A stretch of DNA of 64,000 nucleotides from a bacterium (GTDB lineage: Bacteria > UBA8248 > JACPRG01 > G963555815), in assembly GCA_965218795.1 (NCBI GenBank), contig OZ244653.1:2080001-2144000 (forward strand), given 5' to 3'. Positions within the stretch are counted from its first letter, which is position 1; every line of letters begins with the position of its first letter. The translations under genes and the position numbers were made by a program. Below are positions 1-64,000 of the stretch, one piece after another. The notes under the pieces were generated by a model. The model was not told the origin of the DNA, did no database searches, and was given only the letters and a program-made list of their open reading frames with translations.

Positions 1-353
1 GAGTTCGAGGTCAGGACGTCCCGGATATCCATCGGGATTTCTTCCCGGGCTCGAACTTCGTTCGGTTCCTTCCAGGAACACCCGTGACGATCGAACCTGC
101 ATCTTGCCGGGAGGTCCTGCGGAGAGTCCCGCCCCGAATCGATGCGTACGCAAAAATTTGATCCAACCGCTGGCAAATGAGATGAGGCGGATTTCATGAG
201 GAAACGCTCTTCAGAGGTGAACGGCAGTAGGCGCGCGAACGAAAAGTTATCGGGATGGAAGCGTAAGGGAGTTGGAACACAACGAAGCACCCTCCGGATG
301 TCTCCATGCACCGGGCCCCTCTGAGACATTCGAAATAGAGAGGAGCATTTCAG

Positions 354-1763
354 ATGCCAAAGGACTTGAGGACCTTCATCGACCTGGCGGGGGAAAAGCT
401 GCCCGAGGACGTGCGCCGCGTCAAGCGGGAAGTCAGCCCGGAGTTCGAGCTCTGCGGCATTCTTCGCGAGCTCCAAAATCACGGCGAATTGCCTATCGTC
501 ATTTTTGAGAAGGTGAAGGGTTCGGATATCCCCCTTGTCGTCAACCTCATCGCGGACGACTCCAAGCTTGCCCTGGCCCTTGAAGTCACGGAGAGGGAGC
601 TGCTTTCCACCTACATCAAGCGCGAGGCGAATCCCATCCCGCCGAAGCAGGTGAAGGACGGCCCCGTCCGGGAGCGGGTCTACACCGGTCAGGACGTGGA
701 CCTCTTCAGCCTGCCCATGACGCTTCAATGCGAGAAGGACGGAGGCTGTTTCCTCACGGCCGGCGTGACCATCGTGAAAGACCCGGAGACCGGAGCCTTC
801 AATTCCGGCATCTACCGCCAGATGCGTCATGAGCGGAACCTTCTCGGGATGAGTTTTGAGCCGCAATCCCACATCGGATACAGCTACCGAAAGATGGAAA
901 GGGAGGGGAAAGGTCTTCCCGCCGTGACTTACCTCGGCCACCACCCGGCCACCCTCCTGGGGAGTCAATCGAAGCTGCCCTTCGGCGGGGACGAAATGTC
1001 CGTCATGGGCGGGTTGATGGAAGAGCCGCTCGAGCTGGTTCCGTGTGAGACCCAAGACCTCATGGTCCCGGCGTATGCGGAGATTGCGATCGAGGGCGTC
1101 ATCCGGCCGCACGAGCGGAGGTGGGAGGGACCCTTTGGCGAGTACACTTGGTACTACGGGTTCGCCCGGAACAGCCCCGTCTTTGAAGTGACGGCGATCA
1201 CCCACCGGGAGAACCCTTACTACCAGGACCTGTTCAGCGTGTTTCCCGAGCACCTGTTGGCGGGTCGGGTCGGACGCGAGGCCGTCCTCTTTCAGAAGGT
1301 CCGCGCCAGCTGCCCCTCCGTCATCGATGTTTCACTGCCCGTTTCCGGCGTGTGCCGCTTGACGGCCTATGTTCAGATCGACAAGCAGTTCGACGGGGAG
1401 GCGAAAATGGCCGCCCTGGCGGCGCTGGCGTCGGATGCCTTTGTCAAGCTGGTGGTCGTAGTGGATAAGGACGTCGACGTTCACAACGAAAAGGACGTCA
1501 TGTGGGCGGTTGCCACCCGGACGCAGCCGGATCAGGATACCTTCTTTGTGCCCAACTCAGTCGGTTCGCGTCTCGATCCGTCGGGGTACTCGGTGTGGAA
1601 CCGAAACGAACGGAACGGCATGAACACCAAATGGGCGATTGACGCGACCACGCCCATCGAGGCCCCCTTCGAGGAGGTGGCCGATGTGCCCGAAGAGGTC
1701 TTGAACCGGATCAATCTGAAAGATTACTTCGACGATTGGAAGGAGGCTTCGACACATGGCTGA
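354..1763 (+). CDS. UbiD family (prFMN-dependent) decarboxylase
   Basis: 469 aa; DLRTFI N-terminus, FNSGIYR, EGPFGEYTWYY, KLVVVVDKDVDV..WAVATR, LDPS, KWAIDAT motifs; AGGAG RBS. Confidence 0.93.
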   Translation: MPKDLRTFIDLAGEKLPEDVRRVKREVSPEFELCGILRELQNHGELPIVIFEKVKGSDIPLVVNLIADDSKLALALEVTERELLSTYIKREANPIPPKQVKDGPVRERVYTGQDVDLFSLPMTLQCEKDGGCFLTAGVTIVKDPETGAFNSGIYRQMRHERNLLGMSFEPQSHIGYSYRKMEREGKGLPAVTYLGHHPATLLGSQSKLPFGGDEMSVMGGLMEEPLELVPCETQDLMVPAYAEIAIEGVIRPHERRWEGPFGEYTWYYGFARNSPVFEVTAITHRENPYYQDLFSVFPEHLLAGRVGREAVLFQKVRASCPSVIDVSLPVSGVCRLTAYVQIDKQFDGEAKMAALAALASDAFVKLVVVVDKDVDVHNEKDVMWAVATRTQPDQDTFFVPNSVGSRLDPSGYSVWNRNERNGMNTKWAIDATTPIEAPFEEVADVPEEVLNRINLKDYFDDWKEASTHG

Positions 1764-2139
1764 TTCGAATCAATCACCTGAAATCGCGGAGCTTCGGCAG
1801 TCATTGGCCGTTCTCCACCTGGATCTACTGGTCCACAAGGGCTTTTCAGGGAGCGCCCGATGGAGGGCCGAACGGGGTGTGGACGTGGCATTGGAGGAAT
1901 TCAACGCGGCGGGAAGGGTGCTTGCGGACACGGGGTGGTCGGAAGATGCGCGACCAGCGGCGGAAAACGCACAAGAGGCCCTCCGCGGTTATCAAAACGC
2001 AATATCGGCCTTTGACAGCACGAGGGAGAACCTCTACCGAACCCTGCTGAGCGATTCCATCTGGGGACTCAAGGCCGCCATCTTTGGATGGGAGTACGAA
2101 CAGCAGGTCCACGTGAAGGAAGGAAAATCCTGGATGTGA
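1756..2139 (+). CDS. Hypothetical protein (127 aa, probably helical), overlapping the UbiD stop
   Basis: ATG preceded by AAGGAGG, 8-nt overlap with upstream CDS; no recognisable motif. Confidence 0.65.
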   Translation: MADSNQSPEIAELRQSLAVLHLDLLVHKGFSGSARWRAERGVDVALEEFNAAGRVLADTGWSEDARPAAENAQEALRGYQNAISAFDSTRENLYRTLLSDSIWGLKAAIFGWEYEQQVHVKEGKSWM

Positions 2140-2373
2140 AGGACAGGCCGCGGCCTGCGCTCGCAATGCGCAAGTCAGCCGCGTGCTTCCCCCCGCCCTC
2201 CAGGAGCCGCTCTAAATGATACAAATATGACCGACATATCGGCCTGCGGGTAGATGGCGGCGTCGGTGACAACGTGACCGGATTCGGCCTCGCGGCGTGA
2301 GCATCCGAAACGAACCAGGCACAGTTGACTCCTTCCCCATCTCCCTTGCCGGTCCGGGACCGCTCCCGTCTCC

Positions 2374-2841
2374 TCAAATCCCCCCGGGGCGCGGAGGGTC
2401 CGCGGCTGTCGAAATGTGCAGATGGACGCATCGCCAGTCGCCCTTCTCCCGGACGTAAACCTCCGTCGACCGGGTTTTCCACACGTCGCCCGTGAAACTC
2501 GCAGCCTCCCCTTCGCCCGTCCAATCCACTTGGCAAGTCCGCTCGCACGTGAGAAGGGCCATGTCCCCTCCCCCCGTCAGCCGCTCATCGGTAGACCGCC
2601 AGGGCTCGGCGGCCTTCACTTGGTCACGGTAAAAATCCCAGAGCTTCGTCCAATGCTCGATACCATAGTACGTATACCCGTTGCCGTTGAAAAAGACACA
2701 GCCGGGATTCTCGCTCCAAATCTTGCGTAGAGCTTCCGTGTCCAATGTGAGGTTCGAATCGAGATACTGCTGGTGAAGCTCCAAAATCCGTTTCCGGTCC
2801 GCTTCGCTGCCTGAAAACCCGATTGCGCCTTTCTCGTTCAT
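2374..2841 (-). CDS. NTF2/SnoaL-like (DUF4440-type) protein
   Basis: 155 aa; C-terminal RSTEVYVREKGDWRCVHLHIS typical of NTF2-like ketosteroid-isomerase fold. Confidence 0.8.
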   Translation of the reverse strand: MNEKGAIGFSGSEADRKRILELHQQYLDSNLTLDTEALRKIWSENPGCVFFNGNGYTYYGIEHWTKLWDFYRDQVKAAEPWRSTDERLTGGGDMALLTCERTCQVDWTGEGEAASFTGDVWKTRSTEVYVREKGDWRCVHLHISTAADPPRPGGI

Positions 2842-3177
2842 GGTCGTTCTCCCCAGGGTGCATTTTCGGTTCCCGCATGTGTCATTGTCTTATCAAGCGC
2901 GGGTTGCCGGTCAAACATGGGTAACGAGACGGTGAGATGGAGGGCGACATCAGCACTCTGTACTGCAACCGGGGCCTTTCCTTCCGCTTCCTCCAGGACC
3001 TCGGCCAGCCTCCAAGCGCGGCGCTTTTCACTGAGAATCCTCCAAGGTCCGTTGCTCTATATTTCGCAGCCCCATCCCTCTTGAGGACAGTAGGGTGCAT
3101 ACCGCCCGCTGGATGTGCCATACTGATGGAGCCTCCCCCGGCAGCGTGTCACCTCAGAATAGGTTCAGACGCAGCGG

Positions 3178-6100
3178 ATGCGATTCCACGCCGATCTCCA
3201 CGTTCATTCGAAATATTCCCGGGCGACCAGCAAGCAATGCGACCTGGAGAATTACGCCTTCTGGGCCCGGAAAAAGGGCATCGCCGTCGTTGCGACGGGG
3301 GACTTCACCCACCCGGTATGGCTGGCCGATCTGAAACAAAAACTCCGGCCCGCAGAGCCCGGTTTGTTCCGCCTGCATCCGGACATCGAAGAAGATGTGG
3401 CCGCCCGGCTGCCGGCGGCATGCAGCGGCGCAACGCGGTTCATGCTGTCGGTCGAGATCTCGACCATCTACAAGAAGGGCGACCTGACCCGCAAGGTCCA
3501 TCACCTGATCTATGCCCCGGACTTTGACGCGGCCGATGAAATCTCCGGGCGACTGGCCCGGATCGGCAACATCGAATCCGACGGACGTCCGATTCTGGGC
3601 CTCGATTCCCGCGATCTGCTCGAAATCACGTTGGAGTCGTGCGCCGGCGCCTATCTCGTTCCCGCCCATATCTGGACCCCCTGGTTTTCGACGCTGGGTT
3701 CGCGCTCCGGCTTCGACTCCATCGGCGAATGTTACGGCGACCTCGCCGACCACATCTTTGCCGTCGAGACCGGGCTTTCGTCCGATCCGCCGATGAACTG
3801 GCGCGTCTCTTTCCTCGACCGTTACCGGATGGTGTCCAATTCCGATGCCCATTCCCCCGCCAAGCTGGCCCGCGAGGCCGTCCTCTTCGACACCGAACCC
3901 GATTACTTCGCCATCCGCAAAGCCCTGGAAACCGGAGAGGGCTACGGGGGCACGGTCGAATTCTTCCCGGAAGAGGGCAAGTACCACATGGACGGCCATC
4001 GCAAATGCAGCGTCCGCCTCTCGCCCGAGGAGACCCTGGAACATGACGGCCGATGTCCGGCTTGCGGCCAGGCTGTCACCGTGGGCGTCATGCACAGGGT
4101 CGATGTCCTTGCCGATCGCGCGGAAGCGGAAACCGTACCGCCCGCCACCGCCGGCGGGGTATCGAACCTCGTCCCCCTGCCGGAAATCCTTTCCGAGATT
4201 TTGGGAACCGGACCCGCCAGCAAGAAGGTCGGGCGGAGCTACGAGCAACTGGTTGCCTCCCTGGGTTCGGAACTTTCCATACTGGAAACCGTGCCCATCG
4301 AGGACATCCGGCGAGCGGACTCCCCGGTGCTTGCCGAGGCCATCCTGCGGCTTCGCGCCGGGGAGGTCATCCGGGAGTCCGGGTACGACGGTGAATACGG
4401 TGTGATCCGGCTTTTTGAAAAGGACGAGCTGCGGCGCCGCACGGGTGGGGGGCTCCTGTTCGACCTCCCGGCTTCGGAGACCGAAAAACCGGCTCTCGAA
4501 ATCTCGAAAAACACCTTACGCCCGAAGCCGCCGCCGCCTGTAACGGAAGAAAAGACAACCGGCATTCAGCGAAGCCAATCCAATGGCCGGAGGAAATCGC
4601 CCACCCCGGCCGCATCCGGCATCCTCGCCGATCTGGATGAGGAACAACGGGCGGCGGCGGAAATCGTGAAAGGCCCGCTGATGATCGTTGCGGGTCCCGG
4701 CTCGGGCAAGACCCGGACGCTCACGTACCGGATGGCCCACCTGCTGATGAAGCACGGCGTTCCGAAAGATCGGTGTCTCGCCATCACGTTCACTCGTCGC
4801 GCCGCGTCCGAGATGAAGGAACGCCTCGCTTCACTTTTCCCGAAAGATTCGCAACTTATCCCCGTCCACACCTTTCACTCCCTGGGATGCTCAATTCTCC
4901 GGGAGCGCCCTGAGGCCGCCGGTCTTCAATCCGGATTCTACATTGCGGATGAAAACGGGCGCGCAGCCCTGCTCAAGGATTCGCTTGGATTTTCCCTGAG
5001 AAAGGCCCGCGTCTTATTGCGCGCGATCTCTCAGGGAAAGCGCACTGAACGCCGACCGGAGGGTGAGGCCGCCGAGATTCTGGAGGCGTATCAGAGAGCG
5101 ATGGAAATCCGCAATTGGGTGGATTTCGACGATCTCGTGGGACTTCCTCTCCGGATACTTGAGTCGGATCCGGACCTGGCCGCGTCCTACTGCGAGCGGT
5201 ATCCGTGGATCTCGGTTGACGAGTTCCAGGACGTGGACCCGCAGCAGTACCGCTTCGTCAAGCTCCTGTCCCCCGCGAACGACGCCAACCTTTGCGTCAT
5301 CGGCGACGCCAATCAGGCCATTTACGGATTCAGGGGCGCGGACGTATCCTGCTTCCACCGGTTCGAGACGGATTATCCGAAGGCGTCGGTGGTTCGGCTC
5401 AAGTGCAATTACCGTTCAAGCGGGACGATTGTTCAGGCCTCGAGCCAGGTCATCGCGCCATCCACAGACGACCCTGAGGTTGCGCGGGTCGTTCGCGACA
5501 TGCGCGAGCGAATCACGATCCACACCGCCCGGACCGATCGGGCCGAAGCCGAATTCGTGGTGCATACGATTGAGCGGATCATCGGGGGCCACAGTTTCTA
5601 CTCGATCGATACCGGCCGTGCGGCGAACGGGGGGCAAGCCGACCTATCGTTTTCCGACTTTGCCGTTCTTTACCGGACCGATGCCCAAGCGTCCGTCTTA
5701 TGCGAAGCCTTGTCACGTTCCGGCATGCCCTTTCAGAAACACTCCCACGAACGACTCTCCGATCAGCCCGGCGTCCAGGCGATTGTCCAGAAACTCCATC
5801 AACATGCCGAGGGTTCATCGCTTCGCCTCCGGCTGAAAGCGGCAGCCGAACAACTCTTGAGCGAGACCGAGACCAATGAAGGGACTGGTTTACGGGCGGC
5901 GCTTCAGCAACTCACCGCGCTGGCGGAGAGCTGCGGCGATGATCCCGGCCGCTTTGCCGAGGCCCTCCTCCTCGCGACCGAAGCGGACGGATGGGATTCG
6001 AGGGCCGATCGGGTCTCTCTTCTGACCCTTCACGCCGCAAAAGGGCTGGAGTTCCCCGTCGTGTTTATCGTGGGTCTCGAAGACGGACTCCTTCCGCTCC

Positions 6101-6339
6101 ATTGGGGCGATGCCGACGACACGGCGGTCGAAGAGGAGCGGCGCCTGTTGTACGTGGGAATGACGCGGGCCGAGGATCGCCTTTTTTTGAGCCGGGCGGT
6201 GAAGCGCCACTGGCGCGGCGGTCTGCGAACGTTCGGCCCCTCCCCTTACCTGAGCGACATCGAGAACACCCTCCTGGAACAAAACCGTGTGGAGGCCCCC
6301 AAAAAGAAGCAGGCGAATCACCAACTCGCACTGCTGTAG
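3178..6339 (+). CDS. Endonuclease Q-like PHP domain fused to UvrD/Rep SF1 helicase
   Basis: N-term ADLHVHSKYSRATS, TGDFTHP, PAHIWTPW, ETGLSSD, NSDAHS, GKYHMDGHRKC..CPACG; C-term AGPGSGKT, VDEFQD, IGDANQAIYGFRG, NYRS, TLHAAKGLEF, EERRLLYVGMTRA. Confidence 0.93.
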   Translation: MRFHADLHVHSKYSRATSKQCDLENYAFWARKKGIAVVATGDFTHPVWLADLKQKLRPAEPGLFRLHPDIEEDVAARLPAACSGATRFMLSVEISTIYKKGDLTRKVHHLIYAPDFDAADEISGRLARIGNIESDGRPILGLDSRDLLEITLESCAGAYLVPAHIWTPWFSTLGSRSGFDSIGECYGDLADHIFAVETGLSSDPPMNWRVSFLDRYRMVSNSDAHSPAKLAREAVLFDTEPDYFAIRKALETGEGYGGTVEFFPEEGKYHMDGHRKCSVRLSPEETLEHDGRCPACGQAVTVGVMHRVDVLADRAEAETVPPATAGGVSNLVPLPEILSEILGTGPASKKVGRSYEQLVASLGSELSILETVPIEDIRRADSPVLAEAILRLRAGEVIRESGYDGEYGVIRLFEKDELRRRTGGGLLFDLPASETEKPALEISKNTLRPKPPPPVTEEKTTGIQRSQSNGRRKSPTPAASGILADLDEEQRAAAEIVKGPLMIVAGPGSGKTRTLTYRMAHLLMKHGVPKDRCLAITFTRRAASEMKERLASLFPKDSQLIPVHTFHSLGCSILRERPEAAGLQSGFYIADENGRAALLKDSLGFSLRKARVLLRAISQGKRTERRPEGEAAEILEAYQRAMEIRNWVDFDDLVGLPLRILESDPDLAASYCERYPWISVDEFQDVDPQQYRFVKLLSPANDANLCVIGDANQAIYGFRGADVSCFHRFETDYPKASVVRLKCNYRSSGTIVQASSQVIAPSTDDPEVARVVRDMRERITIHTARTDRAEAEFVVHTIERIIGGHSFYSIDTGRAANGGQADLSFSDFAVLYRTDAQASVLCEALSRSGMPFQKHSHERLSDQPGVQAIVQKLHQHAEGSSLRLRLKAAAEQLLSETETNEGTGLRAALQQLTALAESCGDDPGRFAEALLLATEADGWDSRADRVSLLTLHAAKGLEFPVVFIVGLEDGLLPLHWGDADDTAVEEERRLLYVGMTRAEDRLFLSRAVKRHWRGGLRTFGPSPYLSDIENTLLEQNRVEAPKKKQANHQLALL

Positions 6340-6410
6340 GGTTGACCGAGAAGGCATTGCCTGTCTTGCCCGGTTGAGGCCGGCCCCGAACTGAAAACTC
6401 AGGAGGCGGC

Positions 6411-7517
6411 ATGACTGATTTTTTTCCAAACCATCCAGAGTGGGATGTTCAGGTTCAACGCCTCCTGGCACAGGTCCCTTATGGCGGCGCCGATACATTC
6501 GACTGCCTGCGCGCCGTGGAGCGTATCGCGCCGGGCGATCCGGAAAGCTGGCAGGAAGAATGGCAGCGACTCGGCGAGAAGGTGGAAGGGCGCGCAAGAG
6601 AAGCCGCCGCGAAGGGCGCCGAAGCAGCGACCATGCGCCATTTTTTCCACGCCGGGTCGTATTATCGCCAGTCAGACTTCTTCCTGGCGGGCCAAGACGC
6701 GCGCAAGCGGGAATTGTTTCTGAAAGCGAACGCGTGCTTCCAGGAGGGCGCCAAGCGGTATCACCCGCCCATTGAATCCATCGAGGTACAGTGCGGACCG
6801 GAGACCTACGCCGGTTATTTCTACGCTCCCCGCAGGTTCAACGAGGAGCCGATGCCGGGGGTACTCATGCTCGGCGGCGCGGATTCGCTGGCCGAGGAGC
6901 TTTTCTTTCTGACCGGTCCCGAGCTTGCTCTCCGCGGAACGGCGCTGTTGCTTGTCGATACTCCAGGCCGAGGCTCGTCTCTCCGTGTCAAGAACATTCA
7001 CACCCGCCCCGAGTACGAAGCGCCGGTGAGTGCGGCCATCGATTACCTGGTCGCGCGCGACGAAATCGACGCTAACCGAATCGGCCTCATGGGAATCAGC
7101 ATGGGGGGCTACTACGCGCCGCGGGCGGCAGCCTTCGAGAGACGGGTCAAAGCGTTGGCCTGCTGGTGCGCCTGTTTCGATCTGCTCGCCGACCTGTATG
7201 TTTTCTACCCGCCCATTCGCGGTCAGATGCAGTGGATCCTTGGTGCAGCCAATGATGCGGATGCGCGACGGAAGCTCTCGGCCTTCCATCTCCGCGACGT
7301 GGCCGAACGCATTATCTGCCCCACCTTAATCTCCCATGCGGCCGGTGACACGCTGATGGACGTCCAGGGCGCCGTCCGGCTCTACGAGGCGATCTCGAGT
7401 CGGGATAAGGAGCTCAAGATATGGGAGACCGACGCCGAAGGCGCGGTGCACTGCAATTGGGACAACCTCGCCGTCGTCCTCCCTTATATGCTCGACTGGC
7501 TCGTCGAGCGGTTGTAG
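6411..7517 (+). CDS. Alpha/beta hydrolase (2,6-dihydroxypseudooxynicotine hydrolase/FrsA-like)
   Basis: GGADS, DTPGRG, nucleophile elbow GISMGGYYAPRAAAFE, C-terminal HC. Confidence 0.85.
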   Translation: MTDFFPNHPEWDVQVQRLLAQVPYGGADTFDCLRAVERIAPGDPESWQEEWQRLGEKVEGRAREAAAKGAEAATMRHFFHAGSYYRQSDFFLAGQDARKRELFLKANACFQEGAKRYHPPIESIEVQCGPETYAGYFYAPRRFNEEPMPGVLMLGGADSLAEELFFLTGPELALRGTALLLVDTPGRGSSLRVKNIHTRPEYEAPVSAAIDYLVARDEIDANRIGLMGISMGGYYAPRAAAFERRVKALACWCACFDLLADLYVFYPPIRGQMQWILGAANDADARRKLSAFHLRDVAERIICPTLISHAAGDTLMDVQGAVRLYEAISSRDKELKIWETDAEGAVHCNWDNLAVVLPYMLDWLVERL

Positions 7518-7523
7518 GCTGGT

Positions 7524-7741
7524 TCAGATGCTTTCGAAAACCATCTGGGTCTGCTCCGCCATATCTTCGGGGATGCCTTCGAATTCCTCTGGGTATGGGG
7601 GTTGGAATGGTACACCGGAGCGGTCGTGCACCTGGCAATAAAAAGGATCCTGTCCTTGCTGACTTTAAGTCCGGACGCGTAGGGCATCCAAACATCCTTC
7701 CGCGCGTCCTTGGGATGGATAAACGCAACATCCCTCGCCAC
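7524..7741 (-). pseudogene. Truncated, frameshifted RidA-family gene
   Basis: MARDVAFIHP..WMPYASGLKV..ILFIA..TAPVYH then frame change to PEEFEGIPEDMAEQTQMVFESI-stop; only the N-terminal half of a Rid fold. Confidence 0.6.
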
Positions 7742-7787
7742 TGGCCCCCATCTCCCTTTTCCCTAATGTAATCCGTCGATCGCCGGA

Positions 7788-8659
7788 TTACCCTTCCACC
7801 GGCAGGGACACGTCCAGCCAGTCTTTGATAATATCTCTGGCACGGGGCTTCTCTCCCGCCAGCGGCCAGTGATCGACATCGGACAGCAGGATCAGGTCCG
7901 TCGGTTGGCCCGCGCGCTCGAACAGAAGCAGAGACTGCTCGGTCGGTATCACTGAATCGTTCGATGCGTGAAGAAGCATCAACGGCCTCGGGGCAATGTT
8001 CCCCACCACCTCTTCTGCGTTGAATTCCATCATGCTCCAGCGGTTTCCACGGGAAACTCGGGGATGGCGTCCGGAGGAAGATGTTTTCACAAATGTTCGG
8101 GAATGGGGACGATGTCCCAACTGGATACCCACATGGACACGCCGGTTTTTTCCCTGTGGCGCCTTCCCTCCTCCAGCATGTCGGTGAACTTCTTCCATGC
8201 CTCATCCGTCGGATGCTGTAGCCGAAACTTGCGCTCCCCGTTGCTCCACCCGCAGGAGGAGATAACCGCGGCAAACCGATTATCGATCCCGCCCGCATAT
8301 GCGGCCACGGCCGCGCCGAAACTGTGCCCGATGACACCGATGCGCTGCGGGTCCACGTCGCTTCGTGATGCCATGTAGACAAGCGCGTTGCGTGTGTCTT
8401 CCACTTCCTCCAGGCAAATCACGCGGCCCCGCTCGCCTTCGCTGTCCCCGCACCCCCGATAATCGAAGCGCAGCGCGATGTATCCCCACCCGGCAAACAT
8501 CTCGCACGTCTTTGAATACGTGTCTCCGTTCTTGCTGTTGCCGAACCCGTGCATCACCAGCATGGCCGGCCTTCTCTCACCGGTTTTCAAATCTTCGGGC
8601 GTATGGACAATGCCGGAGAGCTTCAGGCCGTCCGAATCAAAAGTGACGGGCGCTTGCAT
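7788..8659 (-). pseudogene. Alpha/beta hydrolase, disrupted
   Basis: HGFG, FDYRGCGDSEG, GHSFGAA; in-frame TGA at 8087-8089 then KHLPPDAIPEFPVET, 1-nt frameshift near 8040, C-terminal IAPRPLMLLH..D..H in another frame. Confidence 0.85.
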
Positions 8660-8757
8660 GGAAAACTCCACCTGGCAGGTCCGAAAACGATCCCAGACGA
8701 CTCCACTGCCCCCCGGATTTCCCAGCTTCCGGCGATACGTTGGGGCAGGCCGGCTCC

Positions 8758-10212
8758 TTACGGGAATCCCTTGCCAAAGCCCAAGTGGTGGGCCGCCCAG
8801 GCCCCTGCGACTCTCCCGGAAAAGATCGACGGTCCCAGCATGGTCCCCTCCAGTCCTGCGGCCCCATTGATGTGACCCCCGGCCATCCCGGCCACCTCTC
8901 CCGCCGCATACAGTCCCGGGATATCATCACCCCGACCGTCCAACACCCGGCAGGCGAGATCGGTCTTGACGCCTCCAAGATTCTTTCTGGCCAAGGGAAA
9001 AAACTGGATTGCGTAAAACGGCGAATGCTGGAACTTCTTCAATCCATTCAGATTCTTTCCGAAATCAGGGTCTTGGGTCAGCCCTTCATCCAGATAGCGA
9101 TGATAATCGGCGACGGTCTTTTGAAACACCGCCGGATTCACATTCATGGCCGTCGCCAGACCTTCAAACGAGGCTCCCTTTTTGATGTGTGGAGAGCTTT
9201 GGAGAACTCCTGCAATCTTATCGGTAAGGATACCGCCGCCGTCGCGATAACGAGGATCGGAAATCTCCATATCTCCGACCATCGATGAATCCAAGACGGC
9301 CCAAGCCGTTGGAGGCTCCTGTCTCAATAGGGCGGGGGTTCCGGTTGCTCCCCCCGGTCGGAGCTCATCATGGAACCTTCTGCCTTCACAGTTGACCCAG
9401 ATTGCGTTCTTGATTCCCCTGATCACCAGACCCCTGATGCCGCTTCGATCGTCGGGGTCGGGGGTTGCGTATGCATACATCCATATGTCTTCGAGATGCT
9501 GGACCGCCCCCCCGACCTCATCAATCAACCCGTGTCCGGAGCCGAGAGCGCCGGGGCCGCCGCCCACCAGGATTCGCGCGCCTTTCAGGTGGGGCGAGCA
9601 CCTGAGAACCATTTCATGGTTCGAGCAAAATCCGCCCGTGGCGACGATGACGGCTTTCACCCCGATCGCTTTCTTGCCCGTCTCTTGTTGAATATCCGCG
9701 CCCGTCATGCCGCCGGACTCATCGTGAGTCAGTTTCTGCACATTCGTTGAAAACGCCCAGTCCTCGACCCCCGCCCTGACAGCCTCCTGATAAATACATT
9801 CGAGAATCTCTCGTCCCTTTCCCCGCGGTCTGTGCCACCGGGGCACCGTATTGCCCTCTTCGGGTTTCACCTCGGACCATTTGACACCAAGCTTCTCCGT
9901 CCATTCGAATATATCCGGGCAGCTCCTTTCGATGTAATAACGGGCCCATTCCATATCCGCGGTTCCATTGGACCACCTGTCCCAGTCTTCCGAAGCCAGC
10001 TCGATGGAGTCCTGGATGCCCAATTCTCTCTGGAGCGGGGTATCCACCATGAGAACCCCGCCGCCGGAAATGATCGACGCCCCTCCCCAGGTGGGGGCCT
10101 GCTCGACGATTTTGACTTTGGCGCCCCGGGAAGCTGCTTCAATGGAAGCCGAAATACCGGCCGCGCCGGCGCCGATGATCAAAATGTCCATATCAGCGTT
10201 TCCGCAGGCCAT
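8758..10212 (-). CDS. FAD-binding oxidoreductase (FAD_binding_2, flavocytochrome c / ketosteroid dehydrogenase-like)
   Basis: IIGAGAAG, GGASIISGG, VIVATGGF, WVNCEGRRF, NLGGVKTD..IPGLYAAGEVAG; start uncertain (10191/10212/10227). Confidence 0.88.
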   Translation of the reverse strand: MACGNADMDILIIGAGAAGISASIEAASRGAKVKIVEQAPTWGGASIISGGGVLMVDTPLQRELGIQDSIELASEDWDRWSNGTADMEWARYYIERSCPDIFEWTEKLGVKWSEVKPEEGNTVPRWHRPRGKGREILECIYQEAVRAGVEDWAFSTNVQKLTHDESGGMTGADIQQETGKKAIGVKAVIVATGGFCSNHEMVLRCSPHLKGARILVGGGPGALGSGHGLIDEVGGAVQHLEDIWMYAYATPDPDDRSGIRGLVIRGIKNAIWVNCEGRRFHDELRPGGATGTPALLRQEPPTAWAVLDSSMVGDMEISDPRYRDGGGILTDKIAGVLQSSPHIKKGASFEGLATAMNVNPAVFQKTVADYHRYLDEGLTQDPDFGKNLNGLKKFQHSPFYAIQFFPLARKNLGGVKTDLACRVLDGRGDDIPGLYAAGEVAGMAGGHINGAAGLEGTMLGPSIFSGRVAGAWAAHHLGFGKGFP

Positions 10213-10546
10213 TCTCTGTCCAACCAAGGGAGTCCACCTCTTTCTTCCCCAAACAGCAACTTCTCATCTTAGGGATCATCTGAAATTCATTGAGTATTCG
10301 GGGGATGTCACAATCAGTGAGAACAGTTGCGAATAGGTCAATCTTACAGTTTCCGGTGCAGGTGGCGGCTGAACGAGGGAAGCTTCTGACGCGGCCAGCC
10401 GCAGGAGGCGCGCCCTGGCGCCGTCGGCGGTGCGGCTGCTGGCGGCCCTGCCCCGGGATGCGGACGATCCGTTTCAGAAGGTTGTACCAACGAGTCAATC
10501 TCAACAACTAAAAACTGATTTGACGTGACCGAGGACGGCGCGGCTC

Positions 10547-10837
10547 CTATGCGTGGCTCAAAGCCCGCCGAGCGTGTTCGCGAAGCACGCGGTTGATCTC
10601 GGTCTGATATCCCCGGCCGTCCGGGGCGTTTGCTCTGAACCATGCCACCACATCGGCATCCAGCCTTAACGTGATCTGTTGCTTCACCGGCCGATACAAG
10701 AGGCCGCGCTTGGCACCGGACCAATCCAGAATCTCAGGCACATCGCTCGTATCGATCTCCTCGTCGGGAAGGGCCGCAAGCGCCTTGATTTCCGCCTTCT
10801 GTTCCTCGGTGAGTTCTTTAGGAGTCCCCTTCTTCAT
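10547..10837 (-). CDS. BrnA family antitoxin
   Basis: IDTSDVPE..YRPVKQQITLRLDADVVAWFR..GRGYQTEINRVLR. Confidence 0.9.
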   Translation of the reverse strand: MKKGTPKELTEEQKAEIKALAALPDEEIDTSDVPEILDWSGAKRGLLYRPVKQQITLRLDADVVAWFRANAPDGRGYQTEINRVLREHARRALSHA

Positions 10838-11102
10838 AGGCTCTCCTTTCGTGCGCCGTGGCTTTCCGAGCGCTGATAATGCGACCCGCCTCGAGGCTGG
10901 TTCCGTGTTCCGGTTTGGGCCATGTGTGCGCCACGATCACGCCGCCGATCATGCCGATGGTATGCCATCGATCTTCGTCCGGATTCGGGTCCGGACGTTG
11001 CGCCATCAGCGGGTCGTCGAATACGAGCCTCGCTGTCTCGAAGCCGAGGCCATGCTTCTGCTTGTTGACGCGGTTCTTGTTGTCGTCCCATGTCCATCGC
11101 AA
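10818..11102 (-). CDS. BrnT family ribonuclease toxin
   Basis: TTG start after GGAG; WDDNKNRVNKQKHGLGFE..VFDDP..EDRW.TIG..RIISARKAT.HERRAYE; overlaps antitoxin. Confidence 0.9.
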   Translation of the reverse strand: MRWTWDDNKNRVNKQKHGLGFETARLVFDDPLMAQRPDPNPDEDRWHTIGMIGGVIVAHTWPKPEHGTSLEAGRIISARKATAHERRAYEEGDS

Positions 11103-11302
11103 CGACTCGGCTCCATGTAACGCCAATAATATAGCTACGCTAACGCATTTCGTCAACCGGCTCCGCTTCGCTCCTGCCGATTGCCTCGACGATTTCCGGC
11201 TGGCGGCATCCGCCATCGGATAGCGAACCGGGTCCTTGCAAGAAGCGCCCACGGGCGCGTCCGCCTTCCACTCTTAGTCATAGCATGGGCAGCATGGTCC
11301 CC

Positions 11303-11360
11303 CATCGCCTTCCGCAATGATCCTCCCGACCCGCTCCGCCGTCTCGACGAGGTAGCCGTC
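11303..11360 (-). pseudogene. Possible C-terminal remnant of a tyrosine recombinase
   Basis: Minus strand reads DGYLVETAERVGRIIAE, resembling the tail after the catalytic Tyr of phage integrases; no intact ORF. Confidence 0.3.
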
Positions 11361-11486
11361 TGTGTAACGGATCAAAAACCGTTGAGAATGGCCTGAATCC
11401 GGGGAATTCCGGGGCAAAATGGCCCGGAAAAGGGACTGAAAGGGGCGTGCATGGACTCTATTCTGATGAGCACCGATTCGGCTTGT

Positions 11487-11540
11487 CTGGATTCCCGCCC
11501 TGCGATTGAAGCATTCGAGGGCAGGCTTCGCGGGAATGAC
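11487..11540. repeat. REP-like palindromic element
   Basis: CTGGATTCCCGC...GCGGGAATGAC inverted repeat enclosing an inner hairpin GCCCT..AGGGC. Confidence 0.75.
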
Positions 11541-11583
11541 GGGCTGGGGGCGAGTCCCCGAAGGCTCCCGTTGGAGGCCATGA

Positions 11584-11754
11584 CTGGGTTCCCGCCCCCG
11601 GCCGGCAACAAGGCTACCCCCTCCGCCGCGTCAAGCCGAACAGCCGTCTCCCCCCCCACCGGCAAAATCCGCGGGCTGCGCCCCTGTCCTTGCCGACTCC
11701 CCCTCCAGGGGGGGAGGGATTGAAGGACCAGGGGCAGGCTTCCACGGGAATGAC
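11584..11754. repeat. Second REP-like element with a larger internal palindromic insert
   Basis: CTGGGTTCCCGC ... GGGCAGGCTTCCACGGGAATGAC ends like the first copy; insert contains CTCCCCCTCCAGGGGGGGAG hairpin. Confidence 0.6.
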
Positions 11755-11847
11755 AAGTGGAAAATCGCCCATGAAAAGCCCCTGCAAGGGGTGTGCATCG
11801 ACCGCGCTCGATGCCGGCGGCGGCCGAAGGCGCTCTGCCGCCAGCGG

Positions 11848-12870
11848 TTACATCGACTTCGCGGACGGCTTGATCCCGGGAAGAAACCCGTTCGTATACA
11901 TCTCGCCCGGCGTGACAGGATTCTTCAGCTTCACGTACTCATTGATGATGTCGATGGTCTTCTTCATCTTCGCGTCATCCACATACCCCAGGCCATGCTT
12001 CCTGGCGGTCGCTGTGACCAGGGCATCTTCGGAGATCCTCCATTCTCCCAACGCCGCGTTACGGTTGGAGATGGTCGGGTTCTTGGCGAGAAAGACGTCC
12101 ATCCCGCCCTCGGGGTCCTTCATCATCATGGCGATGCTCTGGGTGAGCGCCTTCATGTAGCGGCGGGTCCGGTCGGGCATCGAATCGGCGACCTTCTCCC
12201 GCGTGAACCAAGCGTGGGAATAGACGTCGAGCCCATAATCTCTGAACAGCATGGGCACCAACTCGTCCCCCTGTTCCTTGGCCTTGGCATTGAGGGTCGG
12301 GTAGATCACGTGAACCGTGAGAATGGCGTCCACCTTTCCGCTCAACAGGCTCGGATTCTTGACGGCCGGCTTCAGGATCAGGGTCTTCCAGTCCCCCGCC
12401 TTCAGACCATTGGTTTCGGCCACAGCCGGGAACAGTTTGGTGATGCTCGTCCCGCCGGCGTCCCAGCCGATGGTCTTGCCTTTCAGATCGGCGATCCTCC
12501 GGATCCCGGAGCTCTTCAGTGAATAGGCGACGAGGAGGCTTTTGTCCGCGAACATCCCAAGGATTTTGACCTTCGCCCCCGCAGCCCGGCCGAGGATGAG
12601 AGAGCCTGAATCGGCCAAGCCATAATCGCCCTCCCCCGCGGCGATGCGCTTCGTGGTGTTCGAAGAGCCGAACCCTCGCTGGATCTGGAGGTCGATGCCC
12701 GCCGCCTTGAACACCCCTTTCTCCACGCCGAGATAGAGCGGCGCGTGCTTTCCGTATGGGAGCCAATCCAGGAGTTGGAGCACCTTGTCGGCCGATTCCG
12801 CCGGACCCCGTAACGCCAGCAACCCAATGACCGAAAACGTCAAAGCCGCAAGTCTGATCAATCTGCTCAT
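11848..12870 (-). CDS. ABC substrate-binding protein, NMT1/THI5-like
   Basis: Signal peptide; LLDWLPYGKHAPLYLG.EKG.FK..GID..IQRGFGS; GGAGG RBS before ATG 12870. Confidence 0.88.
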   Translation of the reverse strand: MSRLIRLAALTFSVIGLLALRGPAESADKVLQLLDWLPYGKHAPLYLGVEKGVFKAAGIDLQIQRGFGSSNTTKRIAAGEGDYGLADSGSLILGRAAGAKVKILGMFADKSLLVAYSLKSSGIRRIADLKGKTIGWDAGGTSITKLFPAVAETNGLKAGDWKTLILKPAVKNPSLLSGKVDAILTVHVIYPTLNAKAKEQGDELVPMLFRDYGLDVYSHAWFTREKVADSMPDRTRRYMKALTQSIAMMMKDPEGGMDVFLAKNPTISNRNAALGEWRISEDALVTATARKHGLGYVDDAKMKKTIDIINEYVKLKNPVTPGEMYTNGFLPGIKPSAKSM

Positions 12871-12969
12871 GATCCCTCCTCCTGGGCAAAGGAAATCCGA
12901 GATACCCGGATCGTTCGAGGACGCCTCGGTTGACTCGTCGGAAACTCCATCTGTATGATTTATGCATCG

Positions 12970-12998
12970 CTTGTACCCCATAGGAAACATGATGTCAA
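12970..12998 (-). promoter_or_regulatory. Putative sigma70 promoter for the SBP gene
   Basis: Minus strand TTGACA-17 bp-TACAAG. Confidence 0.55.
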
Positions 12999-13157
12999 CA
13001 ATATACGCAAGCCTCCCGACAAGGTCGGAAATCCGGCGCCATCGGGATGATTTGTTGACCGAATCTGCAACGAGATGGAGCGCGGCGATTCCATTCGTCA
13101 CAGGATTCGCTTCCAGCCTTCATGTTCATGGATCACTCGCGAGTGAGGAAATCCATC

Positions 13158-14162
13158 ATGACCGACCCCAGCCTCCCCCCGCCCCCCATGGCCGATCTGG
13201 TCGGCCCAATCATGAAGAGCGCCACCCTCATCGCAGCCGGAAAAGTTGGGATCTTCCACGCCTTAGCGGACGGACCCCGCTCAATTTCGGAACTGTCGGA
13301 AGCCCTGGGAGCCAGTGAAAACGGCCTCGCTTGTCTGGCCGAGGCGCTGACCACCATCGGGTACCTGGAAAGACAAGACGGCCGATTCGCCAATGGGCCG
13401 ACCGCCCGGGCGTGGCTCACCCCTTCCAGCCCCATTGATTTCAACTCCCTCTTGATTTACCTGGAGCACGCTTGGCGGCTGTTGGCGGATCTGGGAGAAG
13501 TGGTCCGGAAAGGGGGCCCCGAGCGGTCTTTCGCTCAATATATGCTCGACCATCCTGACGCCGGCTCCGCCTACAATGAATACATGAAAGGGTGCGCCAA
13601 GCTAGATGAAGACTTCCTGCGGCGGACGCTCTCCTTACCCGAAGATGCCCGCCGCATGCTCGACCTGGGCGGTGCGCACGGATGGTACACTGCTGTTTTG
13701 TGCCGGGAACACCCGAACCTTTGCGCAGTTGTCTTCGACGTGGCCCCGGCTCTGGCCGAGGCGAAAAATACGGTTGCCGATCAAGGATTGGGCGAGCGGG
13801 TCGCGCTCCAGCCCGGAAACTATCTCGAGGATGACATCGGCGAAGGATTCGATGTGGTTCTATGCTTCCACCTGCTGCACTGGCACTTGGAAGACGACAA
13901 TCGCCATCTCCTTCGGAAAGCGGCAAAAGCCCTCCTGCCGGGCGGAAAGATGATCCTGATGGAAAAGCCCAAGGATGATCCCCCCGGGGTGTATGACGCG
14001 CTGTTCAGCGTGCTCATGCAGCTCTACGGCGGCTCGCGTCTGTATCGATATGAGGAGATCACGAGCTGGATGGCGGAGGTCGGACTCAAGGACATCGAGC
14101 GGGTCGATCTCCCGAACGGACAGATCGCAATGATCAGCGCCGTCAAACGAGCGGGGGGGTGA
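13158..14162 (+). CDS. SAM-dependent O-methyltransferase (family 2, dimerisation domain)
   Basis: N-terminal GIFHALADGP wHTH; LDLGGAHG, VVFD, GNY, FDVVLCFHLLHW. Confidence 0.88.
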   Translation: MTDPSLPPPPMADLVGPIMKSATLIAAGKVGIFHALADGPRSISELSEALGASENGLACLAEALTTIGYLERQDGRFANGPTARAWLTPSSPIDFNSLLIYLEHAWRLLADLGEVVRKGGPERSFAQYMLDHPDAGSAYNEYMKGCAKLDEDFLRRTLSLPEDARRMLDLGGAHGWYTAVLCREHPNLCAVVFDVAPALAEAKNTVADQGLGERVALQPGNYLEDDIGEGFDVVLCFHLLHWHLEDDNRHLLRKAAKALLPGGKMILMEKPKDDPPGVYDALFSVLMQLYGGSRLYRYEEITSWMAEVGLKDIERVDLPNGQIAMISAVKRAGG

Positions 14163-14488
14163 AGATGACCACCATGATGACCGGTTCATCGCCCGGGCTC
14201 TTCATACCGTGGGGGATACCGATGGGGGCGTGGCCGCAGTGTCCGGGACCGATTTCGACTGTCTGCTCTCCGAGAGTGGCCAGGGCCGTTCCCTGGATGA
14301 TATAGAACGTTTCCGAGCGGTCGTCGTGATGATGAAAGACAATCTCCCCGCGGGGGCGGATATTACTCACATGCAGGTTCAGGGCCGGATTGACGGCTTT
14401 CGTGATCACGGTCCGCGTCACGAAGTTGCTATGTTGGGGGGGGCGACAGATCTTCCTGGTCATCCAGATGAACAACGGTTCCTTCCAT
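14143..14488 (-). pseudogene. Cupin-domain protein with +1 frameshift in a G8 run
   Basis: AGGAG-ATG MEGTVVHLDDQEDLSPP stops after C8 (14436-14443); C7 would read into QHSNFVTR..HHHDDRSETFYIIQG..GIPHG. Confidence 0.75.
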
Positions 14489-14531
14489 GCTGATTCTCCT
14501 CTGCCAGGCACCCGTTGATTCCTTACACCCG

Positions 14532-14564
14532 TTGACAGATCGTTTCTTATCCGGTACAAACGAT
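14532..14564 (+). promoter_or_regulatory. Sigma70-like promoter overlapped by a palindromic operator
   Basis: TTGACA(14532)-17 bp-TACAAA(14555); ATCGTTT-N12-AAACGAT at 14539-14564. Confidence 0.65.
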
Positions 14565-14623
14565 TCTCCTTGAATACTAAGGACATATCAAGGACATGCC
14601 AAATGCGGGTATCGTGCGGGCCT

Positions 14624-15304
14624 ATGGAACCGGACAAGACTTCCCATATTGATCGGCAAATCGGGAGGATTGGCGAGCGGATCAGCCGCCTGCGCAAACA
14701 GGCGGGCCTGTCTCTTCGCGATCTGGCCGATCGGACCGGTGTCTCCTTCACGACCATTCAGAAAATCGAAACCAGTACAATCGTTCCTTCCATCGCGTCC
14801 GTCTTGAAAATTGCCCAAGGCCTGGGGAGGAATGTAAGCTACCTCTTGGACGAGGCGGAGAATCCGGGAGACATTCGTCTCGTTCGGCGTGCCGAGCGAA
14901 CCATAACGGACGTCTTCGCATCCAGGCTCCGCGTGGAAGACATCGGAATGGATTTGAGGGATGCACTCCTTCAGGCAACCGTACTGACCATCGAACCCGG
15001 CGGGATCAGCGGCACAGAACCGCTTCAACACCCGGGCGAAGAAATCAAACTTTGTTTGAAAGGAAGGATGGAATACCGGGTGGGGGCGGAGAACTTTCAA
15101 CTGGAGGAGGGAGACTGCCTGCATTTCAAATCCGATATCCCTCATTATTGGAAGAATCCGGGAAAAGAGAAGGCTGTGATCCTTTCGGTGTGCACGCCGC
15201 CTCCCTTCCCGACCGTGAGTAACCTGAGCACGAGTGCAGAGCGAGGCGGCAACCCGCGATCAGACCAGAACGGGATACGATGGGGGAAGGGCTCCATTGA
15301 CTGA
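14624..15304 (+). CDS. XRE-family HTH regulator with C-terminal cupin
   Basis: IGERISRLRKQAGLSLRDLADRTGVS..IQKIE..PSI; HPGEE..GDCLHFKSDIPH. Confidence 0.9.
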   Translation: MEPDKTSHIDRQIGRIGERISRLRKQAGLSLRDLADRTGVSFTTIQKIETSTIVPSIASVLKIAQGLGRNVSYLLDEAENPGDIRLVRRAERTITDVFASRLRVEDIGMDLRDALLQATVLTIEPGGISGTEPLQHPGEEIKLCLKGRMEYRVGAENFQLEEGDCLHFKSDIPHYWKNPGKEKAVILSVCTPPPFPTVSNLSTSAERGGNPRSDQNGIRWGKGSID

Positions 15305-16229
15305 AATCCGGAAGGTTGCTGTTCTCGGAACGGGAACCATGGGGAACGGCATCGCCTTGTGGTTCGCCAGGGCGGACCTCGAAGTACGGATGCGCGACCT
15401 GGACGCAAATCTTCTGGACCGCGCCCGGACAATGCAGGCCGATACGCTGAAAACCCTTGTCGCGGCCGGTACCGTTCCTCAGGAAGAAGAGGAAGCCATT
15501 CTCGGCCGCATCCACGGGACGACGGAGATGTCCGAGGCCCTGGAAGGGGCGGACTTTATCCTGGAGGCCGTCCCGGAAGTCCTCGACCTCAAGCAGAATG
15601 TCTTTGGCGAGATTGAAAAGCTGGCCCCGCCGGGCATTCCTCTGGCCTCCAACACTTCGGGAATCAGCATCTCCCGAATTGCCGAGGGGGTTCGGGACCC
15701 CTCCCGCGTAGTGGGCATGCACTGGTGGAACCCTCCCCACATGGTTCGGGTCATTGAGGTCGTTCGGGGTGAAAATTCTTCGGAGGCGGTGGTCCAGGCC
15801 ACCCGGGGCCTCGTCGCTCAGATCGGCAAACGGCCCGTCATGGTGAAAAAAGATTTGCCGGGTTTTCTGGGAAACCGCATCCTCTACGCCCTGCTCCGGG
15901 AAGCCGTGGATTGTTATGAGAAAGGGATTGCGGAGCCGGAGGACATCGACCTGATCGTGAGCGAAGCGTTCGCGCTGAAGCTGGCCTTCATGGGGCCGAT
16001 GGCCCTGTTGGATCTCGCAGGGATCGACATCTACCACGACGTATCAAAGTATCTTCATACGGATTTGTGCGACGCCAAGGAGGTCAGCCCCGCCATCGCT
16101 GAAAAAATCACAAAGAAAGAATTGGGGCTCAAAACGGGCAAGGGATTTTACGACTACAGCGACGTCGATATCCCCGAATTATTGAAAAAGCGCGGTCAGC
16201 AGATGGGGGGATTGCTCAAGATCATGTAG
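15297..16229 (+). CDS. 3-hydroxyacyl-CoA dehydrogenase family protein
   Basis: VAVLGTGTMGNGIA, EAVPEVLDLK, SNTS, GMHWWNPP, PGFLGNRI, LGLKTGKGFYDY; TTG start inferred. Confidence 0.92.
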   Translation: MTEIRKVAVLGTGTMGNGIALWFARADLEVRMRDLDANLLDRARTMQADTLKTLVAAGTVPQEEEEAILGRIHGTTEMSEALEGADFILEAVPEVLDLKQNVFGEIEKLAPPGIPLASNTSGISISRIAEGVRDPSRVVGMHWWNPPHMVRVIEVVRGENSSEAVVQATRGLVAQIGKRPVMVKKDLPGFLGNRILYALLREAVDCYEKGIAEPEDIDLIVSEAFALKLAFMGPMALLDLAGIDIYHDVSKYLHTDLCDAKEVSPAIAEKITKKELGLKTGKGFYDYSDVDIPELLKKRGQQMGGLLKIM

Positions 16230-16264
16230 CCCTTTTCTCAAGGGGCGAATCAGGGGACCGGCTC

Positions 16265-17143
16265 ATGGATGCAAATCCGAGAACACAAAACCCTTTCCGA
16301 TGGCCCGGAGATGCCCGGATTGCGATCAGCATTGTACTGAACGTGGAGGAATGGACGTCCGAAGGTCCATCGCCCCTCTACTTCCCCCTCCCGCCGGGCT
16401 CCAAGACAGCGCGGGATACCGCTACGGTCACCGACCACGATTACGGCTATCGCGCGGGGATTTGGAGATTGCTTGAAATCCTGGATCGGTATGAGGTGAA
16501 AACAACCGTCTGGACATCTGGTCTTGCAGCCGAACTCCATCCCACAGTGATCCGGCAGATGCACGACGCGGGCCATGAAATCGGGGGGCACGGGTATGAC
16601 AAATCATTCCCCTCGGTCCTGATGGACCGGGAGGAAGAGAAGGCCGATATCCAGAAAACCATCCGGGAGATTGAAAAGGCCACTCAAAAGGCGCCCATCG
16701 GGTGGATGTCTCCCAGCATGCGCTCAGGAGAGAACACCCTGCCGCTTCTCATTGACAACGGTTTCCTTTACCACAGCGATACGATTGGGCACGACCTGCC
16801 CTTCATGGACACCGTGGGGGATGACCGGTTGCTCGCGGTGCCGTATTCTTTGCTCAACAACGATTACCGGTTCTACAGTTACGGGGATCCTCCCTTGACC
16901 CCTGAGGAGGCCTTCGAATGGCTCAAAGGGGACTTCGACCAATTGTACGAGGAAGGAGAAACATTTCCCAAAATGATGAGCTACGGGATTCATCCATACG
17001 TGACCGGTCGGCCGGGCCGCGCGCGGAGCTTCGAGCGGTTCATCCGTTACGCGAAAGGATTCTCCGGCGTGTGGTTCGCCCGCAGGGATGAAATTGCGCG
17101 GTGGTGGCTGGAGAACAATCCGGACACCGGCCGGGAAGGATAG
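16265..17143 (+). CDS. Polysaccharide deacetylase family (PuuE-like) hydrolase
   Basis: WPGDARIAISIVLNVE, DYGYRAGIWRLL, HEIGGHGY, FDQLYEEG, GIHPYVTGRPGR. Confidence 0.88.
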   Translation: MDANPRTQNPFRWPGDARIAISIVLNVEEWTSEGPSPLYFPLPPGSKTARDTATVTDHDYGYRAGIWRLLEILDRYEVKTTVWTSGLAAELHPTVIRQMHDAGHEIGGHGYDKSFPSVLMDREEEKADIQKTIREIEKATQKAPIGWMSPSMRSGENTLPLLIDNGFLYHSDTIGHDLPFMDTVGDDRLLAVPYSLLNNDYRFYSYGDPPLTPEEAFEWLKGDFDQLYEEGETFPKMMSYGIHPYVTGRPGRARSFERFIRYAKGFSGVWFARRDEIARWWLENNPDTGREG

Positions 17144-17300
17144 AAAGCGGAAGACGCCCACTGGGCCTCGACGCGGGAAGTCGGGGTCGGGCAACGACTT
17201 CAAACGGAGGGCATTCGCCAAGTCGAACCCCTCCGGTGACTTCGTCCCAAATTCCAGCAAAAGAACAGTCACACAGATTTGAACATAGGGGAATGAAACG

Positions 17301-17807
17301 ATGGCGTCACCGAAGATCGATTTCCTCGATAACGGATGTCTCCACCTGGACAAACCCTTCATCACCTGGAACAAGCGCTTCACCCATGCCACGTTCCATG
17401 TCGACCGCGAGGAATTGAAGTCTGCCTATGTGCCCGAGTTTCAGGCCATCGGCTACTATCGGCCGTTCTTCGATTACGAAGGGATCCATTGGGGAGCTCA
17501 TGGTCGGCGACCTGCGAAGTGGTCAAGGGGGTCAAGATGCTCTCTTGCCCGGGACATTCGCCGGGCCCTTACTCTGTGGCCACCGACGCTCGACAGCCAT
17601 CTGATGATTCTCACCGTGGACACCACCTTCACCAAGGAAAACATGGAGCATAAAGTCCCGATGGGCATCCACGCCAACCTCTTCCAATTGGTCGAGAGCA
17701 TGGAGCGGCTGGAGCGCCTCACCCTGGCCGAGAAGGGCAAGCGCTACGTTTCGCACGATATGGAGGAGTTCAACACTTACAAAAAAGCGCCGGGTTACTG
17801 CGAGTAG
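17301..17807 (+). pseudogene. Degenerate metallo-beta-lactamase-fold (N-acyl homoserine lactonase-like) gene
   Basis: No HxHxDH (apparent internal deletion after ITWN); EVVKGVKMLSCPGHSPG lies in another frame; C-terminal VSHD retained. Confidence 0.7.
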
Positions 17808-17827
17808 GGGGCGAATAGGGCGAGGGC

Positions 17828-18661
17828 ATGTCGGCGATTCAGGAACACCGGGTCCGGGACGCGCAACCCGCGGCGGATACGGGACGGGACAGGATTATCG
17901 AGCTGAACGATGTCGCCGTGACTTATGAAGCCCGGCGGGGTGAGCCCTATACGGCGGTGGAGGGAATTGACCTCTTCGTGAACGAGCGGGAGTTCGTCTC
18001 GCTCATCGGCCCATCCGGCTGCGGGAAGAGCACCCTCCTCAAGGTGATTACAGGTCTGTTGGATCCCTCACGGGGACGGGTGACCGTCGCCGGGGGGGCT
18101 GCCCAAGAGGCCAGACGGCACCGACTCTTCGGGATTGTCTTTCAGGAGCCGACGCTCCTGCCCTGGCGGAACGTGCAAAAGAACACCGGCTTTTTGGTGG
18201 AGCTCATCCGGTTGATGGGAGCCGGCGGGACCTTCGGCGACCCCGAGGATCTGTTGCGGATGGTCGGGCTGGACGAATTCCGCCACAACTATCCGCGGGA
18301 GCTGTCGGGGGGGATGAAGCAGCGGGTTGCCATCGCACGAGCGCTCTCCATCGATCCGGCCATTCTGATGATGGATGAGCCCTTTGGGGCCCTTGACGCT
18401 ATGACCCGGGACAACATGAATGAAGAACTGCTGCGCATCTGGCGGCAGACCCAAAAGACGGTCGTGTTCATCACGCACAGCATTCGGGAATCCGTCTACC
18501 TCTCGGATACCGTGTATGTGATTGCGGGCAAGCCGGGCCGAATCGTGGAGCGGGTCCCGGTCGCCCTTCCGAGGCCCCGGCAGCCGGAGATTCAGACGAC
18601 GCCGGATTTTCAGCGCCACCTCGATCAATTGAGAACGCTTCTGGAGCGGGGACAGCGATGA
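17828..18661 (+). CDS. ABC ATP-binding protein (TauB/SsuB type)
   Basis: GPSGCGKST, VFQEPTLLPWR, LSGGMKQR, DEPFGALD, THS. Confidence 0.95.
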   Translation: MSAIQEHRVRDAQPAADTGRDRIIELNDVAVTYEARRGEPYTAVEGIDLFVNEREFVSLIGPSGCGKSTLLKVITGLLDPSRGRVTVAGGAAQEARRHRLFGIVFQEPTLLPWRNVQKNTGFLVELIRLMGAGGTFGDPEDLLRMVGLDEFRHNYPRELSGGMKQRVAIARALSIDPAILMMDEPFGALDAMTRDNMNEELLRIWRQTQKTVVFITHSIRESVYLSDTVYVIAGKPGRIVERVPVALPRPRQPEIQTTPDFQRHLDQLRTLLERGQR

Positions 18662-19443
18662 ATCACGGATTCCATGACAGGATCAGCAAATTCTGGCCAA
18701 CGGCTCTCACCGTCGTCGTCCTGGTTGCCCTCTGGGAGTGGGCCATCCACTTCTTCCAGGTCCCGAAGTGGTTCATTCCGGCTCCTTCGGCCGTTCTCCA
18801 GGACCTGATCATTTACGAGGGATTTTACGAGGATGCCTGGCTCACGACCCAGGAGATCCTGCTCGGATTCGTAATCGGCGACGTGCTCGCCGTGGCGATT
18901 GCCATTGCCGTGGTGTATTCCACGTTTGTTGAACGGACCCTGTATCCCATCGTGATCTTCTTCCAGAACATTCCGAAGATCACACTGGCCCCCATTATGC
19001 TGTTATGGTTCGGGCTGGGGCTTGGAACCCGCGTCGCCATCGTCATTCTGATCTCGTTTTTCCCCGTGATTATCAACACGATTTATGGACTTCGATCGAC
19101 TGACCCGAACCTGATCGATCTGGCTCGGTCGGTCGCGGTCTCCCGTTGGGTGATCCTGCGCAAAATTCAGATCCCCCATGCCCTGCCCTACATGTTCGAG
19201 GGATTCAAAATCGCGATGACCTTTGCTGTCATCGGCGCATTCGTGGCCGAATGGATTTCCGGCAGCAACGGACTCGGCTATCAAATTCGCGTCGCGTCGT
19301 CCGACATGGAATCCGCAGCCCTGTTCGGAGCGGTAGCGGTCATTTCCGTTGTGGGCGTGATCCTTTACTATCTGGTTTCTCTGGCTGGAAGGAGGCTCTT
19401 TCCCTGGCACGAATCCGCCCGGGAAGGGGGTCCGATGGTGTAA
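18658..19443 (+). CDS. ABC permease (TauC/SsuC type)
   Basis: PAPSAV, QNIPKITLAP, FFPVIINT, IPHALPY..AEWI; ATGA overlap. Confidence 0.93.
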   Translation: MNHGFHDRISKFWPTALTVVVLVALWEWAIHFFQVPKWFIPAPSAVLQDLIIYEGFYEDAWLTTQEILLGFVIGDVLAVAIAIAVVYSTFVERTLYPIVIFFQNIPKITLAPIMLLWFGLGLGTRVAIVILISFFPVIINTIYGLRSTDPNLIDLARSVAVSRWVILRKIQIPHALPYMFEGFKIAMTFAVIGAFVAEWISGSNGLGYQIRVASSDMESAALFGAVAVISVVGVILYYLVSLAGRRLFPWHESAREGGPMV

Positions 19444-19472
19444 GAGGTTTTTCAAACAAAGGAGGAAGGGAC

Positions 19473-20471
19473 GTGAAAGAGAAAAGTGCTCGATGGGGAA
19501 TATGGGTGGTCTTGGCCGTGGCGCTGACGCTCATCGCCGGCCCCGCCGCTGCCGCCGACAGCGTCAAGGTCCGCCTCGACTGGGTCTTGCGAGGCAATCA
19601 CGCCATGTTTCACGTGGCCAAGGAGAAAGGCTATTTCAAGCAGAACGGAATCGACGTGACGAAGATCGATCCGGGTAACGGTTCCCAGCGGACCATGAAG
19701 TTCGTGGGCGGGGGGCAATATCCTTTCGGCTACGGTGATCTGCCCACGCTCGCCGCGGCCAAGAGCCAAGGGGTGCCCGTCACTTCGCTGACGGTCGTGA
19801 ACCAGCTCAGTCCCATGTCCATCGTCACGCTCGCCGATTCCGGAATCCAATCGCCGCAGGATATCGAGGGACGAAAGTTCGGTGTATTCCCCGCCGGATC
19901 GACCCACATTTTCTATAAGGCCTTCATGAAGATGGTGGGTGTCGATCGGAGCAAGGTGACGGAGGTCACGGTCAGTTTCCCCTACGAGAGCTATCTACTG
20001 ACCAAGAAGGTGGACGCGGTCGTCGGATATCTCGATGCCGAGATTCCGATTCTCAAGATGAAGGCCAACATCCGCATCATGCAGGGCGCCAAGTACGGCT
20101 ACAAGGGCTACGGCAGCGGGATGCTCGCGGCGGATGAGGTGATCAAGGAAAATCCGGACCTGGTTCGCAGGTTCACGAAATCCTACATCCAGGGCTTTGT
20201 CGCCGTCATCAAGGACCCCGGCGGAGCCGTCGATATCCTGGCCAAGTACCAGAAGAAGGCTCCCAAGAAAATCTGGCGCGCACAGCTTCAGGCGGATATC
20301 GATTCTTCGTTCATGAACGAGATCACGAAGAAAAACGGGCTCGGTTGGCAGACCTTCGACCGGTGGAAAGAAACCCAGCAGATCCTGGCGGACCAGGGCG
20401 TCATCAAGAATCCGGTGGATCCGAACTCTCTGTTCTCCAACAAGTTCCTGGCCGGGTCGCCGAAGATGTAA
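19473..20471 (+). CDS. ABC substrate-binding protein, NMT1/THI5-like
   Basis: GTG after AAGGAGG; signal peptide; VRLDWVLRGNHAMFHVAKEKGYFK..PGNGS. Confidence 0.9.
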   Translation: MKEKSARWGIWVVLAVALTLIAGPAAAADSVKVRLDWVLRGNHAMFHVAKEKGYFKQNGIDVTKIDPGNGSQRTMKFVGGGQYPFGYGDLPTLAAAKSQGVPVTSLTVVNQLSPMSIVTLADSGIQSPQDIEGRKFGVFPAGSTHIFYKAFMKMVGVDRSKVTEVTVSFPYESYLLTKKVDAVVGYLDAEIPILKMKANIRIMQGAKYGYKGYGSGMLAADEVIKENPDLVRRFTKSYIQGFVAVIKDPGGAVDILAKYQKKAPKKIWRAQLQADIDSSFMNEITKKNGLGWQTFDRWKETQQILADQGVIKNPVDPNSLFSNKFLAGSPKM

Positions 20472-20522
20472 CGCGGAGGAACCCGCTCGCCCTGGTCAAC
20501 AAGATAAGGTCAAAGCGCGCCT

Positions 20523-21956
20523 ATGCCATATGAAGACCTGAGACATTTCATCGAGGACCTGGAGGAGCATAACCTCTTCCGGTGGGTCGACGCCGAAGTC
20601 GAGAAAGATTGGGAGATCAGCGCGGTCACCCGGACGTATTTCCGCCGCGTCCCCAAGGAGGTTCGCGGCGCCCTGGGCTATCGCAATATCAAGGGGTACC
20701 CGGGACAGCGACTGGTGGTCGGTACCGTCGGCGGAGGGATCAGGGTCTACAACAAGGCTCTCGGCATCGAGGGCGGATTCGACGCGGTCAACGAAAAATG
20801 GCGGGAGGCGCTGACCAACCCCATACCGGGCAAGAGGACGAACGGAAAGGCTCCGTGCCAGGAAGTCGTTCTAAGCGGTGAGGAAGCCGATCTCAACCGG
20901 TTCCCCATTCCGACCTGGACGCCGGAAAAGGATCCCGGCCCCTTCCTGACCTCCGCCTGCCTCGTCACCAAGGAGCGGGATACCGGGGTCCTGAACGTCG
21001 GGGTGTACCGCATGGAGGTCAAAGGGCCGCGCAAGACCGGCGTTCTTTGGGACCTACCGAGCCAGCACGGGGCCGTCCACTTCACAAAATACGAGGAAGC
21101 GGGCGAACCCATGCCCATGGCGGTCGTCCTCGGGGTGGAACCCACCATCCTGATGGGCGCGGTGGCCAAGGCCCCCATGGGCTATGACGAGTTCGCCGTA
21201 GCCGGCGGGCTGCGGGGCGCTCCGGTGGACCTGGTCAAATGCAAGACGATCGACCTGGACGTCCCGGCCCGGGCGGAGATTGTTCTCGAAGGCCATGTGC
21301 CCCCCAACATTCGGGAGCGGGAGGGACCTTTCGGCGAGTACACTGGGTACATGGGCGGGCCGTACGAGATGGTCGTTTTCGAGATCGACTGCATCACGCA
21401 CCGCGCGGATGCGCTCAACCAAGCGTTCTTCAGCCAGATGCCGCCGAGCGAATCGAGCCTGATCCGCGCCATCCCCGAGGAGGCTCATATCTATAAGCAC
21501 CTGGCTCAGGATCTGCGCATTCCGGGCATCGTGGACGTCCACCTGCCCGAAGCCGGCGGGAGTTATTCAATCTGCTGGGTCCAAATGAAACAGTCCTATC
21601 CGGGTCAGGCGCAGCAGGTGCTCTCGGCCGCATGGACGCATCATCCCGCCTTTGCCAAGTGGATCGTCGTCACCGATGAGGACGTGGATATCCGGGATCC
21701 TTTTCAGCGGGAATGGGCGCTGGCCTGGCGGGTCCAGCCGCATCGGGACATGTTCACGATTCCGAACACGGCCCCGGTCCTGTTGGATCCGTCCGCGGGC
21801 CATCACGGGGAAGACCTGTGGGAGAGACGAAGCTCGAAGATGCTGATAGACGCCACGAAGCCGTGGCTTGATTTCCCGGACGTCTCTCTCCCGCCCCGGA
21901 AGTTCCTGGACCGGGCGGCCGACCAGTGGGACAAGTACGGTTTGACCGACGGATAA
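20523..21956 (+). CDS. UbiD family decarboxylase
   Basis: YEDLRHFI, LNVGVYR, EGPFGEYTGY, PPSES, KWIVVTDEDVD, LDPS, KMLIDATKP. Confidence 0.94.
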   Translation: MPYEDLRHFIEDLEEHNLFRWVDAEVEKDWEISAVTRTYFRRVPKEVRGALGYRNIKGYPGQRLVVGTVGGGIRVYNKALGIEGGFDAVNEKWREALTNPIPGKRTNGKAPCQEVVLSGEEADLNRFPIPTWTPEKDPGPFLTSACLVTKERDTGVLNVGVYRMEVKGPRKTGVLWDLPSQHGAVHFTKYEEAGEPMPMAVVLGVEPTILMGAVAKAPMGYDEFAVAGGLRGAPVDLVKCKTIDLDVPARAEIVLEGHVPPNIREREGPFGEYTGYMGGPYEMVVFEIDCITHRADALNQAFFSQMPPSESSLIRAIPEEAHIYKHLAQDLRIPGIVDVHLPEAGGSYSICWVQMKQSYPGQAQQVLSAAWTHHPAFAKWIVVTDEDVDIRDPFQREWALAWRVQPHRDMFTIPNTAPVLLDPSAGHHGEDLWERRSSKMLIDATKPWLDFPDVSLPPRKFLDRAADQWDKYGLTDG

Positions 21957-21976
21957 TGCCGAATGGGAGGAACTCC

Positions 21977-22975
21977 ATGATTTCCGAATCCACACTCATC
22001 AAAGGCGGGCTGCTCATCGTCGAGAAGTGCATGCACGTGGAGGAAGGGGAGAAGGTGGTCATCCTGTACGACGAAGATCACGACCGCCATGCCAAGGTGC
22101 TCTCAGGCCTCTGTTTTGCGCGGGGCGCGTTCCCTGCCATGATCGACATGACCCCCTACGTGACGGCCGGCCAAGCGGACACCGGCTATCCCATGGCTCC
22201 GCCCGATCACATTGCAAAGGCTATCGTCGACGCCAACGTGACGATCATCTACACCAACCTGGAATGGGCCAACCGGTTCGCCCACGTTCCGTGCGTCAAG
22301 GAGACGGTGGACGCGAACCACCGCATCGCCTCCATCGAAGAGGGGATGGACTGCTGGGTTCTTTCCGACGAGGATATCTTGACCGTCTCCAAGCGGTGCA
22401 GCGACCTGGGCGAACTGGCCAAAGGCGCGAAAGCCATCCGGGTGACCTCTCCCGCGGGCACCGACCTCTACGTCTCCATTGAAAACCGGCCGGCCCTGGT
22501 CCTCCCCCCGGTCAAGCAGAACGGGATCATGATGTCTCCCATCCCACTCTGGACCGAGGTGGCCTGGGCCTGTGTGGAGGACAAGACCGAGGGACGCGTC
22601 GTTGTGGACGGCATTCAATTGGGCATCGGCATGCCGGGCACTTTACCGAATTCGATCGAATGGATCGTCAAGGACGGAAAAGCGGTCGAGATCAACGGGG
22701 GTGCGGAAGCAAAGGCCCTCGAGAAGACCATATCGGGGGTGGAGAACGTCGAGATCATCGGCGAAGTAGGGGTCGGGATCAGCGACAAACCACCCTCCGG
22801 CGGACCTTCCGAAAAGGGAAAACTGGGGACGGCGCACTTTGCCCTCGGCGACAACTGCCACGCGTATCCCGGCGGCCAGAACGACTGCAGGCTTCATCTG
22901 GACGGGTCTGTCCGCAACTGCACCTTCATGGTCGATGACACCGTCGTCGTCGAAAATGGGGAATGGAAGCTGTAG
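21977..22975 (+). CDS. Peptidase M29 / NicX-fold metalloenzyme
   Basis: GEKVVILYD, IRVTSPAGTDL, TEVAW, GRVVVDG, GEVGVG, HFALGDN, HLDG. Confidence 0.78.
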   Translation: MISESTLIKGGLLIVEKCMHVEEGEKVVILYDEDHDRHAKVLSGLCFARGAFPAMIDMTPYVTAGQADTGYPMAPPDHIAKAIVDANVTIIYTNLEWANRFAHVPCVKETVDANHRIASIEEGMDCWVLSDEDILTVSKRCSDLGELAKGAKAIRVTSPAGTDLYVSIENRPALVLPPVKQNGIMMSPIPLWTEVAWACVEDKTEGRVVVDGIQLGIGMPGTLPNSIEWIVKDGKAVEINGGAEAKALEKTISGVENVEIIGEVGVGISDKPPSGGPSEKGKLGTAHFALGDNCHAYPGGQNDCRLHLDGSVRNCTFMVDDTVVVENGEWKL

Positions 22976-23029
22976 GATGGAGCCCTCGGAGCCGGACGGT
23001 TTCGCGAGTCTTGAGGGCGGAAAGAGTTC

Positions 23030-23923
23030 ATGAAACCTTTTGAATATCATTCGCCGGATACCGTTGAGGAGGCCGTTGGGCTGCTGCGCAACTACGGCGA
23101 GGACGCGAAGCTTTATGCCGGCGGGACCTCCCTGCTCTTTCTCATGAAGGAGGGGTTCTTCTCCCCCGAGCAGGTCATCAACCTGAAGCGGATCGGCGGG
23201 CTGAACGCCATTGAGGCGGAAACCGTGGACGGGGTGGAGCGGATTCGGGTCGGAGCGATGGCGACCCACCGCTCGCTGGAGTTCTCCGAACTGCTCAAGG
23301 AAAAAATCCCGATCATTCCGCACATGGAGTCGGACTTGGCGAATGTCCGGGTGCGCAACGTCGGCACCCTCGGCGGTAGCCTGGCCTTCGCCGAACCCCA
23401 GTCCGATCCCCCTTCCCTCCTCATAGCCCTGGGCGCGCAGGCGCGGGTCACCGGCCCCGACGGGGAACGGACGCTCGACGTGGATTCCCTCTACGTCGGC
23501 TATTACGAAACAGTCCTCAAACCGGAAGAAATGATGACCCAGGTGTCGATCCCGGTTCCGGCCCCGGAATTGGGCTGCTCTTACCAGAAATTCTGCCAGC
23601 GTACGGCCACGGACAAGCCGACGGTCTGCGCGGCGGTTTGTCTCAGCATTCAGGACGGGACGGTGGAGGACGTACGGATTGTTTTGGGCGCTGTGGGACC
23701 GACCCCCATCCGCGCCAAGGCGACCGAATCCCTGGTCCGAGGGAACCGACTGCGGAACGGGGCATTCCCGGAAGAGCTTCTGGAGGAGGCGGCCCGACAG
23801 GCGGCCGAGGAGATCGATCCCCAAAGCGATGTGTACGGGTCCGGCTGGTACAAGCGGGACGTCGCGCAGGTCCTGCTGAAGCGCGGCCTGGTCGAGGCCC
23901 TGGCCGAAGCCGTCCGGACCTGA
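23030..23923 (+). CDS. Xanthine dehydrogenase family FAD-binding subunit
   Basis: MKPFEYHSP, AGGTSL, RNVGTLGGSL..P.SD, C-terminal DVYGSGWYKR. Confidence 0.93.
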   Translation: MKPFEYHSPDTVEEAVGLLRNYGEDAKLYAGGTSLLFLMKEGFFSPEQVINLKRIGGLNAIEAETVDGVERIRVGAMATHRSLEFSELLKEKIPIIPHMESDLANVRVRNVGTLGGSLAFAEPQSDPPSLLIALGAQARVTGPDGERTLDVDSLYVGYYETVLKPEEMMTQVSIPVPAPELGCSYQKFCQRTATDKPTVCAAVCLSIQDGTVEDVRIVLGAVGPTPIRAKATESLVRGNRLRNGAFPEELLEEAARQAAEEIDPQSDVYGSGWYKRDVAQVLLKRGLVEALAEAVRT

Positions 23924-24519
23924 TGGAGACATCATCCATGAAACCCGAAAAACGTATCCTCCGCCTGACGGTGAACGGCTCAAGGGTCGAGGTGGCGGCC
24001 GAGCCCCGGAGGCTCTTGCTGGACCTTCTCCGCGACGACCTCGGTCTGACGGGGCTGAAGAAGGCCTGTGACATTCAGGTGTGCGGTTCGTGCACGGTTC
24101 TGGTGAACGGCGCGGCGGTCAGCGCCTGCACGTCTCTGGCCTTCGACGCCGAAGGTGCGGAGGTCGTCACCATCGAGGGTCTCTCCGAGAACGGGCGGCT
24201 GGACATCCTGCAGCGGGCCTTCATTCAATACGGAGCCATTCAGTGCGGGTACTGCATCCCGGGCATGATCATGATGGCCCGGTCACTGCTCAACGAGAAT
24301 CCGAGCCCGAGCGAGGACGAAATCCGGCTCTACATGTCCGGGAACCTATGCCGGTGCACGGGCTACAAAAAGATTGTCGAGGCCATCCGGGCCGCGGCTG
24401 GGGGAGACGTGACGTTTGAAACGCCGGTCCTGGACTTCTCTCCCTCCGCGGAGGATGAAGAGGAAGAAGCCCTCTCGCTGGGAACGTTTCGCGTCAGTGA
24501 ATCATCGGCCGGTCCTTGA
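23923..24519 (+). CDS. Xanthine dehydrogenase family [2Fe-2S] subunit
   Basis: CDIQVCGSC..C and QCGYC..GNLCRCTGY; TGATG coupling. Confidence 0.94.
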   Translation: METSSMKPEKRILRLTVNGSRVEVAAEPRRLLLDLLRDDLGLTGLKKACDIQVCGSCTVLVNGAAVSACTSLAFDAEGAEVVTIEGLSENGRLDILQRAFIQYGAIQCGYCIPGMIMMARSLLNENPSPSEDEIRLYMSGNLCRCTGYKKIVEAIRAAAGGDVTFETPVLDFSPSAEDEEEEALSLGTFRVSESSAGP

Positions 24520-24549
24520 GAGAACCGAAGCGCTCATGAGGTGAGAACC

Positions 24550-26847
24550 ATGGCGGACGCCCTCCACGTCGTGGGCAAGCGGCTTCCCAAGCTGGACGCC
24601 CTGCCCAAGGCCACCGGAGAAATCGAATATCTCGCAGACCTGAAATTCCCGGGCATGCTCCAGGGCGCGATCTTGAGAAGTCCCCACCCTCACGCGCGAA
24701 TCGTGAGCATCGATACCAATGCGGCGGAACGTCTGCCCGGCGTGCGCTCGGTGATCACCTCCCAAGACACGCCCGAGAAGAAATTCTCGTTCGTGGAATA
24801 CCTGGCCGACAAGTTGATCATGGCCAAGGACAAAGTCCGCTATATCGGCGACGAGGTGGCGGGGGTCGCCGCCGTCGACGAGGAGACGGCCCAGGAGGCC
24901 GCGCGCCTCATCCGGGTCGAATACGAGGAGCTTCCGGCCGTCTACGAGGTTGACGACGCGATGAAACCGGACGCGCCCCTCATTCATGAGGACAAGGGCT
25001 CCAACGTCGCGTTCGAGATCCACCGAAAGTTCGGCGATCCCGACCGGGGCTTTGCCGAGTCCGACGAAGTCTTCGAAGACCGGTTCGAGACGCAGCGCGT
25101 GGCCCATGCCCCAATGGAGACCCGCGGCTGCGTGGCCCGGTTCGATCGGTCCGGACGATTGACGGTCTGGGCCCCGAGTCAGGCTCCCCATACCCAGAGA
25201 AACGAAATCGCAAAATCCCTCCGCATCGCGCCGGCGCGTGTGCGGCTCTGCAAGCTCCCGACCGGCGGGGCCTTCGGGAACCGGCTGGTCATGGACATGG
25301 CGTGTCCGATCGCCGCCATCCTATCCGCCAAGACGGGCCAGGCCGTCAAGATCGTCAACACCCGCCAGGAAGAGTTCGAGACGAGCAAGACCCGCTATCG
25401 CTATCTCATCGATATGAAGACGGGGGTGAAGAAGGACGGCCGGATTCACGCGCGGGCGGCCCGGGTGATCGCCGACAACGGCGCCTATAACGACAAAGCC
25501 CCCGCCACCTTGAGCTTCTCTGGATCGATGTTCTGCCTGATCTACGACGTCGAGCACCTCCAGTATGACGGTTACGCCGTCTACACCAACCGGCAGTACG
25601 GAACGGGTTTTCGAGGCTTCGGCAACCCGCAGGTGACCTTCGCCCACGAGCATCAGGTGGACCTCGTCGCCCGGCGCCTCGGCATGGACCCGTTGGAGTT
25701 CCGTCGGAAGAACGCGAATCAGCCCGGCAAAACCCGGGCCGTCGGAGCCAACATGAAGGTCATGGACATGACGGAATGCCTGGATCGGGCGGCCACCGCC
25801 ATCGGGTGGGAGGAAAAACGCAAGGCGTATGAGCAGCGCGATCCGAGGAAACCCTGGCGGGGGATCGGCATCGCCACGATGGTCCATACCGCGGGCGGGA
25901 ACCGGTTCTACGGGTACAACGCGGCCTCCTCCGTGGTGAAGGTGTCCGAAGACGGGCTGGTGACGCTGGTGACCCCGGCCTGCGACGTGGGCCAGGGCGC
26001 GCAAACCATCGTCGCGCAGATCTGCGCGGAGGAACTCGGCGTCACCCTGGATGACGTGGTGGTGATCTCGGACGATACGGACCTTACGCCCTATGACCTG
26101 GGTTCGTGGGGGAGCCGGGTGACCTGGGTCGTCGGCCAGGCCGCTCAGGTGGCCGCGCGGAACGCCCGGCAGCAGATCTTCGAGGCCGTAGCGGCCGAGC
26201 TCGAGGTCTCCCCGGACGATCTGGTGTCGGAGGAAGGGTGGATCGGTGTGCGTGGCGCTCCGGACAAGGGGATGTCCTTCCCCTCGGCCGTCGACCTCAG
26301 TTTCAAGAAACGGGGGCGGCCCATTCAAGCGGAGGGAAAATTCGTGGACGAAGTCGCCCCCGAGTCCATGGACTGGGACACCCAGAGCCCCAACTTCGCA
26401 TCGGCGGCCCACGCGGTCGAGGTGGAAGTCGATCCGGACACGGGCAAAGTCCGCGTTCTCGATTTCAAGGCCGCTCACGGAATCGGTCTCGCCATCAATC
26501 CCATGGCCGCCGAGGGACAGATCGAGGGAAGCGTCTCGCAGGGCGTAGGTTTCGGCCTGATGGAAGAACTGATCATGGACGGGGGCAAGGCCATCAATCC
26601 GAATTTTGCCGACTACAAAATCCCGAGCTTCCTGGACCTGCCCCGGGTGGATGCCATCCTTGTGGAAAACGCGGACCCCGATGGCCCCTTCGGCGCCGCG
26701 GGCATTGGCGAACCAGGGCTGGTCCCGACTGCGGCGGCGGTCGCCAATGCCGTCGCCCACGCCACGGGCTGCCACTTCCGAACCCTCCCGGTTACGGCGG
26801 AAAAAATTCTAAAAGCGCTCAAAGAAAAGCGGGGAGAACCGGGCTGA
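24550..26847 (+). CDS. Xanthine dehydrogenase family Mo-binding large subunit (L1)
   Basis: RSPHPHA, HAPME, GGAFG, FRGFGNPQ, GQG, GQIEG, GIGE. Confidence 0.94.
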   Translation: MADALHVVGKRLPKLDALPKATGEIEYLADLKFPGMLQGAILRSPHPHARIVSIDTNAAERLPGVRSVITSQDTPEKKFSFVEYLADKLIMAKDKVRYIGDEVAGVAAVDEETAQEAARLIRVEYEELPAVYEVDDAMKPDAPLIHEDKGSNVAFEIHRKFGDPDRGFAESDEVFEDRFETQRVAHAPMETRGCVARFDRSGRLTVWAPSQAPHTQRNEIAKSLRIAPARVRLCKLPTGGAFGNRLVMDMACPIAAILSAKTGQAVKIVNTRQEEFETSKTRYRYLIDMKTGVKKDGRIHARAARVIADNGAYNDKAPATLSFSGSMFCLIYDVEHLQYDGYAVYTNRQYGTGFRGFGNPQVTFAHEHQVDLVARRLGMDPLEFRRKNANQPGKTRAVGANMKVMDMTECLDRAATAIGWEEKRKAYEQRDPRKPWRGIGIATMVHTAGGNRFYGYNAASSVVKVSEDGLVTLVTPACDVGQGAQTIVAQICAEELGVTLDDVVVISDDTDLTPYDLGSWGSRVTWVVGQAAQVAARNARQQIFEAVAAELEVSPDDLVSEEGWIGVRGAPDKGMSFPSAVDLSFKKRGRPIQAEGKFVDEVAPESMDWDTQSPNFASAAHAVEVEVDPDTGKVRVLDFKAAHGIGLAINPMAAEGQIEGSVSQGVGFGLMEELIMDGGKAINPNFADYKIPSFLDLPRVDAILVENADPDGPFGAAGIGEPGLVPTAAAVANAVAHATGCHFRTLPVTAEKILKALKEKRGEPG

Positions 26848-26938
26848 TTACCGGTCCCCGCCCGTCATAGACCGGAAACCGTCGATCGCCGGACCGGAGG
26901 ACCGGGTCCGGCTCCCCCAAGCCTCGGGAGATTGTTCC

Positions 26939-27946
26939 ATGGCAGACAAACTTGAATTCGGCGTCAACGTCAACACACGCGCCCCCATCATCTATCCGGA
27001 ACACTACAAACCCTCCGACATGTTCGATCTGGCCGAGGAGGCCGAAAACCTGGGCTTTGACGGCGTATGGTCAGCCGACAATTTCTTTGAGAAAGCACGC
27101 GTTGAGTCCACGATCACGCTCGGCGGGATCGCGGCGCGGACACAGAAGGTCAAGATCAGCACGTCGTCTTTCATTTTCACCACCCGGAACGTCGTTTGGA
27201 TGGCCCTCACCTGGGCGAGTCTGGATCAGGTCTCCAACGGGAGGATGATCATGACGGTCTGCGTGGGCGGAGGCAGCCCCGAGGCCGGGGGGATACGTCC
27301 CAACGCGCAATACCATTACCTCGGAATCCCCTTCAACAAGCGCGGCGCATACATGGAAGAGCAGATCAAGCTGATCCGCCGTATCTGGCTGGAAAAAGAG
27401 GTGACCAACGAGAGCGATCTGCCTCTTCATACGATGGAAGGGATTCAGGTGGACGTCCGGCCCATTCAAAAACCGATACCCATCTGGATCTCCAACAACC
27501 CGCAAATCTTCAACGTCAAGGGCAAGCTCCTGGAGCGGATGATGCGGCGGGTCGGAGAGCTGGCGGACGGATGGCAGACCTGCACCGCCACCCGGCGGGA
27601 GTACAAAGAGCTTTTCGATATGGTGAAGGGCTACGCCAAGGCCGCGGGCCGGGACCCCAATGAACTCACGGGGGGGTATCATTTGACATGCGGCGTTCGT
27701 GAGGATCCGGTGCAGGCCCGGCAGGAGGCCCTCGAGTTTCTCAACAAGTACTACGTCACGGAATTCACCGACCTCTCGCAATCCATGTGGAACCGTGACG
27801 CCTTCGGAACGCCCGATGACGTGATCCGGAAGATCGAGGATCTGGCCGAGGCCGGCTGCACGAATTTCTGCGCCCGATTTGCCACCACGGACCAGTTCGG
27901 CCAGTTGCGCATGTTCGCGGAGAAGGTCCTCCCCCGGTACAAGTGA
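26939..27946 (+). CDS. LLM-class flavin-dependent oxidoreductase
   Basis: AEEAENLGFDGVW, LDQVSNGR, RPIQKPIPIWI, ADGW, GTPDDV. Confidence 0.9.
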   Translation: MADKLEFGVNVNTRAPIIYPEHYKPSDMFDLAEEAENLGFDGVWSADNFFEKARVESTITLGGIAARTQKVKISTSSFIFTTRNVVWMALTWASLDQVSNGRMIMTVCVGGGSPEAGGIRPNAQYHYLGIPFNKRGAYMEEQIKLIRRIWLEKEVTNESDLPLHTMEGIQVDVRPIQKPIPIWISNNPQIFNVKGKLLERMMRRVGELADGWQTCTATRREYKELFDMVKGYAKAAGRDPNELTGGYHLTCGVREDPVQARQEALEFLNKYYVTEFTDLSQSMWNRDAFGTPDDVIRKIEDLAEAGCTNFCARFATTDQFGQLRMFAEKVLPRYK

Positions 27947-28082
27947 TTCTCTGGATTGAACGGCGGAACGCCGGGTCTTCACCCAATTCAATGAAATGGG
28001 TGAATCGAAGGCAGGCCCGTCCGGGGAATCGCCTGCGGCTTATCTCATCCATCCTTCAACCCCCCATTGGGAGGATCGGCCA

Positions 28083-28472
28083 ATGGACAAACAAGTCATT
28101 GTGACCGACAAGGCGGCGCCCCCCGTGGGGCCTTACTCGCTGGGCATCAAAACAGGCAATTTGCTGTTCATATCCGGCTCGGTCGGTTGGGATAAGGATG
28201 AGAAGAACGTCGGGGTTGGGGACGTCAAGGCTCAGACCCGGCAGGCCTTTGAGAACATCCGATCCGTCGTCGAGGCCGCGGGCGGCACGATGGAGAACAT
28301 CGTCAAGGTCACGGTCTACCTGACCGATGCCGATGACTACCCCGCAATGAACGAAGTGCGGGCGGAGGTGTTCCCGAAAGATCCGCCGACGAGTACGGCC
28401 TTTGTCGTCAAGCGTCTGATTCCACCCGATTGCTGCGTGGAGATCGAGGCTGTCGCCGCAATTCAGGAGTAG
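28083..28472 (+). CDS. RidA family enamine/imine deaminase
   Basis: PVGPYS, LFISG, QTRQAFENI, VKVTVYL, VEIEAVA; reads PTST where active RidA has PARS. Confidence 0.88.
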   Translation: MDKQVIVTDKAAPPVGPYSLGIKTGNLLFISGSVGWDKDEKNVGVGDVKAQTRQAFENIRSVVEAAGGTMENIVKVTVYLTDADDYPAMNEVRAEVFPKDPPTSTAFVVKRLIPPDCCVEIEAVAAIQE

Positions 28473-28612
28473 CGTACGCCACCTGAAAGAGCGCTTCCGG
28501 CGCTACCTTCGCCTTGAACTCCCCCGTGAATCGACGTCATGTCGTCATTGCGTATCCCTCCCTCCCTCCGTGGAATACACCTTAGCAGCCTGTCCTATTT
28601 GCTGGGACCACC

Positions 28613-28929
28613 TCAGTCGGCCACCGTGACGAGATTCTTATCGATATAGAATGCAGGCAGATAGACCCGATGGCCCGGCTTTTCGGTTTCAGGTCCGTTG
28701 TCCCTTCCCATCGTAAAGGGCCCGCCCGGGATGAGGACCATCCCCTCGAAGGGTCCCGCCCCCTCGGCGGTGACAGGACCGAACTCGGGATGAGGACCAT
28801 CCCCTCGAAGGGTCCCGCCCCCTCGGCGGTGACAGGACCGAACTCCAGCACGGGAAAGAGGCCGCTCAACCGGATGAAGATGACCAACAGCGAAAGACAT
28901 CCTACCTTGATCGCAATGGCACGTTTCAT
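28613..28929 (-). pseudogene. Truncated SUMF1/FGE-sulfatase-domain gene
   Basis: Signal peptide then MVLIPGGPFTMG..EKPGHRVYLPAFYIDKNLVT, stop immediately after; frameshifted by 59-bp duplication. Confidence 0.8.
28728..28845. repeat. Perfect 59-bp tandem duplication
   Basis: GGGATGAGGACCATCCCC...GGACCGAACTC at 28728-28786 and 28787-28845. Confidence 0.95.
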
Positions 28930-29252
28930 TTCAGTCACCCGTTCTCCCCGTCGCCGCCCGAGCAGGCACATTGCATCGAGCCCGCGCCCCATCCGCGTCG
29001 AATCCCGACTCATCAGGTGGACCATCTTAGGCCCTTTACGCGAACCCATTCAATTCTTCCCTTTGGTGAAACACGTTTGGACCCTAAGAGATTTCCATTG
29101 GACCGGAATTTTGGGATACTCAATCGAACCGACATGGGCGGCAGGATCAGGAAGCGTCCGAAGGCGAGGGAGACCTATCCGAACCTTTTCATGCCAAGGC
29201 TGTTTCCGCAGTGGGAAAAAACCGGAAGACTGAAATTTCTTTCGCGGCCGCC

Positions 29253-30299
29253 CTAGACGTCCAGGAATTCGATGGGCCGGCCTACGCCCTTCTCAACCGC
29301 CAGTTCATAGGCCCACTTCCCCATCGCGACGTCCATGACGCCCGTTCCCTGCGTGGCGCAGAGGGTGATCTCCTCCTCACGCTCCCGCCCCTGGACCTTC
29401 CCCGCCACGACGTCGGAAAGTTCGTAGGCCTCATCCCCCTTGAGCTCCCCGGCGGCCACCATCTTGCCGTAAGGCTGCATCGGCGGAGTATCGAACAGTA
29501 TCTGCTGGTTCCAAACCGTGAAAACCTTCGACCTGCGGACTGTCGTCTCGTCGATCTCGCCCCGGGCGATTTGAGTGATGTGCGTACCCGGCTCCACCCC
29601 GTTCCCGTCGAACACCGGCCTGCCCGCGTTCGTGCAAGTAACGATGATGTCGCACCCTGTCACGGCGTCCTGCGGGTCCTCTACGGTGACGATTCGGGCG
29701 GACGTTTCAGCTTTCAGCCTCTCGGCCAGCGCGTCGCGGCGCTCCGGCGTCCGGCTGCACAACCGGACCTCCTCAATCCGCCGCTCGTTCAGGACCCCTT
29801 TGATTTGGGAGCCGGCCAGCCTTCCGGCCCCGAAGAACCCCAGGACGCGGGAATCCTCGCTGGACAGATGGCGGACGGACAGCGCCGTGGGCGCTGCAAC
29901 GCGCGCGTTCATCAGGAACACGTGGCTCATGATGGCCAGAAGCTTCATGCTGTCATGAAAGTCATACAACACGAGTAACTCGGTCCCGACCTGGAAATCC
30001 AGAACGGCCGTCTTCCGAGACGCGTCCAGCACCTGCCCCCCGTGATGGTCCGGGTAGAACCGGAACCCTGCCGCCCCCAAACCGGGAACGATGGACGGCA
30101 TGATGCGAATGTCACAACCGTGCTCGTAGCCTTCGCCTTCCGGGTAGTCCACATGAACCCGAGGGTACATGCGGAGATCCCTGCTTGCCTGCTCGATGAA
30201 AGCCTTGCGCACCCATTCGGTGGCCCCGGCGACCACCTCCTCCTCAGTCATCCCCTCAAACAGCTTCAACATGTCACTCTCGGTCAGGATGAGGGTCAT
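29253..30299 (-). CDS. Ornithine cyclodeaminase / mu-crystallin family protein
   Basis: LILTESD, ARVAAP, GFFGAGRLA, DIIVTCT, GTHI, ELSDVVAG..GRE..EITL..G.G..D. Confidence 0.88.
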   Translation of the reverse strand: MTLILTESDMLKLFEGMTEEEVVAGATEWVRKAFIEQASRDLRMYPRVHVDYPEGEGYEHGCDIRIMPSIVPGLGAAGFRFYPDHHGGQVLDASRKTAVLDFQVGTELLVLYDFHDSMKLLAIMSHVFLMNARVAAPTALSVRHLSSEDSRVLGFFGAGRLAGSQIKGVLNERRIEEVRLCSRTPERRDALAERLKAETSARIVTVEDPQDAVTGCDIIVTCTNAGRPVFDGNGVEPGTHITQIARGEIDETTVRRSKVFTVWNQQILFDTPPMQPYGKMVAAGELKGDEAYELSDVVAGKVQGREREEEITLCATQGTGVMDVAMGKWAYELAVEKGVGRPIEFLDV

Positions 30300-30729
30300 T
30301 CATTGTTTCTCCGTCCTCGGATTCTTGATTTGGCCAATGAAAACGGCCGGCCGGGTGGGGCCCCACAATGGCTCCCATTTCCTGGAAGGGCCGTATCTCG
30401 CTATCAACCGGAGATTCGGAGAATCACCGGCGCTGTATGGATACCACGTTCAAGATCCATTGAGCAAGATTGCTTCCGATCGGAGCCTCTGTCCCGCACC
30501 AGTGCCCATTCTTTGGTGCTTGGATCGAAGAAGTCAGGCATTCAATCTTATCCATTTCCATCCAAATACTGCACGTATTCATTAAATTAGGTTAACAAAT
30601 ATATTATAATCTATTGAAACTTAGAGTTTAATATGATCTAATAACCTTCGAGTTTCGCGGGTGTCGAGTTGAAAAGGGTTGAATCAAGAAGTCTAATGTC
30701 TCTCAGGCGAGCCTGAAAGGAGGTCTAAG

Positions 30730-31233
30730 GTGGGGAGCAGCATATGCCGAATTCGCAGGACCCTTGGGGCAATCTCGATTTCAGCAATAATCCTTCCGGC
30801 TTTCCTCATCAGCGCACAAGACTCGGCCTTGGCGGCCGATCTCGTACGCGTCAAAGTGAAGATCGCGAATGTCCGGTCCGGACCCGGAACCAAGTACAAA
30901 AAGAAATGGTCCGCCCCGCGCAATTACCCCTACATGGTCCTCAAGCGGAAGGGACGATGGATTCAGGTGCGCGATTATGAAGGGTACAAAGACTGGATTC
31001 ATCGCAATCTGACCGACAAGAGACCCGCTGTCATCGTGAAAGAAAAATCGGCCGACATCCGTAAGGGGCCGGGGAAAAATCATCCCATTGCGTTCACGTC
31101 GGACAGGGGCGTCCCTTACCTGGTTCTGGGCAAGCGGGGAGGATGGTTCAAGGTGCGCCATGCGGATGGCGACGAAGGCTGGATCAGCCGGTCCCAAATC
31201 TGGGGAGCGCTAAAGGTCAAAACCAAGATGTAA
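30730..31233 (+). CDS. Secreted tandem bacterial SH3-domain protein
   Basis: ANVRSGPGTKY..WIQVRDYEG..WIH and ADIRKGPG..WFKVRHADGDEGWI..IWG. Confidence 0.88.
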   Translation: MGSSICRIRRTLGAISISAIILPAFLISAQDSALAADLVRVKVKIANVRSGPGTKYKKKWSAPRNYPYMVLKRKGRWIQVRDYEGYKDWIHRNLTDKRPAVIVKEKSADIRKGPGKNHPIAFTSDRGVPYLVLGKRGGWFKVRHADGDEGWISRSQIWGALKVKTKM

Positions 31234-31302
31234 CCTGGCCTGTATCAATGAGGAGGCTGCCGCAACTCCTTCACAGTTCCAAAGAGAGCCCTGCGAAACG
31301 CC

Positions 31303-33825
31303 TCATTCATTTCTGAGGACAGGCCAGGCCTTCCGGCTCAGGACACTTCGGATCCCCGTGAGACCCAAAAGGATCGTAACCGCCATTCCACCCAGGCAAA
31401 TGAGAATGACCGGACCGGGCAGGAACACCCATTTCCCCCTGAATGCCCACTCGACGAAGTAGTAAGAGATGGCGCTACCCAAGACGACCGCCAGGATTGA
31501 CGTGGCGAGACCCTGAAGGAAGAATTCGGCCGTCAGGGAAAGAAGCACATCCTTTCGCGTGGCTCCAAACACCTTGAAGACCACGGCCTCATAGTGCCGC
31601 GTCTTGAGATTTGCGCGTACGGCCTCTGCCAGCACGATCAAACCGGTGACGAGCGCGATCAGGGCCATCGTCCGGACCGCCAAACCGATATGGCCGAGCA
31701 CATCGCTCACATCCCGAAGGACATCCTTGATATACACCGGAACGATGTTTGGGAACCGACGCGTAACGACTTCAAAGAGAGCCGACTCGGCCTCATCGTC
31801 TGCGTAGGCGGTTGCGAGGTATGTGAACGGGGCGCCCTCCAGCGTATTCGGGGACAGAACCATGACATAGTTCATCTCAAGCGATGCCCAGTTAATTTCG
31901 CGCAGGCTGGCGATGGTGGCGGTAATGGGACGTCCCAGAATACTCAGTGTCAGGGTATCGCCAACGCCCACCCCGAATCCGCGGGCGACCCGCTCATCGA
32001 AAGAGATCAGCGGTTTCCCACGATAATTTTCCGGCCACCACACCCCCTCGGTAATCGTCGTAGTCTCCGGCTTGCGGGCCTGAAACGTAATTCCGCGGTC
32101 TCTGTGCAAGACCCAACTCACCTCAGGGTCGATCGGCACCCGGTCTGCTGGGACGCTGTTGATCCTGACAACCCGTCCGCGAATGATCGGGGCGCTATCC
32201 ATGCGAGAGACCCCGGCGGTTGACGATACGACCCTCCTGAATTCCTTCACCTGCGAGGGTTGGATGTCCAAAAAAAAGTAGGATGGCGCCACATCCGGCA
32301 GTTCCGCCCGAATTCGCTCCTGAAGATTCCCTTCCACCAGGGCCACAGACACCAAGGCCGTCAAACCCAGCCCCAGCGAGAAAAACATCTTGCCCGTCAG
32401 CGCTCCGGGGCGGTGCACGTTGGCGACGGCGTGACGAATCCAGGGTCTCCCGGAGCGAGGCGCTTTGGCCGCAACCCTCCTCATCAACCAGGCGGTCAGA
32501 GCAAAGACGAAGACCGAGCCCGCCAATACGGCCCCAAATCCCATCGTCAAACGCAAGTCGTCCGTCATTCTCCAGGTCAGCGATACCAGGACAAGACTGA
32601 CCAGGAAGGTGGCGAGTCCCGCAAGCTTTGAGGGTCGCGGAGGTCGTGGGTCCGTATATCCGCGGAACAGGCGGGCCGGCGACACCGCGCCCGCAGCGGA
32701 CAGCGGTGCGATGGAGAAGGCCAGGGCCGTCAGAAGACCATATCCAGCCGCGATGGAAAGGGTCAACACGTCCGGTCGGATGCTGACCTCCAGCCGGAGC
32801 ATTTCGGAAATCAGAGACGACACGGCGAAGGCAAAAACCAGGCCGGCGGCGATGCCCACAACGCTTCCCAACAGCGCCAGGGCCACCGTCTGGACCAGAT
32901 AGGTCAGAAGAACGAACCGGCGGCCGGCCCCAAGGCATTTCATCGCGGCAATCGAGTTCATCCGGCCTTCCAGGTAACCTCGGACCGCCCCGGCCACGCC
33001 GATCCCTCCCAGCAGCAGAGCTGAGAGGCCGACGAGCGTCAGGTAGCGCGTCATGTTTCCGAGAAACCGCTTCAACCCCCGGTTGGCTGAATGAAAGTCC
33101 CGGACCCTCCAACCCGCATCGGGATATCCGGCCCGAAGCTCCCGCTTGACGGCTTCGAAACCTTCCGATCCCGACAGACGAACCTTGTAGAAGTAGGAAA
33201 CTACGCTTCCCGGACGGATGAGCCCGGTTTCCGGCAAACTTTTCAGGGGGACCATCAGCCGCGGCCCGAGTCGGAAAAAACGTCCGGCCTTGTCGGGTTC
33301 GCGACGGATCTCGCCCGTGATGCGAAATACAGATTGACCGATTCGAACTCGATCCCCAAGCCCGATTGAAAGACGGGCCATGAGCCCGCGATCGGCGACG
33401 GCGCCGTAAAGGCCATTCTCCTTCATCAAGGCCTGCTTCGGGCTCTTCCCTGAAGACAACTCCAACTGCCCATACAACGGGTACGAACCGTCGACGGCCT
33501 TGAGCTCAACCAAAGAGGCGCGCTCCTTCCCCGCACGGGCAAGGGTCCGCAGGGTGACGCCCTGAGCGACGCGGCCCCGCTCTTCCAGCCAATTGAGAAC
33601 GGACGGGGGCAGCGGACGGTGGGTTTGACGCACCTCGAGGTCTCCGCCCAGCAGCGTGCGGGCGTCTCTGCGCAACCCTTCCTGAACCGATTCGGAAAGC
33701 GTCCGGACGGCGGTCATGGCCCCCACCCCGAGCGCCAGGCAGGTGAGAAACAGCCAAAGGCCTCGAATCCCGCCGCGCATCTCCCGAAGGGAGACCCGAA
33801 ACGCAAGGCCAAGGTCCCGGACCAT
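31303..33825 (-). CDS. ybbP: FtsX-like ABC permease (YbbP type)
   Basis: REMRGG..CLALGV, LLGGDL, LKAVDGSYPLYG, PSYFFLDIQ; coupled to ATPase. Confidence 0.85.
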   Translation of the reverse strand: MVRDLGLAFRVSLREMRGGIRGLWLFLTCLALGVGAMTAVRTLSESVQEGLRRDARTLLGGDLEVRQTHRPLPPSVLNWLEERGRVAQGVTLRTLARAGKERASLVELKAVDGSYPLYGQLELSSGKSPKQALMKENGLYGAVADRGLMARLSIGLGDRVRIGQSVFRITGEIRREPDKAGRFFRLGPRLMVPLKSLPETGLIRPGSVVSYFYKVRLSGSEGFEAVKRELRAGYPDAGWRVRDFHSANRGLKRFLGNMTRYLTLVGLSALLLGGIGVAGAVRGYLEGRMNSIAAMKCLGAGRRFVLLTYLVQTVALALLGSVVGIAAGLVFAFAVSSLISEMLRLEVSIRPDVLTLSIAAGYGLLTALAFSIAPLSAAGAVSPARLFRGYTDPRPPRPSKLAGLATFLVSLVLVSLTWRMTDDLRLTMGFGAVLAGSVFVFALTAWLMRRVAAKAPRSGRPWIRHAVANVHRPGALTGKMFFSLGLGLTALVSVALVEGNLQERIRAELPDVAPSYFFLDIQPSQVKEFRRVVSSTAGVSRMDSAPIIRGRVVRINSVPADRVPIDPEVSWVLHRDRGITFQARKPETTTITEGVWWPENYRGKPLISFDERVARGFGVGVGDTLTLSILGRPITATIASLREINWASLEMNYVMVLSPNTLEGAPFTYLATAYADDEAESALFEVVTRRFPNIVPVYIKDVLRDVSDVLGHIGLAVRTMALIALVTGLIVLAEAVRANLKTRHYEAVVFKVFGATRKDVLLSLTAEFFLQGLATSILAVVLGSAISYYFVEWAFRGKWVFLPGPVILICLGGMAVTILLGLTGIRSVLSRKAWPVLRNE

Positions 33826-34523
33826 CAGAGGGAGCCCTCCGGCTCGGTGGGCAGAAGGACACCGTCGCGCATGTGCAGGTGACTGTGACACCTCGGGGCG
33901 ATGGACCGGTCATGAGTGATGAACACCATGGTCGTCTTGTGTCGCTCCTGGAGGGAAAAGAGGAGATCGATGATTCGCTGTCCCGTCTCCAGATCCAGAT
34001 TGCCGGTCGGCTCATCAGCCAGCAGGATCGACGGGCGCGCGGCAAAGGCGCGGGCAATGGCCACCCGCTGCTGCTCCCCGCCGGAAAGCTGGGAGGGGTA
34101 ATGTTGGACGCGCCCTTCCAGCCCCACGGCCCGAAGGCCCTCGGCGGCCGCGTCGAATGCCTCGCTCATGCCGGCGAACTCAAGGGGCAGTGCGACGTTC
34201 TCGAGCGCAGTCATCGTAGAGACCAGATGAAAGGACTGGAAGACAATTCCGATGTGATCGCGACGTATGCGGGCCAATTCGTCTTCGTTGAGAGGCTCCA
34301 GGTCCCTCCCGGCTACATGGACCTTGCCCGAGGTCGGTTTCTCCAGACCGGAGATCACCATCAGCATGGTGGTCTTCCCCGACCCTGACGGCCCGACCAC
34401 GCTCAACGTCTCTGCCGGGGACAACCGAAGGTTGACCCCCCGAAGGATATTGACCGGGCCGCTGCCACCCGTTAACGTCAGATGGACATCGTCCAGGAGA
34501 ACAACGGGTTCCATAGGTTTCAT
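33825..34523 (-). CDS. ybbA: ABC ATP-binding protein (YbbA/LolD type)
   Basis: [34 protein letters not shown]; divergent from tesA as in E. coli. Confidence 0.88.
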
Positions 34524-34563
34524 CGTCCTTCTTCGTAAATGGCTCGCCGGGACAGACAACCCG

Positions 34564-35328
34564 ATGTCAAGAATGAACCTCACACATAACGATCGATGGA
34601 CTCCCTTCCTCTACCGGCGGGCAGAGCCAAGGCCCGTCTCGGAAGCTCGCAAGCCCCTCGCAGGCGTTCTTCATACGTTGTTCGGTGTCTTGCTGTTTTT
34701 CAACCTCTTCTTTTCGACTTTTGCGGGTTCCATCCAGGCCGCATCGCCTTCCGAACGGCCGTTCATCATCGTGGCTTTCGGCGACAGCCTGACGGCCGGC
34801 TATGGTCTCCCGGCGGGCCGGGCGTTTCCTTCCCTCCTGGAAACCCTGCTGAAGAAAGACGGCTTTCAGGTGAGGGTCATCAACGCCGGGGTGTCGGGGG
34901 GCACAACGGCGGGGGGATTGTCGAGGCTCAACTGGACCCTCGAAGGTCATCCGGACCTCGTGATCATCGAACTCGGCGCCAATGACGGCCTCCGCGGGCT
35001 CAGCCCAAGGCGGACCGAGGAGAACCTGGATGCCATCCTGACCACCCTGCGGCGGCGGAAAATCGCCACCCTTCTCACGGGGATGCTCGCCCCGCCCAAT
35101 ATGGGAGAGGCCTTCTCCCGGGCCTTCAATGAAATCTTCCCCCGACTGGCCAGAAAGCATCAAGTCCCTTTTTACCCCTTCTTCCTCGCTGGTGTGGCGG
35201 GCAACGTCGAATTGAACCAATCCGACGGTATTCATCCCAACGAGAAAGGCGCGGAAATCCTGACAAGAAATCTCTATCCGCACGTAAAGAAACTGCTCCA
35301 GCCGGTCGTGGACCGTTCGTTGGAATAG
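34564..35328 (+). CDS. tesA: GDSL arylesterase / thioesterase I
   Basis: FGDSLTAGYG, NAGVSG, ELGANDGLRG, QSDGIHPN; start uncertain. Confidence 0.9.
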   Translation: MSRMNLTHNDRWTPFLYRRAEPRPVSEARKPLAGVLHTLFGVLLFFNLFFSTFAGSIQAASPSERPFIIVAFGDSLTAGYGLPAGRAFPSLLETLLKKDGFQVRVINAGVSGGTTAGGLSRLNWTLEGHPDLVIIELGANDGLRGLSPRRTEENLDAILTTLRRRKIATLLTGMLAPPNMGEAFSRAFNEIFPRLARKHQVPFYPFFLAGVAGNVELNQSDGIHPNEKGAEILTRNLYPHVKKLLQPVVDRSLE

Positions 35329-35567
35329 GCCGGTTTCCCGATCGAAAATTCCCGCCCCCAGACCGCATTTTTTGCTGGAAGTCAAAACAAAGTTCGAGTA
35401 GAGTAACGACTTCAAATACTTTCGCCTTGGAGTCATACGGGTTGATGTGTGTGGTCTTGGCATCAAGGACGTATTCCGCCCGAGATAAGCAACGGCGGCA
35501 GACACGAGGCCCGATCCTCAGGGGGGGCCTCCCTGGAGACGGATATCCAGCAAAAAGGAGGGTACGG

Positions 35568-36593
35568 ATGAAAAAGCTTTTGAGCATTGTTGCTTCGGTC
35601 ATGCTCGTGGCGGCCATTTCCGCCAAGGCCGACGCAGCCAAAACGACATTCCTGCTGGACTGGATCATTTACGGCAAGCACGCCCCGTTCTTCGTTGCCC
35701 AGGACATGGGCCATTTCAAGAAACGCGGTCTGGACATCGAGTACCGGCGCGGGTTCGGCTCGGGCGACACCGTGAAGAAGATTGGCGCGAAAGTGGCGCG
35801 GATCGGCTTTGCGGACGCCGGTTCGTTGATCAACGGGCGGGCCAACAGTGACATCAAGGTAGTAGAAGTGGGGATGATCCACGCCAAGCCTATCCAGGTC
35901 GTCGCCTTTCTGAAGGAGGATAACGACTGGAAATCGCCGAAGGACATGAAAGGGGCGGAAATCGGATCGCCCGTCGGCGCTTCCACACGCGTTACCTTTC
36001 CCGCCCTGGCCGGCGCGAACGGGCTCAAGGACGGGGATATCACTTGGATCAACATGCCCTACGGCCAAGTGATCCCGTCCTTGCTGACCGGCAAGTCCGA
36101 TGCCGCCGTCTTGTTCGCCACCGAGTTGCCGACGATCTGGCCCAAGGCAAAATCAGTGGGCAAGACCGTCGGAATCTTTTACTATGGGGATTACGGCGTC
36201 GACACGTACAACAATGGCGTGATCGCCCACGAGGACATCATCAAGTCCGACCCGAAGTTCGTGCGCAACATCACCCACGCCGTCATGGACGCCTGGGCGT
36301 GGTCCGTGCTCCACGTTGACGAGGCGGTGAAGAACTTTCTCAAGTACGCGCCCGGGATGAGCGAGCCGATCATTCGCGGGCACTTCGCCATCGCCATCGA
36401 GCATCTGTTCGACGATGGTGTCAGACGGCACGGTCTGGGTTACATGGACTTCGACAAGATGGACTACTCAGTTGAAATTTTGACCAAGCTCCAGAATCTC
36501 AAAAAGCGAATCAACACCAAGGACGCGTACACGAACCGGTTCCTGCCCCAGTGGCCGGCCATCAAGGCGAAGCTGGGCGACAAGGCCCACTGA
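35568..36593 (+). CDS. ABC substrate-binding protein, NMT1/THI5-like
   Basis: Signal peptide; LLDWIIYGKHAPFFVA..RGFGSGDTVK. Confidence 0.9.
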   Translation: MKKLLSIVASVMLVAAISAKADAAKTTFLLDWIIYGKHAPFFVAQDMGHFKKRGLDIEYRRGFGSGDTVKKIGAKVARIGFADAGSLINGRANSDIKVVEVGMIHAKPIQVVAFLKEDNDWKSPKDMKGAEIGSPVGASTRVTFPALAGANGLKDGDITWINMPYGQVIPSLLTGKSDAAVLFATELPTIWPKAKSVGKTVGIFYYGDYGVDTYNNGVIAHEDIIKSDPKFVRNITHAVMDAWAWSVLHVDEAVKNFLKYAPGMSEPIIRGHFAIAIEHLFDDGVRRHGLGYMDFDKMDYSVEILTKLQNLKKRINTKDAYTNRFLPQWPAIKAKLGDKAH

Positions 36594-36645
36594 AAACCGC
36601 CCTTCGCTGAGGGGAAGGGTCACCACGAAGGGACTTGCGGTAACC

Positions 36646-37329
36646 GTGGCAAGATTCGAAGTTCGCGCGGAGCCCTTTCCGTTCGGGTTCGATCCTGAAC
36701 GGACGGGGCTCCTCGTCATCGACATGCAGAACGATTTCTGCCGCCCGGGAGGATACCTGTCCTTCCGGGCGCCGGATATCGCCCTCCTGCAGAAGCCGAT
36801 CGAACCGCTTCAGCAGGTCCTGAAGGCATGCCGGGCTCTCCACATGACGATCATGCACACGCGCGAGGGCCACCGGCCCGACCTGTCCGACTGTCCGCCG
36901 TCGAAGCTCGCGAAAAACCGCGCATTGGAATTCGGAATCGGCGACGAGGGGCCGCTGGGGAAAATCCTCATCCGGGGGTCTCGATCCCACGACTTCATCG
37001 ACGAGCTTCGCCCGGAGCCGGGAGAGATTGTCATCGATAAGCCCGGCAAGGGGGCCTTCTACGCGACCGATCTGGACCTCATCCTCCGAACCCGCGGGAT
37101 CACCCACCTCATGATCGGAGGGGTTGCTACGCATGTCTGCGTGCAGAGCACGATCCGAGAAGCGGCGGACCGAGGGTACTGGAACCTGCTGTTGGAGGAT
37201 TGCTGCGCGGCTTCGATCCCGGAGTTTCACGAAACCACGTTGGAGATGGTCAAATACGGCGGAGGGATTTTCGGGCAGGTCTCAAGCTCGGGCGCGCTTC
37301 TTCGGGCGATATCCGCGTCCGCCGTCTAG
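36646..37329 (+). CDS. Cysteine hydrolase, biuret/triuret/guanylurea hydrolase-like subfamily
   Basis: IDMQNDF..GGY, HTREGHRPDLSD, DKPGKGAFYATDL, VCV, REAADRGY, GGIFG. Confidence 0.87.
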   Translation: MARFEVRAEPFPFGFDPERTGLLVIDMQNDFCRPGGYLSFRAPDIALLQKPIEPLQQVLKACRALHMTIMHTREGHRPDLSDCPPSKLAKNRALEFGIGDEGPLGKILIRGSRSHDFIDELRPEPGEIVIDKPGKGAFYATDLDLILRTRGITHLMIGGVATHVCVQSTIREAADRGYWNLLLEDCCAASIPEFHETTLEMVKYGGGIFGQVSSSGALLRAISASAV

Positions 37330-38765
37330 CCCTGCGGTGAATGTTCAAAGTAGTCTTCGAGCGAAATCCGCTCCTTTCCCGACACTTCGGCGCGCCAGAA
37401 CATCTCACGGACGTCTTCCGGCAGGTCGACGCGGACCGTCGCGTCCAGGGCGATTTTGCTGCTCGGGTAAGCCTTGTGGAAGGCCGACGGGTCGGGCGAG
37501 GCCCCTTTGGCCCCCGGGACGACGAAGTACCGGGGCTCGCCGGTATGGGCGTCGATGGGCTGGAATCGGGTCGCTACGGCCCAGAGGACCTGTTGTTCGT
37601 CGAACACGTCGATGTCGTCGTCCACCACGACGGCGAACTTGATGTACGGCGCGGCGCCCAGGACTGCCAGCAGCACCGTCTTCCCCTCTCCTGTTTCGAA
37701 CCCTTCGGTCGTCGGCTTCCGCGTCATCGAAACGTAACAATGAAAACCCGCCCCGGATGGCGGCACGTGGACGGCCTTGACTGTGGGCACCACCCGCCGG
37801 ACGGCATCGTGAATGGTGGCCTCGAAAATGATGGACATCAGGTGGAGGACATCCGGGTGGCCGGAGAAGATGAATTGGTGGATGGGGTTTTCGCGGTGCG
37901 TGATCGCCCGAACGGTCACCCTCGGACCTGACTTCACCCGGCTGTAGGTCAGCGATTGGTCCGCAAACGGGGCTTCGGGATGGCGCTCGCCCGGATGGAT
38001 CTCCGCCTCGATGCACATCTCAGCCAAGGCGGGGATCATCAAGTCCACCGTTTCGCAAGGAACGATGTCCACCGCCTCCCCGCGCAATCCGCCGGCCAGG
38101 GACAACTCGTCCACGCCCATAGGCGCCCAATACGAAGCCGCCAACATCAGAAGAGGATCGATCCCCGGGAGGATGGCGATCTCCAGCGGCCGGCCCTTCT
38201 CTTCACACCGCCGGAAAATATCCGAAATGTTCGAGGTCTGAGTCAAAGACGGCACCAGGGTCTTCTCGTCCTTGACCATGAAACGGTAGACCCCCATGTC
38301 CTGCGCCCCGGTGTCGGGGTCCTTGGAGATGCACAGGCCGGCCGAGATGTACCGGGCCACGTCCTTTTCGTGGTGGTGGACGAGAGGGAGCCGGTCGAGC
38401 GTGGCGGATTCCCCGGTCAACACCTGGTCCTTCACGGGGGCCTCCGAGACAGGACGCGGCGGGATGGACCGCCCGATTCGGTCCTGGAACGCCCTCAGGA
38501 TTTCCTCCTCGGGAACGTTGAGGGCGAGTGCCACGTGACGCCGCCGGGCGAACAGGTTGCTCACGACCCGCCAGCCCGGAAGTCCTTGGACCGCCTCGAA
38601 CAACACTGCGGAAAGGTCGCCCTGTTCCTCCAGCCGGCCCAGGACCGCGCTCATCTCCCATGCGGGGTCGACCGGGCGTTTCGCCCTTTGCAGGTCTCCG
38701 TGTTCGTCCAGAATCTCGAGGTACTCACGCAGGTCTCGGTGACGGACGAGCCGGTTCTCAGCCAC
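37326..38765 (-). CDS. UbiD family decarboxylase (divergent)
   Basis: DLREYL, GVYR, DELSLAGG, EAPFAD, KFAVVVDDDIDV..WAVATR, KIALDAT. Confidence 0.88.
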   Translation of the reverse strand: MAENRLVRHRDLREYLEILDEHGDLQRAKRPVDPAWEMSAVLGRLEEQGDLSAVLFEAVQGLPGWRVVSNLFARRRHVALALNVPEEEILRAFQDRIGRSIPPRPVSEAPVKDQVLTGESATLDRLPLVHHHEKDVARYISAGLCISKDPDTGAQDMGVYRFMVKDEKTLVPSLTQTSNISDIFRRCEEKGRPLEIAILPGIDPLLMLAASYWAPMGVDELSLAGGLRGEAVDIVPCETVDLMIPALAEMCIEAEIHPGERHPEAPFADQSLTYSRVKSGPRVTVRAITHRENPIHQFIFSGHPDVLHLMSIIFEATIHDAVRRVVPTVKAVHVPPSGAGFHCYVSMTRKPTTEGFETGEGKTVLLAVLGAAPYIKFAVVVDDDIDVFDEQQVLWAVATRFQPIDAHTGEPRYFVVPGAKGASPDPSAFHKAYPSSKIALDATVRVDLPEDVREMFWRAEVSGKERISLEDYFEHSPQG

Positions 38766-39444
38766 GGCCGCCTCCGGAAGGTTCGGCGGAAGGAACGGAA
38801 GGCTCCGACAGCATTCCGGTGATTTCTTCCAGGGTCACCACTTGCCCGAAAAACAGATCGAAATTCTCCAAAAAGGCCTCGTTGAGATGGGGCTGCGCCG
38901 ATCCTACGGCTTCCCGGACGACATAGGTGTCATAGTTTCGGAAAAAGGCGTCCCGAACGGTGGAATCCACACAGACGTTGGTCGTCACGCCGCAAATAAT
39001 GAGCGTCCTCCTCCCGAGGATACTGAGCAAATTGTCCACCCCGGTTTGATAAAAGGCGCTGTAGCGCGGTTTGTCGATGACCCGGTCGAGGGGAACGGGA
39101 CGGATGAGAGCCCGGATCTCGTCGATGATCCCGTGATCCCAGCTTCCCTCGGTCGCATAGGGCGTCGGGAGGACGCCCCCGTGAGTTCCCGTTACATCTC
39201 CCTTGCGGGTTCCGGGCCAGACCCTCTTGGCGGCCATCCCGGCGTCGGGTGAAAAATATGTCTGCCGCGTGTAAAACCCCGGAAGCTCCCGGCTCTGGCA
39301 TTCTGAGATGAGACGCGCGACCGCCGGAATCACTGGAGCCAGCGGCGAGATGTCCACCCCGTTCCGGCTCAATCCACCTTCCGGATGCAGATAAGTGTTC
39401 TGCATGTCGATGACCACCAGGACGGCGTCGTTCTGAATTTCCAT
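38758..39444 (-). CDS. Isochorismatase-family cysteine hydrolase (RutB-like)
   Basis: VIDMQN, DKPRYSAFYQT, GVTTNVCVDSTVRDAFFRNY. Confidence 0.9.
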   Translation of the reverse strand: MEIQNDAVLVVIDMQNTYLHPEGGLSRNGVDISPLAPVIPAVARLISECQSRELPGFYTRQTYFSPDAGMAAKRVWPGTRKGDVTGTHGGVLPTPYATEGSWDHGIIDEIRALIRPVPLDRVIDKPRYSAFYQTGVDNLLSILGRRTLIICGVTTNVCVDSTVRDAFFRNYDTYVVREAVGSAQPHLNEAFLENFDLFFGQVVTLEEITGMLSEPSVPSAEPSGGGRG

Positions 39445-39476
39445 GCGTTTTCCGTCCTTAGACTCGACCTTCTATT

Positions 39477-41759
39477 TTACGCCGAAGTTCCCGCTTCACG
39501 GAGTGCTGCGAGAACTTTGGGGGGGGTGACCGGCAGGTCCCGGATTCTGACCCCGGTGGCGTTGAAGACCGCATTGGTGATGACCGCCCCGCAGGCGTTC
39601 AGGGCGCACTCCGAGCATCCCTTGGCGCCGTAAGGCCCGTGCGGATCGAAGGATTCGATGAGTATGGAGTTGAAATCAGGCAACCCCTCGGCCTTGGGGA
39701 GCGTGTAATCGGCGAGGCTTCCGTTCACGAACTTCCCGGCGTCCAGGACGGGATTTTCAAACATTGCGAACCCGAGCCCTTGCGCCATTTCACCGTGAAT
39801 CTGTCCCTCGACCGTCAGCGGATTGATCGCCTTGCCGAGGTCGTCCGCCACGACGACATCCCGCAAGACGATGCAACCCGTCTCCGTGTCTACCTCCACC
39901 ACCGCCACGAGGCAGGCGAACGATGCCGCCGCCGTGTTTCTGCCGTACCCGGTCTCGGGGTCGGGCATGACCGTCGGCGGATCCCACGTTGCCTGAGCCG
40001 AGACCGTCCCGCCGCCCGCCTGAACCACCTCCCCCACTGTAAGCCTTCTTTGGGGAGCGGCCTTCAGTGAGACCGCCCCCGCCTCCAACACCAGGTCGGA
40101 TGGATCCACCTCCCAGTGTTCCGCCGCCAAATCCAGCAGCCGGTTTCGGCAGTCGGCCGAAGCGAGCCGGACGGCATTTCCCGCAATCATCGTGAGGCGG
40201 CTCGCATAGCCTCCGAGGCAGAAAGGTGTCTTTTCCGTGTCGGCCGGCGAGACCTCCACATCCGGGAACTCCAGGCCAAGCTCTTCAGCAGTCATCTGCG
40301 CAAGCACGGTCTTGGCCCCCTGGCCGATCTCCCCTTCTCCGCAGATCACCCTTGCGCGTCCGTCTTCGCCGACCTCGACGGTCGCCGTCGAGCCATCCCA
40401 TCCCTCCGGAACCTCCGCGAGCGAGCGCTGCCGGACCGAGGTCGAGTGAATGGCGCAGGCAAGCCCCACCCCGGTTCGGAATCTTCCCTCCCCGCCTCCC
40501 GATCGGATTCCACCCCAATCCACGGCCTGAACCGCCTTCTCCACGCACTCGCCGACCGCGCAGCTATCCATCTTCCAGCCGTGAACGCTCGTATCGCCTT
40601 GACGGACCAGGTTCTTGAGCCTGAGCTCCGCCGGGTCCATCCCCATCATGTCGGCCATGGCATCCAGGTGGGATTCGAGCGCGGAGGCCATCTGAACGTT
40701 GCCGAACCCTCGAAAAGCGCCGGCCGGGAGGAGATTGGTGTAGGCCAGATAGGCGTCGGTCTTGACGTTCTCCATCCGGTAGAGAGAATCCATCCGGACC
40801 GCCATGCATTGTAAAACCTCGGGAGACAGACAGGAGCTCGCCCCGTTGTTGGCGTAAATCCGGGTCTCCTTGGCGGCGATTGCGCCGTCCTCCCGAAGGC
40901 CCATCCTGAGGTAGGTCTTCGTGGGCATCCGCGGCCGCGACGCGCCGAACTCGTCCAGCCGGTTTCCTATCAGGCGGACGGGTCGCCCGGTTTGAAGCGC
41001 CAGAAAGACCGTGATGAGGGCGATGTTGTCTTCGTTGAGCTTTCCCCCGAAGCCGCCTCCGACGTGAGGCTGGACGACACGAAGGTTTTCCGCAGGCAGG
41101 CTCAAGGCGTTCGTCACATACCGGTGCGTGAGGTTGATGGATTGGGTCGGAGCATAAAGCGTCACGCGGCCGCCGCCATCCGCATCCGCCAAGGCTGCCA
41201 GGGGCTCCATATAGGATTGAAACTGATGAGGCGTGGTGTAGACATCTTCGTGGATGAGAGCGGACTCTGCAAACCCGAGTTCCACGTCTCCCCTGCGGAC
41301 GTGAAGCTCCCGGGCGAGGTTGGATTCGCCGTTGATCAGGGGAGCGCCCGGCTCAAGCGCGGTCTCAGGGTCGAACACGGCCGGGATCTCTTCATATTCG
41401 GGCGCCAGCAACTCAAGGGCCTCTTCCGCTGTCTCCTCGCTTTCCGCGACGACCGCCGCCAACTCCTCGCCGACGTAGCGGATCTTCTCTCGCGCGAGGA
41501 TGTATTGGTCCTTGTGGATGATCCCCCAATGGTCATCCGGAGTGTCCAGACCGGTGAAGACGCCGACAATGCCCGGGAGGCGTGCGGCGGTTCCGGTTTC
41601 AATCCGGAGAATCCGGGCGTGGGCAAGCGGGCTGCGGAGGACCTTGGCGTGCAGCATACCGGGCAGATCGATGTCCGCCACGTACCGGGCATCGCCCCGG
41701 ACTTTGACGGGCGAATCGATTTGCGGGATGGGCCTGCCAACGACCCGAAGAGCTCCCAT
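39477..41759 (-). CDS. Xanthine dehydrogenase family Mo-binding large subunit (L2)
   Basis: RSPLAHA, YMEP, GGGFGGK, AFRGFGN, GQG, GQIHG, GAKGCSEC. Confidence 0.93.
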   Translation of the reverse strand: MGALRVVGRPIPQIDSPVKVRGDARYVADIDLPGMLHAKVLRSPLAHARILRIETGTAARLPGIVGVFTGLDTPDDHWGIIHKDQYILAREKIRYVGEELAAVVAESEETAEEALELLAPEYEEIPAVFDPETALEPGAPLINGESNLARELHVRRGDVELGFAESALIHEDVYTTPHQFQSYMEPLAALADADGGGRVTLYAPTQSINLTHRYVTNALSLPAENLRVVQPHVGGGFGGKLNEDNIALITVFLALQTGRPVRLIGNRLDEFGASRPRMPTKTYLRMGLREDGAIAAKETRIYANNGASSCLSPEVLQCMAVRMDSLYRMENVKTDAYLAYTNLLPAGAFRGFGNVQMASALESHLDAMADMMGMDPAELRLKNLVRQGDTSVHGWKMDSCAVGECVEKAVQAVDWGGIRSGGGEGRFRTGVGLACAIHSTSVRQRSLAEVPEGWDGSTATVEVGEDGRARVICGEGEIGQGAKTVLAQMTAEELGLEFPDVEVSPADTEKTPFCLGGYASRLTMIAGNAVRLASADCRNRLLDLAAEHWEVDPSDLVLEAGAVSLKAAPQRRLTVGEVVQAGGGTVSAQATWDPPTVMPDPETGYGRNTAAASFACLVAVVEVDTETGCIVLRDVVVADDLGKAINPLTVEGQIHGEMAQGLGFAMFENPVLDAGKFVNGSLADYTLPKAEGLPDFNSILIESFDPHGPYGAKGCSECALNACGAVITNAVFNATGVRIRDLPVTPPKVLAALREAGTSA

Positions 41760-41932
41760 CAGGAATTTCCCCGCGACAATCAGAAAATGACGGTTCAGAG
41801 CGGCAAAGGAACAAATCGAACTCGGAATATCTGCATCCCAGAGAATCTTAAGCGAATCCCAAGAGAATTGACAGACTCGTCACGAACCAACCCATGAAGA
41901 CGATTCAATCGATTTGAAGGCTCCGAATGAAT

Positions 41933-41961
41933 ATTGTGAGATAATTATCCGATCTCTCAAT
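41933..41961. promoter_or_regulatory. Imperfect inverted repeat (operator-like) in divergent intergenic region
   Basis: ATTGTGAGAT-N9-ATCTCTCAAT (9/10 complementary). Confidence 0.4.
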
Positions 41962-41984
41962 GAATTCAAGCGCGGGGGCCCGAT

Positions 41985-43280
41985 ATGGCAGACAAGACGC
42001 AAACCATCCGAGAAGATTTCCGAAAGTATCTGTTTTCCTGTATCCGTCCGTTCTACGAAAATCCGCTTGTGATCGAAAGGGGCCAGGGGTCCACCGTTGT
42101 CGACTCGGAAGGCCGCGAGTATCTCGACTTCTTCGGCGGGATTCTCGTCACGGGCATCGGCCATTGCCACCCCAAGGTGAAGGAACGCACGGTCGCCCAG
42201 ATCAACAAGGTTCAGCACACCTCCAACTTTTACGTGACCGAGCCGCCGGTCGCCCTTGCAAAGAAGCTGGCCGAGATCACGCCCGGCAAGCTTCAGAAAA
42301 CTTTTTTTACGAACAGCGGGAGTGAGGCCGACGAGACCGCCGTCCTCGTGGCCCGCTGCTACACGGGCAACTACGAGGTCGTCGCGATGCGCCACGGATA
42401 CGCCGGCCGGACAACCTTGGCCATGTCCATGATCGGCGATTCCCAATACCGCCTGCCGGGAGCCGGACTGGGCGCAGGCGTGGTCCAAGTGGCCAATCCC
42501 TACTGCTATCGCTGTCCATACGGCCTGACCTATCCCGAGTGTGAATTGCACTGCGCCCGCGACGTGGAGGAGGTCATCCGCACCTCGACAGTCGGCCGTA
42601 TCGCGGCATTCGTCGCAGAACCCATTCAGGGCGTGGGGGGGTTCATCGTCCCCCCCAAGGAGTATTTTCAGGTGGTGGCGGAAATCGTGCGCCGTTACGG
42701 CGGCATCTTCATCTCGGACGAGGTCCAGACGGGTTTCGGACGGACGGGCGGCAAAATGTTCGCCATCGAGCACTTCGACGTTGTGCCGGAGGTCATGACG
42801 ATGGCCAAGGCGCTGGGAAACGGGATGCCCATTGGCGCCACTATCGCCGCCCCCGAAGTGGCCGACAGCATCCAGGGCTTCTCCGTCTCCACGTACGGCG
42901 GAAATCCCGTTTCGACGGAAACGGCGCGGGCCGTGCTCGACGTCATCATCGACGAGGACTTGGTGAAGAACGCTCAGGAGGTCGGGGCGTTTCTACGCCA
43001 GAGGTTGGACGAAATGAAAGAACGGTTTCCCGTCATTGGCGACGTTCGCGGAATGGGCTTGATGCAGGGGATGGAATTGGTCGAGGAGGGAAAGGAACCC
43101 GCGCCCCATATCGTCAATCAAATCTTCGAGGAGACGCGCAAGCGGGGTCTCCTCATCGGCAAAGGCGGAACGCACGGAAACTTTATCCGGGTGACCCCGC
43201 CACTCAACGTGAGCCGGTCCGACGCGGAAGCCGGGATGAAAATCTTCGAGGAATCCTTTGAGGCCATTGCGGGAGCCTGA
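41985..43280 (+). CDS. Class III PLP aminotransferase (AGXT2/GabT-like)
   Basis: YLDFFGGI..GHCHP, NSGSEA, AEPIQGVGG, DEVQTGFGRTG, AKALGNG, VRGMGLM. Confidence 0.94.
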   Translation: MADKTQTIREDFRKYLFSCIRPFYENPLVIERGQGSTVVDSEGREYLDFFGGILVTGIGHCHPKVKERTVAQINKVQHTSNFYVTEPPVALAKKLAEITPGKLQKTFFTNSGSEADETAVLVARCYTGNYEVVAMRHGYAGRTTLAMSMIGDSQYRLPGAGLGAGVVQVANPYCYRCPYGLTYPECELHCARDVEEVIRTSTVGRIAAFVAEPIQGVGGFIVPPKEYFQVVAEIVRRYGGIFISDEVQTGFGRTGGKMFAIEHFDVVPEVMTMAKALGNGMPIGATIAAPEVADSIQGFSVSTYGGNPVSTETARAVLDVIIDEDLVKNAQEVGAFLRQRLDEMKERFPVIGDVRGMGLMQGMELVEEGKEPAPHIVNQIFEETRKRGLLIGKGGTHGNFIRVTPPLNVSRSDAEAGMKIFEESFEAIAGA

Positions 43281-43414
43281 TGGGCCCGTGTCAGGTCGAG
43301 CTGAATCTTATCGGGCGGAACCCTGACCCTCACACGGATCCCGCTGGAGTTGAAGACCTGCGCCCGGAATGACTGCGAGTCATGGTCATCGAAGCAAAAT
43401 CCCAGGTTTTTCGC

Positions 43415-45673
43415 TCATGACAACGAGGCGCGGATCTTTTGTGCGGTGATGGGAAGGTCGCGAATGCGAACGCCCGTGGCATGGTAAACCGCATTGGCCA
43501 CGGCCGCCGCGGCCGGATCGATGGGCGCCTCCGAAGCCCCCTTGGCGCCGTAAGGCCCCAGCGGGTCGTTGGATTCAATCAGGATGGATTCCAGGTTGGA
43601 CGTGCTCTCCGCCTTGGGAAGCGGGTAATCGGCCAGGTTGCCGTTCAGGGCCTGCCCTTCCGAAAACAGGATTCCCTCCGTTAAGGCGTAACCGAGCCCC
43701 TGAACCAATGCCCCGTGCACCTGCCCTTCAGCCAAGAGCGGGTTCAGAATGAAACCCACGTCATCGGCGACCCATACGCCCAACAGAGCAATGGCTCCCG
43801 TCTCCATGTCTACCTCGACCTCTGCGGCGAGGGCGGTGAACTCATAGGACGGCGCGAAATTGCCGTAGAGGGCCTTATCCAGCACGAAATCGCTGGGCGG
43901 GTCGTAGACCCCCCGGCCCACCACCGGCTCGCCGTCTTTTCGAAGAAGGTGGGACTCGGCGGCCTCCCCCATCGAGATCCGTCGATCTGGCGCGTTCTTC
44001 ACGCACACAAAACCGTTTTCCAGGGTCAGGTCCTCCGGACGGGCCTCCAGCTTGTCGGCTGCGGCCTCCAGGAGCTGCCGCCGGGCGTCCTGCGCCGCCA
44101 GACGCGCCGCGTTCCCGCCGATCACAGTCAGCCGGCTCGCATAGGCTCCGAAGCTGAGCGGGCTATGCTCCGTATCGGCGCCCGAGACGGACACCTCGCG
44201 GATGCCCACGCCCAACTCCTCCGCCACGATTTGTGCGAGGACGGTCTGGGCGCCCTGGCCGATGTCGCCCTCTCCGAAAACGATGTGCGCGGCTCCCTCT
44301 GAGTTGATCTTGACCTCCATGCTGGAGCCGTCCCAATCGCCGTAGACCCGGGCGCCGCTGGTGTGGACGGCGGCGGCCAGACCGATGCCCCGGCGCCGGA
44401 CCTTGTCGTGCTTTTCCGCACGCTTGGCCTTCCAGCCGCAGCGCAGCATCACATCCCGAAGGCATTGGTCCAGAGCACAGGAGGCGAGCTTCCATCCGTG
44501 GACGGTCGTGTCTCCCGCTTGGACCGCGTTCTTCAGCCGAAGCTCGGCAGGATCCATGCCGACGGCTGCGGCCAGCAGATCGATGTGCTGCTCGACCGCA
44601 AACCCGACCTGTGGATTCCCGTACCCCCGAAAGGCGCCCTTGGGGATGGAATTCGTATACGCAAGCCGGCCCTCGGTTCGGATGTTTTTCATCCGGTAAT
44701 GGTTGTCCATCCGCATGATCCCGGCCCCAAGAATCCCGAGCGCCTCCCCCACATAGGCTCCCGCGTCGGCCAGGACCTGGCATGACTTGGCCGTGAAGGC
44801 GCCATCTTTTCGGATGCCCATCCTGAGCGTAATCGACATCGGAACCCGCGGACGGCCCGCCTGGAATTCCTCCGGCTTTGTATTCAGCAGCCTCACGGGC
44901 ACGCCGGTCTTTCGGGAAAGAAGCGCCGCGATCATGGGCAGCGGCTCATCCCGCTTCCCGCCGAAAGAGCCGCCGACCGTCGCCTGAATCACGCGGACGT
45001 TGGAAAGCGGGAGACCCAGGGCCTTGGCGACCCGCTTCTGGGAATAGAAGATCCCCTGGCAGGGAATCCAGAGGGTCACGCGTTCCCGTCCGTCCGCCTG
45101 GGCCAAGGCGCCCATCGGCTCCATGTAGGCCTGGGATGCGATGGACGTGCGGTAGGTTTCCTCAACGACCGCGTCCGCTTCGGCGAAGCCGGCGTCGGGG
45201 TCTCCCCGCGTGAATTCGATCTCCCCCGCCAGATTGCCCGATTCATGGACCCGGGACGCGCCTTCGCGGAGGGCCTCTTCCGGATCGAGGACAGCGGGGA
45301 GGGGCTCGTACTCCACGTCGATCAATTCCAGGGCGTCGAGGGCCGCCGCCTCGTCCACCGCGGCGACGGCCGCCACCTCTTGCCCGACGTACAGGACGCG
45401 GTCGACGGCCAGTATCGTCTGGTCATCGATGACCGTGCCCCAGCGGATGGAAGGGACATCGTCCCGGGTCAGGACCGCTTTGACGCCGGGCACCTTGAGG
45501 GCCCGTCCTGCATCGATGCGGACGATTCGCGCGTGCGGGTGCGGGCTCCTGAGGATCTTGGCGTGAAGCATCCGGGGCAGAGCCATATCCCCCACGTAGG
45601 GAGATGCTCCCCGGACTTTCAGAGGAGCATCGAGGGCCGGAGTCGGCTTTCCGATGACGGAGAAATCAGACAC
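43415..45673 (-). CDS. Xanthine dehydrogenase family Mo-binding large subunit (L3)
   Basis: RSPHPHA, YMEP, GGSFGGK, AFRGYGNPQ, GQVHG, GAKGASE. Confidence 0.93.
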   Translation of the reverse strand: MSDFSVIGKPTPALDAPLKVRGASPYVGDMALPRMLHAKILRSPHPHARIVRIDAGRALKVPGVKAVLTRDDVPSIRWGTVIDDQTILAVDRVLYVGQEVAAVAAVDEAAALDALELIDVEYEPLPAVLDPEEALREGASRVHESGNLAGEIEFTRGDPDAGFAEADAVVEETYRTSIASQAYMEPMGALAQADGRERVTLWIPCQGIFYSQKRVAKALGLPLSNVRVIQATVGGSFGGKRDEPLPMIAALLSRKTGVPVRLLNTKPEEFQAGRPRVPMSITLRMGIRKDGAFTAKSCQVLADAGAYVGEALGILGAGIMRMDNHYRMKNIRTEGRLAYTNSIPKGAFRGYGNPQVGFAVEQHIDLLAAAVGMDPAELRLKNAVQAGDTTVHGWKLASCALDQCLRDVMLRCGWKAKRAEKHDKVRRRGIGLAAAVHTSGARVYGDWDGSSMEVKINSEGAAHIVFGEGDIGQGAQTVLAQIVAEELGVGIREVSVSGADTEHSPLSFGAYASRLTVIGGNAARLAAQDARRQLLEAAADKLEARPEDLTLENGFVCVKNAPDRRISMGEAAESHLLRKDGEPVVGRGVYDPPSDFVLDKALYGNFAPSYEFTALAAEVEVDMETGAIALLGVWVADDVGFILNPLLAEGQVHGALVQGLGYALTEGILFSEGQALNGNLADYPLPKAESTSNLESILIESNDPLGPYGAKGASEAPIDPAAAAVANAVYHATGVRIRDLPITAQKIRASLS

Positions 45674-45705
45674 GCCTCCCTCCTCGAATCATTATCAAAG
45701 AGTAC

Positions 45706-45753
45706 AAAAAAGACGGGCCGGTGCGGGAGTCCATCAACCCGCGCGCCCGGCCC
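45706..45753 (-). terminator. Putative intrinsic terminator after hydantoinase B
   Basis: Minus strand GGGCCGG..CCGGCCC stem followed by GTCTTTTTT. Confidence 0.55.
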
Positions 45754-45811
45754 CATCCCTTTCTGGTTCTTCTTCAGCGACCCGACAACCCGCTGGATGC
45801 CAAAGCGGGAC

Positions 45812-47608
45812 CTATCCCTTGGCCTTTCTCTCCGCCCGCAGTTTCTCCGTTGCATCCAGGTCCACCTCGAGCGTGTCTGGATCGACGACGACGCCGTAAT
45901 CCTCGGCCGCCTTGTCCATCGAGAGAAGCTCGTTGATGACATCTTCCCGCACTCGTTCCGGAGGCCGCTCCAGCGGGTCGCCGACACCGCCCCCGCCGCT
46001 GCACTTGGCCACAACGATGTCATCTTTGACATATTGGACCTGGGCACAGGTCCGGAAGGGAACTCTCTCGCCCTCCCGGATGAAGTAGAGGTCGTGATAA
46101 ATCGCGTCCTTCCCTCCCGCCTGGCCGAAGGGACGGAATTTCATGCCCGAGCTGGTCCCCGTATTCACGAATACCCGGCCTTCGTTTTCATTGATCATCT
46201 CGTAATGCGTACCGTAGCCGCCACGCCACCTGCCGGCTCCGGCGGAGTCGGGTAGATATCCGTATTCCAGGATGCGCCACGGGATCATCATTTCGGTGAT
46301 CTCGACGGTATTCTTGGTGACGCCTCCCGCAATGATGGGCGGGGTGACGTGCGGCCATCCGTCATGACCCCAAATCGCCCCGCTTCCGCCGTCCGGTCCA
46401 AAGGAGCAGAAATAGAACTTTTCGTAGAGCCCGGTCTCCTCGTTGAATTCCCGTCCGTCGTCCCCGAAGGTGATTAAGGACACGTGAGGGGCCCACATGG
46501 CGCTGACGCTTTGGGGCATCGCCTTGCCCAGGGCCATCTGAAGCGCTTCGATGAGCTCATCTCCCAAGTGGCAGTTGCACCCCCCGACCGTAGCGGGATA
46601 CTGCGCATTGACGCAGGTGTTCTCCGGGGCAATGATCTCGATGGGCCGGCAACTTCCCTCGTTGAACGTAATGTCCGGGTTCACGGACATCAAAATCGGG
46701 ATGTAGGTGCAGGCGTGGTTGACGGCCAACGGGGTGTTGACGAAGTCGACCAGCGGATCGCTGCCCGTCCAGTCGACCGTCATCTCATCGCCCTGGATGG
46801 TGACGTGGACCCTCACATAGACGGGCTTGTCCGTCGTACCGTCCCAATCACAGCCGCTTTCCCCGTAATACGTCCCGTCCGGCATGTTCGAGATCTCGGC
46901 CCGCATGGCCTGCTCGGAGGAATCCAGCAGGGTCTGCTGGCAGGCGAGAACCGTCTCTCTCCCCATCTTCTCGCAGAGCCGAAGAAGCTCTTCCTCCGCC
47001 CGCTTGGTCGCCCCCATCATGGCCATGTTGTCCATGGAGACCACGTCGGGCCAACGCACGTTGTTCAGAATGAAGTCATAGACGGGCTGCCGCTCGCCAC
47101 GCTCGTAGATCTTCGTATAGTCAATGCGGATGCCTTCGCTGTGGATATCGTATGCGCCGGGGTAGTACCCGCTCGGGAAGGCCCCGCCCGTGTCCTGCTG
47201 ATGCCCTTTCAACAGGGCGAAGAAGATCAACTCATCCTCGAAGAAGACCGGGCGGATAATGGACCAGTCGTTCAGATGCGAGCCGCCGGCCTGGAAAGGG
47301 TCGTTCGCCAGAAAGACATCCCCGGGGAAAATGTTGCCTCTGAAACGCTCAGCCAACGGGGAGACCTGAGACTTGGCGACGGCCACATGCAGGGGCATCC
47401 AGGATTTGATCGAGAGGAGCCGGCCCTCGGCGTCGAAGACCCCCGGGGAGAAATCATTGCACTCCATCAGGATAAAGCACTGCCCGGCATGCTTCAGGAC
47501 ATTACCCATCAAGTCACAGGTATAGAGGATCTTGTGCTGCAGGACGGCCGCGTCCATCGGATCGACTTGCATGGAAGCCGGTGCGGACTGTTCAGAGGCC
47601 ATATCCAC
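45812..47608 (-). CDS. Hydantoinase B / oxoprolinase family protein
   Basis: GDVFLANDPF..HLND, GH..DTGG, SEG, PDGTY, DSAGAGRWRGG, GGGGVGDPLER. Confidence 0.93.
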   Translation of the reverse strand: MDMASEQSAPASMQVDPMDAAVLQHKILYTCDLMGNVLKHAGQCFILMECNDFSPGVFDAEGRLLSIKSWMPLHVAVAKSQVSPLAERFRGNIFPGDVFLANDPFQAGGSHLNDWSIIRPVFFEDELIFFALLKGHQQDTGGAFPSGYYPGAYDIHSEGIRIDYTKIYERGERQPVYDFILNNVRWPDVVSMDNMAMMGATKRAEEELLRLCEKMGRETVLACQQTLLDSSEQAMRAEISNMPDGTYYGESGCDWDGTTDKPVYVRVHVTIQGDEMTVDWTGSDPLVDFVNTPLAVNHACTYIPILMSVNPDITFNEGSCRPIEIIAPENTCVNAQYPATVGGCNCHLGDELIEALQMALGKAMPQSVSAMWAPHVSLITFGDDGREFNEETGLYEKFYFCSFGPDGGSGAIWGHDGWPHVTPPIIAGGVTKNTVEITEMMIPWRILEYGYLPDSAGAGRWRGGYGTHYEMINENEGRVFVNTGTSSGMKFRPFGQAGGKDAIYHDLYFIREGERVPFRTCAQVQYVKDDIVVAKCSGGGGVGDPLERPPERVREDVINELLSMDKAAEDYGVVVDPDTLEVDLDATEKLRAERKAKG

Positions 47609-47667
47609 ATCTCCTTCCCATCCGGGGTTGGTTCGAATTCAATACGTTGAACTTCAATTCACCCCTC

Positions 47668-49746
47668 CTACAACGGCACTTCCACGATATAGTTTCCGAA
47701 GGGGTCGACTTCGCATGTGAAATCGGGGGGAACGACAATCGTTGTGAACGGCTCTTCGACAATCGCCGGACCCTCGAACCGATCCCCCGCGCACATTTTG
47801 CTCCCGTCGAAGATCTTCGTGTCTACGAATTCTTTCACCTCGTCGAAATAAACCTCTCGAGAGGGCCGCAATGCCCTTGATGGATCCGAGCTGTCCGAGG
47901 TCATCGGCTTCACCGAGGGTTTTTGGATCTTTCCGATGGCCGCCAGTTTGTAATTCAGCATCTCGGTCGGTTTGTCCTCGACGGAAAAGGCGTACAACTC
48001 GTGGTGAAGCTCATGGTAGCGCTCGACCACCCCCTCCAGGGTCTCGTCCGTGATCTCCCCTTCCGGGACGGGAACCTCGATCTCATAGAACTGCCCTCGA
48101 TACCGCATGTCGAGGGATCGGCGGAATTCCATGTTCGATTCAGAGACCCCTTCCTCCTGAAGTGTTTCCCTGCCGCGGTCTTCTATCTCCTGAAAGATGC
48201 TGTTGATTCGCTTTAAATCGGCTCCAAGCCGCGTCGTGTAGTAGGAATGAACGTAGTTGTGGCGGAGGTCGGAGAGGAGCATCCCGAACGCGCAATACGT
48301 GCTCGCGCCTTTGGGGGCGATCACATACGGGATCCGCATTTCCAGGGCGATGCTCGCCGCATGCGCAGGACCGAGCCCGCCGCCCATCAGCAGGTTGAAA
48401 TCGCGCACGTCATGGCCGCGCCGGTGAGCGGCGTTGGCCACCGCTCCGGCCACGATGGTGTTCGTGACCGCGTAGATGGCTCGGGCGGCCTCGGTCGTAT
48501 CCACCCCCAAGGGGTCCGCCACCTTCTTCCTGAGCGTCTCCTCGGCCTTCGACCGATCCAGATCCATTTCCCCGCCGAGAATCTGCTCGGAGGGAAGGAT
48601 CCCGAGGATCAGGTCGGCGTCCGTCACGGTAGGATCTTCGCCCCCGCGTCCGTAGGAGGCCGGCCCAGGCGTGGCGCCCGCGGATCGAGGGCCCACCCGA
48701 AGGATCCCGCCGGCGTCCAGCGAGGCGATGCTCCCGCCGCCGGCTCCGATATGGACGAGATCGATGGAAGGGCTGGCGTTCGTGTAATCCCCAATGCTCC
48801 TGTAAATCCCGCCCTGAGAGATCATGGGGATCTTCTTGCCCTCGATAAAGACGACGTCGCAGCTGGTCCCGCCCATGTCTACGCTGATCAAGTTCTCCTT
48901 TCGGGCCCCCTCGCCCACGGCCATGGCGGCCGGAACGCTCGCGGCCGGACCGGAGGACAAGCAGGTCACAGGCCGGCTGGCCGCTTCCTGCCAGGACTGG
49001 GTCCCGCCGTTGGACTGCATGATGAGCAGGGTGCCCTTGAACCCGATCTTCCGCAGGCCCCCATCCAGGGACTGGAGATATCTTCCCAGGCGGGGTCCCA
49101 CATAGGCGTCCAGCGCGGTGGTGCTGATCCGCTCGTACTCGCGAACCTGTGGAAGCACCTGACAGGAAAGACTGACGAAAGCCTCGGGCATCTCCTCCCG
49201 AATGATCTCTCCGACCTTTTTCTCATGATCGGGGTGAAGGAAGCTGTAGAGGAAGCAAACGGCGACGGCCTCCGCTCCCTTCTCCTTGAGCTTCCGGACG
49301 GCCGCGCGGGCCTCGTCCTCATCCAATGGCGTCAGGACTTCGCCCGTGTGAACCACCCGCTCGGGGACCTCCAGTCGCATGTGCCGGGGCGAGAGCGGGT
49401 TGGGGAAATCGGCGCGCCAGTCGAAGGTGTCTTCCTTCATCCCCCGGCGGAACTCGAGGATGTCCCGGAAGCCCTTCGTCGTGATGACTCCGGTCTCCGC
49501 GCCGGTCAGCGTGAGCACGGTATTGGTTGCAACGGTCGTCCCGTGAACGATCAGGTCCACTTCGCCCAAAAATGAATCGAGCGATTTTCCATAGGCCGCC
49601 GCGGCCTTCTCGATCCCCAGCATCACCCCACGGGAGAAATCGTCGGGCGTCGACGACTCCTTGAAGTCCCGAATTTCCCCGCTTTCGTCGATACAGACGA
49701 AATCCGTGAAGGTTCCACCGCAATCCACACCGATTCTCAACCCCAT
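47668..49746 (-). CDS. Hydantoinase A / oxoprolinase family protein (ATP-dependent)
   Basis: GVDCGGTFTD, HGTTVATN, REYER, SGPA, DMGGTS, GAGGGSIA, PTVTDA. Confidence 0.94.
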   Translation of the reverse strand: MGLRIGVDCGGTFTDFVCIDESGEIRDFKESSTPDDFSRGVMLGIEKAAAAYGKSLDSFLGEVDLIVHGTTVATNTVLTLTGAETGVITTKGFRDILEFRRGMKEDTFDWRADFPNPLSPRHMRLEVPERVVHTGEVLTPLDEDEARAAVRKLKEKGAEAVAVCFLYSFLHPDHEKKVGEIIREEMPEAFVSLSCQVLPQVREYERISTTALDAYVGPRLGRYLQSLDGGLRKIGFKGTLLIMQSNGGTQSWQEAASRPVTCLSSGPAASVPAAMAVGEGARKENLISVDMGGTSCDVVFIEGKKIPMISQGGIYRSIGDYTNASPSIDLVHIGAGGGSIASLDAGGILRVGPRSAGATPGPASYGRGGEDPTVTDADLILGILPSEQILGGEMDLDRSKAEETLRKKVADPLGVDTTEAARAIYAVTNTIVAGAVANAAHRRGHDVRDFNLLMGGGLGPAHAASIALEMRIPYVIAPKGASTYCAFGMLLSDLRHNYVHSYYTTRLGADLKRINSIFQEIEDRGRETLQEEGVSESNMEFRRSLDMRYRGQFYEIEVPVPEGEITDETLEGVVERYHELHHELYAFSVEDKPTEMLNYKLAAIGKIQKPSVKPMTSDSSDPSRALRPSREVYFDEVKEFVDTKIFDGSKMCAGDRFEGPAIVEEPFTTIVVPPDFTCEVDPFGNYIVEVPL

Positions 49747-49981
49747 CTTTGTCCTCGCTTCAGTCGCTCTCAGTTTTTGTGTCCGTTCACACGGAGGAGA
49801 CGGACGCACTGGATCCAGACACTCCAATCCTCTGACGATTCGAACGTCCGGGTCCGAATTCGGCCAGAAGACCTACATCAGAACGTCATGATTCATCGGC
49901 GATTCGGTATCGACGTTTCCCGCATCTTTTCCTTCAGACCCCGGTGCCGTCTCGCAAATCAGCCCACAACGAAGACTGAGG

Positions 49982-50010
49982 AAAACCGGGCGGGCTCAAT
50001 GCCCGCCCGG
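49982..50010 (-). terminator. Intrinsic terminator after BMP gene
   Basis: Perfect 10-bp stem CCGGGCGGGC/GCCCGCCCGG with TTTT on minus strand. Confidence 0.7.
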
Positions 50011-50047
50011 AGACATTCCCCCAATCACCGTTCCGCTCGAGATACGG

Positions 50048-51055
50048 CTACTCTTTGACCTTATCCGACGTGTACGGGACCTTGATCTTCCCGCTCTTGA
50101 TATCGGCTTCGATCGACCGGACCCGCTTCGCCACAGCCGCCGGCACCTTCTTGCTGAAGGGGGCTATCCCCGCTCCGCCGTTGGGGATATTCACCAGGTA
50201 ATGCTTCTTCACCTTCTTGCCCGCCTTCATGTCCATGACGATCTGTTTCATGGCGGTGTGCCAGATGAACAGCGAGCTGCTGATGATCGTATCCGGCGCC
50301 ATCCGGCTCACGTCCATATAGGTTCCGATGGCGTATTTCCCGCGTTCCTCGGCCGCCTTGATGCCGCCGAAGCCCATCGGGCTGGCCGTCACGCCGATCA
50401 CATCCGCGCCCTGATCGATCAGAGCCAGACCGGCTTCCTTGGACTTTGACACGTCCATCCAGTCATTGATGAAAACCGACGACACCTTGATGTTGGGGTT
50501 GATCGACCGGGCGCCATAGATATACCCGTTGTGGTCGGCAATCTGCTGGGGGATGGGAAACCCTCCGATCACGCCGATCTTTCCGGTCTTGCTCATCAAC
50601 GCGGCCAAGGCTCCGCCCAGGTAGCCCGTCTCATGCGACTGGACACAATAGTTCACGATGTTGGCAGGGCCTTTTTCCGCTTGAAAGAAGCAGGCGACTC
50701 CGAAGATGGTGTTCGGAAATTCCTTCGCGAGCTTCATCGCAGGCGCGCCCCATTCATAGCCGTGGCCTAAAACGAGATTGTAGCCTTCAACCGCCCACCT
50801 TCTCAAGGACCTTTCCAAATCGGGGATCCCCACACGCTCCTGGGTGACAACCTCGGCGATTCCGGGATCCTTCTTCAGCTTCAAGACCGCCCGGTATCCC
50901 CCTTCATACCACCCCATGTCGTTCTGTGGCCCGTCGTTGCCCAGAGCCACTCGGATTTTCGTTTCGCCCGCCGCCGGGCCGGCCATGAGACCGCCAACAA
51001 GCATCAATATCAGAAAGCCTCCCAAAATTCCCTTGCACCAATCGCGAATCTTCAC
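50048..51055 (-). CDS. BMP family ABC substrate-binding protein (nucleoside type)
   Basis: NDMGW, GHGYEW, GYLGGALAALMSKTGKIGVIGG, LIDQGADVI. Confidence 0.9.
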   Translation of the reverse strand: MKIRDWCKGILGGFLILMLVGGLMAGPAAGETKIRVALGNDGPQNDMGWYEGGYRAVLKLKKDPGIAEVVTQERVGIPDLERSLRRWAVEGYNLVLGHGYEWGAPAMKLAKEFPNTIFGVACFFQAEKGPANIVNYCVQSHETGYLGGALAALMSKTGKIGVIGGFPIPQQIADHNGYIYGARSINPNIKVSSVFINDWMDVSKSKEAGLALIDQGADVIGVTASPMGFGGIKAAEERGKYAIGTYMDVSRMAPDTIISSSLFIWHTAMKQIVMDMKAGKKVKKHYLVNIPNGGAGIAPFSKKVPAAVAKRVRSIEADIKSGKIKVPYTSDKVKE

Positions 51056-51131
51056 CTTTCCCTCCTTTTCGGGTTTACGTTAACCTTCGCCCCTCGATTC
51101 AGTGAATTTCCCGTCTCCAAGAGCCCTCCAA

Positions 51132-52067
51132 TCATCGCTCTCCCCTCACGTACGGTATACAAAGCGCCGCGGGGAGTTGGGCGCTCCGAGAGACGCTCAT
51201 CAGGGCCAGGATCGTCGCCACATAGGGCAACATCGACAGAATTTGAAACGGGAGCGCAACCCCCGCCGCCTGGAAACGGAGTTGGAGTGCGTCCATTGCG
51301 CCGAACAGCAGGGCCCCGGCAAGCGCCCGCTTCGGGTCCCACCGGCCGAACACCACGCACGCAATGGCAATCCACCCCCGGCCGGCCGTCATCTCTTCCA
51401 CAAACAGGTGGATATGCCCCAAGGTCAGGAAAGCGCCCCCGAGCGAGGCCATCATCCCGCCAATCGCCAGACACGCATACCGCAGCCCCGGAACACTGAC
51501 GCCCACGTTATCAGGGGCTTCCGGATTTTCTCCCGCCGCGCGCACCTTTAAGCCGAACTCCGTCTTATACAAGACGAAAGCGGCGATGGGGGCTAGAAGA
51601 AGCGTGCCGTAGACCAGAAGGTTCTGCTTGAAGAGAACATCCCCCAGGAAGGGAATATCGCTCAGGTAGGGAATGGGGGCGGACATAAACCCTTTGACCT
51701 TCAGCGCGAAGGGAAGGCGTCCGTAGATCAGACGGAACAGAAAGGCCGATATCCCAATCAACGCGATATTGGCCGCCAGACCGGCGACGATCTGATCCAG
51801 ACGAAGCGTGACGTAGAGGACTCCGAGCGCCAATCCCATGAGGATGCCGAGGACGGCCGCCGCTCCCAGTCCGACCCAGGCATTTCTTGTCTGGTCGGCC
51901 CCCCAGTACGCCATGAACGCGCCCAGCAGCATCAGACCCTCGACCGCCAGGTTCAATACTCCGGAACGCTCGGCAAATATCTCCCCAAGCGCAGAGAGAA
52001 AGAGCGGCGTGGCCATACGAATGGCTGCCGCCAGAAAAGTCGCAATGATAACTTCATCAAGCCACAC
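51132..52067 (-). CDS. Nucleoside/sugar ABC permease
   Basis: ERSGVLNLAVEG, RAAGENP, AGRGWIAIA, MLPY. Confidence 0.92.
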   Translation of the reverse strand: MWLDEVIIATFLAAAIRMATPLFLSALGEIFAERSGVLNLAVEGLMLLGAFMAYWGADQTRNAWVGLGAAAVLGILMGLALGVLYVTLRLDQIVAGLAANIALIGISAFLFRLIYGRLPFALKVKGFMSAPIPYLSDIPFLGDVLFKQNLLVYGTLLLAPIAAFVLYKTEFGLKVRAAGENPEAPDNVGVSVPGLRYACLAIGGMMASLGGAFLTLGHIHLFVEEMTAGRGWIAIACVVFGRWDPKRALAGALLFGAMDALQLRFQAAGVALPFQILSMLPYVATILALMSVSRSAQLPAALCIPYVRGER

Positions 52068-53112
52068 GAGCGAATCTCCTGCGAAGATAGGCGCGAAGTA
52101 CCGGGTAGTAAGTACTGATCAGGATAGAGAGCACAGAGAACCCGACCAGGATATCCGCCAGCACCGATGGAACCCCGGCGGCCCGCTGCATGTTATCCGC
52201 CCCTACAAGCAGGGCCCCTACAAAAATGGCAGCCGCTACGATACCCCCCGGGTGCAGCCGCCCCATCAGGGCGACCATGATGGCCGTGTATCCATAGCCC
52301 GGTGAGATCTTTTCGATGAGGCGATAATGCACCCCGGCCGATTCGCCCACTCCCCCCAACCCGGCGAGCGCCCCACTGAGGAAAAGCGAGATCACAACCC
52401 ACCGGCCGATGGGAATTCCTCCCAGACGCGCGGCCTCGGGGTTGTCTCCCACCGCCCGGATACGGTATCCCACAACCGTCCGGAACATCAGGTAATAAAC
52501 GAGCACGGCCGCCGCAAGACCGATGAGGATCCCTGCATGCAAACGGCTGCCGGGCAGAATGGTCGGAAGCTGGGCGGCCTCGGGGATAAAATCCGATTCC
52601 GGGTAGAACTGCTTGGGCCCCTTCATCGGGCCGTGCAGCAGATAGCTGTTCCCAAAGAAGGCAATATAGTTCATCATCAGCGTCGAGATGATCTCATTGA
52701 CCCCGAATTTCTCTTTGATGAGACCGGCTATGGCGGCCCACAACCCGCCTGCCAGGAAACCGACCACGAGCCCCAGAGGTATCAGAAACCAATGGAACAT
52801 CGGGCCCAGCCACAAAACCACGGCCGTCGCCGCTGATGCGCCGACCAGGATCTGCCCTTCCGCACCGATGTTCCACACCTGGGCGCGGAAAGCAATCGCT
52901 ACGCCTAAAGCGGCCAGCAGAAGGGGGGCGGACTTTAAAAGCGTTTCCCCTATGCTGTTCAGGCCCCCGAATGCCCCGTCAAGAAATGCAATGCCGGCCT
53001 TGATGGGCGACACGCCAATGGCCGTGACCAGCAGTCCGCCCAGAATCATAACGATTCCGATGGCGCCCAGTTGAGGGAGGATACCTGAGGCAACTTCCCG
53101 AAGACTTCTCAT
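52057..53112 (-). CDS. Nucleoside/sugar ABC permease
   Basis: WNIGAEGQ, NEIISTLMMNY, GYRIRAVG.NP.AA, GYGYTAI. Confidence 0.92.
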   Translation of the reverse strand: MRSLREVASGILPQLGAIGIVMILGGLLVTAIGVSPIKAGIAFLDGAFGGLNSIGETLLKSAPLLLAALGVAIAFRAQVWNIGAEGQILVGASAATAVVLWLGPMFHWFLIPLGLVVGFLAGGLWAAIAGLIKEKFGVNEIISTLMMNYIAFFGNSYLLHGPMKGPKQFYPESDFIPEAAQLPTILPGSRLHAGILIGLAAAVLVYYLMFRTVVGYRIRAVGDNPEAARLGGIPIGRWVVISLFLSGALAGLGGVGESAGVHYRLIEKISPGYGYTAIMVALMGRLHPGGIVAAAIFVGALLVGADNMQRAAGVPSVLADILVGFSVLSILISTYYPVLRAYLRRRFARVA

Positions 53113-54662
53113 CCCTCGGCCCCTCCGGCAGACCGCATCGACTCCGAATCCACCGTGGAGCCTCCCATGAGCATCCCGATTTCGTTGGGGTCCGCCCCTT
53201 GGCCGTTCAAAATCCCCCGTATCTCCCCTTCGTAAAGAACCGCAATCCGATCGCTGAGACGGAGAATCTCGTCCAACTCCGTGGAAATCAGCAGAATGGC
53301 GCGCCCCCGGCCCCGCTCTTCGACGAGCAGCCGGTGCACCGAATCAATGGCCGCCACGTCCAGCCCTTTCGTAGGCTGCGATGCAATGATGATCGACGCC
53401 TCCTGAGATAACTCGCGGGACAAGAGCAACCGCTGCTGATTCCCTCCCGAAAGCAGCTTGACAGGCGCATGCGGTCCCGGACACCGGACGTCGAAATCCT
53501 TGATCAGCTTCTCCGTTCGGGATTGAATCGCCTGATCGTTCAGGAAGATCCAGCGGGCGTAAGGGGGAGCCTGATGGTTCTTCAAGATGACGCTTTCAGC
53601 CAATGTCATACTGGGGAACAACCCCTGGCGCACCGTTTCCTCTGGAATGTAGGAGATCTCCGAACGCACCCCTTTGCGGATTGAGAGACCGGACACGTCC
53701 TGACCTTTCACCCGGATCCGGCCCGCCGTGATAGGCCGGGCGCCGACGATGGCCTCGGCCATCTCGATTTGCCCGTTTCCGGCCACCCCGGCAATCCCCA
53801 GAATCTCACCGGCATGCAGGCTCAGGGAGATATCCTTCAGAGCCGGAAGATTCTTATCTCCCAATGCGGATACCCCGTCCAACTCCAATAATGGCTGTCC
53901 AGGAGGAGAATCGGGCTTTTCCAACTCGAAGGAAAATTCCCGTCCCAACATCATCTCCACCAATTCTTCCTTGGAAACCTCTTTCGTCGCGACCGTTCCA
54001 ATCACCCGGCCGTCGCGCAGAACAGTGACGCGGTCGGATGAGGCCATGACTTCTTCCAACTTGTGCGTGATGAAAATGATAGTGAGCCCTTTCGCGGTCA
54101 TGGCCCTGAGGATCTCGAAAAGCTCCTCGGTCTCCTGCGGCGTAAGAACCGACGTGGGCTCGTCCAGAATCAAGATGTCTGCATTCCTGTAGAGCGCCTT
54201 CAGGATCTCCACGCGTTGCTGCTCGCCGATGGAGAGCTGCCATACGTAGGCGTCCGGGTCGGTACTCAATCCAAAGTGATCGGCAAGTTCCTGGATTTCC
54301 TCGGCGGCCTTCTCTAATCCCAGCAGGCCAAACTTGCCGGAGCGGAGACCGAGAGCGATGTTTTCAACGACCTTCAGCGGATGGACCAGGACGAATGTCT
54401 GATGAACGAATCCAATCCCGAGGGCCAAGGCGTTCCGGGGTGAACGAATGGAGACCTCTTCGCCCTTCAGGAAGATCCGGCCTTCATCGGGCCGGTAGAG
54501 CCCGTAGAGGACATTCATGAGGGTGGTTTTGCCGGCGCCGTTTTCGCCCAGAAGCGCGTGAATCTCTCCTTCGGTCACCTCGAAATCGATACTATCGTTG
54601 GCCACCACCCCTATGAATTTTTTTGTGATTCCCTCCAGCCGAAGCAATGGTGATGAATTCAT
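53109..54662 (-). CDS. Nucleoside/sugar ABC ATP-binding protein (two NBDs)
   Basis: GENGAGKTT, LSIGEQQRVEI, DEPT, LSGGNQQ, QPTKGLD. Confidence 0.94.
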   Translation of the reverse strand: MNSSPLLRLEGITKKFIGVVANDSIDFEVTEGEIHALLGENGAGKTTLMNVLYGLYRPDEGRIFLKGEEVSIRSPRNALALGIGFVHQTFVLVHPLKVVENIALGLRSGKFGLLGLEKAAEEIQELADHFGLSTDPDAYVWQLSIGEQQRVEILKALYRNADILILDEPTSVLTPQETEELFEILRAMTAKGLTIIFITHKLEEVMASSDRVTVLRDGRVIGTVATKEVSKEELVEMMLGREFSFELEKPDSPPGQPLLELDGVSALGDKNLPALKDISLSLHAGEILGIAGVAGNGQIEMAEAIVGARPITAGRIRVKGQDVSGLSIRKGVRSEISYIPEETVRQGLFPSMTLAESVILKNHQAPPYARWIFLNDQAIQSRTEKLIKDFDVRCPGPHAPVKLLSGGNQQRLLLSRELSQEASIIIASQPTKGLDVAAIDSVHRLLVEERGRGRAILLISTELDEILRLSDRIAVLYEGEIRGILNGQGADPNEIGMLMGGSTVDSESMRSAGGAEG

Positions 54663-54757
54663 CGGTTATCCCATTGAAGAATCGGGAATGCACTCACAAA
54701 AAGAGGCGCGTCCAAACCTCAAGGCCTTCGACGAAAAAGCCCTGACGGGAGACTTCT

Positions 54758-55426
54758 TCAGTCTCGGATGGCCTCTATGATCTCATCGCAACTCAGAACC
54801 AACGCGTAACCCCGGCGCAGCGTCTGGAGATCGGCCTCGTGCAGGGCCGGGTCGTCAGTTGCATTCACATCGCTGCCGAACACAATCCGGAAACCCCGAA
54901 AGAATCCGTCCCGCGCCGTCGCGCCGCAGCAATAGTTGGTCATCGTACCGCAAACGATCAGCGTGTCGCGCCCCATCCCCTTGAGCGTGTGTTCCAGATT
55001 GGTGTTGTAGAAGGCATTATAGGTTTGTTTGACAACGATGACGTCTTCAGGCTGAGGAGCCAACTCCGCGTAAATGTCGATCTCTCGAAAGAGCTCATTC
55101 ATCCCTTCTCGGGCCATACCCATCGGCACCTCGGGGATCAGGCCGGCGTCATAGCCTTTGGAATGATAAATGTTACAGGTATAGATGATAGGGATGCCGC
55201 TTGCTCTGCACGTCTCGATCAGCAGCTTGATTTTGGGAACCTGACGATGGGCATCGGGAATCCAGTGGACCGAGTATCCCGGCTCGACGAACTCGTCCTC
55301 CATATCGATGATAACGAGTACAGTCCTTTCCGGATCAATATCCCAAATGGCGCGGCCCTGGGTGTATTGGCGTTTCGCGCCTTGAAGGATTTCTTCTTCC
55401 GTATAACGCTTCCCGGTCTCTGCCAT
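54758..55426 (-). CDS. Isochorismatase-family cysteine hydrolase
   Basis: IIDMEDEF, KQTYNAFYNT, GTMTNYCCGATARD. Confidence 0.9.
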   Translation of the reverse strand: MAETGKRYTEEEILQGAKRQYTQGRAIWDIDPERTVLVIIDMEDEFVEPGYSVHWIPDAHRQVPKIKLLIETCRASGIPIIYTCNIYHSKGYDAGLIPEVPMGMAREGMNELFREIDIYAELAPQPEDVIVVKQTYNAFYNTNLEHTLKGMGRDTLIVCGTMTNYCCGATARDGFFRGFRIVFGSDVNATDDPALHEADLQTLRRGYALVLSCDEIIEAIRD

Positions 55427-55459
55427 GACATCTCCCCCCCCCGCGACGCTCCCCGGAGG

Positions 55460-56039
55460 CTAGGCTTCCCGTGCCGTGGAGGCCGTCGCCTGATACCCGG
55501 CGATGACGCTTGCCGCGTCGGTCACTTCGCCGAAATGGGTTTCGATGTCCCAGAGTGAAGAATCCTGCTCGCGTTGATCCGTCGCCTCCACACCGTCTCT
55601 GGGAACAATCACCTCATATCCCCTGAAGAACGCACGTGCACCGTCGATCGGACGCAGATATTTGTCACGCATCCGGTCACGATCAGCGTCTTCACGCCCA
55701 TCTCCCGCAAAAGGGTGTCCAGATCTGTGTCGTAGAACCTGCTATAGCGGCGCTTCCCCACGACGAGGTCGCCCGGTTCGGGCTTCAACTCATCGATCAC
55801 GTCTGCTCCCCAGGAGCCGGCGATGCAGTGGACTCCCCTCTTCTTGAATTCCACGTCATCATAGTCCGGCCGATGAGCCTCGTTGATGTAGACGACCGGG
55901 ATCCCCTGGTCACGGCAGTGAGAAAGCAGCTCCCGAAGGGTCGGATGGCCCGCCCTCGCGGAAAAGGCATCACACCCCCCTCGGAGAGGAACTCATTCAG
56001 CATGTCCACAACCAGAATCGCCACACCGGCTGTTTTCAT
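55460..56039 (-). pseudogene. Isochorismatase/nicotinamidase-like hydrolase with two frameshifts
   Basis: VVDMLNEF | frameshift near 55945 | HCIAGSWGA..KRRYSRF..TNICVRSTVH | 1-nt deletion near 55635 | AFFRGY. Confidence 0.85.
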
Positions 56040-56266
56040 GCGCTTTCCTCCGAACGATCAGGAAGGTCCGTTTCAGGCGCGTCTGCGGAACCACTCCCTG
56101 ACCGGCACAGGCTCGGAATCTCTCCCGAAAGAAAGGCACGCCAAGCCACGGGGAACAGGCCCAAAGCAGGAAACCCCATCAGTGCCCCGGGGAGACCCTC
56201 CGGGCGCAGTCTTAAATTTCGAGTGTCCAGGAACGGATAATTTTCCCGATTGCAATACTTTAATGG

Positions 56267-56295
56267 AGGCTAACAAATGGCGAAAAACGAGTCAA
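56267..56295 (-). promoter_or_regulatory. Putative sigma70 promoter for hydrolase/ABC operon
   Basis: Minus strand TTGACT-17 bp-TAGCCT. Confidence 0.45.
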
Positions 56296-56574
56296 CAAGA
56301 ATATAGCGAACCCTCGGACACCATGACTTCTCGGACCCTCCGATCCCGGATCCTTTCTCCGCTCCGTGCGTATGGCAACGATGGGCACAGCGAAAACCGG
56401 TCTTTCTCTCGGGTGAGTGAATTGGGCGGCTGGGTTTCGCCGGACTGGTGATGGGAGCTTCCGCCGTGGCGTTGCTCTCCTTAGTTGATTGACGACTTGC
56501 CCCTGCCGCGAAGAAATTCCGAGCGGGTTCGAGGAAACCCCAATGGGGTGACATCTTGTCTGAGGACGGTTGCA

Positions 56575-58887
56575 TCACCGGTTCCTCCCCGCAGGGCCGC
56601 CTTTCTCTCGAAGCCTCTGAAGAATCCTCTGGGGCGTGACCGGCAGTTCCTTCATGCGGAGACCGACCGCATTGGAGACGGCGTTCGCGATCACGACCCC
56701 GCAGGCGTTCAGGGCGCACTCGGAACAGCCCTTGGCGCCGAAAGGACCATGCGGGTCCATGGATTCCACCAGAATGGAGGTCAGGTTCGGCAGCCCCTCC
56801 GCCTTGGGCAGGTTGTAATCCGCCAGGTTGCCGTTGACAAACTGCCCCTCGTCCAGGACGGCATGCTCGAACAGGGCGTATCCCAGGCCCTGGGCGACTT
56901 CCCCGTGGATCTGGCCTTCGGCGGCGAGGGGGTTGATGGCGCGGCCCAGGTCGTCGGCCACGACGAGATCGATCAGCCGAACCTCCCCGATTTCAACGTC
57001 CACCTCCACGACGACAGCCACGCAAGCGAAGGAGGAGGCGGCCGTATTCCGGCCGTAATAGGTCTCGGGGTCGGCCACTTCGGTCGGCGGATCCCAGCCG
57101 GCCTGGACCGAGACCCGATCGCCCCCCGGATTCGACGAATCCCCCCGGACGATATCGCACAGGGTGATGCTCTTTTCGGGGGCGGCCTTGCTGGAGACGA
57201 CTCCCTCCCTGAATTCCAGGTCGTCCCGTTCGGCCTCGAGGCGCTCCGCCGCAATTTCGAGCAGGCGCTCCCGGCAGGCGACGGCCGCCTCCCGCACGGC
57301 GTTCCCCGCGATCAGCGTGAGGCGGCTTGCGTATCCCCCCAGGCAGAAGGGCGCGTTATCCGTATCCGCCCCGGCGATCTGAACATCCTGGATATCCAGA
57401 TCCAGCTCCTCGGCCGCAATTTGCGCAAACACCGTCTTGGCGCCCTGACCGAGCTCTCCCTCGCCGCAGATGACCTTGGCCAGGCCGTCTTCGCTGATCT
57501 CCACGATGGCCACGGAACCGTCCCACGTCTCATCGCTATCCATGCTCGCTTTCTGGCGGATGGACGATGAGTGGATCGCGCACGCCAGGCCTACGCCGGT
57601 CCGAACGATTCCCTGTTTCGGAGCCGCCCGCCGCTCTTCCCAGTTGATGGCGGCCGTAGCCTTCCGTATGCACTCGTCAATGGCGCAGCTGTCCATGCTC
57701 CAGCCGTGTACGCTGATGTCTCCCTGCCTGATCACGTTCCGGAGGCGGACCTCGGCCGGGTCCATCCCCAGCATTTCCGCCAGGACGTCCAGGTGGGACT
57801 CCATGGCGAACGCCATTTGGGGATTGCCGAAACCGCGGAAGGCGCCCGCCGGCAGGAGGTTGGTATAGGCCAGGTAGGCGTCCGTCTTGACGTTTTTCAT
57901 CCGGTACAGGGAATCGATCCGGACGGCCATGTGCATGAGGATCTCGGGCGCGAGGCCGGAGGAGGCTCCGTTGTTGCCGAAAATTCGGGCTTCCTTGGCC
58001 GCAATCGTTCCGTCCTTCCGGAGCCCCATCTTGAGGTAGGTCTCGGTAGGCATCCGGGGCCGCGCCGCGCCGAAATCGTCCAGCCGATCGGTGAACAATC
58101 TCACCGGCCGTCCTGTCTTGAGCGCGATGAAGGCCGTGATCACGGCCGTGCCGTCCTCTGCCAACTTTCCCCCGAATCCACCCCCGATGTGGGGCTGGAT
58201 CACCCTGATCTTAGCGGAGGGGATCTCCAAGGCGTTCGAAATCCGATCCCGCGTGAAGTAGATGGACTGGGTGGCCGCATAGATGGTCAGGCGGCCCTGG
58301 CCGTCCATCTCCGCCACGCCCCCCAGCGGCTCCATGTAGGCTTGAAACTGGTGGGGCGTGGTGTAGTCATCCTCGTGGATGACGGCCGATTCCGCGAAGC
58401 CGCGCTCGACGTCGCCCCGGCGAATCGTAACCTCCCGGGCGAGGTTGCCGTTCCCTTCGTTCACCTGGGGCGCACCGGGTTTGAGCGCCTCTTCGGGATC
58501 GAACACGGCCGGCAGAGGATCATAGTCGACCTCCAGCAGATCCAGGGCCTCCAGGGCCGCCCCCTCGCTTGTGGCCGTCACGGCCGCCACCTCCTCGCCC
58601 ACGTATCGAACCTTGTCTTGCGCGAGGACCTTCTGGTCCTTGTGGACCACGCCCCAGCGGGTACGCGGGGCGTCCTCTCCCGTGAGGACGGCGACCACTC
58701 CGGGAACCCGGACGGCCTTATCTGTTTGGATCTTCAGGATGCGGGCGTGGGCGTGGGGGCTTCGGAGGACTTTTGCGTGGAGCATCCGGGGGAGGGTGAT
58801 GTCTCCAACGTAGACTGCGCTCCCTCGAGCCTTCTCGGGAGCGTCGATCTGTGGAAAAGACCTGCCTACGACCTGCAAATCGTCCAA
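56575..58887 (-). CDS. Xanthine dehydrogenase family Mo-binding large subunit (L4, paralog of L2)
   Basis: TTG start after GGGGAGG; RSPHAHA, YMEP, GGGFGGK, AFRGFGNPQ, GAKGCSEC. Confidence 0.93.
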   Translation of the reverse strand: MDDLQVVGRSFPQIDAPEKARGSAVYVGDITLPRMLHAKVLRSPHAHARILKIQTDKAVRVPGVVAVLTGEDAPRTRWGVVHKDQKVLAQDKVRYVGEEVAAVTATSEGAALEALDLLEVDYDPLPAVFDPEEALKPGAPQVNEGNGNLAREVTIRRGDVERGFAESAVIHEDDYTTPHQFQAYMEPLGGVAEMDGQGRLTIYAATQSIYFTRDRISNALEIPSAKIRVIQPHIGGGFGGKLAEDGTAVITAFIALKTGRPVRLFTDRLDDFGAARPRMPTETYLKMGLRKDGTIAAKEARIFGNNGASSGLAPEILMHMAVRIDSLYRMKNVKTDAYLAYTNLLPAGAFRGFGNPQMAFAMESHLDVLAEMLGMDPAEVRLRNVIRQGDISVHGWSMDSCAIDECIRKATAAINWEERRAAPKQGIVRTGVGLACAIHSSSIRQKASMDSDETWDGSVAIVEISEDGLAKVICGEGELGQGAKTVFAQIAAEELDLDIQDVQIAGADTDNAPFCLGGYASRLTLIAGNAVREAAVACRERLLEIAAERLEAERDDLEFREGVVSSKAAPEKSITLCDIVRGDSSNPGGDRVSVQAGWDPPTEVADPETYYGRNTAASSFACVAVVVEVDVEIGEVRLIDLVVADDLGRAINPLAAEGQIHGEVAQGLGYALFEHAVLDEGQFVNGNLADYNLPKAEGLPNLTSILVESMDPHGPFGAKGCSECALNACGVVIANAVSNAVGLRMKELPVTPQRILQRLREKGGPAGRNR

Positions 58888-59187
58888 ATCGAAGTACCTC
58901 CCCTTGGAGTTCTCCGCCCTCAACCCCGTCGCGTTTCCAGCGACCCTCCTGAATTGCCGGGTGCCGCGATGGTGCGGTCTCAGTTCCTTTGACAGTGGCC
59001 GAATGATATCACACCGGTCCAACGGTCTCTATTGCGCATCTTTCACGCCGGATTGACACCCAATCCGGAAACAGAGCAAGCTGAGCCTGCATCATTCAGT
59101 GCAATTCAGCGAATTTTATCACCCGATGGAAGCCGGGGATTCCGGCCCGGTTTTCAGGTTCTGTGTTGACCGGCAGAGGATGTTGGC

Positions 59188-59988
59188 GTGATCAGGAGAG
59201 ATCTGCAGGGGGATTGGTTCCTCATCACCCAGCCCGAGCACGCCCGGTTTTCCGGCTTCCTGGCACACCACTGGGGCCGCGGGGATTTCACACGCTCCGG
59301 CCCCTGGGACGAAATACGCCTGGCCGCGGCCGAACACGACAACGGCTGGCGCGAGTGGGACGACCAGCCGAGCCTCAACCCCGCCGGAAAGCCGGCGTTG
59401 ATGTACGAAAACGAAATCGCCGATGTTTTCGAGATTCTCGAACGCGGCCTCAACCGGCTCATGAGCGGGGGGCATTTGTACCCGGCCGCCCTGGTCAGCC
59501 TCCATTACGCCAACTGGGCGACCGACGTCCTGACGGGCGTGCGAAGCGGGCAGTGGCCCGTGACGCCCGAACTGAGGGCGAAGATCGAGACCTTCAAGGC
59601 CGACGAGGAGGAAAGGCGCGCTGATATCTGCGGGGAGCTCCGGGAACGGAAGCGATTTCAGGAGGCCGTTACGCCGGATGGGATCCACAGAAACGGCCGG
59701 TTCGTCTGGACCTTCGACATGTTGTCCCTGATTCTTTGCTGCCGCTGGACCAACGTGACAAGCCTGAAGGAGGTCCCTTCCGGAGAGGGCTTTTGCGAGC
59801 TGCGGGTCGAGCGGGTCGAGGAACTGATCCTCCGAGTGGCTCCCTGGCCTTTTGACGCCGATTCACTGGAGTTCGCCGTGCGGGGCCGCCGCTTCCCCGC
59901 CAAACCTTTCCGCGATGCATCGGAATTCCGGGACGCATACGGGCACGCCGACGATTCGGAGATTCTTTTCCGGATCGTTCCGGGCTGA
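59188..59988 (+). CDS. DUF3891 family protein
   Basis: MIRR..LITQPEHA..G.LA.HWG..EHDNGW..WD..P, LVSLH, D.LSL..C, V.PWPF. Confidence 0.75.
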   Translation: MIRRDLQGDWFLITQPEHARFSGFLAHHWGRGDFTRSGPWDEIRLAAAEHDNGWREWDDQPSLNPAGKPALMYENEIADVFEILERGLNRLMSGGHLYPAALVSLHYANWATDVLTGVRSGQWPVTPELRAKIETFKADEEERRADICGELRERKRFQEAVTPDGIHRNGRFVWTFDMLSLILCCRWTNVTSLKEVPSGEGFCELRVERVEELILRVAPWPFDADSLEFAVRGRRFPAKPFRDASEFRDAYGHADDSEILFRIVPG

Positions 59989-60061
59989 ATCCAAGTGTCT
60001 ATGCGTGTGTCTGTGGCAACGCCATGGGCATGGGGAAAACCAGCTCTCCCCTCGCGCGGGC

Positions 60062-62380
60062 CTATTCGTCCGAATCCCTCTTCCGAATTGCCTCGAGCAC
60101 TCGTTCGGGCGTAATAGGGAGGGCATTGATCTGTACGCCAATCGCGTCGTAGACGGCATTGGCAATCGCCGGGGCCGTCGGAGCCAGCCCCGGCTCGCCG
60201 ACCCCCTTGGCCCCATAAGGCCCCTCGGGATGCTGTTCCTCAACGATACGAGGGATCAAGGACGGCACGTCCAGCATGCAGGGAATTTTGTAATCCATGA
60301 AGGTCGGGTTCAGAACCACGCCTTGTTCGAGGCGCATCTCTTCGTGAAGGGCCGTCCCCAGACCCTGCCCCAGGGCTCCCTCGATTTGGCCCTCGCAACC
60401 GTTCGGATTGATGGCCCGCCCCACGTCGTGAGCGGCGGTGAGTTTGAGGAGGCGAACCTCTCCCGTTTCTTCATCCACTTCGACCTCAGCCCCCTGCGCG
60501 GCGTACATCCAGAAGGATGCGGACTTCCTCCCCATGCCGGCCTCGCCGCTGGCCGGGGATGCCGGCAGCGGGGTGTAGTGGCCCCGGCCCAGGATCGGTC
60601 CGCCGACGAATCCGCCGTCCGGCTTGAAGACCCCCATCGCAACGTCGCCGAAACCGACGGAGCGGTCGGGAGAGCCCCGGGGGAAGATCCGCCCGTCCTC
60701 GGTGTCGAGATCCTCGGGCGCAGCTTCCAAGAGGACTGCCGCCGCACGGAAGAGCTGGGCCTTGGCGTCCTGGGCGGCCAGAAGGATGGCGTTTCCATCA
60801 AAAAAGGTGGTCTTGCTGGAGGAGGTCTCCCACCCGTACGGCGACGTTGAAGTGTCTTGCGGGCTGACCGAAATCAAGCCGGTATCGAGCCCGAGGGCCT
60901 CCGCCGCGATCTGCCGGAGTATGGTGTGCGCGCCTTGCCCGTGCTCGACAGCGGCCGTATTGAGGACGGCGCTCCCGTCGGCGTTGATCTCAATCGTGGA
61001 GACGACGTGAGCCGTCGGGACGGAGAATTTCCACATGCAGGCGATGCCCCATCCCCGTCTCTTGGAGGAAGACGTCCGCCGGCCCTTTCTGTCCAGGGGC
61101 TCGGCCGCCTTTCGGATGCACTCCTTCAGGCCCACGGCGTGAACGGTCTCTCCCGTCGTACTGAGATCGCCGTCCTCCAGCCCGTTGCGGAGCCGGAGCT
61201 CAATGGGGTCAACGCCCAGGTCGCGGGCAATTCGGTCGAACTGCGCTTCGTACCCGAAGCAGGTCTCCGGCACCCCGAACCCCCGGAACGCGCCGGCTAC
61301 GGGGTTATTCGTATAAACGCAAGTCGACTCGACACGGACATTGGGGATGCGGTAAGGGCCGCCGGAACAAAATCCCGCGTAGCGGGAGACGGCTATCTCG
61401 TACTCACCGTAGGCCCCCGTATCCCATAGGGAACGAATCTCCCGGGCAACGAGGTCCCCATTCTTCATGACGCCGGTTTTATACGTTGCCTTGAACGGCT
61501 GTCGGACGAATGTCCCGACGAACTCTTCTTCGCGGGTCAATTCGAGACGAACGGGGAGGTGGTTGCTGTGCAGGGCCAACGCCCCCGCGAGGGTCTCGAC
61601 CACTGCGGAGATCTTGCCCCCGAACGCCCCGCCCACGCAGGTGCAGACAACTCTGACATCGTTATGCGGAAGCCCCACCGCCTGAGCCACCTGCTCCCGG
61701 GTCAGGTACAAACCCTGCGTGGTTGTCCAGACAATGAGCTGTCCCTGCGGGGAAAACCGGGCGATGCACGTGTGAGGCTCCATCGGACAGTGCTGGATCA
61801 TGGGGACATGGTACGTGTCTTCGTATACGAAGTCGGACCGCTGAAATCCTTCATCAATGTCCCCGAGACTGAATTCGAATCGGTTGCAGATATTCGTACC
61901 CGGAATCGGATTGAAGATTCTGCTCTGATGTTTGTAGTTGCCCAGATCCGGATGGATGAGCGGGGCTTCAGGGGCCGCCGACTCTTCCATGCCGAACACG
62001 GCGGGAAGCTCTTCATACTCCACCTGAATCAGGCTCAGGGCCTCCTGGGCCGTGTCCTCATCGACAGCGGCTACGCCGGCAACCGGCTCTCCAACAAATC
62101 GAACCCGGTCCACGGCATAGATGGGTCGGTCCTCCAGGCGCGTCCCCCACCGCGCATTGGGGAAGTCGCTGCCCGAGACAACCGTGTGCACACCGTGAAC
62201 CCTTTTGGCGCGGTCCGCGTTCAGGTGAAGGATCTTCGCGTGGGGATGTGGGCTCCGAAGGATCTTCGCGTAAATCATTCGGGGAGCAACGACATCCGGT
62301 CCATACAGGGCGAGTCCCGTTGCTTTTTCGTGGCCGTCATCCCGCTCGTAGGCGGCCCCTATCCTTGTCTCCTCTCCTAT
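60062..62380 (-). CDS. Xanthine dehydrogenase family Mo-binding large subunit (L5); apparent ATA start
   Basis: RSPHPHA, QHCPMEPH, GGAFGGK, AFRGFG, GAKGVGE; homology (IG..R.D..EKATG.A.Y..D) extends upstream of ATG 62278 to an ATA at 62380. Confidence 0.9.
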   Translation of the reverse strand: MGEETRIGAAYERDDGHEKATGLALYGPDVVAPRMIYAKILRSPHPHAKILHLNADRAKRVHGVHTVVSGSDFPNARWGTRLEDRPIYAVDRVRFVGEPVAGVAAVDEDTAQEALSLIQVEYEELPAVFGMEESAAPEAPLIHPDLGNYKHQSRIFNPIPGTNICNRFEFSLGDIDEGFQRSDFVYEDTYHVPMIQHCPMEPHTCIARFSPQGQLIVWTTTQGLYLTREQVAQAVGLPHNDVRVVCTCVGGAFGGKISAVVETLAGALALHSNHLPVRLELTREEEFVGTFVRQPFKATYKTGVMKNGDLVAREIRSLWDTGAYGEYEIAVSRYAGFCSGGPYRIPNVRVESTCVYTNNPVAGAFRGFGVPETCFGYEAQFDRIARDLGVDPIELRLRNGLEDGDLSTTGETVHAVGLKECIRKAAEPLDRKGRRTSSSKRRGWGIACMWKFSVPTAHVVSTIEINADGSAVLNTAAVEHGQGAHTILRQIAAEALGLDTGLISVSPQDTSTSPYGWETSSSKTTFFDGNAILLAAQDAKAQLFRAAAVLLEAAPEDLDTEDGRIFPRGSPDRSVGFGDVAMGVFKPDGGFVGGPILGRGHYTPLPASPASGEAGMGRKSASFWMYAAQGAEVEVDEETGEVRLLKLTAAHDVGRAINPNGCEGQIEGALGQGLGTALHEEMRLEQGVVLNPTFMDYKIPCMLDVPSLIPRIVEEQHPEGPYGAKGVGEPGLAPTAPAIANAVYDAIGVQINALPITPERVLEAIRKRDSDE

Positions 62381-62998
62381 CGTCTCGCCCTCCAGGATGT
62401 ACTCAGGCTGAAAATCATATCGTCTCCCCGTGCGGTCTCCCCAAAACGTTCAGGAGGCGCTCATCCGTTCTTCCATGAATCCAATTCGTCCGTCACTCAT
62501 CCAGGCCGAGTTCCTTCAAGGCCCTCCGGTCAACGAGGGAACCGGCGTCCGGTCCTTATACTAATCCCCCAGCCGGCAAACAACAATCTGCTCATCCAGT
62601 AAGTTTTGCGGAAAATGGCTTGTCCGCCGGAACGTTTTCAGCGAGCGTGACCGGATGCCGGTATTCCCTCCGTTGCGGCCGCAGCTCAGCCTCGCGCATC
62701 CCTCCCCCTTTCCTTCCGCTCGGCTCATGGACAACGCGGATTCTATTTCAAAATCTTCTTCGGCAGACAAGGCGCCTTGAATTTTCCAGTCTGGATGTCT
62801 TTCTCGATAGCAAAACCCGCTTCGCCACGTTTGGGTGGAACATCCTCGTTGAAAGGCGCCGACCTGACACCTCCATCCGTCGCGCCGACCCAGTCATGCT
62901 TTCTGGATTTGCCTCGCTTCCTATTCATGACGATCTTTTCAAAACAGCCTGAACAAAGACACAGGTTGACAACCGGAAGCCCTGCCTCAACGTTGCGC

Positions 62999-64000
62999 TC
63001 AAGCAACAGGCTTTCTGGGAATATATTGGCCATGCTCCTGATGGCCGACAACCTCCCCGTCCAATGCCACGGTTACGCCCCGCACCATCGTCCGGACGGG
63101 CCAGCCTTTGAGGTCCCAGCCGTCGTACAGGCTCCAATCAGCCGCCGAATGCCAGATGTCGGGCGTCACATGGCGGACTCTTTCCAGGTCGACAAGGACG
63201 ATGTCGGCGTCATAGCCCGGGGCGATGTCCCCTTTGCGTGGCAACAGGCCGTAAGCACGGGCGACGTTGTAGGAGGTCAGCTCGACCAGCCGCTCCAGCG
63301 TCAGGCGGCCCGCATGGACGGCGACATCGAGCATGACCGGCAGGATGCATCCCGTCATCGGGAACCCGGGAATGGCGTCCCAGATGCCGTTGGCCACCTT
63401 GTCCACCTTTGGAACCACGGTGGAGTGGTCCGCGCCGAGGTTGTTGATGGTCCCGTCCTGAAGCCCCTCCCAGAGTTTTTCCTGGTCCCACTTGTCCCGA
63501 AGCGGCGGGTTGACCTTGCCCAGAAAACCGATCCTGTCGTGATCGTGCTTCGTATACGTCAGGTAATGGGGGCAGGTCTCGGCGATAATGTCCACGCCCC
63601 TGCGGTGCATCTCGCGGACGAGGTCCACGCCCTGGCCAACCGTCAGATGAACGACGTACAGCCGGGACTTGAGCTGCTCGATAAAGAAGAAGGCGCGCCG
63701 CAGGCATTCCTCTTCGCAGAACTCGGGACGCGCGTCGGTCCAGGCCTTGAGGTCGTTTCGACCCTCGGCGATGAGACGGCGCTTCTCCCTGTGAATGACC
63801 TCCATGTTCTCCGCATGCACCATGGCGAGGCAGGGGTATCCCTCGCTGATCATGTCGCGGACCATCCTGAAGCCCTCGTAGAGCAGCCCGTCGTCCACCG
63901 CGATGATCCCGAAGACCTTCGCCTCGTCCTCGGTGTAGGCCATGTAGAACTTGAAGGAACACATCCCGTACTCCCTCACCAGGAAGGGGATGTCGAAAAT
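62999..64000 (-). CDS. Cyclic amidohydrolase (dihydropyrimidinase/allantoinase/dihydroorotase family), 5' end outside window
   Basis: SFKFYMAY, MVHAEN, YVVHL, ETCPHYL, KVNPPLR, ADH, KGDIAPGYDADIV, GWPVRTMVRG. Confidence 0.92.
   Translation of the reverse strand: MFDIPFLVREYGMCSFKFYMAYTEDEAKVFGIIAVDDGLLYEGFRMVRDMISEGYPCLAMVHAENMEVIHREKRRLIAEGRNDLKAWTDARPEFCEEECLRRAFFFIEQLKSRLYVVHLTVGQGVDLVREMHRRGVDIIAETCPHYLTYTKHDHDRIGFLGKVNPPLRDKWDQEKLWEGLQDGTINNLGADHSTVVPKVDKVANGIWDAIPGFPMTGCILPVMLDVAVHAGRLTLERLVELTSYNVARAYGLLPRKGDIAPGYDADIVLVDLERVRHVTPDIWHSAADWSLYDGWDLKGWPVRTMVRGVTVALDGEVVGHQEHGQYIPRKPVA

Follow-up and report, generated by a model that had tools for sequence, protein, structure and literature searches.

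A conserved gene cluster of a sponge-associated bacterium, possibly for catabolism of a vitamin-B6-type pyridine carboxylate

Described pathways and the cluster

Vitamin B6 degradation pathway I of Mesorhizobium loti and Pseudomonas MA-1 involves pyridoxal 4-dehydrogenase, 4-pyridoxolactonase, GMC-type 4-pyridoxate dehydrogenase, 5-formyl-3-hydroxy-2-methylpyridine-4-carboxylate 5-dehydrogenase (FHMPC DH), a class II aldolase-type decarboxylase acting after the pyridine dicarboxylate, an FAD-dependent MHPC oxygenase and an alpha/beta-fold acetamidomethylene-succinate hydrolase (family names confirmed through NCBIfam models). Aerobic degradation of nicotinate (nic, Pseudomonas putida) and picolinate (pic, Alcaligenes faecalis) combines Mo-dependent hydroxylation, decarboxylation, ring opening by a NicX-fold enzyme, and a deformylase, a maleamate amidase and a maleate isomerase (NicD, NicF and NicE). 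Eubacterium barkeri ferments nicotinate anaerobically with a Mo/Se nicotinate dehydrogenase, 6-hydroxynicotinate reductase and enamidase, whereas Cupriavidus basilensis degrades HMF and furoate with the products of hmfABCDE and hmfFGH.

Here, we analysed 64,000 nucleotides of DNA (the window) from a sponge-associated bacterium, in which the list of open reading frames and family profiles place 14 co-oriented genes on the + strand between positions 14570 and 28472, with intergenic spacing of −4 to 157 bases (Table 1). All 14 reading frames named in the original prediction are present, and their families agree. With B6 pathway I, the cluster has in common an FHMPC DH-like enzyme, a pyridoxolactonase-like gene, here decayed, and, in the route proposed below, decarboxylation after a pyridine dicarboxylate; its sister clusters also share a pyridoxal 4-dehydrogenase equivalog and the class II aldolase-type decarboxylase. 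By contrast, the 14 genes include no GMC-type dehydrogenase, FAD oxygenase or alpha/beta-fold hydrolase and encode instead a three-subunit Mo-hydroxylase, a NicX-family protein and a luciferase-like (LLM) oxidoreductase, with UbiD in the place of the aldolase and a dehydrogenase below the FHMPC DH equivalog cut-off. The cluster resembles the nic and pic pathways in that a Mo enzyme would hydroxylate a pyridine acid, a carboxyl group would be removed and a NicX-fold enzyme stands at the ring-opening step, but the NicD, NicF and NicE families are absent from the 14 genes, the decarboxylase is a UbiD, and homologous clusters occur in anaerobe-labelled MAGs.

By analogy, we favour a logic like that of E. 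barkeri, in which water-derived hydroxylation by a Mo enzyme would be followed by ring reduction, through a PreA-like Fe-S flavoprotein in anaerobe-type loci and possibly through an F420-dependent LLM in the window, and by hydrolytic ring opening by a metallohydrolase. However, E. barkeri opens the ring with an amidohydrolase-fold enamidase rather than a NicX/M29 protein, its ring-reducing enzyme belongs to another family, the sole match to its Mo subunits is the large subunit XdhL, at a distance (3HRD), and its pathway has no decarboxylase. The HMF/furoate pathway resembles the cluster in using a UbiD on a heteroaromatic dicarboxylate together with a three-subunit hydroxylase of the XDH family.

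Gene families of the cluster

Table 1. Genes of the cluster, with probable starts and, where longer, the full reading frame.
Product	Position	Strand	Profile match
XRE-type HTH + cupin regulator	14603..15304 (ORF 14570-15304)	+	Pfam HTH_3, Cupin_2
3HCDH-fold NAD-dependent dehydrogenase, FHMPC DH-like	15297..16229 (ORF 15234-16229)	+	Pfam 3HCDH_N, 3HCDH
PuuE-like polysaccharide deacetylase-family protein	16265..17143	+	Pfam Polysacc_deac_1
4-pyridoxolactonase-like MBL-fold remnant, 168 aa (predicted pseudogene)	17301..17807	+	NCBIfam
ABC transporter ATPase	17828..18661	+	Pfam ABC_tran
ABC transporter permease	18658..19443	+	Pfam BPD_transp_1
NMT1/ThiY-type substrate-binding protein	19473..20471 (ORF 19146-20471)	+	Pfam NMT1, 148.7 bits
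UbiD-family prFMN-dependent decarboxylase	20523..21956	+	Pfam UbiD, UbiD_C, UbiD_N
NicX-family (M29-related) metalloenzyme, 332 aa	21977..22975 (ORF 21926-22975)	+	Pfam M29, E 1.5e-6
Mo-hydroxylase FAD-binding (medium) subunit	23030..23923	+	Pfam FAD_binding_5, CO_deh_flav_C
Mo-hydroxylase [2Fe-2S] (small) subunit	23923..24519 (ORF 23638-24519)	+	Pfam Fer2, Fer2_2
Mo-hydroxylase molybdopterin-binding (large) subunit	24541..26847	+	Pfam Ald_Xan_dh_C, MoCoBD_1, MoCoBD_2
Luciferase-like (LLM) oxidoreductase	26939..27946	+	Pfam Bac_luciferase
RidA-family enamine/imine deaminase	27996..28472	+	Pfam Ribonuc_L-PSP

The regulator has a PuuR-like architecture, with the PuuR model scoring 73.6 bits, far below its cut-off of 211; its reading frame opens with TTG at 14570, followed by ATGs at 14603 and 14624, and a later start is favoured because a related strain carries a 1-base insertion at 14583. 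The dehydrogenase, which probably starts at TTG 15297 downstream of GGGGGAAGGG, was originally called a 3-hydroxyacyl-CoA dehydrogenase; the fold stands, but the specific name gives way to FHMPC DH-like, given the top NCBIfam family (FHMPC_DH, 317.9 bits against a cut-off of 500; generic 3-hydroxyacyl-CoA dehydrogenase next, 230.1) and top PDB match (4OM8, an FHMPC DH, 248 bits vs 186 for the runner-up). The substrate-binding protein, with a probable GTG start at 19473 behind AAAGGAGG, is closest among solved structures to ThiY (3IX1, with N-formyl-4-amino-5-aminomethyl-2-methylpyrimidine as ligand), then to 4NMY and THI5.

The PuuE-like protein is a member of a cyclic-amide or N-acyl hydrolase family (PDB matches 1Z7A and 3CL6), and the PuuE allantoinase model gives it 203.2 bits against a cut-off of 424.6. 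RidA passes TIGR00004 (111.1 bits, cut-off 106.25) and falls below RutC (101.9 against 169.1); a second ATG at 28083, behind GGGAGGA, is favoured as its start because indels at 28010-28058 break the frame in a related strain. Both genes are lineage-specific accessories, and the lactonase remnant described next is likewise confined to the lineage. The claim of a decayed MBL hydrolase holds: the remnant aligns to residues 6-47 and 89-253 of an intact 256-aa protein (locus L108), betraying an internal deletion, its translation lacks the HxHxDH motif, and it has no Pfam match. Its NCBIfam match to 4-pyridoxolactonase (57.1 bits) covers profile positions 200-266 of 268, AttM scores 38.4, and a genome-wide search with the 4-pyridoxolactonase model returned the remnant itself at the top (44 bits); to judge by these alignments, it is an internally deleted 4-pyridoxolactonase-like lactonase, a pseudogene.

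UbiD exceeds the TIGR00148 cut-off (313.5 bits, 244.85), and its cluster-linked orthologues in other phyla are 58-63% identical, compared with at most 46% for paralogues in the same genome, which carries a single UbiX. The NicX-like protein belongs to PF26233 (NicX) by precomputed tags; the database protein P0001 begins at ATG 21977, and the gene is single-copy in the genome, with one other weak match (27.4 bits). Within the Mo-hydroxylase, the FAD subunit scores just 97.4 bits with the 4-hydroxybenzoyl-CoA reductase beta model (cut-off 404.55), the domains of the [2Fe-2S] subunit occupy residues 111-251 of its reading frame, which has in-frame ATGs at 23923 and 23938, and XdhL is closest to 4-hydroxybenzoyl-CoA reductase alpha (653.4 bits, cut-off 994.55; top PDB 1RM6). 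In a related strain, one base is deleted at 24546, so XdhL may start at 24550 or 24571.

The top NCBIfam families of the LLM are F420 classes (TIGR03619, 110.5 bits against 166.9), its top PDB matches are the F420-dependent Mer and F420 alcohol dehydrogenase, and the genome, with cofD and cofH above cut-off, is predicted to make F420. The LLM is thus probably F420-dependent, and its earlier assignment as a second hydroxylase is doubtful. It is just 30-37% identical to the LLM of sister clusters, so that the two may not be equivalent.

Scans of the cluster for promoters and terminators found sites no more frequent than in shuffled sequences. Near-identical contigs from two metatranscriptome libraries map to the binding protein, UbiD, Xdh subunits and LLM, one of them running from the binding protein into UbiD, although contigs from RNA libraries may reflect DNA carry-over.

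Conservation across genomes

The dehydrogenase through the LLM constitute a conserved core of 10 genes, intact in a genome from a different genus within the family (G004): blocks 15298-16227, 17892-20476 and 20523-27936 are syntenic there, with 74-78% identical nucleotides. The G004 ATPase is 78%, the permease 87% and the LLM 72.5% identical to its window counterpart, and the regulator, PuuE-like gene, MBL remnant and RidA gene are all missing from the syntenic region. The rarest cluster gene, that of the M29/NicX family, marks a module occurring across phyla. Among 80 loci with a NicX-like protein, XdhS is encoded in 64, XdhL in 62, LLM in 56, XdhM in 53, the dehydrogenase in 41 and UbiD in 15; further genes are a small cupin (74), a class II aldolase (57), a lactonase-like MBL (37) and a pyridoxal-4-dehydrogenase-like SDR (27, of which 23 are at least 59% identical to the L106 protein, the only one scanned, which scored as equivalog). 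The PuuE-like gene occurs in one of the 80 loci and RidA in none, so that neither RidA nor the deacetylase once cast as a deformylase belongs to the conserved module.

UbiD, dehydrogenase, NicX-like and XdhMSL genes directly follow one another in this sequence in several other phyla, preceded by a regulator of the same family (44-46% identity to the window regulator in UbiD-type loci L060, L074 and L078). In the commoner form of the module, a class II aldolase takes the place of UbiD, and these sister loci reach 330.9 bits for pyridoxal 4-dehydrogenase (cut-off 325), 278.9 for 4-pyridoxolactonase (325) and 443.5 for FHMPC DH (500). A quick, midpoint-rooted tree of NicX-like proteins groups the window with UbiD-type loci (18 rows, SH-aLRT 99), on a long branch (1.32). 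Synteny with G004 and recurrence across phyla make the arrangement more than chance; the gene order, whose lack of conservation elsewhere the original prediction had named as counting against it, is kept. The proposal that these conserved genes serve catabolism of an N-heteroaromatic acid, with the three-subunit Mo-hydroxylase, the UbiD decarboxylase and the NicX-fold protein at the centre, is supported. As had been claimed, no characterised pathway with this combination turned up in the open-access papers searched, and no paper among the matches listed has UbiD and NicX together.

Candidate pathway and competing readings

We tentatively propose, at slightly under an even chance, that the operon breaks down a substituted pyridine carboxylate of the vitamin B6 type, 4-pyridoxate or a near analogue being the most likely, and that UbiD acts as its decarboxylase; the acid would most likely come from the host or its community, and the route would probably be one not characterised before. 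The substrate, originally left as unknown, need not stay so: FHMPC DH is both the top family and the top structure for the window dehydrogenase, the window holds the pyridoxolactonase-like remnant and a ThiY/THI5-like binding protein, and sister loci hold hallmarks of the B6 pathway. Because the lactonase is decayed, with no intact one found in the genome, and no genomic protein reaches the pyridoxal 4-dehydrogenase cut-off (best 220.8 bits), entry at the acid, rather than at pyridoxal or pyridoxolactone, is suggested.

Read from the observed families and synteny, the acid would be imported by the ABC system, and the FHMPC DH-like enzyme, perhaps with the F420-type LLM, would oxidise a hydroxymethyl or formyl substituent of the ring, yielding a second carboxylate. 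UbiD, with prFMN from the single UbiX, would then take off one carboxyl group, filling the slot of the class II aldolase-type decarboxylase of the commoner sister cluster and of M. loti, and the Mo-hydroxylase would insert water-derived oxygen beside the ring nitrogen or oxidise a ring aldehyde. The NicX-family enzyme would open the ring, with somewhat better than even chances that it does so hydrolytically and independently of O2, dioxygenation being possible but clearly less probable. In this lineage, amide and enamine products could be cleared by the PuuE-like hydrolase and RidA, and the XRE-cupin protein would regulate the operon.

Several observations weigh against B6-type acids. No window protein reaches the equivalog cut-off for a B6 enzyme (dehydrogenase, 318 of 500), the nearest solved relative of the binding protein takes a thiamine pyrimidine rather than B6, and pyridoxal dehydrogenase, intact lactonase and class II aldolase are confined to the other clade of the module. 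XdhL is 50-55% identical to that of UbiD-type loci and just 31-36% to that of aldolase-type loci, so that UbiD-type clusters may handle a different, related substrate. One XdhL paralogue in the genome is as similar to the window protein (55%) as are relatives from other phyla. Moreover, the genome encodes some 70 large subunits of Mo-hydroxylases and yields 41 UbiD matches, so that recruitment of paralogues would be easy and specificity is hard to infer from families.

An aerobic pathway in the nicotinate/picolinate style, in which an unspecified pyridine, pyrazine or pyrimidine acid would pass from the Mo-hydroxylase to the LLM as second hydroxylase, UbiD, an Fe(II) NicX dioxygenase and a PuuE-like deformylase, is unlikely. 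It would suit the fold (an AF2 model with pLDDT 93.3 matches NicX, 7CN3, best in Foldseek, TM 0.79 vs 0.62-0.68 for M29 peptidases), the Pfam membership, the invariant H-x-D pair equivalent to NicX His318/Asp320, and the presence of an LLM in a possibly aerobic organism; a 3-hydroxypyridine hydroxylated beside its nitrogen would also yield a 2,5-dihydroxypyridine-type substrate. However, the family has additional invariant residues, His287 and Glu263, which look like the metal site of M29 hydrolases; Glu263 aligns to Glu319 of PepS, whose metal-ligand set we presume, as we do the equivalence of His287 to the M29 site. Only two of the four NicX iron ligands are retained: going by PMC7910607, which gives the metal and substrate residues of NicX, His265 and Ser302 are replaced by Glu and Ala, and the substrate ligands Glu177 and His189 by Leu and Pro. 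The window's clade of NicX-like proteins includes clusters with a tungsten aldehyde:ferredoxin oxidoreductase (AOR) and a PreA-like Fe-S reductase, in MAGs labelled Desulfobacterales, Syntrophomonadaceae and Spirochaetes, which likewise makes the predicted dioxygenase doubtful. The F420 affinities of the LLM and the rarity of the PuuE-like gene also argue against this pathway.

It is rather improbable that the substrate is thiamine-derived or another substituted pyrimidine (HMP, FAMP), with oxidation of the 5-hydroxymethyl group to a carboxylate, action of UbiD, Mo-dependent hydroxylation, and reductive and hydrolytic ring opening. The FAMP-binding ThiY, the PreA-like dihydropyrimidine-dehydrogenase subunit (243 bits, cut-off 335) and Bmp-type nucleoside-like binding proteins of anaerobe-type sister loci, the RutC score of RidA, and the cyclic ureides used by the PuuE-like family would fit such a substrate. 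By contrast, the dehydrogenase and lactonase remnant indicate pyridoxal-derived pyridines, no RutA-type match is among the best 25 NCBIfam matches of the LLM, and RidA and the PuuE-like protein are not conserved in the module. In addition, the substrate of the NicX-family reference enzyme is a pyridine, according to PMC7910607.

The genome is crowded with paralogues (its 5.17 Mb give 41 UbiD, 73 MoCoBD_1 and 71 NMT1 matches), an Xdh homologue lies no more than 8 kb away at 19 of 39 UbiD loci, and four of the cluster genes are non-syntenic in G004, so one might suspect that two or three unrelated units, such as transporter plus UbiD and Xdh plus LLM, have come together by chance. We consider this highly improbable, in view of the block intact in another genus, the order recurring across phyla with the same regulator family, the single-copy NicX-like gene and the RNA-library contig joining binding protein and UbiD.

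Finally, we give hardly any credence to a furan or pyrrole dicarboxylate, processed in HMF/FDCA style by aldehyde or alcohol oxidation, an HmfF-like UbiD and HmfABC-like Mo hydroxylation: HmfF (6H6V, 219.5 bits) is the closest solved relative of UbiD and XdhL is nearest the 4-hydroxybenzoyl-CoA reductase group, which includes furoyl-CoA dehydrogenase, but E. coli UbiD scores almost equally (208 bits), CoA ligase and enoyl-CoA hydratase are absent from the 14 genes, and the NicX-family protein, FHMPC DH-like enzyme, lactonase remnant, ThiY-like protein and RidA all indicate nitrogen heterocycles.

Operon content and conservation among relatives

The cluster in the window is the UbiD-type branch of a widespread, uncharacterized module combining a NicX-family protein with a Mo-hydroxylase, the sister branch of which is tied to vitamin B6 catabolism. 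The window covers positions 2080001-2144000 of contig C1, the single contig of a 5.17-Mb genome, and ORF calling yielded 14 co-oriented ORFs between 14570 and 28472 (see table). Their probable start codons were placed by in-frame starts, ribosome-binding motifs and indels that break the reading frame in a related strain (95-99%). The gene set and the families named in the original prediction are borne out by ORF calls, Pfam and NCBIfam, and very probably make up one operon for the breakdown of an N-heteroaromatic acid. Promoter and terminator scans gave 4 and 13 sites, respectively, not above shuffled sequence. The PuuE-like protein scores below the cut-off of the PuuE allantoinase equivalog (203.2 versus 424.6 bits), as does RidA for the RutC equivalog (101.9 versus 169.1 bits), and the RutA model of the Rut pyrimidine pathway is absent among the best 25 of 31 LLM matches.

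Coordinates of the operon and of other features in the window (C1, position on the genome contig)
Feature	Position	Strand	Remark
Operon, 14 genes	14570-28472	+	ORF calls
Regulator		+	XRE HTH and cupin; Pfam/NCBIfam
Dehydrogenase	15297-16229	+	3HCDH fold; Pfam/NCBIfam
PuuE-like protein		+	polysaccharide-deacetylase family; Pfam/NCBIfam
MBL remnant, 168 aa		+	internal deletion, HxHxDH motif absent
ABC ATPase, permease, NMT1 binding protein		+	Pfam/NCBIfam
UbiD		+	followed by M29-like gene; Pfam/NCBIfam
M29-like (NicX-like) protein	21977-22975	+	Pfam/NCBIfam
XdhM, XdhS, XdhL		+	XDH-family FAD, 2Fe-2S and Mo subunits; Pfam/NCBIfam
LLM		+	followed by RidA; Pfam/NCBIfam
RidA		+	Pfam/NCBIfam
Blocks matching G004	15298-16227, 17892-20476, 20523-27936		
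RNA-library contig	20302-20555		
Possibly strain-variable segment	17238-18305		
NMT1 binding protein	11848-13101	-	upstream of operon
O-methyltransferase	13122-14162		
Cupin	14143-14757	-	
Further UbiD	354-1763, 37326-38765		
Further Mo-hydroxylase large subunits	39477-41759, 43415-45673, 56575-59022, 60062-62278		
Further NMT1 binding protein	35427-36593		
Hydantoinase B/A	45812-47608, 47668-49827		
Class III aminotransferase	41985-43280		
Paralogous set	about C1:1802131-1807240		
Distant NicX/M29-like match	C1:2754739-2755308		
UbiD beside distant match	about C1:2752386		
Apparently broken large-subunit gene	C1:963621-964310		three frame-shifted pieces

Among the 61 genomes searched (the window's own and 60 relatives), M29-like orthologs, 86-88% identical, were found only in three members of the same family (G003, G004 and G006), and no M29-like match was found in a same-genus genome that is 93% complete. 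Gene order is conserved in G004, which keeps the succession of dehydrogenase, ABC ATPase, permease, binding protein, UbiD, M29-like protein, XdhM, XdhS, XdhL and LLM, with nucleotide matches of 74-78% in three blocks. The regulator, the PuuE-like gene, the MBL remnant and RidA are not part of these blocks, which leaves a conserved core of 10 genes. The O-methyltransferase, cupin and NMT1 genes upstream are doubtful operon members, being without synteny in G004; nor is there a significant match between this cupin and the small cupin found in sister clusters (E 0.15).

The segment from the M29-like gene to LLM is present twice in G004 (loci L036 and L037, on contigs C7 and C5) with identical tblastn statistics; the segment is either truly duplicated or repeated by the assembly. 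Another form of the association between NicX-like proteins and Mo-hydroxylases is seen in G003 (locus L033, C23:3000-22000), where 4 NicX-family paralogs, 26-29% identical to the window's protein and 3 of them consecutive, flank an XdhS-L-M set near ABC ATPases.

A module spread across phyla and its link to vitamin B6

The M29-like protein has 1248 homologs at E<=1e-3, with the Pfam tag PF26233, named NicX in the protein atlas. A profile built from an alignment of 24 homologs (A1) and searched against species-representative genomes recovered 343 stretches encoding a NicX-like relative, the best 80 loci belonging to Thermomicrobiales, other Chloroflexota, Gaiellales, Thermoleophilia, Desulfobacterales-type MAGs, Spirochaetes, SAR324, Bacillota and others. 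In these 80 loci, the association with Xdh subunits recurs across phyla. Locus counts were taken from tblastn because ORF calls gave spurious antisense ORFs in GC-rich loci, and they are lower bounds because many of the 80 loci are incomplete. With the window proteins as queries, XdhS was found in at least 64 of the 80, XdhL in at least 62, LLM in at least 56, XdhM in at least 53, the dehydrogenase in at least 41, UbiD and MBL in at least 15 each, the regulator in at least 4 and the PuuE-like protein in at least 1; RidA was found in none of these often incomplete loci. Further counts in the same set are cupin 74/80, aldolase 57/80, GntR 50/80, lactonase-like MBL 37/80, PLDH-like 27/80, Zn-ADH 25/80, CoxG 22/80, PreA-like 10/80 and AOR 9/80, with PreA-like and LLM genes together in 0 of the best 80 loci.

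Two types of locus emerge. The commoner, type (a), encodes, in this order, a GntR/FCD regulator, LLM, the NicX-like protein, a 124-aa cupin, a class II aldolase, XdhM, XdhS, XdhL, an FHMPC-dehydrogenase-like protein (FHMPC, 5-formyl-3-hydroxy-2-methylpyridine-4-carboxylate) and CoxG, frequently joined by a lactonase-like MBL, a pyridoxal-4-dehydrogenase-like SDR, Zn-ADH and a Bmp-type ABC system. Type (b), the UbiD type, encodes, again in order, an XRE-cupin regulator, an FAD subunit, ferredoxin, a tungsten-type aldehyde:ferredoxin oxidoreductase, a PreA-like Fe-S flavoprotein, UbiD, the dehydrogenase, the NicX-like protein, cupin, XdhM, XdhS, XdhL and a Bmp ABC system; its UbiD is 58-63% and its XdhL 50-55% identical to the window's. 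In a quick IQ-TREE phylogeny of the NicX-like proteins, rooted at the midpoint only, clades of 18 and 63 rows each received SH-aLRT 99, the smaller uniting the window lineage, on a long branch, with all UbiD/PreA loci. The window cluster itself is a UbiD-type cluster with LLM and an NMT1 ABC system, and is devoid of the small cupin, AOR and PreA-like genes.

A link to vitamin B6 is seen in type (a), where an SDR, at 330.9 bits, exceeds the equivalog cut-off for pyridoxal 4-dehydrogenase (325), while 278.9 bits on 4-pyridoxolactonase (cut-off, 325) were obtained for the MBL and 443.5 bits on FHMPC dehydrogenase (cut-off, 500) for the dehydrogenase. Type (a) loci also contain the class II aldolase, of the enzyme family to which the dicarboxylate decarboxylase of the B6 pathway belongs. 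The window dehydrogenase likewise has FHMPC dehydrogenase as its top NCBIfam match (317.9 bits, cut-off 500; next family, 230.1) and PDB 4OM8 as its top solved relative. The MBL remnant scores 57.1 bits on 4-pyridoxolactonase, against 38.4 on the next model, and is the top match to the lactonase model in the genome, where no intact 4-pyridoxolactonase was found. For the operon's binding protein, the closest relatives are ThiY and THI5; the ligand of ThiY is a thiamine-pyrimidine precursor and the substrate of THI5 is PLP. No pyridoxal 4-dehydrogenase above the cut-off of 325 was found in the genome (top SDR, 220.8 bits), and hence we infer that the pathway is entered at a pyridoxate-type acid. 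The substrate could plausibly, if far from certainly, be a B6-type pyridine acid.

Unlike B6 pathway I of Mesorhizobium loti, the 14 genes include no class II aldolase-type decarboxylase, FAD MHPC oxygenase or alpha/beta-fold final hydrolase, and a tblastn search of the window with a sister-locus aldolase gave no hit at E<=10. UbiD would perform the decarboxylation carried out by the aldolase in type (a) and M. loti. With three UbiD Pfam domains, 313.5 bits on TIGR00148 (cut-off, 244.85) and a UbiX encoded outside the operon (222.9 bits; cut-off, 108.9), it is predicted to be a prFMN-dependent decarboxylase.

To our knowledge, the genetics of bacterial vitamin B6 catabolism comes from essentially one pathway, that of the M. 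loti type. Open-access papers and preprints yielded no other bacterial B6 catabolic route, no characterized cluster with UbiD and NicX among the best 20 of 32 literature matches, and no cluster of aminopeptidase T, XDH and LLM; in the passages covered, a preprint on B6 catabolites (bioRxiv 10.64898/2026.01.20.700305) describes pyridoxal dehydrogenase and lactonase activities only, with no Mo, UbiD or NicX cluster. With 343 stretches encoding a relative of the NicX-like protein, the module points to a widespread second solution for B6 catabolism, in which the lower pathway would consist of the Mo-hydroxylase, the NicX-family metalloenzyme and a small cupin, and either a class II aldolase or a UbiD could serve as the decarboxylase. 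It offers testable substrates for an orphan NicX/M29 branch, one of many orphan UbiD enzymes and one of about 70 orphan Mo-hydroxylases of a sponge-associated genome.

Predicted chemistry of ring opening

The three Xdh subunits, encoded together, carry FAD_binding_5 and CO_deh_flav_C, Fer2 and Fer2_2, and Ald_Xan_dh_C, MoCoBD_1 and MoCoBD_2, respectively, as expected of a predicted XDH-family Mo-hydroxylase. The closest group for XdhL is that of 4-hydroxybenzoyl-CoA reductase (alpha subunit, 653.4 bits, below the cut-off of 994.55); a reductive dehydroxylase of that kind was set aside because XdhM is far from the beta-subunit equivalog (97.4 bits in two stretches; cut-off, 404.55). The Mo enzyme could hydroxylate the ring next to nitrogen or oxidize a ring aldehyde.

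For LLM, the original prediction of a second hydroxylase does not sit well with the matches: the top families are F420-dependent LLM classes and, among solved structures, F420-dependent Mer and F420 alcohol dehydrogenase come closest, with cofD and cofH above cut-off in the genome. Judged by these similarities, the enzyme may rather act as a dehydrogenase or reductase. Identity to the type (a) LLM, however, is only 30-37%, and an in-genome paralog reaches 46%.

The NicX-like protein is single-copy in the genome. Its AF2 model (pLDDT 93.3) has 7CN3/7CUP as top Foldseek matches (E 1.9e-23, TM 0.79), compared with TM 0.62-0.68 for M29 peptidases, and Pfam M29 scores 27.7 bits (cut-off, 27) with no single stretch above cut-off. 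The NicX study (PMC7910607) names His265, Ser302, His318 and Asp320 as Fe(II) ligands and His105, Glu177 and His189 as substrate-binding residues. Of the ligands named there, HMMER alignments retain His318 and Asp320, with Glu in place of His265 and Ala in place of Ser302; Leu and Pro stand opposite Glu177 and His189 in a loop of low-confidence alignment, and His105 lies outside the aligned stretch, the NicX-like family having an invariant His103. The family has an extra invariant His 2 residues before the Ser302 position, and its Glu263, at the His265 position, also aligns with Glu319 of PepS. The metal site appears to resemble the ancestral M29 hydrolase site, the two-metal site of PepS/AmpS/AmpT presumably being Glu/Glu/His/His/Asp. 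Fold and Pfam thus place the protein in the NicX family, but it lacks the full NicX ligand set.

The fold agrees with the M29/NicX dioxygenase initially proposed, yet the ligands and the gene context speak against this role: the window-type clade adjoins AOR and PreA-like genes, which encode O2-sensitive enzyme types, in anaerobe-labeled MAGs. Given the ligand loss, the M29-like site and the anaerobe-type neighbors, we favor hydrolytic ring opening over dioxygenation. The original prediction is partly supported: the uncharacterized N-heteroaromatic acid module stands, and the NicX-type dioxygenase and LLM hydroxylase look doubtful.

An O2-independent route, common to anaerobes and aerobes in many phyla, would involve Mo-hydroxylation with water, ring reduction by the PreA-like or F420-LLM enzyme, and then hydrolysis, with prFMN-UbiD as the pyridine-dicarboxylate decarboxylase in one branch of the module. 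It is conceivable, although we consider it rather unlikely in full, that the NicX-family protein is the ring-opening hydrolase of such a route for B6-type pyridines across phyla, with UbiD a new dicarboxylate decarboxylase. Hydrolytic ring opening, if correct, would be a new chemistry of anaerobic pyridine degradation.

Transcription, strain variation and paralogs

Near-identical operon DNA occurs in many sequencing runs, some labeled sponge metagenome. Short contigs with 0-3 differences to the operon, from two metatranscriptome libraries (X19 and X20), fall on the binding protein, UbiD, XdhM, XdhS, XdhL and LLM, and one runs from the binding protein into UbiD, reaching 33 bases past the boundary. 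They lend weak support to transcription of the operon, given that DNA carry-over is possible in RNA libraries; their cover is partial and, the data being contigs, genes without cover need not be silent. In X15, a run labeled sponge metagenome with a 95-99% related strain, contigs span little or nothing of the lactonase remnant and the first part of the ABC ATPase gene; this segment may vary between strains, contigs being unable to prove absence.

The genome is extremely rich in paralogs, with 41 UbiD matches against one UbiX, 73 MoCoBD_1 matches (about 70 XDH/CODH-family large subunits), 71 NMT1-type binding-protein matches and, by tblastn, 33 RidA and 20 LLM homologs; no publication on an expansion of UbiD in sponge symbionts turned up in one literature search. 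Because 19 of the 39 UbiD loci on the contig have an Xdh-subunit homolog within 8 kb, the pairing of UbiD with Mo-hydroxylases is a recurring one in this genome. One paralogous set includes LLM (46%), UbiD (35%), XdhM (37%) and XdhS (49%). Elsewhere in the window are 2 more UbiD, 4 more Mo-hydroxylase large subunits, another NMT1 binding protein, hydantoinase B/A and a class III aminotransferase, which gives the region the appearance of a gene island for N-heterocycle catabolism. The genome's only other NicX/M29-like match is distant (27.4 bits) and adjoins another UbiD and several XdhL genes. One Mo-hydroxylase large-subunit gene is apparently broken.
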